Positions 1 through 24,013 of a DNA stretch of 24,013 nt are shown piece by piece. The stretch spans positions 1,672 through 25,684 of the forward strand of contig CAZDKR010000001.1 in assembly GCA_964506375.1 (NCBI GenBank). Direction: 5' to 3'. The position numbers were made by a program, and so were the translations under genes. How positions within the stretch are numbered: position 1 is the first letter of the stretch; each line of letters opens with the position of its first letter. The DNA comes from an uncultured Gammaproteobacteria bacterium (lineage in GTDB: Bacteria > Patescibacteriota > Patescibacteriia > UBA2196). Below the pieces are notes generated by a model. That model did no database searches. It was not told the origin of the DNA and was given only the letters and a program-made list of their open reading frames with translations.

Positions 1-720
1 GGTCGTTTTGTGGAAAATGAAATGATGCGAAATATTATTGGTCAAGCAAAATCTGGTTTTAATATCCGCGAAATAATGGATAATAAAAAAATATTATTAG
101 TTAATTTGTCAAAAGGCAAGATTGGCGAAGTTAATAGCGACCTCCTGGGTTTAATTTTTGTTTCTAAATTGCAAATGGCAGCACTTTCAAGGGCTGATTT
201 GCCTGAATCTCAACGCCATGACTTTTATTTATATATTGATGAGTTTCAAAATTATGTCACAGATTCAATTGCCACCATTTTGGCTGAGGCAAGGAAATAT
301 CGTTTAAATTTGACAATGGCGCACCAGTACATTGGTCAGTTGGTAAAAAATCAGAACACGTCAGTTCGAGATGCTGTTTTTGGCAATGCTGGTACAATGA
401 TTTGTTATCGCATTGGCGTTGAGGACGCAGAAATGATGGCTAAGCAATTCGCGCCCGTCTTTAATGAATTTGACTTAATAAACATTGAAAGATTTAATGC
501 CTATGTAAGACTATTAATTGACAACCAAGCGGCTCGGCCGTTTAATATGCAGGCATTTCCGCCTGTCCAAGGCAATCCAGAAATTGCTCGTACAGTTATT
601 GAACTTTCCCGTCAAAAATATGGTCGGCCAAGGGAAGAGGTAGAGAAAGAAATTTTAAAGCGGTCAAAATTAGGAGAAATGACAGGTGAGGATAGCCGAC
701 CAGAAGTGGATATGCGCTAA
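1..720 (+). CDS. C-terminal part of a VirD4/TraG/HerA-like P-loop ATPase (type IV secretion system DNA-binding domain family); 5'-truncated by the window
   Basis: Frame is open from base 1. Motifs ILLVNLSKG, FYLYIDEFQN (Walker B) and ILAEARKYRLNLTMAHQY, plus VFGNAGT, are typical of coupling-protein-like ATPases. Confidence 0.8.
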   Translation, partial: GRFVENEMMRNIIGQAKSGFNIREIMDNKKILLVNLSKGKIGEVNSDLLGLIFVSKLQMAALSRADLPESQRHDFYLYIDEFQNYVTDSIATILAEARKYRLNLTMAHQYIGQLVKNQNTSVRDAVFGNAGTMICYRIGVEDAEMMAKQFAPVFNEFDLINIERFNAYVRLLIDNQAARPFNMQAFPPVQGNPEIARTVIELSRQKYGRPREEVEKEILKRSKLGEMTGEDSRPEVDMR

Positions 721-825
721 GGCAAAATGCCACCTTGAGGAGTTTTTACTTTTACTTTTTAAAGATTGGGAGTAACGAGAGGATCCGATGGAAGTAGTAA
801 AAATTGTTAAGTTATTGTTTTTCTT

Positions 826-922
826 TTCTACGGATAAAAATGCACGGTCGTTCATTTTCATCCGTAAGTATTTAAAATGTTTCTACGGATACAGACGTAC
901 GATCGCGCGTTTTCATCCGTAG
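826..922. repeat. Two tandem hairpin elements, 55-bp period
   Basis: TTCTACGGAT at 826-835 and 881-890. Each is followed after 24 nt by ATCCGTA (860-866, 915-921). Loops are centred on CGGTCG (845-850) and CGATCG (900-905). Confidence 0.85.
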
Positions 923-991
923 CTAGAGAATAGAATGTTTTTATAATTTCTAACCCTTTTTGATTTTTGGCTAACCTTAGCCATTTTTTCC

Positions 992-1021
992 TTGAATAAT
1001 TAACATTTCATGTGATATATA
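992..1021 (+). promoter_or_regulatory. Possible sigma70 promoter
   Basis: TTGAAT (992-997), 18-nt spacer, TGn-TATATA (1016-1021). Confidence 0.35.
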
Positions 1022-1098
1022 TAAAGATGGTGACATTTTAACTTAGCCAAAAAGTATTCTTTATTAGAGCAAAGTCTACAATTTATGGCTAATATTAG

Positions 1099-1296
1099 AA
1101 GAAAAATCTTAATAATAAAGTTTATCTTAATAGAATTTTAACTAATTTTAAAACAGAAGTTGATTTTGGGCAGGTTATTTTTGAGAACAGCTTTGGAATA
1201 GGAATTACCAACTGATTGGGTTTTGAGATCGGTGCAAGATATGAAATTCTGAATTCCAGACCAAGAAAAAGAATTTTCTATGGGTTTACAATTTGA
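1099..1296 (+). pseudogene. Possible decayed gene fragment, unidentified
   Basis: One frame reads KKNLNNKVYLNRILTNFKTEVDFGQVIFENSFGIGITN*LGFEIGARYEILNSRPRKRIFYGFTI*, with a single internal TGA at 1213-1215 and no start codon. Confidence 0.3.
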
Positions 1297-1307
1297 TTTT
1301 CTAATTT

Positions 1308-1345
1308 AGGGAGTAGTAGGGTTATGAGATCACTACTCCCTTTTC
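1308..1345 (+). terminator. Probable intrinsic terminator upstream of clpB
   Basis: 10-bp stem AGGGAGTAGT (1308-1317)/ACTACTCCCT (1332-1341), 14-nt loop, followed by a T-run. Confidence 0.6.
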
Positions 1346-1347
1346 AT

Positions 1348-1376
1348 TTGATTTTTTATCTTTATTTTGCTACTCT
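1348..1376 (+). promoter_or_regulatory. Possible sigma70 promoter for clpB
   Basis: TTGATT (1348-1353), 17 nt, TGn-TACTCT (1371-1376). Confidence 0.4.
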
Positions 1377-1443
1377 AAATAATACAGGTTTGCTTTTATC
1401 ACACTATCCCCTAATAATTTAAAAGTTTTGCTTATATAACATT

Positions 1444-4035
1444 ATGATTAATTTTCAAGAGTTGACCCAAAAATCAGCTGAGAGTTTGCAAAGCGCATTT
1501 GAGTTAGCGCAGGAAAAGAAAAATTCAGAGGTGACTGCCCATCACCTGCTTTTGGCCTTGCTTTTACAAAGCGAAACCGCAGTCACCCCCTTGTTTCAAA
1601 GAGTGGGAGTTTCTCCTGATGTATTAAAAAAAGAAATAGAGGATGAAATAAATAAAATGCCGACTTTAGCCTCTGTTTCTTTAGAACAGATTCGCCTTTC
1701 AGCAGAAGTTGATCAGATTTTTAATCAAGCAAAAAAAGAAGCCCACGGATTGGGTGACGAATATATCAGCACAGAGCATCTGTTGCTTGCTGTTTTAAAC
1801 ACCCAGAACAGCGCGCGGGAGCTTTTAGAAAGAGCCGGGGTTGACTATAAAAATGTTTTAGATAATATAGATAAAGTTCGCGGCAATATGAAAGTCACAG
1901 ATCAAAACCCAGAATCTAAATATAAAGTTTTGGAAAAATATGGCCAAAATTTTACTAAACTTGCTCGGGAAGGGAAGTTGGATCCGGTTATTGGCCGAGA
2001 TGAAGAAATTAGACGGGTTATGCAGATACTTTCCAGGCGCACTAAAAATAATCCAGTTTTAATTGGCGAACCGGGCGTGGGTAAAACCGCTATTGTGGAA
2101 GGCTTGGCTCAGCGCATCGTGGCTGGAGACGTGCCAGAAACTTTAAAGAATAAAGAAATTGTAGCCATTGAAATGAGTTCGCTTTTAGCCGGAGCCAAAT
2201 TTAGAGGAGAGTTTGAAGAGCGTTTAAAAGCAGTGCTCAAAGAAGTTGAGGCAGCCGAAGGAAAAATTATTTTATTTATTGACGAACTGCACACAGTAGT
2301 CGGGGCCGGGGCAGCCGAGGGCGCAATTGACGCGGCTAATATGTTTAAGCCTTTGCTTGCCCGAGGCAAACTCCACATGATTGGCGCCACTACTTTAAAT
2401 GAATATCGTGAACACATTGAAAAAGATGCGGCTTTAGAGAGAAGGTTCCAGCCAGTTTATATTGACGAGCCGTCAGTTGAGGATACAATTTCCATTTTGC
2501 GGGGCTTAAAAGAGAAATACGAAATTCACCATGGAGTAAAGATCACTGACGAAGCCTTAGTAGTGGCCGCGCGGCTTTCTGCCCGTTATATCACAGACCG
2601 TTTTTTGCCGGATAAGGCAGTTGATTTAATTGATGAAGCTACTTCTTCATTGAAGATGGAAATTGAAAGTTTGCCTTACGCGCTTGATCAAATTAAAAGA
2701 AAGATTAGGCAAAAAGAAATAGAGCGCGAGGCGTTAAAGAAAGATAAAAGCCAGGGCGCCAAGGAGCGCTTGGGCGAAGTGGAGAAAGAAATCGCCAATT
2801 TAAAGGAGCAGGAAAAATCTTTAGCCCAGGAATGGGAATATGAAAAGAAGTTAATTGAAAAAAGCAGGGAATATTCCAGTCAAATTGACGAGCTAAAAGT
2901 TCAGGAAGAACAGGCCGAACGCCAAGGAGAGTTGGAGAAAGTGGCCGAGATTAGATATGGCAAAATCCCGGAATTAGAAAAAAAGATTAAAGAAATTCAG
3001 GATAAGTTAAATAAAATACCTTCAGAAATTCGTCTTTTGCGGGAAGAAGTAAAAGCCGAAGACGTGGCTCGGGTGTTGGCCAAATGGACAGGCATTCCAG
3101 TGACTAGGTTATTAGAGAGTGAAAGCCAGAAATTAGCTCGTTTGGAATCAGAGCTAAAAAAGCGCGTAGTTGGCCAGGATGAGGCTGTTGAGGCGGTGGC
3201 TCGAGCTATTCGCCGCGCCAGATCAGGACTGGCTGCGCCTACAAGACCTTTAGGATCCTTTATATTTTTAGGGCCTACTGGGGTAGGCAAAACCGAGTTA
3301 GCCAAAGCTTTAGCCGCGGCTTTGTTTGATGACGAAAATGCAATGATTCGCATTGATATGAGCGAATATATGGAAGCTCATTCAGTAGCGCGTTTAATTG
3401 GAGCGCCGCCGGGTTATGTGGGTTTTGAAAAAGGCGGACAGTTAACTGAAAGGGTTAGGCGTCGGCCTTATTCAATAATTTTATTTGATGAGATTGAAAA
3501 AGCCCATCCTGAAGTCTTTAATGTCTTTTTGCAGATTTTGGATGAAGGCCACCTAACTGATGGCCAAGGCAGAAGAGTTAATTTTAAAAATACAGTTATT
3601 ATTATGACTTCTAATTTGGGGAGCGAAATTATTTACCAAGAAACAGGCAAGGACGAAGAAAAGATGCGAGACAAGGTTATGCAAATAGTTCAAAGGAGTT
3701 TTCGGCCAGAATTTTTGAATCGGATTGATAAAATTATTATTTTCCACCGTCTTGGACCTGAGCAAATGAAAACTATAGTTGATATTCAGCTTAATCAACT
3801 TAATCAGATATTGGCTGAAAAAAATATTAGTTTAGAAGTTGTGCCTGAAGTTAAGAAGTGGTTGGCGCAAGTTGGTTATGAGCCGACTTTTGGTGCTCGG
3901 CCCTTAAAGCGAGTGATTGAAGAGAAAATAATGGATGAATTGGCTCTCCAAATCATTGAAGGCAAGGTTAAAGAAGGGGATAAATTAATTGTGAAATTAA
4001 AAGGCAAAGATAAAATTGTTTTTGAAAGGAAATAA
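1444..4035 (+). CDS. clpB: ATP-dependent disaggregase ClpB
   Basis: 863 aa. N-domain, NBD1 ([15 protein letters not shown]), coiled-coil M domain (LKMEIES...AEIRYG), NBD2 ([20 protein letters not shown]). Confidence 0.97.
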
Positions 4036-4124
4036 AAGCGGAATTTTTGTGTTTGGTTTGCCTTGCCATTATGTTGTCTTGCCGGTCGCGCGTTTGGTAT
4101 TCTGTTTGCTGCTATTACAACGGG

Positions 4125-4164
4125 ATGGCGATCCTGATCCCAAGCGCTCGGGACAGGATGACAT
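4125..4164. repeat. REP-like palindromic element upstream of alaS
   Basis: ATCCTG-A-TCCC-AAGCGCTC-GGGA-CAGGAT hairpin centred on AGCGCT. Core 4138-4153 recurs at 11903-11918 and 20192-20207. Confidence 0.75.
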
Positions 4165-4173
4165 AAGAGAATT

Positions 4174-5994
4174 ATGACTTCAAAACAGCTTCGCAGAAAA
4201 TATATTGAATTTTTTAAAAGAAAGGGACATGTTGAAATTCCTTCTGCTTCTTTGATTCCTGAAAACGACCCTTCAGTTTTGTTTACAACTGCCGGTATGC
4301 ATCCGTTAGTCCCCTTTTTAATGGGCGAAAAACATCCGGCAGGCAGGCGCTTGGTCAATTCTCAAAAATGTGTGCGCACTGATGATATTGACGAAGTTGG
4401 GGACAAGTGCCACCACACTTTTTTTGAAATGTTGGGACACTGGTCGCTGGGTGATCCTGCTTCGCCTGATGGCGTTGGCCAAGACGGGTATTTTAAAAAA
4501 GAAGCAATAGAGATGAGTTATGAATTTTTAACCCAAGAATTAGGTTTGGATCCAAATAGATTGGCGTTTTCAGTTTTTAAGGGCGACGAAGATGCTCCAA
4601 GGGACGAGGAGGCTGCTAGTGTCTGGAAAAGCTTGGGCGTGCCAGAGAGCAGGATTGCTTATTTGGATAAAAAGGAAAATTGGTGGGAGCCTGCTGGCGA
4701 AAGCGGGCCTTGCGGCCCAGACACAGAAATGTTCTACTGGGCAGATAACCAAAGCCCGGCACCAGAAAAGTTTGATCCTAAGGATGAACGGTGGGTTGAG
4801 ATTGGCAATGACGTTTTAATGCAATATGAAAAAGCTGGCCAAGGCAAATATAGGCCGGCTAAACAGAAAAATATTGATAACGGAACCGGCTTGGAAAGAC
4901 TGCTGTCAGTAATGAACAATCTAGATGACGATTATCAAACAGATTTGTTTTTGCCAATTATAAACAAAATTGAAGAATTGTCCAGCAAGAAATATGACGC
5001 CTCTAAAGGGGCTGAGAATGTTAGGTCAATGAGAATAATAGCTGATCATCTGCGTGCCGCCACTTTTATAATGGGAGATGATTTAGGCATTGCGCCTTCC
5101 AACGTGGATCAAGGTTATGTGGTTCGCAAATTGATTCGTCGGGCTGTCCGCCATGGACGGATGATTGGCATTCAAGAGAATTTTACTCATAAAATTGGGG
5201 AAGTTGTGATTAATTTAATGAAAGATGTTTATCCAGAATTAGAAAGGAATAAGAAATTTGTCTTGGATAATTTGCAGATGGAGGAGGAGAAATTTACTCG
5301 GACACTCCAGCAAGGTTTAAGAAGATTTGGAAAGGTAATAAAGAAATATAGTAATAAAGTGATAAAGGGAGAGGACGCATTTAACCTATTCCAAACATAT
5401 GGATTTCCTTTAGAATTAACAAAAGAGTTGGCAAAAGAAAAAGGTCTGGAAGTTGATGAAAAGGGGTTTGAGCAAGAATTTAAAAAACATCAAGAACTTT
5501 CAAGAACTGCTGCGGCAGGCAGGTTTAAAGGCGGTTTAGCAGGTCAGTCAAAACAAGTAATAAAGTATCATACTGCCACTCATTTACTGCTTGCGGCATT
5601 AAGAAAAGTTTTGGGCGATCATGTAAGCCAAAAGGGCTCAAATATTACTGAGGAGCGATTGCGGTTTGATTTTTCCCATCCTGAGAAATTAACAGAGGAG
5701 CAAAAACAAGAAGTTGAAAAGTTGGTTAATGAGTGGATTGAAAAGGATTTGCCTGTCAGCTGGCAGGAGATGCCTTTAAATGAAGCCAAAGATTTAGGCG
5801 CAACCGGAGTTTTTGAAAACAAATATGGGGATAAAGTTAAAGTTTATACAATCGGTTCAGGCGATTATGTGGTCAGTCGTGAAATTTGCGGCGGGCCGCA
5901 TGTTGACAGGACTGGAGTTTTGGGTAATTTTAAAATTAAGAAAGAAGAGTCAAGTTCAGCAGGAGTTCGGCGAATTAAAGCTGTCTTGGAATAA
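4174..5994 (+). CDS. alaS: Alanine--tRNA ligase, short form lacking the C-Ala domain
   Basis: DPSVLFTTAGMHPL, SQKCVRT, TFFEMLG, IDNGTGLER; editing domain HTATHLL ... EICGGPH; ends GVRRIKAVLE. Confidence 0.97.
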   Translation: MTSKQLRRKYIEFFKRKGHVEIPSASLIPENDPSVLFTTAGMHPLVPFLMGEKHPAGRRLVNSQKCVRTDDIDEVGDKCHHTFFEMLGHWSLGDPASPDGVGQDGYFKKEAIEMSYEFLTQELGLDPNRLAFSVFKGDEDAPRDEEAASVWKSLGVPESRIAYLDKKENWWEPAGESGPCGPDTEMFYWADNQSPAPEKFDPKDERWVEIGNDVLMQYEKAGQGKYRPAKQKNIDNGTGLERLLSVMNNLDDDYQTDLFLPIINKIEELSSKKYDASKGAENVRSMRIIADHLRAATFIMGDDLGIAPSNVDQGYVVRKLIRRAVRHGRMIGIQENFTHKIGEVVINLMKDVYPELERNKKFVLDNLQMEEEKFTRTLQQGLRRFGKVIKKYSNKVIKGEDAFNLFQTYGFPLELTKELAKEKGLEVDEKGFEQEFKKHQELSRTAAAGRFKGGLAGQSKQVIKYHTATHLLLAALRKVLGDHVSQKGSNITEERLRFDFSHPEKLTEEQKQEVEKLVNEWIEKDLPVSWQEMPLNEAKDLGATGVFENKYGDKVKVYTIGSGDYVVSREICGGPHVDRTGVLGNFKIKKEESSSAGVRRIKAVLE

Positions 5995-6100
5995 AATACA
6001 ATAACCAAAAGATAAGAGATAAGGAGTAAGCAATTTCCAATAACCAAATAAAATTTCTTCTATTTTGCTATTGATTCTTGTATTTTGGTTATTAAGAACT

Positions 6101-7351
6101 ATGTCTTCTGACTTTAACATCAAAACCATAAAACCCAATGATGGGCTTAAGTACAAGACCCAGTTTAAAAAGAAACCGCGATTTAGAATTCGGGGGGCGG
6201 TGTTTTTTATTTTAATTATCTTTTTTCTGGTTTTATTCACTTATGTTTTGCCAAGTGTGACTGTAGTTGTTGTTCCAGAGACAAGAAAAATTGAAAAGGA
6301 ATTTGAAATTCAGTTGACAAGCGATGAATCCAAGGTTGATTTAAATAGAAATATTTTTCCAGCCCGCATTATTGAAGCGAGCGAGAAGGGCGAAGGAAGT
6401 TTTGAGGCGACTGGCGAGAAAGACATTGGGGACAAGGCAAGCGGTCAGGCAGTATTTTATAACCACACTGGCCGGTCTCAGCCTTTAACCACCCAAATAG
6501 ATTTAATTAATGATCAGGGCATAGCTTTTGCTGTCAAAGAGAATATAACTATTCCTCCTGCCAGGGTTGACGAAGATGGCAATATTGTTCCCGGCGAGAT
6601 TGTGGCTGAGATTGAAGCCAAAGAACCGGGCGAAAAGGGAAACGCGGGTCCGGGCAGGATTAACATTTCAGCCTTAGACATTGAAAGGCAAGAAAAGATT
6701 TATGGTGAAATTAGCCAGGGTTTAAGTGGCGGCAATTCTAAGATTGTGGTAGTTGTTTCCCAGGAAGATTTAGATAATGCCAAGGATGAATTGATAAGAG
6801 AGTTAGAACCAAAAGTTAAGGAAAAGTTAAAAAAGAAAGCCGGGGATGATATGTCAGTAATTGATAAACTGATAAATTTTGACGTTTCAGAAATTTCAAA
6901 ATCAATGGATGTGGATGCTGAAGTGAAAAATTTTGATATGAGTTTAAATTTAAAAGCTAAAGCCTTGGTTTATAACAATAAGGATCTAAGTTCATTTTTA
7001 AAAGACCAGATTTTAAAAGAATTACCAGCGGGGCAAACAATTGCAGAATCAGAATTTGGTCCAGAATCCCAAGCGCCTGGCAAGGGGTTGGAAGTTGAAG
7101 TTAGGAATTTTGATATCAATTTAGGCATGGCTGATTTAAAAATCAAAGCAGTTTTTCCTGTTTCAGAAAAGATTGATTTAGTCAAAATTAAGAGAAATAT
7201 TTTAGGCAAAAGGGAAAAGGAAGCCAGGAGATATATTTTATCATTGCCCAATGTCAAAGACGTGAAATTTATTTTTTCCTTGAGCTTAACTGATAAAATT
7301 CCGAAGTTTGAGAATAAGGTGAGGGTGAAATTGGGAGAAGTGATGAAATAA
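6101..7351 (+). CDS. Membrane-anchored protein with baseplate-J-like domain (CPR-type conserved hypothetical)
   Basis: ATG 6101 preferred over TTG 6065. Single TM segment (AVFFILIIFFLVLFTYVLPSVTVVVVP), ATGEKDIGDKASGQAVFYN, and AKEPGEKGN...I motifs recalled from this family. Confidence 0.6.
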   Translation: MSSDFNIKTIKPNDGLKYKTQFKKKPRFRIRGAVFFILIIFFLVLFTYVLPSVTVVVVPETRKIEKEFEIQLTSDESKVDLNRNIFPARIIEASEKGEGSFEATGEKDIGDKASGQAVFYNHTGRSQPLTTQIDLINDQGIAFAVKENITIPPARVDEDGNIVPGEIVAEIEAKEPGEKGNAGPGRINISALDIERQEKIYGEISQGLSGGNSKIVVVVSQEDLDNAKDELIRELEPKVKEKLKKKAGDDMSVIDKLINFDVSEISKSMDVDAEVKNFDMSLNLKAKALVYNNKDLSSFLKDQILKELPAGQTIAESEFGPESQAPGKGLEVEVRNFDINLGMADLKIKAVFPVSEKIDLVKIKRNILGKREKEARRYILSLPNVKDVKFIFSLSLTDKIPKFENKVRVKLGEVMK

Positions 7352-7505
7352 GAGATAATTTTTAACTTTTTTCACATTATGTTAATATGGCTGCGCGGTT
7401 ATTACAACATGCAGGTAAGACTAAGAAATTAAAAGTTCAAAGATAAAATAAATTTTTGTTTGCCCTTGAGTATTTAGGGTCATTGTGGCCAAAAGAAAGG
7501 AAAAC

Positions 7506-7535
7506 TTGACAATATTTTTAATTTTATTTTATAAT
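7506..7535 (+). promoter_or_regulatory. Consensus sigma70 promoter for the infA-rpsI block
   Basis: TTGACA (7506-7511), 18 nt, TATAAT (7530-7535), with an A-rich upstream tract. Confidence 0.8.
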
Positions 7536-7656
7536 AACAGCATAAGCAGAAATAACAAAAATGCTAAAAATAAAAAGAATTTAATTAAGCCAAAGAATAA
7601 TAAATTCTGGATAATTTTTTATACCCAGAATTTTATAAATATCTTTTAATATTTTA

Positions 7657-8010
7657 ATGTCAGAGGAACAGAAAAATAACCAAAATTTGGATAATAGCCG
7701 AAATGGCAGGGATAAGGTTGATAAAAGCGGTACTGATTTTGCGCAAAAGGATTTAAAAAAGATTGACCAAAAGGATGATTTTAGCAATTTTAAAGTTAAC
7801 AGAAAGGGCTTTATTGAAGTTGACGGCGAGGTAATAGAGACATTGCCAAGCATTACTTTTCGCGTTAGATTAGAGAATGACTATGAGATTTTAGCCCGTC
7901 TTTCTGGCAGGATGAGAATGAACAGGATAATGTTATTGCCAGGAGATAAAGTCAAAGTTGAAATAAGTCCATATGATTTGACCAAAGGGAGGATTACTTA
8001 TAGGTATTAA
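7657..8010 (+). CDS. infA: Translation initiation factor IF-1 with ~45-aa N-terminal extension
   Basis: [12 protein letters not shown]...FRVRLEN...[38 protein letters not shown]. Confidence 0.95.
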
Positions 8011-8215
8011 TAATCGCGGAACAGGAGTGAAGATAGCGTGTTTTTTCGTCATATTAGAATTTTCTAGCTTTGAACTGACTCTGGCTTTATGTCAAGACAA
8101 TGTTATGCCCGTGTTTGTATAGAAGATTTATCTAGTGAAAACACACATAAAAAACACAAAAAAGAGCGTAAAAGATAACACAAATTAGGTGCATAAAGCA
8201 CTTGTTTATAAAGAT

Positions 8216-8329
8216 ATGAAAGTTAAAGCCTCGGTTAAAAAAATTTGTAAAGATTGCAAAGTAGTTCGTCGTAAAAAACGGGTGGTTGTGGTATGCAAGA
8301 ATCCAAGGCATAAACAACGGCAAGGATAA
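8216..8329 (+). CDS. rpmJ: 50S ribosomal protein L36 (zinc-binding type); not in the ORF track
   Basis: [37 protein letters not shown], 37 aa. Confidence 0.97.
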
Positions 8330-8335
8330 TTATTT

Positions 8336-8725
8336 ATGGCAAGAATAGCTGGTGTCAATTTACCCAATGATAAAAGAATAGAAATAGGTCTAACCTATAT
8401 TTTTGGCATTGGCAGGAGCTTGTCAAATAAAATTTTAAAAGAAGTTGAAATTAATCCTGACACAAGGGTTAAAGATTTGTCTGAAGAACAGGTAAATAAA
8501 CTAAGACAAAAGATTGAGAAGGAATATAAAGTGGAAGGTGATTTGAAAAGAGAGATTATTGGCAATATAAAGAGGTTAAAAGAGATTGGCTCTTATCGTG
8601 GCTCTCGACATGCCAAGAACCTGCCTGTTAGGGGGCAACGGACAAGAAGGAATACCCGAACTGTAAGGGGCAATGTTAGGAGAACAATAGGCTCTGGTAG
8701 AAAACCAGCGGCGCAAAAAACATAA
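8336..8725 (+). CDS. rpsM: 30S ribosomal protein S13
   Basis: [10 protein letters not shown]...GLTYIFGIG...YRGSRH...[11 protein letters not shown]. Confidence 0.97.
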
Positions 8726-8916
8726 TATCTTTAATAGTTTATCTTGAATGGTGCTATGTTTGCAGGTAAGCCGGGGTGCTGCGGAAAAAGAAAAAGTTAA
8801 TTTTGGCATAAAGCCAGGAAAGGCGCTTCGCTTTGAAAATTAAAAATTAAAAAATTAAGGGAAATAAAAATTATAGAGAATTATATTGATATATTAATTT
8901 AATTGGTAAAGATAAT

Positions 8917-9567
8917 ATGGATAAAAATAATAAAAAAGCCCAAGAAGAATTAAGCGATAAGTCATCTGATGAAAAAGATGATAAGGTTAAGGCTGAAGAA
9001 AAAACAGAAGAAGTGAAAAGCAAGGATGAAAAGATTGCGATCACAGAGGACTCTGAGAAAGTGCAGGGAGTTCAGAAAAAATCTCAAAGTTCTCAGAGAG
9101 ATTCAGAGCCTTCAGTGGTTGCAGAGGAAACATCTAAAAAAGAGAATAGTAGCCAAGAGTTAAAAACCCAAACTGTTATAGTCAAAGGAAAAAAGAAGAA
9201 AAAGAGGATGCCGTTTTTGAGAGGTGGCAGGGGACAGGCGCATATAAAATCAACATATAACAATACGATTGTGACCCTTACTGATTTAAATGGCGCTGTT
9301 TTGGCTTGGGCTTCAGCAGGCAAGTGCGGTTTTAAAGGGCCGAAAAAGTCAACCCCTTACGCAGCCGGAGTTATTGTTAGATCACTCTCAGATAAAGTGA
9401 AAGAATTAGGCATTAAAGAATTAGATGTTTTTGTTAAAGGCGTGGGCACAGGGCGAGAGGCGGCTATTAGGGCTCTTGATTCTTGCGGTGTAAGGGTTGT
9501 TTCTATAAAAGATGTAACTCCTATACCTCATGGCGGCTGCAGGCCAAGGAAAAAGAGACGGGTTTAG
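8917..9567 (+). CDS. rpsK: 30S ribosomal protein S11 with ~95-aa charged N-terminal extension
   Basis: [16 protein letters not shown]...[18 protein letters not shown]...[12 protein letters not shown]. Confidence 0.95.
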
Positions 9568-9701
9568 AGGTTTTGCGTGAATTTTGATGCTGGCCTTGCC
9601 CGGACAGGTTTAGGCAGGCAGAATGTACCCGAATTTTTTAAAAGATTATCTAGAATTCGCATAAAGTTCGTGTGCAATTCAAATCAAAATTAGAATATTT
9701 T

Positions 9702-10334
9702 ATGGCTAAAAATCTTGATCCTAAATGCAAACAATGCCGACGGGCAGGCGAAAAGCTCTTTTTAAAAGGAGAGCGGTGTTTTAGTACCAAATGCGCTTTA
9801 ACCAAAAGAAGCTACCCGCCCGGAGTTCATGGCAGCAAGGGGCACCCTAGATTAACTGATTATGGAGTTCATTTGAGGGAAAAACAGAAATTAAGAAGAA
9901 TGTACGGGGTTTTAGAAAAACAATTGAGAAAGTATTTCAAAGAGGCGGCTAAAAGCAAGGGCGATACTGGTTTAAAACTGATAGAATTCTTAGAGCGTCG
10001 ATTTGATAATGTGATTTATAAATTAGGATTAACCACTTCAAGGGCTCAGGCTAAGCAGTTTATCAACCACGATTTGTTTTTAGTTAATAATAAAAAAATG
10101 AATATTCCATCTTACCGGGTTAAAGCAGGCGATGTGATAACCATAAGAAAAGAAAAAACAAAAAGCAAAGGAGTTTTGGCTGAAAATATTAAAAACACCA
10201 ACAAGAAAGAGGAAATTTCGTGGTTAACCTGGGATCCAAAAGAGCTTAAAGGTCAAGTAGTTAGTATTCCTAAAGATAAGGATCTGGATGTGGGCATTGA
10301 CACAAGATTGGTTGTTGAGTTTTATTCTAGGTAA
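9702..10334 (+). CDS. rpsD: 30S ribosomal protein S4 (zinc-ribbon type)
   Basis: ATG 9702 preferred. PKCKQCRR...KGERC...KC, YGVHLREKQKLRRMYG, LERRFDNVIYKLG. Confidence 0.96.
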   Translation: MAKNLDPKCKQCRRAGEKLFLKGERCFSTKCALTKRSYPPGVHGSKGHPRLTDYGVHLREKQKLRRMYGVLEKQLRKYFKEAAKSKGDTGLKLIEFLERRFDNVIYKLGLTTSRAQAKQFINHDLFLVNNKKMNIPSYRVKAGDVITIRKEKTKSKGVLAENIKNTNKKEEISWLTWDPKELKGQVVSIPKDKDLDVGIDTRLVVEFYSR

Positions 10335-10522
10335 TTTCTGTTGAAAGATTAAAGCATTCAAACTATTCTGAACTGCAAGATTTTGTTTAATGTTTTGCAA
10401 CTTGAAATTAAATAAAAAATATTAAAATTAAAAATTAAATCCCGGCCCTTGGCAGGTTTTCCGTTAAGCCTTCTGTACTTATAACGGGATTCCTTGTTTT
10501 GCTTGGGATAAAATTTATCTAT

Positions 10523-11398
10523 ATGCAACCGATTTCTATTGCTCAAAAAAAGGAATTTAAACAAGAATCTCCTAATAAAGGTCAATTTATCATTGAGCCT
10601 CTTTATCCGGGTTATGGCTTAACTTTGGGCAATGCTTTAAGGAGAGTCCTGTTGTCTTCTTTAGAAGGGGTGGCTATTACTTCAGTCAGGATTAAGGGGG
10701 TAGACCATGAATTTTCTGCTATTGACGGAATTAAAGAGGACGTGGTTGACATTATTTTAAATTTAAAGCAGGTAAGGTTTGAAGTCAGCGGCGAATTTGA
10801 GGAGCCAATTAAGTTGGAGTTAAATGCCAAAGGTGAAAAAGAGGTTAAGGCAGGAGATTTTAAAAAAGTGGCAGGAGTAAAAATTGCCAATCCAGATTTA
10901 TTGATTGCCACCCTAACTGATCCTCAGGCGCAATTAGAGTTAGAGGCTTGGATAGAAAGAGGACGTGGTTACTTGCCAACTGAAATGATGGCTACCAGAT
11001 CGCCAGAAGGCGGAATTGGCTCGGCAAGAGAAAAAGAAATTGGAGTGATTGATATTGACGCTATTTTTTCTCCGATTAAAAAAGTGGCCATTAATACTGA
11101 AAATGTCCGGGTCGGGGAGATGACTAACTGGGACCGCTTAATTTTGGAATTAGAGACTGATGGCACGATTACTCCTGAAGAAGCTCTTAAAAAGTCAGCC
11201 CAAATTTTAGTGGATCAATTTTCATTCTTTTTAGAGAAAAAGAAGGCAGAGAAGAAAAAAGAGGAAGTTAAGAAAGAAGAGAAAGTGACGGATGAAAAAG
11301 ACAAGGAAAAAGATGAGGATAAGGAAAGCAAAAAGGAAGAGGAAAAAACAGGAGAGAAGCCTAGAAAAAGAGGAAGGCCAAAAAAAGAGGAGAAATAA
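10523..11398 (+). CDS. rpoA: RNA polymerase alpha subunit; alpha-CTD replaced by a charged tail
   Basis: ATG 10523 preferred. IEPLYPGYGLTLGNALRRVLLSS, HEFSAIDGIKED, IDAIFSPI, LETDGTITP. Confidence 0.96.
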   Translation: MQPISIAQKKEFKQESPNKGQFIIEPLYPGYGLTLGNALRRVLLSSLEGVAITSVRIKGVDHEFSAIDGIKEDVVDIILNLKQVRFEVSGEFEEPIKLELNAKGEKEVKAGDFKKVAGVKIANPDLLIATLTDPQAQLELEAWIERGRGYLPTEMMATRSPEGGIGSAREKEIGVIDIDAIFSPIKKVAINTENVRVGEMTNWDRLILELETDGTITPEEALKKSAQILVDQFSFFLEKKKAEKKKEEVKKEEKVTDEKDKEKDEDKESKKEEEKTGEKPRKRGRPKKEEK

Positions 11399-11495
11399 GA
11401 AATTGCAAATTAAGCGAAAGTTTTTACATTAAGGCACAAAAACATTAAAACGTTCAGGTAAATTTTGTTTTTTGTTTTAATGTTCTGCGTTTTTT

Positions 11496-11846
11496 ATGCG
11501 TCACCAGAAAACTAAAAAAACATTAGGAAGGAAAACAGGGTCAAGAAAGGCATTGATTAAAAATTTGGCCAGTTCTTTGATTTTGTATGAAAAAATAAAG
11601 ACAACAGAAGCTAAGGCCAAGATGATTAAACCATTGGTGGAGAAAATGGTGACGAGAGCTAAAAGCGACACTTTGCATAATCGGCGTGAGATAATGAAAA
11701 AAATACCTGCCAAAAACGTAGTTAGAAAACTATTTGAAGTCTTGGGTCCAAAGTATAAAAAAAGAAAAGGCGGATACCTCCGAATTGTTAGGTTGGGAGA
11801 GAGAAAAGGGGATGGGGCTAAGATGGTGGTGATAGAGTTTGTGTGA
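11496..11846 (+). CDS. rplQ: 50S ribosomal protein L17
   Basis: MRHQK...LGRK...EKIKTTEAKAK...RKGGYLRIVRLGERKGDGA. Confidence 0.97.
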   Translation: MRHQKTKKTLGRKTGSRKALIKNLASSLILYEKIKTTEAKAKMIKPLVEKMVTRAKSDTLHNRREIMKKIPAKNVVRKLFEVLGPKYKKRKGGYLRIVRLGERKGDGAKMVVIEFV

Positions 11847-11930
11847 TGTTTATAGACTTTATCCCTTACACTTATTATTTAATTTTAATTTCAAATTTTC
11901 AATCCTGAGCGCTTGGGAAAAACAATATTT

Positions 11931-12278
11931 ATGCAACGTAAAGTACATACAATTGATGCGAGCGGAAAAGTATTGGGCAGGCTTGCAACCCAGGTGGCTT
12001 TGTTATTGCGTGGTAAAAATAAACCAACCTTTAGCCCCCATCTTGATGAAGGAGATGAAGTGGTTATTAAAAATGTTGACAAAATGAAATTTACTGGAAA
12101 GAAGCTGGGGCAAAAAGTCTACAAGCATCACACTGGCTATGTGGGGCATTTAAAGATCATTAGTATGAGCGATGCTTACAAAAAGAACCCACAACAGGTT
12201 TTTAAAAGGGCGGTTTATAATATGTTGCCAAAAAACAAGTTGCGTAGTAAAATGATGAAAAGATTAAAGTTTGAGTGA
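11931..12278 (+). CDS. rplM: 50S ribosomal protein L13 (short C-terminus)
   Basis: ATG 11931. IDASGKVLGRLATQVALLLRGKNKP.F.PH.D.GD.V. Confidence 0.95.
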   Translation: MQRKVHTIDASGKVLGRLATQVALLLRGKNKPTFSPHLDEGDEVVIKNVDKMKFTGKKLGQKVYKHHTGYVGHLKIISMSDAYKKNPQQVFKRAVYNMLPKNKLRSKMMKRLKFE

Positions 12279-12280
12279 AC

Positions 12281-12413
12281 ATGCGAATGTGAATATAATA
12301 CAATAAAACTTTATCTATTATATGTGGATGGTTTAAATATTTGGATGGTTTAAAAGCAAAGCGCTTTGCATTTAAACGCATTTAAACCACATTTATCTGA
12401 CCAGTATTCGCAT
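12281..12413. repeat. Nested inverted repeats in the rplM-rpsI spacer
   Basis: ATGCGAAT (12281-12288)/ATTCGCAT (12406-12413). TGGATGGTTTAAA occurs twice, opposed by two ATTTAAAC. Central perfect palindrome GCAAAGCGCTTTGC (12356-12369). Confidence 0.7.
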
Positions 12414-12419
12414 ACAATT

Positions 12420-12920
12420 ATGCCTAAAAAAGACATAAAAAAAGAAGATAAATCTGTAACAAAAACCACAAAAAAGCAAGTGGCCGCTCTTGGAGTTAAA
12501 GAAGAAAAAGAAGAAGAGAGTAAGAAAATAGATGACTTTATTAGGGCTGTCGGTCGTCGTAAAAGCGCGGCAGCTAGAGTGCGCCTTTATCCAAACGGAA
12601 GTGGAAAAATAGAAATTAATGGCAAGGATTATAAACAATATTTTCCGCTTTTTGAGTTAAATAAAAAAATAACCCTGCCGTTAAAGTTAGTGGGCAGGAG
12701 AAATGATTTTAACTTTACAATTAAAGTAGCTGGTGGTGGACCTGTTGGGCAAGCTGATGCCTGTTCTCATGGAATTACCAGGGCATTGATTAAATTTAAT
12801 GAAGATTATAAAAAAACTCTGCGCGCTGCTGGTTTTGTGACCCGCGACCCAAGAGTCAAAGAAAGAAAAAAATATGGTTTGAAAAAAGCCAGACGCGCCC
12901 CGCAGTGGCAGAAGAGGTAA
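12420..12920 (+). CDS. rpsI: 30S ribosomal protein S9 with N-terminal extension
   Basis: ATG 12420 preferred. AVGRRKSAAARVRL, VAGGGPVGQA, RDPRVKERKKYGLKKARRAPQWQKR. Confidence 0.96.
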   Translation: MPKKDIKKEDKSVTKTTKKQVAALGVKEEKEEESKKIDDFIRAVGRRKSAAARVRLYPNGSGKIEINGKDYKQYFPLFELNKKITLPLKLVGRRNDFNFTIKVAGGGPVGQADACSHGITRALIKFNEDYKKTLRAAGFVTRDPRVKERKKYGLKKARRAPQWQKR

Positions 12921-12971
12921 TTTTTATCGTTTTTGCAATTTTTTCAGTCTAATTTATTTTGGTTTATTATG

Positions 12972-13013
12972 CATTATGTCAATTTATCACGATCGTAGCA
13001 AAATGACATAATG
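12972..13013. repeat. Imperfect 42-bp palindrome centred on CGATCG, downstream of the PaaX-like gene
   Basis: CATTATGTCAATTTATCACGA|TCGTAGCAAAATGACATAATG; 17 of 21 arm positions pair. Confidence 0.9.
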
Positions 13014-13073
13014 ACATAATGAAGTAATGAAGTAATGAAGCAGTGAAGCAATGAAGCAGTGAAGCAATGAAGC
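13002..13073 (+). repeat. Tandem array of nine 8-nt units
   Basis: AATGACAT x2, AATGAAGT x2, then AATGAAGC/AGTGAAGC alternating x5. Confidence 0.95.
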
Positions 13074-13099
13074 TTGGGTGGTTTTGATATTTTAAATTT

Positions 13100-13636
13100 T
13101 TATTTTAACCCAAAAATTTTTTTTAGATTTGTTTCAAAGCTGACATGGTCCGCAATTATATAATTAAACCATTTACTTTCTTTTGCACTTGGAATCAAGG
13201 TATAAATATATTCAATTGCGTCATAAGGGTAAATCCAAACGCTTTTCTGCAAGCGATAAAAGCCGATTTCTTTTAATATTTTTCTTAGATTATCTCTAAA
13301 AACTCTTTTATTTTCAGGTATGTCAAAAATTAGAATACGCCATTTACCGTCCCACTCTTTTTTATTCTTCGCAGCCCTTTCAATAATAATTTTTTTTATA
13401 AGCTCATAACCTTTAGGGGTTAATTTATAAAGGATTTTTTTGTCTATTTCAGTATTTTTTAAATACCCCCTTCTTTTTAAATTGGCCAGCGTGTAATATG
13501 GAATAGGTTTTGTGCCACCAACCAAAGATTTTATATAGTCATAAGGATTTATGGCATAAGTTATTATTTTATTATTTCCATCAATAAAAGCTTCAAGTAA
13601 TTTTTTTGTTTTCTTGTTTAAGTTAAGAGATTTCAT
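13100..13636 (-). CDS. PaaX-like protein (winged helix + Cas2-like ferredoxin-fold domain), not CRISPR-linked here
   Basis: LANLKRRGYL...YKLTPKG (wHTH wing) and WDGKWRILIFDIPE..R..RD.LR..L...GF..LQKSVW. Start at 13636 is preferred because the 13681 ATG lies in the palindrome. Confidence 0.8.
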   Translation of the reverse strand: MKSLNLNKKTKKLLEAFIDGNNKIITYAINPYDYIKSLVGGTKPIPYYTLANLKRRGYLKNTEIDKKILYKLTPKGYELIKKIIIERAAKNKKEWDGKWRILIFDIPENKRVFRDNLRKILKEIGFYRLQKSVWIYPYDAIEYIYTLIPSAKESKWFNYIIADHVSFETNLKKIFGLK

Positions 13637-13648
13637 ATGGTTAGTGTT

Positions 13649-13680
13649 TGTCATTTTGCTACGATCGTAGCAAAATGACA
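13649..13680. repeat. Perfect 32-bp palindrome centred on CGATCG, upstream of the PaaX-like gene
   Basis: TGTCATTTTGCTACGA|TCGTAGCAAAATGACA. Confidence 0.95.
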
Positions 13681-13697
13681 TAATGGAAATTTAGAAT

Positions 13698-15155
13698 TTA
13701 TTTTGAGCTCAGGTGGCTTAGTTCTTCTTTTACCACTTTTCTGTCATCCCAAGGAATTTTTTTGCCGTTTTTAACGCAGATAGCCTGTTCCGCGCCTTTG
13801 CCTGTAATTAGAATCAAGTCATTTTTTTTAGCTAACTTTAGCGCTTTTCTAATGGCTTCGCGTCGGTCTAATATTTTTAAAATTTGGGTTTCTGATTTTT
13901 GATTTGCAGTTTTTGGTCTTTGATTTTTAATTTCTTCAGCCCCAGCTGCTACCTCATCAATAATTTTCATTGGCTCTTCATCATAAGGATCTTCGTTAGT
14001 TACAATAACAATGTCTGCGTTTTTAGCAGCTATTTGGCCTAAAATTGGTCTTCTTGCCTTGTCTCTGCCTCCACCAGCTGAACCAAGAATATGGATAATT
14101 TTATTATGATCAATGCTTTTGACGGCTTCATACAACTTTTCTAATGCCCTGGGTTCAAACGCGTAATCAACAATGATATTTACGCCCAAGTTGTCCTGAG
14201 CGTCCTGAATAAATTCTAATCGGCCTGGCAGTGGTTTCAGGTTTGCTACTGCCATTTTTATTTTTTCCCAATTAACGCCTAAAATTTTAGCAACTGAAAT
14301 TCCGGCTAAGACATTGTAAATATTGTAGTTACCAAGCAAAGGAGTTGTGAATAACGAACCCGCATCTGCCAAAGCTGCGGCGGACAGGTTATGAATTATG
14401 AACTTTATTTTTCCATTTTCATTTTTCACGTCACCTGCTTTTATTGTTTCAAAACCATTTCCATAATTCTTGGTTTCTAATTCATAATTTACCCCAAACC
14501 CAATTTTTTTATCAGCTTTAAAATTCAGAAAATAACCAGCATATTCATCATCTAAATTAACAATAATAGTCTTTTTAATAAATTTTCCTAATTTTTTAAT
14601 TTTTTGAACTTGTCTCAATTTTTTAACATCTTTATGTTTAGAGTGAGACAGGTATTTAAAAAGTTTTCCCTTGGCTTTTTTATAATTTTCAAATCCGCCG
14701 TGGGCTTCTATGTGTTCAGGATACAAATTAGTAAAAACTAAAATATCATAATTGATACCTATATGCCTATATTGTTCAATACCTTGGGAAGAAGTTTCAA
14801 TAATGGCAATTTCGCAATTTTTTTTGACCATTTGTTTTAATAATTTTTGCGTTTGAAAACGGCCAAGCATGGTCATTTTTTTATCATTTAACCATTCATA
14901 ATTGCCAATTTTAAAAAGGGTAGTAGTGGTCATGCCGACTTTAAAGCCAGCTTGTTCCAAAATTTGGGCGATAAAATAACAAGTTGAAGATTTGCCAGCA
15001 GTGCCAGTTATACCAATAATTATCATCTTGTTTGACGGATAGCCATAAATAAAAGCGCTTATCTTAGCCAAAAGCCAATGGTAAAACGGCTGTAAAAGTT
15101 TGAACAGTTTTTTAGGGATGAGCTTTTTAATTATGTTTAATAACTGATCTAACAT
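13698..15155 (-). CDS. murE: Mur ligase, most like MurE (UDP-N-acetylmuramyl-tripeptide synthetase)
   Basis: IGITGTAGKSST, IETSSQG, FTNLYPEHIEAHG, N.DD, PGRLE, IVDYA, GGGRDKARRP..G, VTNEDPYDE, GKGAE, WDDR. Confidence 0.88.
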   Translation of the reverse strand: MLDQLLNIIKKLIPKKLFKLLQPFYHWLLAKISAFIYGYPSNKMIIIGITGTAGKSSTCYFIAQILEQAGFKVGMTTTTLFKIGNYEWLNDKKMTMLGRFQTQKLLKQMVKKNCEIAIIETSSQGIEQYRHIGINYDILVFTNLYPEHIEAHGGFENYKKAKGKLFKYLSHSKHKDVKKLRQVQKIKKLGKFIKKTIIVNLDDEYAGYFLNFKADKKIGFGVNYELETKNYGNGFETIKAGDVKNENGKIKFIIHNLSAAALADAGSLFTTPLLGNYNIYNVLAGISVAKILGVNWEKIKMAVANLKPLPGRLEFIQDAQDNLGVNIIVDYAFEPRALEKLYEAVKSIDHNKIIHILGSAGGGRDKARRPILGQIAAKNADIVIVTNEDPYDEEPMKIIDEVAAGAEEIKNQRPKTANQKSETQILKILDRREAIRKALKLAKKNDLILITGKGAEQAICVKNGKKIPWDDRKVVKEELSHLSSK

Positions 15156-15263
15156 TTTTTTAACCTAGAACCCAGCTTTGTTTATTGTAATTTGCAATAA
15201 TTTATATTAGTTGCAAAATAGATTTAACAGATTTGTTTTTATGTAGATAAATGCGCAGGGCGT

Positions 15264-16322
15264 CTATTCTGCATGTGCGGCAGAAACGAGTGAGTCTTTG
15301 TTTAATTGTTTATAAAAAATTACTCCCAGAGGGAAATATAACCAGAAGGAAAAGAAGCGATAAACCAGTATGACAGAAAGGGCTAATTCCAAAGGATGTC
15401 CTAAGGAATTAAAAATTAAAACCATTGAACCTTCAAAAGCGCCTAAGCCGCCTGGAATAAATGAAACCAGTCCAAAGAGCCTGCCAAAGACAAAAGCCGC
15501 TATCCCCAAGCCGATTGACACCTTTGAACCAAAAGCTAAAAAGATTAAAAAAATTGTCAGGGCGTCTGAGAGAAACTTTGTGAGCTGGAGTAGGGCGGGT
15601 AATAATATTTTTTTCTTATTTTTTTTCAACCAATCAAAATCTTGATAAAAGTCATTAAGTAATTCACGGACTCTCTCTTCCTGACGAATCCCGTCTTCAA
15701 ACAAATCAATTTTTTCAGCCACCCAGGTTACTCTTTTTCTAGCCCTATTTTTACTGCCTAGGAAAAAGTAGATAGCAAAAGCAATTAATAATAATATGAG
15801 AATGAAACCGCCTATTGCGTTTTTTTGCATTTGTCCGATGTGGCCTAATTTGAAAAAAAGATAAATCAAACTTAGGATTAACAGGCAGGCAAAAGAGAGG
15901 TAATAACAGGTAGTTTCAATAATAATTGACATTAAGGCCCTCCCTTCTTTGACGTTATGTTTTTTTAAAATTTTTAAAAAATAAAGATTGCCCGCTATGC
16001 CCAAAGAAGGAATAATATAATTTAGAAAAATAATAGTGATGCTTGATTTGATTAATTTTAAAAGCGGGAATTTGGGGAAGTTTAAAATTTTAAATGTTGT
16101 TTGATAAACACTTCCTTGGAGAAGGAAGTTCAAAAGCTGGGAGCCGAAGGCTAGGGCTAGCCAGTGCCACTTGGCTTGCGCAAAAAGCCGTCCAATTTCC
16201 TTGAGCTCTGAAAATTTAAAAAGAATAATAATTACTGTGACAAACAGCAAGAGCGGGAAAAGCAGCTTCTTGAAACTGATTTTAATTGTCTTGCCGTTTG
16301 GAGTGGAAATAGAGAGAGACAT
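15264..16322 (-). CDS. Lysylphosphatidylglycerol synthase TM-domain / flippase-like membrane protein (UPF0104-like)
   Basis: Multiple TM segments; FIPGGLGAFEGSM and LVYRFFSFWL motifs. Confidence 0.8.
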   Translation of the reverse strand: MSLSISTPNGKTIKISFKKLLFPLLLFVTVIIILFKFSELKEIGRLFAQAKWHWLALAFGSQLLNFLLQGSVYQTTFKILNFPKFPLLKLIKSSITIIFLNYIIPSLGIAGNLYFLKILKKHNVKEGRALMSIIIETTCYYLSFACLLILSLIYLFFKLGHIGQMQKNAIGGFILILLLIAFAIYFFLGSKNRARKRVTWVAEKIDLFEDGIRQEERVRELLNDFYQDFDWLKKNKKKILLPALLQLTKFLSDALTIFLIFLAFGSKVSIGLGIAAFVFGRLFGLVSFIPGGLGAFEGSMVLIFNSLGHPLELALSVILVYRFFSFWLYFPLGVIFYKQLNKDSLVSAAHAE

Positions 16323-16407
16323 AAGACTATGAAAGTATTTTAACTTTTTAACACAAAAGCAGTAGTGAAATATTTTGACGTTTTTATGCTCGTCCCTTCG
16401 CCTTTCT

Positions 16408-16481
16408 TGCCCTTAAGCCGATTTGAACGGCTAACCTTCTCCTCCGGAGGGAGACGCTCTATCCATTTGAGCTATAAGGGC
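16408..16481 (-). tRNA. tRNA-Arg (anticodon CCG), CCA not encoded
   Basis: GCCCTTA-TA-GCTC-AAATGGATA-GAGC-G-TCTCC-CTCCGGA-GGAGA-AGGTT-AGCCG-TTCAAAT-CGGCT-TAAGGGC-A; all four stems pair. Confidence 0.95.
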
Positions 16482-16543
16482 AGAAAGGCGAAGGGGCGGG
16501 CCTTGGCCACAGGTTTCAAAGAGGCCTGCACCTTTCCATTGGG

Positions 16544-17752
16544 CTATAGGCGCAAGATTTTTCCAATTCTATACAAGTTATACCATTTTTTATTTAAAAC
16601 ATAATCAAAAGTGCCAAGATAATCAACTTCTTTGCCAGTTTTTTCACTCACAAATCCGCGTTTAAACCTACTTATACCGGCCCAGTCTGAATTTTTGAAT
16701 TTTGGGGCAATGCCCCAGAAATCATACCATTTATACCCTTGCCACTTTGCCCACTTGATAGCTGCCCATTGAATTGCGTGGTTGGGCATCAGGTTTCGGT
16801 GCTCATTGGATGAGGCTCCGTGCAGGTAAGTAGCTGTATTACCAAAGCCAATGATAATAATTGAGGACAGCGGTCGGTTGTTGTATTTAGCAATGAATAA
16901 ATTGGCAGTAACTTGTGGTTTGCAATTTGTAACTTGCGGCTGATTAAAGTAAGTTAGTAATTTTTCATAATAACTTTTATTAAAAATTTTTATTTTATCA
17001 CGCATGGCTGTTTGTTTTAATAAGTCGTAAAAAACATCAATATCCTTAGTTTCTAATTTTTGGAGCGAAGCGGAGACTGCAACTTTATGTTGGGACAAGT
17101 TTTTAATTTCTATTTTAATCCCTTTTCTTTCTGCCAATCTGATATTATACCTTGTCTTTTGGTGCATGGCTTGTAAAATTTCTTCTTCTGGTTTTTCCAA
17201 ATTTAAAATTAGAGTATTCTCCGGCTCTTTTAAGTTGGTTAAAATTTTAGGTTTTGAGAAACTTTTAAAATCTGCGCTTTTGCACTCTTGCGCTCTTGCG
17301 TTTTTGCGCTCATAAGGAGGAGCTATTCTTGCAAATATAATTTTTTCCTGTTTAGCGGTTTCTCTAATTTTATTTATTAGTAATTTGCAGATTTTTTCTA
17401 TTTGAGACTGTGAGCTGGAAATTAGAAATTTTACAACAGGTCCACGGGGACAGTGCAAATAAAATTTGCCGCCTGGTAGTTTCCGTTTTATAAAAAGGGC
17501 TGCGGCAATTAACTCGCATTCATCAATGTTTGCTTCGTTGCCTGGACAAGGAGATTTTGCAGAATTCGCATCAGTGTTAGTGGATGTATTATTGTTGCAA
17601 ACAGCAAAGTACTTGACTTCTTCGTCCAAACATTGTTTCCTAAATTGCCCCCACTCCCAAGATTGCAAAAAAGCAGCTGGCGAGCTGTTTTTAATAATAA
17701 AGCTGTCCCAGGTTGGTCCAAGTTGCTGGTCTGTAATTTCATTAATTTTCAT
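16544..17752 (-). CDS. FemAB/FemX-family peptidoglycan bridge aminoacyltransferase with several insertions
   Basis: FLQSWEWGQF, Y.PRGPV, MHQKTRYNIRLAE, YLHGASS, WYDFWGI, GISRFKRGF. Confidence 0.9.
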   Translation of the reverse strand: MKINEITDQQLGPTWDSFIIKNSSPAAFLQSWEWGQFRKQCLDEEVKYFAVCNNNTSTNTDANSAKSPCPGNEANIDECELIAAALFIKRKLPGGKFYLHCPRGPVVKFLISSSQSQIEKICKLLINKIRETAKQEKIIFARIAPPYERKNARAQECKSADFKSFSKPKILTNLKEPENTLILNLEKPEEEILQAMHQKTRYNIRLAERKGIKIEIKNLSQHKVAVSASLQKLETKDIDVFYDLLKQTAMRDKIKIFNKSYYEKLLTYFNQPQVTNCKPQVTANLFIAKYNNRPLSSIIIIGFGNTATYLHGASSNEHRNLMPNHAIQWAAIKWAKWQGYKWYDFWGIAPKFKNSDWAGISRFKRGFVSEKTGKEVDYLGTFDYVLNKKWYNLYRIGKILRL

Positions 17753-17786
17753 TTTTTGATTTATTATTTACTTTAAATTGCAAAAG

Positions 17787-18365
17787 TTACTTTTTCCCTA
17801 ATAGTTTTAATGCCTGTTTAACAATTTCGTTTTCATTTTCTATTTCGGCTGGAATTTGGCGCAAGACAGTTCTTATTTCCTGGGTTGAATAGCCAAGGTT
17901 TTGCAGGGCGTCAAAAACACCGTCTTCCGCGCTGGACAAATTTATTTTTTCGCCAATTAGCGGCAGGTCTTTTAATTTATTTTTTAATTCCACTACAATT
18001 CTTTCAGCAGTTTTTTGGCCAATACCAGAGACCTTTCTTAGAAGTGACGGGTCATCTCTTAAGATCGCTTTTTTGATTTCTGAAAGTTTAGCGATTGATA
18101 GCACTTGCAGGGCTGATTTTGGACCAACTCCGGAAATTGAAATTAAAAGCTCAAAAAAGTCTTTTTCATTGCTTTTTTCAAAACCATATAATTCCATGGC
18201 GTTTTCTCTGATATAAAGATGGGTGAAGAGTTCGCGCTGCTCGCCCTGTTTTACTTTTTCTAACAAAGGTTCGGTAATGAAAATTTCATAGCCAATGCCG
18301 TTGACATCCAAGATAATGCTTTTGTGACTTTTAGACTTAATTGTACCAGAAAGGTAAGATATCAT
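17787..18365 (-). CDS. ruvA: Holliday junction branch migration protein RuvA
   Basis: MISYLSG...LDVNGIGYEI...LYGF...F..LISISGVGPKSA...GIGQKTAERIVVELK...L..LGYS. Confidence 0.96.
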   Translation of the reverse strand: MISYLSGTIKSKSHKSIILDVNGIGYEIFITEPLLEKVKQGEQRELFTHLYIRENAMELYGFEKSNEKDFFELLISISGVGPKSALQVLSIAKLSEIKKAILRDDPSLLRKVSGIGQKTAERIVVELKNKLKDLPLIGEKINLSSAEDGVFDALQNLGYSTQEIRTVLRQIPAEIENENEIVKQALKLLGKK

Positions 18366-18424
18366 GATTTTATTGTACTAAACATTAGCTAGAAGATCAA
18401 ATGACGTGTATGGTGTGGTAAAAA

Positions 18425-18433
18425 TGGTATAAT
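18425..18433 (+). promoter_or_regulatory. Extended -10 element for truB
   Basis: TGGTATAAT (TGn-TATAAT); no clear -35. Confidence 0.5.
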
Positions 18434-18485
18434 AAAAACAAACTAGGGATTGTGTCCTTAATTATCCCAAAGTAGACGGAAAGTT

Positions 18486-19208
18486 ATGTTAACTCCTAAA
18501 TTTTTATTAATTAACAAGCCGGCTGGCCCAACCTCACATGACATTGTTGATTATTTGCGCAAAATCACAGGTATTAAAAAAATTGGTCATGCTGGAACCT
18601 TGGACCCATTTGCTTCGGGCTTGCTTTTGGTTGCTGTAGGCAGGGAATCTACCAAAGAAATTTCTAAATTCGTTGGATTGGACAAGGAATATTTGGCCAC
18701 TTTAAAACTGGGAGCAGTGAGCGATACTTATGACCGAACAGGAAATGTTAAAAAATTAAAATCCGCCCGCTGGCAAGGCAATTGCAAAAACATTAAAATA
18801 CAAAAGCAAGAAATAGAAAGAGTCTTGAAAAAGTTTATTGGCGAACAAGAGCAGATTCCGCCAATGTTTTCAGCCAAAAAGGTTGGAGGAAAAAAGTTAT
18901 ACGATTTGGCCAGAAAAGGAATTGAAATAAAAAGAAAGCCGCAAAAAATTGTCATTTATAATATAAAGTTAAAAAACCTTGACCAAGTTGGCGGCCGCTT
19001 GTCATTAATTGTTAGTTGTTCTAGCGGTACTTATATCAGAACTTTAGCCCATGATATTGGCCAAGCTCTTGGTTGCGGTGCTTATTTGGAAGAACTGGTT
19101 AGAACTAAAATTGGCGACTTTAAGCTTGAGGACGCTTTAGAGATTGGCAGGTTAACAAGGGATAATTGGAGGGAGTTTTGTATTAATGTGGACAGATGGT
19201 TAAATTAG
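18486..19208 (+). CDS. truB: tRNA pseudouridine(55) synthase
   Basis: NKPAGPTSHDIV, KIGHAGTLDPFASGLL, QIPPMFSAKK, CSSGTYIRTLAHD. Confidence 0.96.
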   Translation: MLTPKFLLINKPAGPTSHDIVDYLRKITGIKKIGHAGTLDPFASGLLLVAVGRESTKEISKFVGLDKEYLATLKLGAVSDTYDRTGNVKKLKSARWQGNCKNIKIQKQEIERVLKKFIGEQEQIPPMFSAKKVGGKKLYDLARKGIEIKRKPQKIVIYNIKLKNLDQVGGRLSLIVSCSSGTYIRTLAHDIGQALGCGAYLEELVRTKIGDFKLEDALEIGRLTRDNWREFCINVDRWLN

Positions 19209-19228
19209 CTTGAGGTAGCTTGAGGGAG

Positions 19229-19268
19229 TTACTTACTATATATTGCGATCGCAATATATAGTAAGTAA
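19229..19268. repeat. Perfect 40-bp palindrome centred on CGATCG
   Basis: TTACTTACTATATATTGCGA|TCGCAATATATAGTAAGTAA. Confidence 0.95.
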
Positions 19269-19455
19269 ATGTGTAAGTAAAAAAGTTAAACGGGAATATG
19301 CGGCAAAATAAGGGGTTTTAAGAGTTTTTGTATTCATCTTTTGCTTCGCGTGCTTCGCGCTCGCTCCCTGCGTATAAGCGAAAGATGGACATAAAGCAAA
19401 ACCTCTAAAGGTTATTATTAACCAGAACCACAGGCATAAATCTGCGGCGCAGGGG

Positions 19456-19484
19456 TTTACATTAATGCCAATTAGTTATATGAT
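19456..19484 (+). promoter_or_regulatory. Probable sigma70 promoter
   Basis: TTTACA (19456-19461), 17 nt, TATGAT (19479-19484). Confidence 0.55.
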
Positions 19485-19536
19485 TAAGGTAAAGTTTGTA
19501 GCTTAATTTAAAATTAACTAATGATATTTTGCCTAT

Positions 19537-20160
19537 ATGTTAGAAAATATTTTTGGCTCAAGAACCAGGGTAAAATTACTAAAACTTTTCTTAATTCATC
19601 CAGAAAGGAGTTTTTTTGTGCGGGAGTTGGCAAGGAAAACTGGCGAAGAGATAAATTCTATTAGAAGAGAGCTTAATAATTTAGAGGAATTGGGTTTGAT
19701 TAAGGTTGAAAATGAGGCCGGGTTTAACAAAGGCAGCGTCCGCCGCCAGGGCCAAACAAAAAAAGAAAAGAGGAAATTTTATAGCGTTAACACAAATTTT
19801 CTTCTTTATAACGAGTTTAAAAATTTAATTTTAAAGTCTCGGTTCCTTTTAGAAAAGTCATTAGTTAAAGAAATTAACAACTTGGGCAAAGTAAAACTTT
19901 TGGTTTTAAGCGGCGTTTTTGTGGATGACAAGAAAGCCAAAACTGATTTTTTAATTGTAGGCAATATTGACCGGGAAAAATTAAAATTATTAATTGGAAA
20001 ATTAGAAAAGAACTTTGATCAAGAAATCAGGTATACGGTTATGACGACCCAAGAGTTTAATTATCGCAATCGAATTACTGATAAATTTTTATTTGAGATG
20101 TTGGAGGGAAGAAAGATAATAGTAATTGATAATCTTGACAGTCAGCGTTTTTTACATTAG
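19537..20160 (+). CDS. Winged-helix protein with a degenerate nucleotidyltransferase-like C-terminal domain (CPR-type conserved hypothetical)
   Basis: IFGSRTRVKLLKLF...FFVRELARKTGEEINSIRRELNNLEELGLI (HTH). C-terminal LLVLSGVF...TDFLIVG resembles a minimal NTase fold. Confidence 0.65.
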   Translation: MLENIFGSRTRVKLLKLFLIHPERSFFVRELARKTGEEINSIRRELNNLEELGLIKVENEAGFNKGSVRRQGQTKKEKRKFYSVNTNFLLYNEFKNLILKSRFLLEKSLVKEINNLGKVKLLVLSGVFVDDKKAKTDFLIVGNIDREKLKLLIGKLEKNFDQEIRYTVMTTQEFNYRNRITDKFLFEMLEGRKIIVIDNLDSQRFLH

Positions 20161-20233
20161 CCAAGGCTTTATCGCGGGACTACGCGCGGAATCCCGGGCG
20201 CTTGGGGCGCGGAAAAACGCGAAAAATTTGAAG

Positions 20234-20686
20234 ATGTTTTTGTATATTAATACCTCAGATTGCAAAAAAGTAATTTTAGCTTTAATTGATAAAAAAGGCA
20301 GGATTTTAAAATTAAGAAAAGCCAAGGCAGAATATCAGCAGTCAGAAAAGTTGTTGTCATTAATTGAAAAGTTATTGTCTGGCGCTAAAGTTTGCTTGCC
20401 GGGCAGGCAGGCGCCCAGTTTTGGGGTATCTAGTGACAGGAGTTTAAAAGGTGTGATTGTCGTGACTGGTCCAGGTGGTTTTACTTCCTTGCGAATTGGC
20501 ATAGCTACAGCCAATGCCATGGCCTGGGCATTGCAAATCCCAATAGTGGGTGTAAAAAATAATAAAAATGAACCTGACAGCAAATTGGTTATGAGAGGTT
20601 TTAAAAAAATCATAAGGGCAAAGAGATTTAAACAGGTTCTGCCAGAATACGGCAAGGAGCCGAATATTACAATATTAAACACTTAG
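20234..20686 (+). CDS. tsaB: Short t6A biosynthesis protein TsaB
   Basis: ATG 20234 preferred. LYINTS, QSEKLLSLIEKLL, VVTGPGGFTSLRIGIATANAMA, LPEYGKEPNIT. Confidence 0.9.
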   Translation: MFLYINTSDCKKVILALIDKKGRILKLRKAKAEYQQSEKLLSLIEKLLSGAKVCLPGRQAPSFGVSSDRSLKGVIVVTGPGGFTSLRIGIATANAMAWALQIPIVGVKNNKNEPDSKLVMRGFKKIIRAKRFKQVLPEYGKEPNITILNT

Positions 20687-21029
20687 TTTATTTTGAGTTT
20701 TTTGACAGGCAGAGCGTTGCCAAAGGACAAAAGATGTGCCTTGAAGTGGCAATGCCCTTGTTTTTTTAAGATAAAATATTTTTAATAAGCAATTTGGACT
20801 TTTATATTTGTGTTCGCCATCCTTTTCCACTGGCAGAAAATGGCTAAGGAACAAAGGAGATTGCTTGGTAAAGTTTTTGCCATTACTTAAGCGGCGGCAG
20901 GAGTAAAAAAGTAGTTAACCTTTTTCTTCTGTGATTTATTTAACCATAGCGCACATAAAACCAGTGGCGTATATGAAAAAACACAGGAGACATTAAGAAG
21001 GCCAGCTATCTTTTTGTTGGTCATTTTTC

Positions 21030-21058
21030 TTGACATTAAATTTAATCCGTTTTATTAT
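21030..21058 (+). promoter_or_regulatory. Near-consensus sigma70 promoter for secDF
   Basis: TTGACA (21030-21035), 17 nt, TATTAT (21053-21058). Confidence 0.75.
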
Positions 21059-21136
21059 TAGATCAAAGGATGATTGTTTGTTGCCCGTCAGGGTCTTTCC
21101 TTTATGTCTGCGGGTGTTAGGTAATATTTATTATTT

Positions 21137-22804
21137 ATGTCAACAAGAAACGAAAATAGATTAAAAATAATTGCTATTTTTTTATTAGCAATTTTTTGTG
21201 CTTTAGTGGTTTGGCCAAAGGTGCCAGCAGGCACGCCTTTTGAAAATTTTTGGAATAAAACAAAATTTCATTTGGGCCTTGACTTGCAGGGCGGCACTCA
21301 CCTTGTTTACCAAGCAGATGTGTCTAAAATTGAAGAACGGGACCGGGCTTCGGCAGTAGAAGGGGTAAGAGATGTAATTGAGCGAAGAGTAAACGCCTTC
21401 GGCGTTTCAGAGCCAGTGGTGCAGACAAATTTTACTGGCGATCAATATCGCGTTATCGTAGAGTTGGCTGGAGTCAAGGATGTTAACCAAGCCATAAAAA
21501 TGATTGGCGAAACCCCGCTTTTGGAGTTCAAGGAGCAGAATCCCGATTTTAAAACAGGGCTTTCTGAAGATGAAAAGAAACAAATGGAAGAAGAGAACCA
21601 AAAAGTCAAAGAGAAAGCCCAGGATATTTTAAATAAAGTGCTGCAACCCGGAGCAAATTTTGAAGAATACGCTAAAGAATATTCTCAAGACCCTGGTTCA
21701 GCAGCCCAAGGCGGCGATTTGGGCTGGGTTAAAAGAGGAATGTTTGTGCCTGAGTTTGATGAAGTAATTTTTGACAAAATGACTGAAAATGGGATTTATC
21801 CTGAACTGGTTCAAACACAATTTGGCTATCATATTATTAAAAAGATTGGGGAACGGGGCGAAGGCGACAATCGGGAGGTTCACTCAGCTCATATTTTATT
21901 TAAGACAAAAACCGAAGCTGATTTTAAACAAGGTGAAGAGTGGATTAATACCCAACTTTCAGGTAAGCATTTAAAAAGATCGCAAGTCCAATTTGACCCA
22001 AACACCGGGGAGCCGGAAGTTGGCCTTGAATTTAATGACGAAGGCAAGAAATTATTTGCCGAGATTACGACCAGGAATGTTGGCAAACCAGTGGCTATAT
22101 TTTTAGACGGGGTGCCGATTTCAATCCCTAATGTAAAGGAACCGATTAAGGAAGGCAAGGCAGTCATTACTGGTAGATTTAACATTAAAGAAGCCAAGGA
22201 ATTGGTCCAGCGTTTAAATGCCGGCGCTTTGCCAGTGCCAATTCATTTGATTTCCCAGCAAACCGTTGGGGCTTCTCTGGGCAAGGAATCAGTAGAAAAA
22301 AGTTTGACGGCTGGTTTAATAGGGCTTTTGGCAGTGGCTGTGTTTATGATTTTGTATTATCGCCTGCCCGGCTTATTGTCTGTAATTGCTTTAGCGGTTT
22401 ATATTGTTATTGTTTTAACTATTTTTAAAATTTTACCAGTAACCTTGACTTTGGCAGGAGTGGCTGGTTTTATTTTGTCAATTGGCATGGCTGTAGATGC
22501 TAATGTCTTGATTTTTGAGAGATTAAAAGAGGAATTGCGAGCAGGGCGCGAAGTGTCGTCAGCCATAGAAGAAGGCTTCAAAAGGGCTTGGACTTCAATT
22601 CGTGATTCAAATGTTTCAACTTTAATAACTTGTGTCATTTTAATTTGGTTCGGCACTTCAATTATCAAGGGTTTTGCCATTACGCTTGGAATTGGAATTC
22701 TGGTTTCTATGTTTTCAGCTGTTGTGGCGACCAGGTCATTTCTGCGGTTATTTGCCAGCACAAAGGCGGGCAAGGTAAAATGGCTGTTTGGCGTTAACAA
22801 ATAA
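21137..22804 (+). CDS. secD: Protein translocase subunit SecD with an inserted parvulin (PpiC-type) domain
   Basis: LGLDLQGG, RRVNAFGVSEP, LNAGALP, VGASLG, IGMAVDANVLIFER, SIRDSNVST. Confidence 0.96.
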   Translation: MSTRNENRLKIIAIFLLAIFCALVVWPKVPAGTPFENFWNKTKFHLGLDLQGGTHLVYQADVSKIEERDRASAVEGVRDVIERRVNAFGVSEPVVQTNFTGDQYRVIVELAGVKDVNQAIKMIGETPLLEFKEQNPDFKTGLSEDEKKQMEEENQKVKEKAQDILNKVLQPGANFEEYAKEYSQDPGSAAQGGDLGWVKRGMFVPEFDEVIFDKMTENGIYPELVQTQFGYHIIKKIGERGEGDNREVHSAHILFKTKTEADFKQGEEWINTQLSGKHLKRSQVQFDPNTGEPEVGLEFNDEGKKLFAEITTRNVGKPVAIFLDGVPISIPNVKEPIKEGKAVITGRFNIKEAKELVQRLNAGALPVPIHLISQQTVGASLGKESVEKSLTAGLIGLLAVAVFMILYYRLPGLLSVIALAVYIVIVLTIFKILPVTLTLAGVAGFILSIGMAVDANVLIFERLKEELRAGREVSSAIEEGFKRAWTSIRDSNVSTLITCVILIWFGTSIIKGFAITLGIGILVSMFSAVVATRSFLRLFASTKAGKVKWLFGVNK

Positions 22805-22999
22805 TGTTATTTTGATTTCGCAGGCGCGAGTGATAGGGGTCTGTAAAGCAAAAACCAAATAACAAAATTAGAAACTGGAGAAATCAGAAATTGAGACTGC
22901 AAAAACTAAAAATTTTATTTTAGAATAACTAAAGACATATTTATTAATTTAAATAGGCATTCTCGTCGTTTTTTATCCTTGGGAGATATTAGTTTAACT

Positions 23000-24013
23000 A
23001 TGTTAAAAATAATCCAAAATCGTAAAATATTTTTCTTTATCTCCGGCATATTGGTCGCAGGAAGTATTTTAAGTTTGATTTTTTGGGGATTAAATTTGGG
23101 CATTGACTTTACCGGCGGCTCGCTTTTAGAAGTTGAAGTTAAGGGCAAAATGCATTTTTCAACCGAAGATGTGTCGGCTAAAATTAAAAAAAATTTGCCA
23201 GAGATTGGCGAGGTTAGAGTTCAGCCAACCGAAAGCGGTTTTATTATTAGAATGAGAGATTTGTCAGAAGAGGAGCATCAAAAAGTTGTTAAAGAAATTA
23301 AGAAATTAGGAAATAAAGAAATTAAGGAAGAAAAACCAGAAACCAGAAATCAAAACTTAGAAGAAAATAGAGATGATAAGAATTTAGCAACTCAACAATT
23401 TAACAATTCAACAACCAGCAAAGAGGCTGAAAATTTTGAAAAAGACGATTCCCAGCAAGAAATCTTATCCATTCAAGAGAAAAGGTTTGAGTCAATCGGC
23501 CCGATTATTGGTCAAGAATTAAAAACCAAAGCCATTTGGGCAATCGGCATTGCTTTAGTAGTTATAATTTTGTATATTGCTTGGGCATTTAGAAAAGTTT
23601 CCAAGCCTGTTGCCTCATGGAAGTATGGCATGGGCGCAATTGTTGCTTTGATCCACGATATTTTGATTGTTACTGGCGTTTTTTCTGTCCTAGGTCATTT
23701 TTTAGGTTATGAAGTTGGCATTTTATTCGTGACTGCCTTGTTAACAATTTTGGGTTATTCAGTTAATGACACAATCGTGGTTTATGATAGAACTAGGGAA
23801 AATTTGATTTATAACCCTCAGGACACATTTGAAAATACTGTTAACAAGTCTGTTAATGAGACAATTGCTCGTTCAATTAATACTGGCTTAACAACCTTAT
23901 TTGTTTTATTGGCCTTGTATTTCTTAGGCGGCGAGACTATTAAAAGTTTTGTTTTAACATTGATGATTGGAACAGTAGTCGGCACTTACTCATCAATTTT
24001 TATTGCTTCTCCG
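23000..24013 (+). CDS. secF: Protein translocase subunit SecF, 3'-truncated by the window; not in the ORF track
   Basis: ATG 23000 and open to the window end. LGIDFTGGSLLEV, FESIGPIIGQEL, GYSVNDTIVVYDR.REN, RSINT. Confidence 0.95.
   Translation, partial: MLKIIQNRKIFFFISGILVAGSILSLIFWGLNLGIDFTGGSLLEVEVKGKMHFSTEDVSAKIKKNLPEIGEVRVQPTESGFIIRMRDLSEEEHQKVVKEIKKLGNKEIKEEKPETRNQNLEENRDDKNLATQQFNNSTTSKEAENFEKDDSQQEILSIQEKRFESIGPIIGQELKTKAIWAIGIALVVIILYIAWAFRKVSKPVASWKYGMGAIVALIHDILIVTGVFSVLGHFLGYEVGILFVTALLTILGYSVNDTIVVYDRTRENLIYNPQDTFENTVNKSVNETIARSINTGLTTLFVLLALYFLGGETIKSFVLTLMIGTVVGTYSSIFIASP

Follow-up and report, generated by a model that had tools for sequence, protein, structure and literature searches.

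Across Patescibacteria, the genes for a family of small PaaX-like proteins, here called mini-PaaX, are each bracketed by two copies of their own 36–50 bp palindrome, and no description of such a palindrome-bracketed system was found in the literature searched. The palindromes are probably the cognate DNA target sites of these proteins, which would be small dimers, found throughout the phylum, that combine a variable N-terminal winged helix with a conserved Cas2-like dimerisation domain. They also appear to be copied around the genome in a way that recalls REP/RAYT systems. Such dispersed exact copies make them unusual protein sites, which an ordinary operator does not explain.

Palindromes in the window

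The window, that is, the whole stretch of 24,013 nucleotides analysed from a Patescibacteria chromosome, contains CGATCG exactly four times, at 900, 12990, 13662 and 19246, none of them in coding sequence. A maximal-order Markov model predicts 1.5 occurrences, and dinucleotide shuffles of the window contain 1.17 on average, with 1 of 100 shuffles reaching four; GATC occurs about as often as expected (43 observed vs 46 expected). As the initial annotation had proposed, all four hexamers lie at exact palindrome centres, with arms 75–100% complementary, and CGGTCG (845–850) centres a fifth palindrome with 19-nt arms and three mismatches, including the centre pair (Table 1). Three of the five strongest palindromes of the window are CGATCG-centred, and only 4 of 404 palindromic-hexamer centres score at least 9, three of these being CGATCG (Fisher p = 1.5e-6). 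The five palindromes are all intergenic, as had been claimed, if the mini-PaaX gene starts at ATG 13636, a start supported by the ortholog in the syntenic relative L001, rather than at 13681, where the longest ORF begins. The arms had been described as differing between loci while symmetry is kept; symmetry and a restricted centre are indeed kept, but two pairs have common arms, namely ATTATGTCAttttgcTA-CGATCG in 12972–13013 and 13649–13680 (A type) and TACGGAT...ATCCGTA in 829–866 and 883–922 (C type).

Table 1. Palindromes and mini-PaaX gene of the window (window coordinates)
Feature	Position	Strand	Description
C-type palindrome, CGGTCG centre	829..866	.	outer half-sites TACGGAT / ATCCGTA; rank 4 of all window palindromes
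C-type palindrome, CGATCG centre	883..922	.	20-nt arms, 75% complementary
A-type palindrome, downstream copy, imperfect	12972..13013	.	21-nt arms, 81% complementary
mini-PaaX gene, 180 aa	13100..13636	-	probable start ATG 13636; longest ORF to 13681
A-type palindrome, upstream copy	13649..13680	.	TGTCATTTTGCTA-CGATCG-TAGCAAAATGACA; perfect 16/16 arms
B-type solo palindrome	19229..19268	.	TTACTTACTATATATTG-CGATCG-CAATATATAGTAAGTAA; perfect 20/20 arms

The A pair brackets what is probably its own mini-PaaX gene. The upstream copy, one arm of which reaches 13685, follows the stop of a Mur-ligase gene by 17 nt and precedes the probable start codon by 13 nt, and the downstream copy lies 87 nt past the mini-PaaX stop, in a spacer facing the convergent rpsI. 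Both have orthologs in L001, the upstream one at the same place (9999–10036) and the downstream one at 10649–10690; in the 20.6 kb of this relative, which shows 64% protein identity, CGATCG occurs just twice, in both cases as the centre of a related palindrome at one of the same two positions. The B-type palindrome begins 20 nt past the truB stop. The two C-type palindromes stand in tandem with centres 55 bp apart: 829–866 is 109 nt past a VirD4-like stop and at single-copy depth, and 883–922 has kept the outer half-sites CTACGGAT / ATCCGTAG, its inner arm having decayed. No cognate mini-PaaX gene for the C sites was found in the sequence examined, and they would belong to a further paralog.

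The mini-PaaX family

The window mini-PaaX protein consists of an N-terminal winged helix and a Cas2-like domain (PF20803), without the PaaX C-terminal domain. A Pfam search returned PaaX_M (PF20803, 3.4e-22) and CRISPR_Cas2 (6.4e-5) with no PaaX_C match, and hmmsearch matched E. coli PaaX 8A39 at 1.6e-6. The same structure was the best Foldseek match of the AF2 model (pLDDT 83), followed by winged-helix proteins and Cas2. Among 320 homologs, all those with an organism name are from Patescibacteria or Parcubacteria, and species-representative genomes hold at least 592 confirmed mini-PaaX stretches (592 of 600 among the matches listed), with several paralogs per genome. The proteins are about 165–210 aa long, ending after the Cas2-like domain, and their genes neighbour housekeeping genes. 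Mean identity is 29% for the N-terminal domains and 52% for the C-terminal ones, and the invariant residues all fall within or beside the Cas2-like half.

Bracketing of mini-PaaX genes

The association of palindromes with PaaX-like genes, a check proposed in the initial annotation, is very strong: over 81 distinct homologous loci, long palindromes number 2.42 per kb at mini-PaaX gene ends vs 0.078 elsewhere, a 31-fold difference, and their arms have a median of 20 nt. At the threshold used, about one locus in four has no palindrome. A C-N-R-Y-N-G centre (CTATAG, CGATCG, CGRYCG) occurs in 68 of the 78 gene-end palindromes. Upstream centres are most frequent 17 nt before the point at which the protein alignment starts, and the downstream centre lies 10–145 nt past the stop codon, where a convergent gene faces it in 18 of 33 loci, so that there is no gene to regulate there. 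The bracketing copies are mutually inverted, CGACCG and CGGTCG being found upstream in 7 and 1 cases and downstream in 2 and 7, respectively (p = 0.015), and in one locus (L009) the outer arms differ between the two flanking palindromes. Such unlike arms, the convergent downstream neighbours and the loci lacking a palindrome count against the cognate-site explanation. In the proposed mechanism, two sites bracket the gene; the upstream site, since it overlaps the translation start, probably serves autorepression, much as PaaX acts at its own promoter Px, and the downstream site would close the unit. The layout extends to another protein: at L104, in the same genome, a TrpR-family gene is bracketed by TACGTA-centred palindromes, with a third copy elsewhere. 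The palindrome–gene–palindrome arrangement is the same, whereas protein fold and palindrome centre differ, and given that the TrpR-family gene lacks a Cas2-like domain, bracketing is independent of that domain.

Site anatomy and arm specificity

Mismatches within the palindromes, many of which are transversions, cluster 6–10 bp from the centre and at position 1, while positions 2–5 and 11–20 are almost always symmetric, a pattern that marks a bipartite protein site and not a plain stem. The predicted site of about 40 bp would have three parts. Its outer half-sites, 11–20 bp from the dyad, would be paralog-specific and probably contacted by the two winged helices; a spacer at 6–10 bp would tolerate mismatches; and at the dyad itself, under the conserved Cas2-like dimer, there would be a 10-bp core built around C-N-R-Y-N-G and common to the whole family. 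Outer-arm similarity tracks N-terminal identity (rho 0.19; partial 0.21) and does not track C-terminal identity (partial -0.10), both over non-independent pairs with common phylogeny. Paralogs of one genome have different arms, and solo copies have the same arms as the bracket pair of their genome. The 18-mer core TTTACGCTATAGCGTAAA is present at 72 loci vs about 9 expected by chance, about 64 of them in Patescibacteria, where it extends to arms of median 20 nt; in 6 of 7 matches from outside Patescibacteria it extends to only 9–13 nt.

The initial annotation held that symmetry and core, rather than arm sequence, are maintained or generated. In favour of this, changes between the two copies at one locus are compensated in both arms in 27 cases vs 23 one-sided, and symmetry is perfect, over arms of 13–28 nt, at 64 of 73 Patescibacteria sites that have the 18-mer core. 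The arms are not arbitrary, however, being common to copies of one locus and to orthologous loci and following the winged-helix domain. Its preference for a structure-specific site over an ordinary operator likewise stood in part: the dispersed exact copies are unlike an ordinary operator, but the evidence favours a cognate protein site over a cruciform or resolution site recognised by structure alone, given these shared arms, their link to the winged helix, the mismatch pattern and the PaaX-like span of about 40 bp.

Perfect symmetry over 20–28 nt per arm exceeds what protein contacts normally impose, and arms of this kind are a point against a plain cognate-protein site.

Dispersed copies and a possible replicator

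The 40-mer at 19229–19268 also brackets a mini-PaaX paralog in L105, and solo copies of it lie on four other contigs of one metagenome (L101–L104) and in L106, which corresponds to the window truB locus. The mini-PaaX paralog to which the B site belongs has parAB as its neighbours and is encoded at another place in the same genome or in a nearly identical one. Exact 40-bp copies with unrelated flanks occupy at least six spacers, and at least five beyond 19229–19268 sit just 3' of genes. In metagenome X1, read depth is about 18-fold that of the flanks at the B palindrome and about 13-fold at 13649–13680 (8-fold in X2), the extra depth at the latter implying further copies elsewhere; the window sequence was matched only in DNA metagenomes. 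Solo copies are general in the phylum, since 42 of the 80 sites carrying the 18-mer core lack a mini-PaaX gene inside 200 bp. Solo copies lie 5–150 nt past stop codons, often between convergent genes, and avoid divergent, promoter-bearing spacers (12 convergent vs 2 divergent; p = 0.013), which is unlike a classical regulon. Under the cognate-site explanation, further intergenic spacers would have received copies of the sites as units of 36–44 bp, in most cases directly 3' of a gene, where bound protein may act as a transcriptional block or insulator. Since identical 40-mers whose flanks are unrelated could not have formed in situ, some copying process must be at work, for which this explanation makes no provision.

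A less likely but serious alternative is a REP/RAYT-like replicator, in which the palindromes would be short mobile elements, themselves non-autonomous and mobilised by the bracketed mini-PaaX, a single-copy enzyme whose winged helices would choose the subfamily and whose Cas2-like dimer, with the Cas2 aspartate retained, would cut in the conserved core. The exact B copies, the raised depth of both palindromes, the phylum-wide solo copies with their preference for 3' positions over divergent spacers and the inverted orientation of bracketing copies all speak for it, as do the retained Cas2 motif, with its possible catalytic residue, and a mini-PaaX gene that stays at one locus by vertical descent, as in REPIN-RAYT. 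However, Pfam and fold searches revealed no HUH/Y1 domain in mini-PaaX, nor that of any other known transposase or recombinase, neither a target-site duplication nor a filled-vs-empty site pair was found (the closest relative compared being 71%), and palindrome location showed no polymorphism among the strains examined, where contexts are constant. The family was not found in viral contigs, and the bracketed TrpR-family gene does without any Cas2-like domain. The fuller version, an unrecognised, vertically inherited REPIN-RAYT-like replicator of Patescibacteria in which a winged-helix/Cas2-like protein, not an HUH transposase, would recognise, cut and copy 40-bp perfect palindromes at the C-N-R-Y-N-G core, is slightly more doubtful still.

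Other alternatives

It is improbable that the palindromes act chiefly as RNA hairpins, be it as terminators, 3' stabilisers, processing sites or a hairpin sequestering the start codon of the mini-PaaX mRNA, with any protein role optional. Their predicted stability (-20 to -26 kcal/mol), the position of solo copies after stop codons, often in convergent spacers, the upstream copy overlapping the start codon and a somewhat higher number of G:U-compatible mismatches on the sense strand (about 23 vs 12, our own tally) would suit such hairpins, but mid-stem mismatches at 6–10 fall at the costliest place for them, many are transversions, the loop is palindromic with a two-stranded symmetry needless for RNA, and the arms track a DNA-binding domain. 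No palindrome matched an Rfam family, the sole match in the window at gathering score being tRNA-Arg (16407–16482). Intrinsic (Rho-independent) terminators were rejected: the stems are AT-rich, no T-run (U-tract) follows them, and a terminator scan does not call them.

A site-specific inversion or excision cassette resembling hix around hin, with the flanking palindromes as crossover sites oriented by an asymmetric central dinucleotide (AC/GT), is very improbable. It would account for an inverted palindrome pair around a gene of about 190 aa and for centres constrained to R-Y, but most centres are symmetric (AT, GC) and hence give the site no orientation, mini-PaaX has no recombinase fold, the gene keeps one orientation in the window, L001 and all strains examined, and contigs aligned to the window contain no strand-switch joints. 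CRISPR arrays with Cas2 were also rejected: each locus holds at most 2–3 palindrome copies, each bracketing the gene, and no cas1 appears in the gene tables examined. Chance, or a by-product of restriction–modification or HIP1-like oligonucleotide bias on CGATCG (a type II restriction site) or GCGATCGC (which the B-type centre reads), is refuted by the cross-genome association and has next to no probability, given the expected GATC frequency, the four, wholly noncoding CGATCG and their concentration at strong palindromes, the same role of CTATAG and CGRYCG centres in relatives, and a Patescibacterium as host.

Significance

To our knowledge, Patescibacteria, with their tiny genomes, have almost no characterised regulators or repeats. 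Mini-PaaX offers a large family in which the genome sequence itself reveals the cognate site of each paralog; this natural collection of orthogonal protein–DNA pairs makes a winged-helix specificity code directly testable. The palindromes also account for recurrent contig breaks and cast doubt on the database label 'CRISPR-associated Cas2' of these proteins. If the conserved Cas2-like core were catalytic, the Cas2 fold would be tied to palindromic repeats independently of CRISPR, in a second kind of REP-like system in bacteria; if the replicator reading were true, a Cas2-fold protein would carry out autonomous, sequence-directed DNA processing on palindromic repeats outside CRISPR.

Comparison with known systems

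The HIP1 octamer is hyper-abundant in cyanobacteria, largely within genes. The B-type centre contains this octamer, GCGATCGC, but it is seen only at that intergenic centre, CGATCG occurs just four times in 24 kb, and the host is not a cyanobacterium. In Hin/hix and Gin/gix, two inverted imperfect palindromes, oriented by their central dinucleotide, enclose a gene of about 190 aa. The mini-PaaX gene likewise lies between two inverted palindromic sites; it differs in having no serine-recombinase domain, no sign of inversion and sites of 40 bp instead of 26 bp.

REPIN-RAYT systems are characterised by a short flanked gene, subfamily-specific pairing and orientation-marking centre bases (PMC3337134). 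The mini-PaaX system resembles them in these three respects, its gene being short, single-copy and surrounded by its own palindromes, and also in having dispersed extragenic copies and vertical inheritance; the bracket in L105 with the solo copies in L101–L104 and L106 is one such set, and the same is found in other genomes. In contrast to RAYT, mini-PaaX is not an HUH/Y1 (IS200-like) transposase, and the one Y1 transposase found nearby, in L104, has its own hairpins. Its palindromes have greater length, are perfect, keep their symmetry across the centre, have copy numbers of tens rather than hundreds, belong to another phylum and show no REP doublet (REPIN) structure.

PaaX is the repressor of the phenylacetate catabolon in E. 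coli and Pseudomonas. In E. coli its site reads TGATTC-N27-GAATCA, and it is autorepressive at the promoter of its own gene (PMC9493321). Compared with PaaX, mini-PaaX has no C-terminal ligand (phenylacetyl-CoA) domain and no paa genes nearby, and it retains the Cas2 motif FDIPE / QKSVW, which E. coli PaaX has lost. Its dyad is even-centred, with a conserved C-N-R-Y-N-G core and near-perfect arms, and there is a second site after the gene, along with several paralogs per genome with orthogonal arms and dispersed exact copies. The two nevertheless share a homologous winged helix and Cas2-like dimerisation domain, a site at the promoter of the regulator gene itself, probably autorepressive in mini-PaaX, and a dyad of about 39–40 bp with distal half-sites, the symmetric blocks of mini-PaaX sites 11–20 bp from the dyad matching the geometry of the PaaX site.

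Palindromes centred on CGATCG in a Patescibacteria chromosome

The window comes from the chromosome of a Patescibacterium and has a G+C content of about 36%. On the plus strand it carries, in order, the end of a VirD4-like gene, ClpB, a short AlaRS, infA, rpsM-rpsK-rpsD-rpoA-rplQ, and rplM-rpsI, followed on the minus strand by a PaaX-like gene, Mur ligase, LPG synthase, FemAB, tRNA-Arg, and RuvA, and again on the plus strand by TruB, an HTH protein, TsaB, and SecDF. A phage or plasmid origin was rejected, because neither collection of records gave a megablast match to the window and viral contigs contained no member of the protein family described below.

In the background count proposed by the initial annotation, run here at the scale of the window, CGATCG occurs four times in 24,013 bp (900, 12990, 13662, and 19246), against 1.5 expected under a maximal-order Markov model and a mean of 1.17 in shuffled sequences, one in 100 of which reaches four. 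When every even centre of the window is scanned, the palindromes around these hexamers rank 1st (19229-19268), 2nd (13649-13680), 5th (12972-13013), and 24th (883-922), and only four of 404 palindromic-hexamer centres score at least 9, three of them being CGATCG (Fisher p = 1.5e-6), which bears out the claim that CGATCG marks palindrome centres. GATC is not depleted (43 observed vs 46 expected), and a Dam or restriction-site effect is thus ruled out as the source of the pattern; CTAG is likewise near expectation. The tetramer TCGA is strongly depleted (5 observed vs about 27 expected under the maximal-order Markov model), which suggests that this lineage is under pressure from a TaqI-like restriction system. 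The third-strongest palindrome of the window (12348-12377, and 12320-12354), centred on AGCGCT between rplM and rpsI and adjoining a 17-bp direct repeat, lies outside the C-N-R-Y-N-G family treated below and may be a regulatory element of the ribosomal operon. As for the earlier statement that arms differ between loci, it holds between the three types (A, B, and C), but the two A-type palindromes have common arms and the two C-type palindromes common outer half-sites.

Features of the window and of related contigs (L numbers denote contigs other than the window)
Feature	Position	Strand	Details
C-type palindrome	829-866		CGGTCG centre at 845-850; rank 4th
C-type palindrome	883-922		20-nt arms, complementarity 75%
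AlaRS ORF	4174-5994	+	606 aa only: catalytic core and tRNA_SAD domain
ORF after AlaRS	6065-7351		428 aa; no Pfam match; same position conserved in syntenic relative L001
A-type palindrome	12972-13013		21-nt arms, complementarity 81%
8-bp tandem array	13002-13073		AATGAAGC and variants, about 9 units
Mini-PaaX gene	13100-13636	-	about 180 aa; N-terminal winged helix and PF20803 'PaaX central Cas2-like domain' (3.4e-22)
A-type palindrome	13649-13680		arms 16/16 perfect
Direct repeat	19206-19225		perfect, 10 bp, TAGCTTGAGG x2; abuts left side of B palindrome
B-type palindrome	19229-19268		arms 20/20 perfect
Repeat right of B palindrome	19271-19281		GTAAGTAA reappears
SecD/SecF-like gene	21137-22804	+	PPIC-type rotamase domain inserted near N-terminus; same fusion in L001
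B solo copies (two)			spacers of convergent genes: glycosyltransferase/IS200; DsbA/PIN
B solo copy (third)			spacer of recR and a convergent, unannotated ORF
B solo copy (fourth)			directly 3' of ABC permease
TrpR-family gene	L104 296-607		103 aa; PF01371, 1.7e-13; same or near-identical genome
TACGTA-centred palindromes	L104 229-260, 637-672		bracket TrpR-family gene; common core TTACAATATTACGTAATATTGTAA
TACGTA-centred palindrome (third)	L101 3742-3777		on another contig

Pairing of palindromes with mini-PaaX genes

The PaaX-like gene, which encodes a small protein referred to here as mini-PaaX and is also matched by the Cas2 family PF09827 (6.4e-5), is bracketed by both A-type palindromes. 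The upstream copy ends 13 nt short of ATG 13636, the probable start codon, and the downstream copy lies 87 nt beyond the stop, facing the convergent rpsI. The same arrangement recurs in L001, a syntenic relative with 64% protein identity and a G+C content of 28%, where the ortholog likewise starts directly after its palindrome and CGATCG, found just twice in 20.6 kb, marks the middle of a related palindrome at each of the two corresponding flanking positions. The tandem array at the downstream copy begins within the right arm of that palindrome (ATGACATA ATGACATA ATGAAGTA ...) and has one unit fewer in one related population (public metagenome run X3).

Database homologs of the window protein number 320, and those with a named organism are all from Patescibacteria or Parcubacteria, often under the wrong source labels 'Cas2' or 'PaaX'. 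In a scan of species-representative genomes, at least 592 relatives were confirmed among the first 600 candidates, and 80 loci were retrieved; together with the window, the sample comprises 81 distinct loci. Across these, the density of long palindromes is 2.42 per kb in gene-end windows vs 0.078 per kb in the other 410 kb, a 31-fold difference that upholds the suspected link to PaaX-like genes. The centre conforms to C-N-R-Y-N-G in 68 of 78 gene-end palindromes, the hexamers being CTATAG (33), CGACCG or CGGTCG (17), CGATCG (11), and CGGCCG (4). Upstream, the commonest position of the centre is 17 nt ahead of the first aligned residue, which places the start codon within the outer arm; downstream, it lies 10-145 nt beyond the stop. 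Of the 33 loci with a downstream palindrome, 18 have a convergent neighbour on that side; this copy therefore belongs to the gene unit, and a role merely as operator of the following gene was rejected as a general rule. The exact A-type and B-type patterns are absent from the species-representative genome collection. The finding is real, and the pairing of palindrome and protein to which it leads is phylum-wide and apparently undescribed; literature searches returned nothing on PaaX with Cas2, PaaX with Patescibacteria, or palindromic intergenic repeats in the Candidate Phyla Radiation.

Two mini-PaaX paralogs of one contig (L096 1596-2216 and 6001-6573) flank a response-regulator gene and groES-groEL, and clpB in the window is preceded by the C-type sites; a connection with chaperone genes may exist. 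Eight independent assemblies (L088-L095, 3' ends) break at the same spot about 170 bp after a mini-PaaX gene, in a GC-rich hairpin; where the contig ends were inspected, the hairpin is followed by a G run. These breaks are not caused by the palindrome.

Site anatomy and co-variation with the winged helix

The sites have a median arm of 20 nt and are perfect in 24 of 68 cases. Mismatches concentrate at positions 6-10 from the dyad and in the central pair, and positions 2-5 and 11-20 are symmetric almost always, a distribution that defines a bipartite site with a 10-bp core and two outer half-sites. When copies of one locus are compared, 27 changes are compensated and still symmetric vs 23 one-sided; symmetric variants also distinguish B-type copies (tatatattg vs taaatattg) and separate the orthologous solo copies of L129 and L178. 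Asymmetric centres read CGACCG in seven and CGGTCG in one case upstream, and CGGTCG in seven and CGACCG in two downstream (p = 0.015), and the flanking copies are thus mutually inverted.

In the proteins, mean identity is 29% for the N-terminal, winged-helix halves and 52% for the Cas2-like halves, where nearly all invariant residues are located, among them W110, W114, F119, D120, R129, S147, and W149. Outer-arm similarity rises with N-terminal identity (rho 0.19, partial 0.21; the pairs are non-independent, and the direction is relied on rather than p-values), and there is no correlation with C-terminal identity once N-terminal identity is controlled (partial -0.10). Five loci have the arm ACTTGTTTATAA in common, around centres as varied as CGACCG, CGATCG, CTATAG, and CGGCCG; for four of them the best N-terminal matches are other loci of this set, and for the fifth, L024, the arm-sharing loci rank second to fifth behind L013. 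Within one genome, paralogs have different arms.

Copies away from the gene

Searching metagenomes with the B-type outer arms yielded six contigs, all from one metagenome. One (L106) is the truB locus of the window, and in another (L105) two B-type palindromes, one of them centred on CGGTCG, bracket a 167-aa mini-PaaX paralog (L105 4169-4672) adjoining parA and parB. Four further solo copies occupy unrelated spacers; the repeat coincides exactly with the palindrome of 40-42 bp, no likeness exists between the flanks, and comparison of the copies revealed no target duplication. In public metagenome contigs of run X1, the B palindrome reaches about 18-fold the depth of its flanks, with several new flanks, and the perfect A copy about 13-fold in X1 and 8-fold in X2. 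C-type sites are single-copy by depth, and a search of the available sequence found no cognate gene for them; one weak match beside them (E 0.005 in a 30-sequence search) was not counted as evidence of a pseudogene remnant. An IS200-like Y1 transposase gene (L104 5870-6445) and a solo B palindrome are about 90 bp apart; mobilisation by this transposase was rejected because the element has end hairpins of its own (TACTACGCCCT..AGGGCGTGGTA and ACTATGCCCT..AGGGCATAGT).

Across genomes, the 18-mer core TTTACGCTATAGCGTAAA is found at 72 loci vs about 9 expected by chance, about 64 of them in Patescibacteria. Arms reach at least 13 nt in 71 of 73 Patescibacteria sites (64 perfect), and outside the phylum six of seven hits extend to just 9-13 nt. 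Among 80 such sites, 27 adjoin a mini-PaaX gene and 42 are solo beside unrelated genes, often with the arms of the bracket pair in the same genome (L118/L172, L117/L138, L128/L156). Counted from the neighbour table, solo spacers are convergent in about 12 cases, divergent in 2, and co-directional in 24 (convergent vs divergent, binomial p = 0.013), and neither hidden divergent mini-PaaX genes nor a common neighbour family was found beside them. A 60-bp perfect palindrome with the Patescibacteria core (L164 83-142) sits at the edge of a Clostridia-binned contig, and L008, L010, and L118 combine Patescibacteria-type gene content with titles such as 'uncultured Gammaproteobacteria' or 'Bdellovibrionales'; these contigs have probably been mis-binned or mislabelled.

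Recognition site or replicator

Taken together, the association with the gene, the conservation of a bipartite site, the way its arms co-vary with the winged helix, and the geometry of the PaaX site make cognate protein-DNA recognition the best-supported reading of the sequences. Variable winged helices would read the variable outer arms, the conserved Cas2-like dimer would be positioned over the conserved core, and the upstream copy would serve as an autoregulatory operator. The initial annotation, which favoured a structure-specific site, was right that symmetry and core are maintained and wrong to dismiss sequence-specific recognition. Two features go beyond an ordinary operator. One is the near-perfect symmetry, for part of which quasipalindrome template-switching could be responsible; in this known mutational process, inverted repeats are made perfect (PMC7202029). 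The other is the presence of identical copies at unrelated loci, which requires a copying mechanism.

Several traits recall replicators of the REPIN-RAYT kind: the position of palindromes 3' of genes, the mutual inversion of the flanking copies, a gene that is single-copy and vertically inherited, and pairing of gene and palindrome by subfamily. However, mini-PaaX lacks a transposase fold, no insertion polymorphism was demonstrable among the strain contexts compared, and a TrpR-family gene of the same or a near-identical genome is bracketed likewise, by TACGTA-centred palindromes. No relative above 71% TruB identity was available for comparing filled and empty sites, and fragmentary DNA contigs of the public runs gave no structural-variant joints at palindromes. 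Palindromic promoters were rejected, as the TTGCTA-17-CATAAT matches in A-type arms are directed away from the gene and are not a general feature, and so were intrinsic terminators, the stems having no U-tracts after them. Readings of the palindromes as RNA hairpins, invertase-like sites, or products of chance are weaker.

Cognate recognition also finds a precedent in E. coli PaaX, which represses its own promoter and whose site is TGATTC-N27-GAATCA, 39 bp in total (PMC9493321). An AF2 model of mini-PaaX (pLDDT 83) has E. coli PaaX (8A39) as its best structural match, followed by the winged-helix proteins TubR, AspA, RosR, and RTP, and by Cas2; 8A39 was found by profile search as well (1.6e-6). 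In the profile alignment, the Cas2-type FDIPE / QKSVW motif is kept by the Patescibacteria proteins but has been lost from E. coli PaaX; in contrast to PaaX, they lack the C-terminal ligand domain, and no paa genes lie near their genes. The published geometry of the PaaX site fits the outer blocks described here, 11-20 bp from the dyad.

Follow-up and report, generated by a model that had tools for sequence, protein, structure and literature searches.

A conserved terminal AT-hook on Patescibacterial RNA polymerase alpha subunits that lack the C-terminal domain: a candidate minimal DNA anchor

According to the textbooks, bacterial RNA polymerase reads UP elements and receives activator signals such as that of CRP through the C-terminal domain (CTD) of its alpha subunit (RpoA). 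AT-hooks are found close to the bacterial polymerase in two described systems: the WhiB7 hook (KRPRGRPRK) is tethered to the holoenzyme and binds an A/T-rich stretch immediately upstream of the -35 element (PMC6282962), and CarD of Myxococcus xanthus combines a disordered AT-hook region and an acidic stretch with an N-terminal domain that binds the polymerase beta subunit (PMC4374960, PMC2919716). An AT-hook-like R-G-R core also occupies the A/T-rich minor groove in H-NS (Q/RGR) and Lsr2 (RGR) (background in PMC4466236). For Hodgkinia and Tremblaya it is described that the alpha-CTD was naturally lost and the N-terminal domain kept, in a paper that mentions CTD loss in Parcubacteria in one line; the loss is treated there as simple erosion, and no replacement module, AT-hook or conserved tail is reported. 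The main text of PMC4508563, the source cited there for Parcubacteria, has no discussion of RNA polymerase. The missing CTD of Parcubacteria is already on record in this way, and full-text literature searches gave no description of an AT-hook on RpoA.

We analysed a 24-kb stretch of DNA (hereafter the window), the rpoA gene of which encodes the housekeeping alpha subunit of an ultra-small bacterium, a Patescibacterium closely related to Candidatus Kuenenbacteria. The gene order is infA, rpmJ, rpsM, rpsK, rpsD, rpoA, rplQ, rplM and rpsI; the rpsM-rpsK-rpsD-rpoA-rplQ order is syntenic in relatives, and rpoA lies between rpsD and rplQ, i.e. in the alpha operon position. Rfam and tRNA scans of the window gave tRNA-Arg(CCG) as their sole match. 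The open reading frame of rpoA opens at 10499 (TTG) or 10523 (ATG), and the start was set at the latter because orthologues open with MxxIPxPxKIEF there. The coding sequence (10523..11398, forward strand, as are all features given below) comprises 291 codons and a TAA stop, and its translation ends in the layout ...ILVDQFSFFLE(238)-KKKAEKKKEEVKKEEKVTDEKDKEKDEDKESKKEEEKTGEK-PRKRGRPKK(280-288)-EEK-TAA.

Four parts can be distinguished in this protein. The N-terminal domain (aa 1-238; 10523..11236), consisting of the dimerisation and insert domains, is predicted to be well folded, with AlphaFold2 pLDDT values of 95-98 across most of its length; it matches the Pfam families RNA_pol_L (PF01193, aa 25-233, E=1.5e-23) and RNA_pol_A_bac (PF01000, aa 55-183, E=4.7e-28). 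The best PDB matches are all RpoA N-terminal domains (E about 1e-56), and the solved structures, whose full-length chains measure 305-368 aa, cover only residues ~12-260 of the query. The N-terminal domain is followed by a Lys/Glu/Asp-rich linker of 41 aa (aa 239-279; 11237..11359), which is predicted to be disordered (pLDDT 48-61 over aa 240-291, with no secondary structure). An earlier note, made from the letters alone, had described a linker of ~40 aa here, in good agreement. The linker leads to the motif PRKRGRPKK (aa 280-288), whose residues P280-K288 map exactly to the positions given in that note (11360-11386). Its R-G-R-P core (aa 283-286; 11369-11380) ends five residues before the stop codon, and a short acidic cap, EEK, closes the chain ahead of TAA (11387..11398).

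The RpoA of the window lacks an alpha-CTD at the rpoA locus, as the earlier note had claimed. The family RNA_pol_A_CTD (PF03118) is not matched in the protein even at E<=1, and a profile built from 19 Patescibacterial CTDs finds no match in a six-frame translation of the window. That a frameshift, a misassembly or a recoded stop hides the domain, or that a separate nearby gene encodes it, is hardly credible. The stop codon is TAA and not the recodable TGA, and rplQ (ribosomal protein L17; 11496..11846) begins 97 nt past rpoA, leaving no room for a displaced CTD. The CTD profile likewise finds nothing in the six frames of 49 CTD-less genome loci; across 80 genome loci it matched only those whose rpoA reading frame already encodes the domain, which rules out a frameshifted or displaced copy at these loci. 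A stand-alone CTD gene might still lie elsewhere in the genome, beyond the 24 kb analysed. Misassembly is ruled out by the identical protein in two independent assemblies (ERZ1742239 and ERZ27227322). A 99%-identical fragment (P0002) bears the same hook, and the CTD-less architecture is common to hundreds of orthologues. The frameshift or misassembly that the earlier note had considered as a way of losing a normal CTD is therefore not what these data show.

The terminal peptide fits the AT-hook pattern, with Lys/Arg on both flanks of the core (P-R-K-[RGRP]-K-K), and no other [RK]G[RK]P occurs in the six reading frames of the window. Against the Pfam AT_hook model (PF02178), which is only 13 positions long, the isolated peptide scores 15.4 bits (E=0.016; Pfam gathering cut-off 17.4). 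PF02178 is the only family matched by the orthologous tails (42/50 at E<=0.1, best E=2.4e-4), which speaks for the AT-hook assignment made in the earlier note. A phmmer search of the last 25 residues against PDB sequences gave no match because the peptide is too short.

The survey set comprised 336 Patescibacterial RpoA sequences, 125 with and 211 without a CTD. The hook is present in none of the former and in 87 of the latter. Among the matches listed in a metagenome scan, mostly distant CTD-bearing relatives, 52 sequences have a CTD, 24 have neither CTD nor hook and one has a hook; none of these 52 further CTD-bearing sequences carries the motif. The hook thus never coexists with the CTD, i.e. 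the two are perfectly anticorrelated in the surveyed sequences. This is the pattern for which the earlier note had proposed to look, and the conservation of RGRP among CTD-less orthologues, on which its reading depended, is borne out by the same 87 sequences.

Conservation is tightly focused on the motif. Its form in CTD-less RpoA is (P/K)KKRGRPKK, 2-8 (mostly 3-5) residues before the C-terminus, and the core is usually followed by K-K and then E/D/S/T. There is one hook per chain in 86 of the 87 bearers and two in the other. On the flanks of these hooks, K/R occurs at -1 in 87/87, at -2 in 83/87 and at +1 in 84/87, and K at +2 in 84/87. Across 50 diverse tails the G, R, P and next K are invariant, while the other columns average 29% identity; between hook bearers, N-terminal-domain identity is 54% at the median and falls as low as 42%. 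Codons have turned over beneath the constant residues: in 14 loci the first R is AGA, AGG or CGC, the G uses all four GGN codons, the second R five Arg codons and the P all four CCN codons.

These data bear directly on the idea that the tail is a neutral low-complexity extension, as is common on Patescibacterial housekeeping proteins, in which RGRP is incidental. Such extensions do occur in the window, where IF-1, S11 and S9 have Lys/Glu-rich N-terminal extensions of 52, 105 and 62 residues, but an [RK]G[RK]P scan finds no hook in them. Moreover, the basic-flanked motif is found 82 times in the 211 CTD-less tails against 0.32 expected (maximum 2) from 200 composition-preserving shuffles of these tails, and is therefore far commoner than chance or Lys/Arg richness would yield. 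Its retention across 42-54% N-terminal-domain identity, with synonymous codon turnover, points the same way, and we regard a neutral origin as very improbable. The alignments and codons instead indicate that strong purifying selection acts on the amino-acid sequence of the terminal octapeptide and that the RpoA hook is a real, selected feature.

Hook bearers occupy at least seven clusters of N-terminal domains, interleaved with CTD-bearing and tail-less ones (tree and average-linkage clusters from a 218-column alignment of this domain). Parsimony gives 38 CTD changes and 25 hook changes, numbers that are not trustworthy because the neighbour-joining tree is weakly resolved. Hook-bearing loci have a GC content of 0.394 versus 0.450 in CTD-bearing loci, a difference confounded by phylogeny. 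The CTD-bearing relatives mostly retain R..N(A/C)L and G.K(S), the counterparts of the DNA-binding '265 determinant' of Escherichia coli, so that the ancestor of the phylum probably already made minor-groove contacts with upstream DNA.

In the hook-bearing orthologues the linker is unalignable in sequence and constrained in length (median 43 aa, interquartile range 39-47), about three times the 13 aa of CTD-bearing relatives. Asp and Glu make up 35% of it, and its median net charge is -8. The linker of the window protein is mixed Lys/Glu and not net acidic, with 20 Asp/Glu versus 24 Lys/Arg in the last 55 residues.

Our preferred reading, to which we give even chances, is that the alpha-CTD was lost and that a single AT-hook on a disordered, charged tether of ~40 residues was fixed instead, where it would serve as a weak minor-groove DNA anchor. 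The N-terminal domain is intact, and core assembly (alpha2-beta-beta') should therefore be normal. By analogy with AT-hooks elsewhere, each of the two alpha subunits of the polymerase would dangle one hook, and its R-G-R core would enter the minor groove, which is narrow at A/T runs, in the DNA around the promoter or upstream of it. The two hooks jointly would form a weak, bivalent anchor of low specificity. It speaks against this reading that one AT-hook alone has little affinity for DNA elsewhere, as is established for the HMGA proteins. This anchor would stand in for the minor-groove role of the alpha-CTD and not for its activator docking. The acidic linker probably guards the hook against unproductive binding and determines how far it can reach.

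The same linker can be viewed differently. The hook might be a protein-interaction or regulatory motif that binds an acidic face of sigma, of beta-prime or of some other factor, folds back on the linker in an autoinhibitory manner, or serves as a modification site. HMG proteins show autoinhibition between an acidic tail and a basic motif, an arrangement akin to that of the orthologues, in which the hook always follows a strongly acidic linker. That hook and CTD exclude each other would also fit the replacement of a CTD-sigma or CTD-factor contact. We consider this explanation improbable, since no partner can be named from sequence data, the motif exactly matches a well-characterised DNA minor-groove module and the window's own linker is not net acidic.

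Minor-groove anchoring must also be weighed against the relatives that have neither CTD nor a proper hook. Between 111 and 123 of the 211 CTD-less relatives are hook-less, and some of these are nearly tail-less (e.g. Kerfeldbacteria, 216-231 aa). As this is more than half, a hook is not needed to make up for the missing CTD. In the clade closest to the window RpoA the proline is often lost, or the motif has decayed to a plain basic cluster, and the C-termini of close relatives run from KKRGRPKK through KKRGRKKK, KKRARKKK and KKRTRKKK to KKKAKSKK. Such decay is as compatible with a general electrostatic function as with one that is specific to the groove. Among 125 hook-less, CTD-less tails, 58 have a net charge of at least +3 over the last 12 residues and about half are acidic or neutral. 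The same octapeptide also occurs on the N-terminal extension of ribosomal protein S9, an RNA-binding context, in 3 of 52 genomes.

A specific target was sought at promoters. The earlier note had proposed the A-rich tract upstream of the promoter at 7506 as a candidate binding site. The promoter itself stands: it is of sigma-70 type (TTGACA-18-TATAAT; 7506..7535), lies upstream of infA-rpmJ-rpsM-rpsK-rpsD-rpoA-rplQ and is conserved at the orthologous position in four relatives. The tract does not fare as well. It reads CCAAAAGAAAGGAAAAC, its A runs reach only 4 nt and are interrupted by G, and its A+T content is 54% versus 68% in the intergenic DNA of the window. At the three best correctly oriented promoter candidates of the window, the 26 nt above the -35 element are 46-58% A+T, again versus 68%. 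No positionally conserved upstream A/T tract was found for the infA promoter in the five loci compared. Stringent promoters over all long loci number only 17, two of which are of the hook class, and the promoter comparisons are underpowered as a whole.

Alternatively, the tail might tether the polymerase generically to nucleic acid or to the nucleoid, with non-specific electrostatic affinity for the AT-rich chromosome or for nascent or ribosomal RNA and not for promoter-upstream elements. The AT-hook would then be one well-conserved version of a basic cluster. The continuum of C-termini in close relatives, the basic ends of many hook-less tails, the identical hook on S9 and the lack of proximal A/T enrichment at the window's best promoters are all in line with such a role. 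However, a purely electrostatic patch would need no Gly-Arg-Pro, and in about 87 sequences neither the G nor the P varies, despite synonymous turnover. That the hook is strictly single, sits at a fixed distance from the C-terminus and follows a linker of constrained length points to a specific geometry, and the acidic or neutral ends of about half of the hook-less tails indicate that a basic end is no general requirement. We rate a generic tether as possible, though rather unlikely.

A bolder version of minor-groove anchoring deserves mention. Several Patescibacterial lineages may have swapped the folded alpha-CTD, which has long counted as universal in bacterial RNA polymerase, for a nine-residue AT-hook on a length-tuned, disordered tether. 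Upstream A/T tracts would then be read by two unstructured 'tentacles', and class I activators would find no platform at all; this would amount to a convergent, minimal form of UP-element recognition that was repeatedly gained or lost. We offer it tentatively, with somewhat more doubt than hope.

The survey shows a large, environmentally abundant bacterial radiation with members that lack the alpha-CTD, and in many of these an AT-hook of eukaryotic style has become fixed exactly where the domain would be. If the hook acts as proposed, promoter architecture and transcriptional control would obey different rules in hook-bearing organisms, which would represent a natural experiment in which a 9-residue peptide takes the place of an 85-residue domain. 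The motif could be of use in engineered minimal polymerases or synthetic upstream-element readers. It also provides a sequence marker for sorting Patescibacterial RNA polymerases into those with CTD, hook, basic tail or no tail.

Compared with canonical RpoA and its UP-element recognition (e.g. at E. coli rrnB P1), the window RpoA has an orthologous N-terminal domain, the same place in the alpha operon and a flexible linker to a C-terminal module that is present in two copies per enzyme; both the canonical CTD and the hook would be expected to bind A/T-rich DNA in its minor groove. The window RpoA lacks the CTD (PF03118), which is a helix-hairpin-helix fold of some 85 aa; its putative DNA-reading element is a 9-residue unstructured peptide, and there is no surface for class I activators, the sigma region 4 contact or Spx-type regulators. 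H-NS and Lsr2 share their RGR core with the degenerate KKRGRKKK variants of RpoA, but their motifs lie in folded domains of oligomerising, repressive nucleoid proteins and not on RNA polymerase. CarD and eukaryotic HMGA1 resemble hook-bearing RpoA in having a disordered AT-hook region near an acidic stretch. However, CarD and HMGA have several hooks per chain, the basis of their high affinity, while hook-bearing RpoA nearly always has one; CarD, moreover, is an accessory factor and RpoA a core subunit. The clearest precedent for the proposed mechanism is WhiB7/WblC of the Actinobacteria, in which an AT-hook is physically placed on RNA polymerase. In that system the hook belongs to a separate, inducible Fe-S regulator on region 4 of sigma-A and acts at a subset of promoters, whereas the Patescibacterial hook lies within a core subunit and should therefore be constitutive, with two copies on every polymerase.

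The rpoA ORF of the window (10499/10523..11398, + strand) encodes 291 aa counted from the ATG at 10523, with which the orthologue N-termini coincide (consensus MxxIPxPxKIEF). It lies in the order infA, rpmJ, rpsM, rpsK, rpsD, rpoA, rplQ, rplM and rpsI of a standard alpha operon and is therefore the housekeeping alpha subunit; among the best matches, its nearest named relatives are Candidatus Kuenenbacteria and other Patescibacteria (69–78% identity). Both halves of the alpha N-terminal domain are matched in Pfam (RNA_pol_L, aa 25–233; RNA_pol_A_bac, aa 55–183). In translation, this domain ends at ...ILVDQFSFFLE (E238, last nucleotide 11236) and is followed on the + strand by a Lys/Glu/Asp-rich linker of 41 residues, the AT-hook PRKRGRPKK (aa 280–288, nt 11360–11386) and a C-terminal cap (EEK) before the TAA stop. 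The alpha C-terminal helix-hairpin-helix domain (CTD, PF03118) was not found in this protein by Pfam search, even at E ≤ 1, and both the hook position and the missing CTD described in an earlier note are confirmed. Solved RpoA chains, which are 305–368 aa at full length, align only to query residues ∼12–260. The isolated tail peptide has AT_hook as its sole Pfam match (E = 0.016; 15.4 bits against a cut-off of 17.4 bits), and [RK]G[RK]P occurs only once in the six frames of the window (36.8% GC), in this hook. Judged from its sequence, the window protein is an RpoA orthologue without PF03118 that carries a bona fide AT-hook-pattern peptide.

A frameshift or misassembly that removed a normal CTD, a possibility raised in the earlier note, is rejected: rpoA ends in a TAA stop, rplQ starts 97 nt past it, no frame contains a CTD and the identical 291-aa RpoA occurs in two independent assemblies. 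A profile built from 19 Patescibacterial CTDs found no CTD in the six frames of the window (the sole weak match is the RuvA helix-hairpin-helix) and nothing in any frame of 49 CTD-less species-representative loci, and it recovered 31/31 loci with a CTD in the rpoA ORF. P0002, an RpoA fragment from a third source, is 99% identical and has the same hook.

The pooled survey comprised 336 distinct RpoA sequences of plausible length from three sets: (i) the 120 best word-index matches; (ii) the best 150 cluster representatives (50% identity) of an exhaustive HMMER search; and (iii) rpoA ORFs from 80 GTDB species-representative genomes. Among these sequences the hook never coexists with the CTD: a basic-flanked hook is present in 0 of 125 with the CTD versus 87 of 211 without it, which bears out the suggested anticorrelation and the expectation that RGRP is conserved in CTD-less orthologues. 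The GRP tripeptide without basic flanks occurs incidentally in three CTD-bearing sequences. Motif-bearing tails number 82 against 0.32 expected from composition-keeping shuffles (200 trials, maximum 2); the observation of CTD loss together with a hook is correct and statistically robust. Among the matches listed for 80 further metagenome loci, 52 have a CTD without hook, 24 have neither and one has a hook. Three cluster representatives were left out by length (P0121, 569 aa; P0122, 526 aa; P0127, 664 aa); they contain two matched alpha N-terminal-domain stretches or long N-terminal additions, and are possibly gene fusions, duplications or miscalled ORFs.

Pairwise N-terminal-domain identity among hook bearers has a median of 54% and a minimum of 42%, and 86 of the 87 have a single hook ending 2–8 residues (mode 3–5) from the C-terminus, with the consensus (P/K)-K-K-R-G-R-P-K-K-(E/S/T)-(E). 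When 50 diverse tails are aligned, G, R, P and the second K after them are invariant, the remaining columns average 29% identity and 42 tails match Pfam AT_hook. In 14 loci the four core positions use AGA/AGG/CGC, every GGN codon, five different Arg codons and every CCN codon; this synonymous variety indicates that the peptide, rather than the DNA, is under selection. The stretch from the last N-terminal-domain helix to the hook is unalignable among hook bearers and constrained in length (median 43 aa, interquartile range 39–47), with 35% Asp/Glu and a median net charge of −8; the window's own linker is mixed Lys/Glu and not net acidic, and the linker of CTD-bearing relatives is 13 aa. AlphaFold2 (81-sequence alignment) gives pLDDT 95–98 for aa 1–238, except a lower-scoring loop at aa 160–170, and 48–61 without secondary structure for aa 240–291. 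What emerges is a CTD-less alpha subunit that should be competent for core assembly, with a selected terminal AT-hook predicted to be disordered.

Most CTDs of Patescibacterial relatives keep the motifs R..N(A/C)L (96/125) and G.K(S) (93/125), which we take to correspond to the E. coli alpha DNA-binding determinant, so that upstream minor-groove contact is probably ancestral in Patescibacteria. AT-hooks are established minor-groove binders of A/T runs. Given this behaviour and the precedent of WhiB7, a sigma-A region 4-tethered protein whose AT-hook binds A/T-rich DNA upstream of the −35 element (PMC6282962), it is plausible by analogy that the hook is a minor-groove anchor replacing the CTD's DNA contact. 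Each enzyme would have two hooks, both of which could enter the minor groove at A/T runs close to promoters; they would stand in for the DNA-anchoring role of the CTD, not for activator docking.

Several features complicate this replacement story. A hook is missing from more than half of the CTD-less sequences: 58 of 125 hook-less tails are Lys-rich at the end (net charge ≥ +3 over the last 12 residues), others have acidic ends and the Kerfeldbacteria-type RpoA (216–231 aa) is almost tail-less. At 60% N-terminal-domain identity, hook bearers are spread over seven or more clusters, with CTD-bearing and tail-less sequences lying between them, and a neighbour-joining tree gives 25 hook and 38 CTD changes, a tree so poorly resolved that the number of independent events cannot be read from it. 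In the clade nearest to the window the hook decays stepwise (KKRGRKKK, KKRARKKK, KKRTRKKK, KKKAKSKK). KKRGRPKK also occurs in an N-terminal extension of S9 (MTPTKKTAPKTPATKKRGRPKKK...) in 3 of 52 species-representative loci with flanks reaching rpsI (L038, 3024–3527, + strand; L043; L077), and at L077 RpoA keeps its CTD. This makes the hook an add-on that recurs in Patescibacteria, in this instance borne by a protein that binds RNA. The main rival, in which the tail tethers the polymerase non-specifically to nucleic acid or the nucleoid, is favoured by the degenerate variants and by the S9 hook, but the invariant Gly and Pro count against it and we consider it rather unlikely.

As a DNA target for the anchor, the earlier note proposed an A-rich tract upstream of the infA promoter. 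This promoter (TTGACA-18-TATAAT, 7506–7535) is a perfect consensus and is kept at the orthologous site in four relatives, and is therefore real. The tract itself is a weak candidate: CCAAAAGAAAGGAAAAC has A runs of 4 nt only, and A+T content over the 26 nt preceding −35 is 54%, versus 68% in the window's intergenic DNA (46% and 58% at two other good promoter candidates). The tether of 40 residues could reach a richer A/T block, AAGATAAAATAAATTTTTGTTT (7440–7462), ∼45–65 nt upstream of the −35 hexamer. Upstream A/T blocks show no positional conservation across five orthologous infA promoters, and the comparison between classes covers 17 promoters only.

Other features of the region were also recorded. 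A stem-loop, AAATTCTGG...CCAGAATTT (7602–7633), lies in the 5′ leader just ahead of the infA start codon; it is kept in 5/5 orthologous loci (the window and L163–L166) with a variable inner part, matches no Rfam family and is probably a regulatory leader structure. The rpsD–rpoA spacer (10335–10522) is unusually long (188 nt), with an extremely A/T-rich block, AAATTAAATAAAAAATATTAAAATTAAAAATTAAA, that gives way to a segment richer in GC, CCCGGCCCTTGGCAGG..., and could be an internal promoter or leader for rpoA. IF-1 (7657–8010), S11 (8917–9567) and S9 (12366–12920) of the window have Lys/Glu/Ser-rich N-terminal extensions of ∼52, ∼105 and ∼62 residues ahead of the Pfam domain, and none contains an AT-hook. 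Directly upstream of the infA promoter is a 428-aa ORF (6065–7351) without Pfam match; a counterpart of 403–412 aa, also without Pfam match, occupies a similar position in 4/4 relatives fetched, and the gene is therefore conserved. A VirD4/TraG-type type IV secretion coupling protein (∼850 aa, DUF8128 + T4SS-DNA_transf; 10–720) precedes clpB, alaS and the infA region; it also occurs at the upstream ends of L081 and L163–L165, and clpB is absent from the latter three. A 193-aa protein (13100–13681, − strand) matches PF20803, the PaaX-type central Cas2-like domain, at E = 3e-22 and CRISPR_Cas2 weakly; murein-ligase and FemAB-type genes are its neighbours, and the window shows no CRISPR array.

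Hodgkinia and Tremblaya are described cases of natural alpha-CTD loss, and one sentence of the same paper calls it 'also present in Parcubacteria' (PMC8321222); RNA polymerase is not discussed in the main text of the source cited for this claim (PMC4508563). Full-text literature searches found no description of an AT-hook on RpoA, or of any AT-hook in Patescibacteria, and the finding is of high interest for bacterial transcription and Patescibacteria biology. Functionally, the closest analogues are WhiB7 and the HMGA-like domain of Myxococcus CarD, a protein that binds RNA polymerase beta (PMC4374960, PMC2919716). Both are accessory factors, whereas the hook of the window sits on the alpha subunit itself, and CarD carries several hooks whereas this RpoA carries one.

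Follow-up and report, generated by a model that had tools for sequence, protein, structure and literature searches.

Among the winged-helix proteins, the centromere-binding TubR and AspA bind palindromic or repeated sites adjoining their own genes, and several modules that carry no recombinase of their own (integron attC cassettes, Acinetobacter pdif modules, the ends of REP/RAYT or IS200 elements) are flanked by recombination sites or hairpins. In the PaaX family, the E. coli repressor acts on its own promoter through a 39-bp operator site, TGATTC-N27-GAATCA (PMC9493321). Here, we analyse a stretch of 24,013 nucleotides from an uncultured, ultra-small member of the Patescibacteria (contig CAZDKR010000001.1; hereafter 'the window'), in which the gene of a short PaaX-family protein is bracketed by two palindromes and stands between housekeeping genes. 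The features of the unit and its surroundings are the following:

12420..12920, plus strand: rpsI, the final gene of the ribosomal/rpoA cluster (Pfam Ribosomal_S9, 2.6e-43)
12972..13013, no strand: downstream site, a 42-bp palindrome with arms CATTATGTCAATTTATCACGA and TCGTAGCAAAATGACATAATG
13002..13073, no strand: 8-bp tandem array of about nine units, AATGACAT decaying to AATGAAGC (Tandem Repeats Finder)
13100..13636, minus strand: gene of the short PaaX-family protein, 178 aa, stop codon at 13100-13102
13649..13685, no strand: upstream site, a perfect 32-bp palindrome with arms TGTCATTTTGCTACGA and TCGTAGCAAAATGACA (13649-13680), extended by CATAATG on the murE side
13698..15155, minus strand: murE-type Mur ligase gene (Pfam Mur_ligase_M and Mur_ligase_C)

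The repeat, the palindromes and the gene order given in a preliminary description of this DNA were all recovered. The word ACGATCGTAGCAAAATGACATAATG occurs as exact 25-nt copies at 12989-13013 and 13661-13685 (start-to-start distance 672) within a longer version of 37 nt at 89% identity (12977-13013 vs 13649-13685); exactly one gene, on the minus strand (13636..13100), lies between the two palindromes, and rpsI (plus strand) and murE (minus strand) converge on the unit. The palindrome at 13649-13680 consists of two 16-nt arms showing 100% complementarity and zero spacer, and the one at 12972-13013 of two 21-nt arms that are 81% complementary (4 mismatches). Alignment with 30 homologues placed the start codon at the ATG at 13636, not at 13681, and therefore the upstream palindrome ends 12 nt ahead of the start; at its other side it stands 13 nt beyond the stop codon of murE, which is located upstream of the PaaX-like gene and is co-directional with it. 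The downstream site lies 87 nt past the PaaX-like stop codon and 51 nt past that of rpsI.

Allowing up to 3 mismatches, the half-site TCGTAGCAAAATGACA was matched three times in the window, every time within the two palindromes (chance expectation 0.31; three matches reached in 0 of 100 shuffles), and the full 32-mer palindrome was matched 0 times across 100 shuffles. In a 99% strain variant (L001) the upstream site is unchanged and the mismatches of the downstream palindrome differ from those of the window copy, hence the downstream copy evolves faster. The 8-bp array, unmentioned in the preliminary description (as were three orphan palindromes treated below), starts from the outer arm of the downstream palindrome, extends towards the gene and was found in the strain variant too; it may represent additional outer-arm motifs or simple slippage. 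A search of the metagenome collection with the 16-mer TGTCATTTTRCTACGA, a pattern too short for a collection of this size, listed more than 120 single chance matches, none of them palindromic, and Rfam recovered from the window a tRNA-Arg only, with no RNA family over the palindromes or the spacer at 19270-19536.

The assignment of the protein to the PaaX/Cas2 type held in several comparisons. Pfam PaaX_M (PF20803) matched at 78.8 bits (cut-off 24; 3.4e-22; residues 108-186 of the 193-aa ORF), PF07848 itself was without a match in this protein, and a weak Cas2 match appeared in the same Pfam scan. The NCBIfam cas2 model TIGR01573 gave a partial match of 32.2 bits (vs a cut-off of 24.5) and the PADLOC Cas2 models matched at 2.8e-8 (the Cas2-model matches cover only residues 99-134), whereas the PaaX equivalog TIGR02277 stayed at 45.2 bits, far under its cut-off of 264.55. 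The AlphaFold model of the 178-aa protein (pLDDT 87) displays the winged helix at about residues 8-72, and the domain layout continues with a linker helix (74-90) and a Cas2-like domain (99-175). The best structural and sequence match was E. coli PaaX (8A39; Foldseek, PDB); whole-protein alignments were obtained with 8A39, 3KFW and 3L09, the N-terminal domain matched the folds of TubR, AspA and MarR, and the C-terminal domain that of S. pyogenes Cas2, with 5ZYF as the Foldseek match to the Cas2 fold. The C-terminal effector domain of PaaX (PF08223) is absent, as the protein stops at residue 178, right behind the Cas2-like domain, and was present in just 2 of the 117 word-search matches. The name 'Cas2' that NCBI assigns to family members is an over-annotation. 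A paper on TTHA0973 was set aside as irrelevant (it concerns a TetR-type regulator).

In line with the preliminary description, which had seen neither an integrase nor a transposase, no recombinase or transposase Pfam domain was detected in the scanned ORFs (those of at least 90 aa outside longer ORFs; rplQ and rplM were the exceptions, named via synteny), among which a 428-aa ORF at 6065-7351 had no Pfam match. The window likewise holds no tyrosine recombinase domain, no Cas1 domain and no CRISPR array. In the window, housekeeping genes (rpsI and murE among them) surround the unit, with no paa genes nearby, and the called neighbours of family genes in related loci are housekeeping genes as well.

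The family is large (7,027 clusters at 50% identity and E <=0.001; 4,967 at E <=1e-10), often with several paralogs per genome, and the palindrome bracket is a rule of the family, not a local accident. Across 81 Patescibacteria loci (607 kb), palindromes reached 1.94 per kb in the flanks of family genes vs 0.096 per kb elsewhere (~20-fold). An exact word of at least 12 nt was common to both flanks in 53 of 79 family genes vs 11 of 203 control ORFs, and one of at least 14 nt in 38 of 79 vs 2 of 203. The median palindrome length was 40 bp, the median gap measured 21 nt on the ATG side and 20.5 nt on the stop-codon side, and the centre-to-centre spacing was mostly 600-720 bp; the independent locus L212 had the same two-sided layout. 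Strong palindromes were recorded at both ends of 20 loci, only upstream in 16 and only downstream in 18. Since the same layout recurs in relatives, it constitutes a family feature and not a recently inserted mobile cassette. A limited literature search retrieved no paper linking PaaX/Cas2-like proteins of Patescibacteria with such palindromes, and the palindrome-bracketed unit is a real family feature, apparently undescribed so far.

These figures bear on an explanation in which the palindromes have nothing to do with the gene, being either bidirectional terminators of a generic kind or repeats that arose by chance. The position between convergent or tandem genes would suit it, as would the empty slot of a related locus (L091), which holds an ordinary hairpin terminator; this explanation is, however, already contradicted by the 20-fold enrichment at family genes, by locus-specific arms that are common to both flanks and co-vary with the protein (see below), and by random metagenome DNA, in which only 3 such palindromes were encountered in 740 kb. 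As no T-run follows the palindromes, the terminator reading was rejected, and the probability we leave to it (chance repeats included) is almost negligible. Another candidate, the downstream site as an operator of the next gene, was discarded too: it was present in 18 of 34 convergent vs 18 of 41 co-directional arrangements, and since the direction of the next gene makes no difference to its presence we attribute it to the PaaX-like gene.

Across the family, the sites are zero-spacer perfect palindromes whose sequences vary while their architecture is common. The central hexamer follows the pattern C-N-R-Y-N-G, looks like a restriction site and is genome-specific; in genome JAQTPI01 a 12-bp core is common to the sites and the arms differ (the genome of the window behaves likewise), and three loci (L020, L024, L034) have the identical outer 11-mer ACTTGTTTATA around three different centres. 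Winged-helix identity rose with the identity of the outer arms (Mantel r=0.33, a value reached in 0 of 2000 permutations), whereas the central hexamer showed no correlation with it (r=0.08, p=0.08). A consensus scan recovered a promoter-like TTGCTA-17-CATAAT inside the palindromes, directed away from the gene. Across the family, TTG at -35 and TAnnnT occurred at the same frequency in each of the four arm sets, and a promoter logic for the sites was rejected, as these motifs separate neither upstream from downstream sites nor left from right arms.

We reason that there is about an even chance that the gene encodes a minimal, Patescibacteria-specific DNA-binding protein of the PaaX family which regulates itself from operators at both ends. 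The two palindromes are most likely the protein's own (predicted) binding sites, and we infer binding, autorepression and a role for the downstream site; judged from the sequences, the geometry and the co-variation would agree with binding to a long palindromic operator at the gene's own promoter. The more modest of the two readings in the preliminary description (a gene that regulates itself through an operator at each end) is therefore the one that fits best, considering the family norm, the arm co-variation, the precedent of E. coli PaaX and an ortholog (P0003, 64% identical) that occupies the same murE-rpsI slot with two palindromes, in which the core CTACGATCGTAG is kept and the arms are changed. 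In such a scheme, the protein would dimerise via its Cas2-like domain, so that the two winged helices could contact the outer palindrome arms, ~30 bp apart, with the Cas2-like dimer positioned above the central hexamer. Protein bound to the upstream site would block RNA polymerase and silence its own gene; the downstream site could act as a second operator that cooperates by looping the ~670-bp gene or, alternatively, as a roadblock against the converging rpsI transcript and murE read-through.

Several observations sit uneasily with this operator model. A plain autorepressor needs the upstream site alone, yet 18 loci have the downstream site only; the promoter asymmetry is missing, the Cas2 residues are invariant, and palindromes of the same type bracket other genes. 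In one locus (L009) the outer arms of the upstream and downstream copies are wholly different, and the comparison of the two copies in 25 loci counted 42 compensated vs 33 one-sided changes (a count biased by a scan that had selected for palindromes). Such changes at mirror positions suggest that intrastrand pairing, and not protein contact alone, is under selection or is shaped by a mutational process.

Intrastrand pairing would also be expected if the palindromes were hairpins at the 5' and 3' ends of the mRNA, controlling its processing, stability or translation, with a protein that could bind or cut RNA via its Cas2/VapD-like domain (certain Cas2 and VapD proteins are reported to be RNases). 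The compensated changes preserve the perfect pairing of each copy, mismatches on the sense strand are more often G:T (29) than A:C (14), a bias that also counts against the operator model, the upstream palindrome occupies the expected 5'UTR/ribosome-binding site and the downstream one stands just beyond the stop codon, and folding of the whole transcript pairs the 5' with the 3' copy (z-score -2.7). We nevertheless hold RNA hairpins to be quite improbable: homology points to a repressor that binds DNA, at a site of equal length, the co-variation of arms and winged helix is expected of duplex recognition, most downstream palindromes have no U-tract behind them, and orphan sites need not be co-transcribed with any given gene. 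Moreover, template switching during replication of quasi-palindromes can yield compensated changes without selection.

The Cas2-like half of the protein invites a different proposal, in which an active nuclease guided by its winged helix places a dyad-axis active site over the palindrome centre, the whole being a selfish or defence-like module and not a regulator. All members compared (198 of 198) have the Cas2 hallmark residues D105, R114, Q130 and S132, an invariance which hints at a role beyond that of a scaffold, and the Asp equivalent to D105 is lost in E. coli PaaX. The N-terminal Cas2 motif exceeds the NCBIfam cut-off and the PADLOC Cas2 models match, the centres resemble restriction sites, and the four CGATCG hexamers of the window (4/4) are all centres of such palindromes. 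The conserved motifs may, however, be structural, because the nuclease activity of Cas2 is dispensable in CRISPR adaptation; in addition, co-variation with the protein is missing at the central hexamer and intact sites persist beside the gene over long evolutionary times, and we regard an active nuclease as improbable. As a side observation, restriction-site avoidance behind the CGATCG centre was not adopted as an explanation (4 observed vs 1.1 expected, in a window too small for the purpose).

At the murE-rpsI locus, the unit has a long history of vertical inheritance. The PaaX-like gene and its ortholog in the same slot have diverged (64% identity) as their neighbouring genes have (49-76% identity), and the exact protein copies P0059 and P0076 keep to one context each across at least six samples. 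Multi-copy identical elements were not found, and the IMG/VR viral contigs held no relatives. The preliminary description had proposed that the gene and its sites insert or excise at the palindrome centre, leaving an empty junction with a single palindrome; the only empty murE-rpsI junction recovered among the relatives (that of L091) contains a GC hairpin of the ordinary kind and lacks a palindrome of this type. Mobility of the unit at this locus is thus not supported. In part the earlier expectations did stand, as relatives and paralogs have the downstream copy and orphan palindromes exist elsewhere.

Three of these orphans are found in the window itself:

829..922, no strand: orphan imperfect pair, 829-866 (centre CGGTCG) and 883-922 (centre CGATCG)
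19229..19268, no strand: orphan perfect palindrome of 40 bp with arms TTACTTACTATATATTGCGA and TCGCAATATATAGTAAGTAA

The imperfect pair shares the outer arms TACGGAT...ATCCGTA, with nothing encoded between its members, and lies in the spacer separating a T4SS coupling-protein fragment from clpB. The perfect one, 20 nt beyond the truB stop codon, has the CGATCG centre of the PaaX-like unit and different arms, and adjoins no family gene. The possibility that orphans mark decayed family genes was rejected, as a 6-frame HMM scan found no family-gene remnant near them (it returned a match at the wHTH level only, E 0.005, to a 207-aa HTH gene, and a non-significant one at 673-882, E 0.07). Single orphans amounted to 9 in 510 kb vs 0.1 expected, all of them intergenic. 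An orphan pair 713 bp apart surrounds a RelB-YafQ toxin-antitoxin module (L045), sites of the same type surround a sortase cluster (L016), and one locus (L043) is arranged as three site-gene units followed by a site, the PaaX-like gene and a further site.

Such arrangements are what one would look for if the palindrome pair delimited a cassette able to insert, excise or duplicate at the palindromes (perhaps an ancient or rarely active one), with the PaaX-like protein as the site-binding factor and possibly the nuclease. The bracket is tight and family-wide, different cargo occupies the murE-rpsI slot in relatives, 73%-identical paralogs in one genome stand in different contexts with their own palindrome pair each, the asymmetric centres are inverted between the two copies in three loci (L029, L061, L075), and the Cas2 Asp is invariant. 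Speaking against it are the ortholog in the same slot with neighbour-like divergence, the empty slot without palindrome, the single contexts of exact copies, the lack of identical multi-copy elements, of a recombinase in the window and of IMG/VR relatives, and the family alignment, in which neither an HUH (His-hydrophobic-His) motif nor an invariant Tyr was found (position 138 is Tyr or Phe). On balance we consider cassette ends unlikely; given the orphan palindromes and the pair bracketing a toxin-antitoxin module, cassette-like behaviour in the past remains conceivable. A bolder combination, which we rate as a long shot, has a catalytically competent Cas2-like enzyme, guided by its winged helix, cutting or bridging palindrome centres (as duplex or cruciform) and thereby creating and moving bracketed cassettes. 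Its two-fold active site would be seated on the palindrome centre, and among the cassettes would be the gene of the enzyme itself as well as toxin-antitoxin modules and clusters of surface proteins.

Patescibacteria account for a large share of bacterial diversity and have tiny genomes with few recognisable regulators, and public annotation wrongly lists the present family under Cas2 or under phenylacetate regulators. With self-regulation from two operators as the favoured reading, the two long predicted cognate palindromes, whose arms track the winged helix, would offer a ready protein-to-site code for what could be the chief family of specific DNA-binding proteins in Patescibacteria. The system may exceed self-repression, considering palindromy without sequence conservation, the genome-specific hexamer and the invariant Cas2 residues; the RelB-YafQ and sortase modules bracketed by the same sites may be a further hint in this direction. 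Insertion in CRISPR adaptation leaves a repeat of comparable length duplicated at the two sides of the insert; if the Cas2-like enzyme proposal were true, the duplication of a whole ~40-bp repeat would be related to CRISPR spacer integration while needing no Cas1, and would bear on the origin of Cas2.

Compared with known systems, the unit resembles recombinase-free modules in being ~0.7 kb long between palindromic sites and (once, L045) in toxin-antitoxin cargo; it differs in being stable and vertically inherited at this locus, without integrase, Xer-type arms or HUH transposase. The arms of Xer/dif modules (~11 bp, around a 6-bp centre) are constant genome-wide, whereas those of the family differ within a genome; integron attC sites are imperfect, while the sites described here are zero-spacer perfect palindromes in a window without an intI integrase domain; and IS200/IS605 and REP/RAYT elements are set apart by the HUH/Tyr signature, which the window protein lacks, and by the single contexts of its exact copies. 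TubR and AspA match the N-terminal fold, but the window gene has no partition NTPase partner nearby and resides in a chromosomal housekeeping context. With Cas2 the protein shares the ferredoxin-like fold, the motifs FD[IM]P, R..R, GF and QxSV[FWY] and, as predicted, the formation of dimers, and departs from it by its fusion to a winged helix in a window without cas1 or a CRISPR array. PaaX, which in E. coli and Pseudomonas is a repressor responding to phenylacetyl-CoA (PF07848, PF20803, PF08223), likewise joins a winged helix to a Cas2-like dimerisation domain behind it, with the WDGKW motif. It has a long operator (~39-40 bp) with inverted outer motifs and represses its own promoter (PMC9493321), both of which are proposed for the window protein as well. 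Unlike PaaX, the latter has no effector domain and no nearby paa genes, scores far under the PaaX equivalog cut-off (45 vs 265 bits), retains the Asp of the Cas2 motif FD(I/V)P that E. coli PaaX has lost, and has its sites on both sides of the gene, perfectly palindromic over their whole length.

The preliminary description had placed a 25-bp direct repeat and palindromes around a single gene, and this layout was confirmed. ACGATCGTAGCAAAATGACATAATG occurs as exact copies at 12989-13013 and 13661-13685, 672 bp apart, and the repeat lengthens to 37 nt at 89% identity; the 16-nt half-site is found three times in the window, always at the two palindromes (expected 0.31; 0 of 100 shuffles reach 3).

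Palindromes and related features of the window
13636-13100, minus strand: PaaX-like gene, the only one between the two flanking palindromes
13649-13680: upstream palindrome, 32 bp, perfect
12972-13013: downstream palindrome, 42 bp, 4 mismatches
13002-13073: 8-bp tandem array, ~9 units, AATGACAT decaying to AATGAAGC
19229-19268: orphan palindrome (same architecture, no adjoining family gene), 40 bp, perfect, centre CGATCG, 20 nt past the truB stop codon
829-866 and 883-922: adjacent imperfect orphan palindromes with common outer arms TACGGAT...ATCCGTA, no gene between

The minus-strand order is murE, palindrome, PaaX-like gene, tandem array, palindrome and the 3' end of the convergent rpsI. The upstream palindrome begins 13 nt past the murE stop codon and, since the start codon was placed at 13636 by alignment of 30 homologues, ends 12 nt before the ATG. 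The tandem array, also carried by a 99% strain variant, begins within the downstream palindrome, in its outer arm, and extends towards the gene. The reported lack of an integrase or transposase held in so far as the ORFs scanned in the window gave no Pfam match to a recombinase or a transposase (rplQ and rplM being named by synteny only); the ORF at 6065-7351 (428 aa) has no Pfam match, nor does its 409-aa counterpart beside alaS in the ortholog locus. The rplM-rpsI spacer (12320-12377) holds a 17-bp tandem duplication (ATATGTGGATGGTTTAA twice) and a 30-bp palindrome of a different type (GTTTAAAAGCAAAGCGCTTTGCATTTAAAC, centre AGCGCT). Several translation and transcription proteins encoded at 7657-12920 have long extra segments: ~52 N-terminal residues in IF-1 (117 aa), ~105 in S11 (216 aa), and Lys/Glu-rich stretches at the S9 N-terminus and in the RpoA C-terminal tail.

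The PaaX/Cas2-like identity proposed for the gene was borne out by Pfam (PaaX_M, i.e. the Cas2-like domain, 78.8 bits, plus a weak Cas2 match) and by fold. In the AlphaFold model (pLDDT 87), a long linker helix joins a winged helix to a ferredoxin-like domain. The closest solved structures are E. coli PaaX (8A39) and the PaaX-like 3KFW and 3L09; taken by itself, the N-terminal domain is similar to TubR, AspA and MarR, and the C-terminal one to S. pyogenes Cas2. The family numbers 7,027 representatives at 50% identity (E up to 0.001; 4,967 at E up to 1e-10), and the retrieved loci come mostly from Patescibacteria-type MAGs (a few records have other taxon labels), several of which carry 2 or 3 paralogs. 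In public records its members are labelled 'CRISPR-associated endonuclease Cas2' or 'phenylacetic acid degradation operon negative regulatory protein', both ill-suited to a winged-helix/Cas2-like protein with neither cas nor paa genes in the examined flanks of its loci. D105, R114, Q130 and S132, the Cas2 hallmark motifs, are invariant across 198 members; the Asp has been lost from E. coli PaaX. That the protein is a site-directed Cas2-like nuclease is a slim prospect. The NCBIfam cas2 score (32.2 bits) exceeds the cut-off of 24.5, but the match spans 36 residues only, and the NCBIfam PaaX score (45 bits) lies far under its cut-off (265).

Across 81 non-redundant loci (607 kb), the palindrome bracket is the rule for the family. 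Palindrome density reached 1.94 per kb in the gene flanks vs 0.096 per kb elsewhere (20-fold), and an exact word common to both flanks was present at 53 of 79 family genes vs 11 of 203 control ORFs for words of at least 12 nt, and at 38 vs 2 for at least 14 nt. The palindromes have a median length of 40 bp; the median gap is 21 nt on the side of the first in-frame ATG and 20.5 nt on that of the stop codon, with centres mostly 600-720 bp apart. An independent locus, L212, has perfect palindromes of 48 and 34 bp on either side of its family gene. Random metagenome DNA yielded 3 such palindromes in 740 kb, and 37 kb from four murE loci lacking the gene yielded none. No description of this arrangement was found in the searchable literature.

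At the centre of the sites is a C-N-R-Y-N-G hexamer (CTATAG, CGATCG, CGGTCG/CGACCG, CGGCCG or CATATG), followed outwards by a variable stretch and by outer motifs ~12-20 nt from the centre. The hexamer appears specific to each genome (CGATCG in the window and MAG JAQTPI01, CTATAG in CAYJSB01), and the outer arms track the protein: winged-helix identity correlates with outer-arm identity (Mantel r=0.33; 0 of 2000 permutations as high) vs r=0.08 (p=0.08) for the hexamer. Three loci from different MAGs (L020, L024, L034), with winged helices 63-69% identical, have the 11-mer ACTTGTTTATA in common and three different centres. The palindromes are most likely cognate sites of the encoded protein. 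As for the window's tetranucleotides, TCGA is strongly depleted (5 vs 47.5 expected from dinucleotide content), which may mark TaqI-type restriction pressure, and GATC is at expectation (43 vs 47).

Several features are a misfit with a plain autorepressor. Upstream and downstream copies frequently diverge from one another at mirror positions, each remaining perfect; over 25 loci, compensated changes numbered 42 vs 33 one-sided ones, a count subject to ascertainment bias. The two L009 sites, although each is perfect over 40-48 bp, have only TCACGATCGTGA in common. Asymmetric centres were inverted between copies in 3 of 7 cases, and sense-strand mismatches favoured G:T over A:C (29 vs 14). Perfect palindromes could arise and be maintained without selection through template switching at quasi-palindromes, a known mutational process; equally, the palindromes may act as hairpins or cruciforms. 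That they function specifically as RNA hairpins we regard as very unlikely. Orphans add to the misfit (9 per 510 kb vs 0.1 expected, all intergenic). Of the three in the window, the pair lies in the 720 bp that separate a T4SS coupling-protein fragment (10-720) from clpB (1444-4035). Beyond 19229-19268 extend ~270 bp of non-coding sequence with GC-rich short repeats (TGCTTCGCG twice at 19342-19359) and without a match in Rfam; only ~30 bp separate truB from the next gene in the ortholog locus.

Sites also occur at other modules. In L045 (7143-7894) a RelB antitoxin and YafQ toxin lie between a pair of palindromes that share this architecture (centre AGCTATAGCT) and are spaced by 713 bp; the PaaX-like gene of that locus is 3 kb away, and the arms of its own site differ. 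L016 has sites on both sides of a sortase cluster. In L043 (640-2560), directly upstream of the PaaX-like gene, one and the same site recurs with a 596-bp period after each of three tandem genes for 131-133-aa small membrane proteins (two identical). A cassette moving at the palindromes is, for the family as a whole, unlikely, and the insertion or excision at the palindrome centre suggested earlier is unsupported at the murE-rpsI junction. A 64% identical ortholog (P0003), found in several samples, occupies the same slot between two palindromes that keep the core CTACGATCGTAG with altered arms; as the neighbouring proteins are 49-76% identical, the unit was inherited together with its surroundings. 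Among relatives at ~60-67% identity the junction content varies (PaaX-like gene, NYN-domain gene, PspC with DUF1294, or nothing).

Content of the murE-rpsI slot in relatives
L088: PspC, DUF1294 and a 70-aa gene
L089: NYN-domain gene
L090: rearranged
L091: empty

The empty single-palindrome site sought in relatives did not emerge: the L091 junction lacks a family-type palindrome and has an ordinary GC-rich hairpin (L091 is about as near to the ortholog locus as the window is, at 67.0% vs 67.5%). Two other family proteins recur as exact copies in one context each (at least 6 samples), and no relatives were found in viral contigs.

The more modest proposal, an autoregulated gene with operators at both ends, is the one we favour as the simplest function of such putative cognate sites, at about an even chance: the protein would repress its own gene, the operators acting via looping or as roadblocks. 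The geometry of the palindromes with their outer motifs is that reported for the E. coli PaaX operator, TGATTC-N27-GAATCA, and PaaX represses its own promoter (PMC9493321). The window protein differs from PaaX in missing the C-terminal effector domain.
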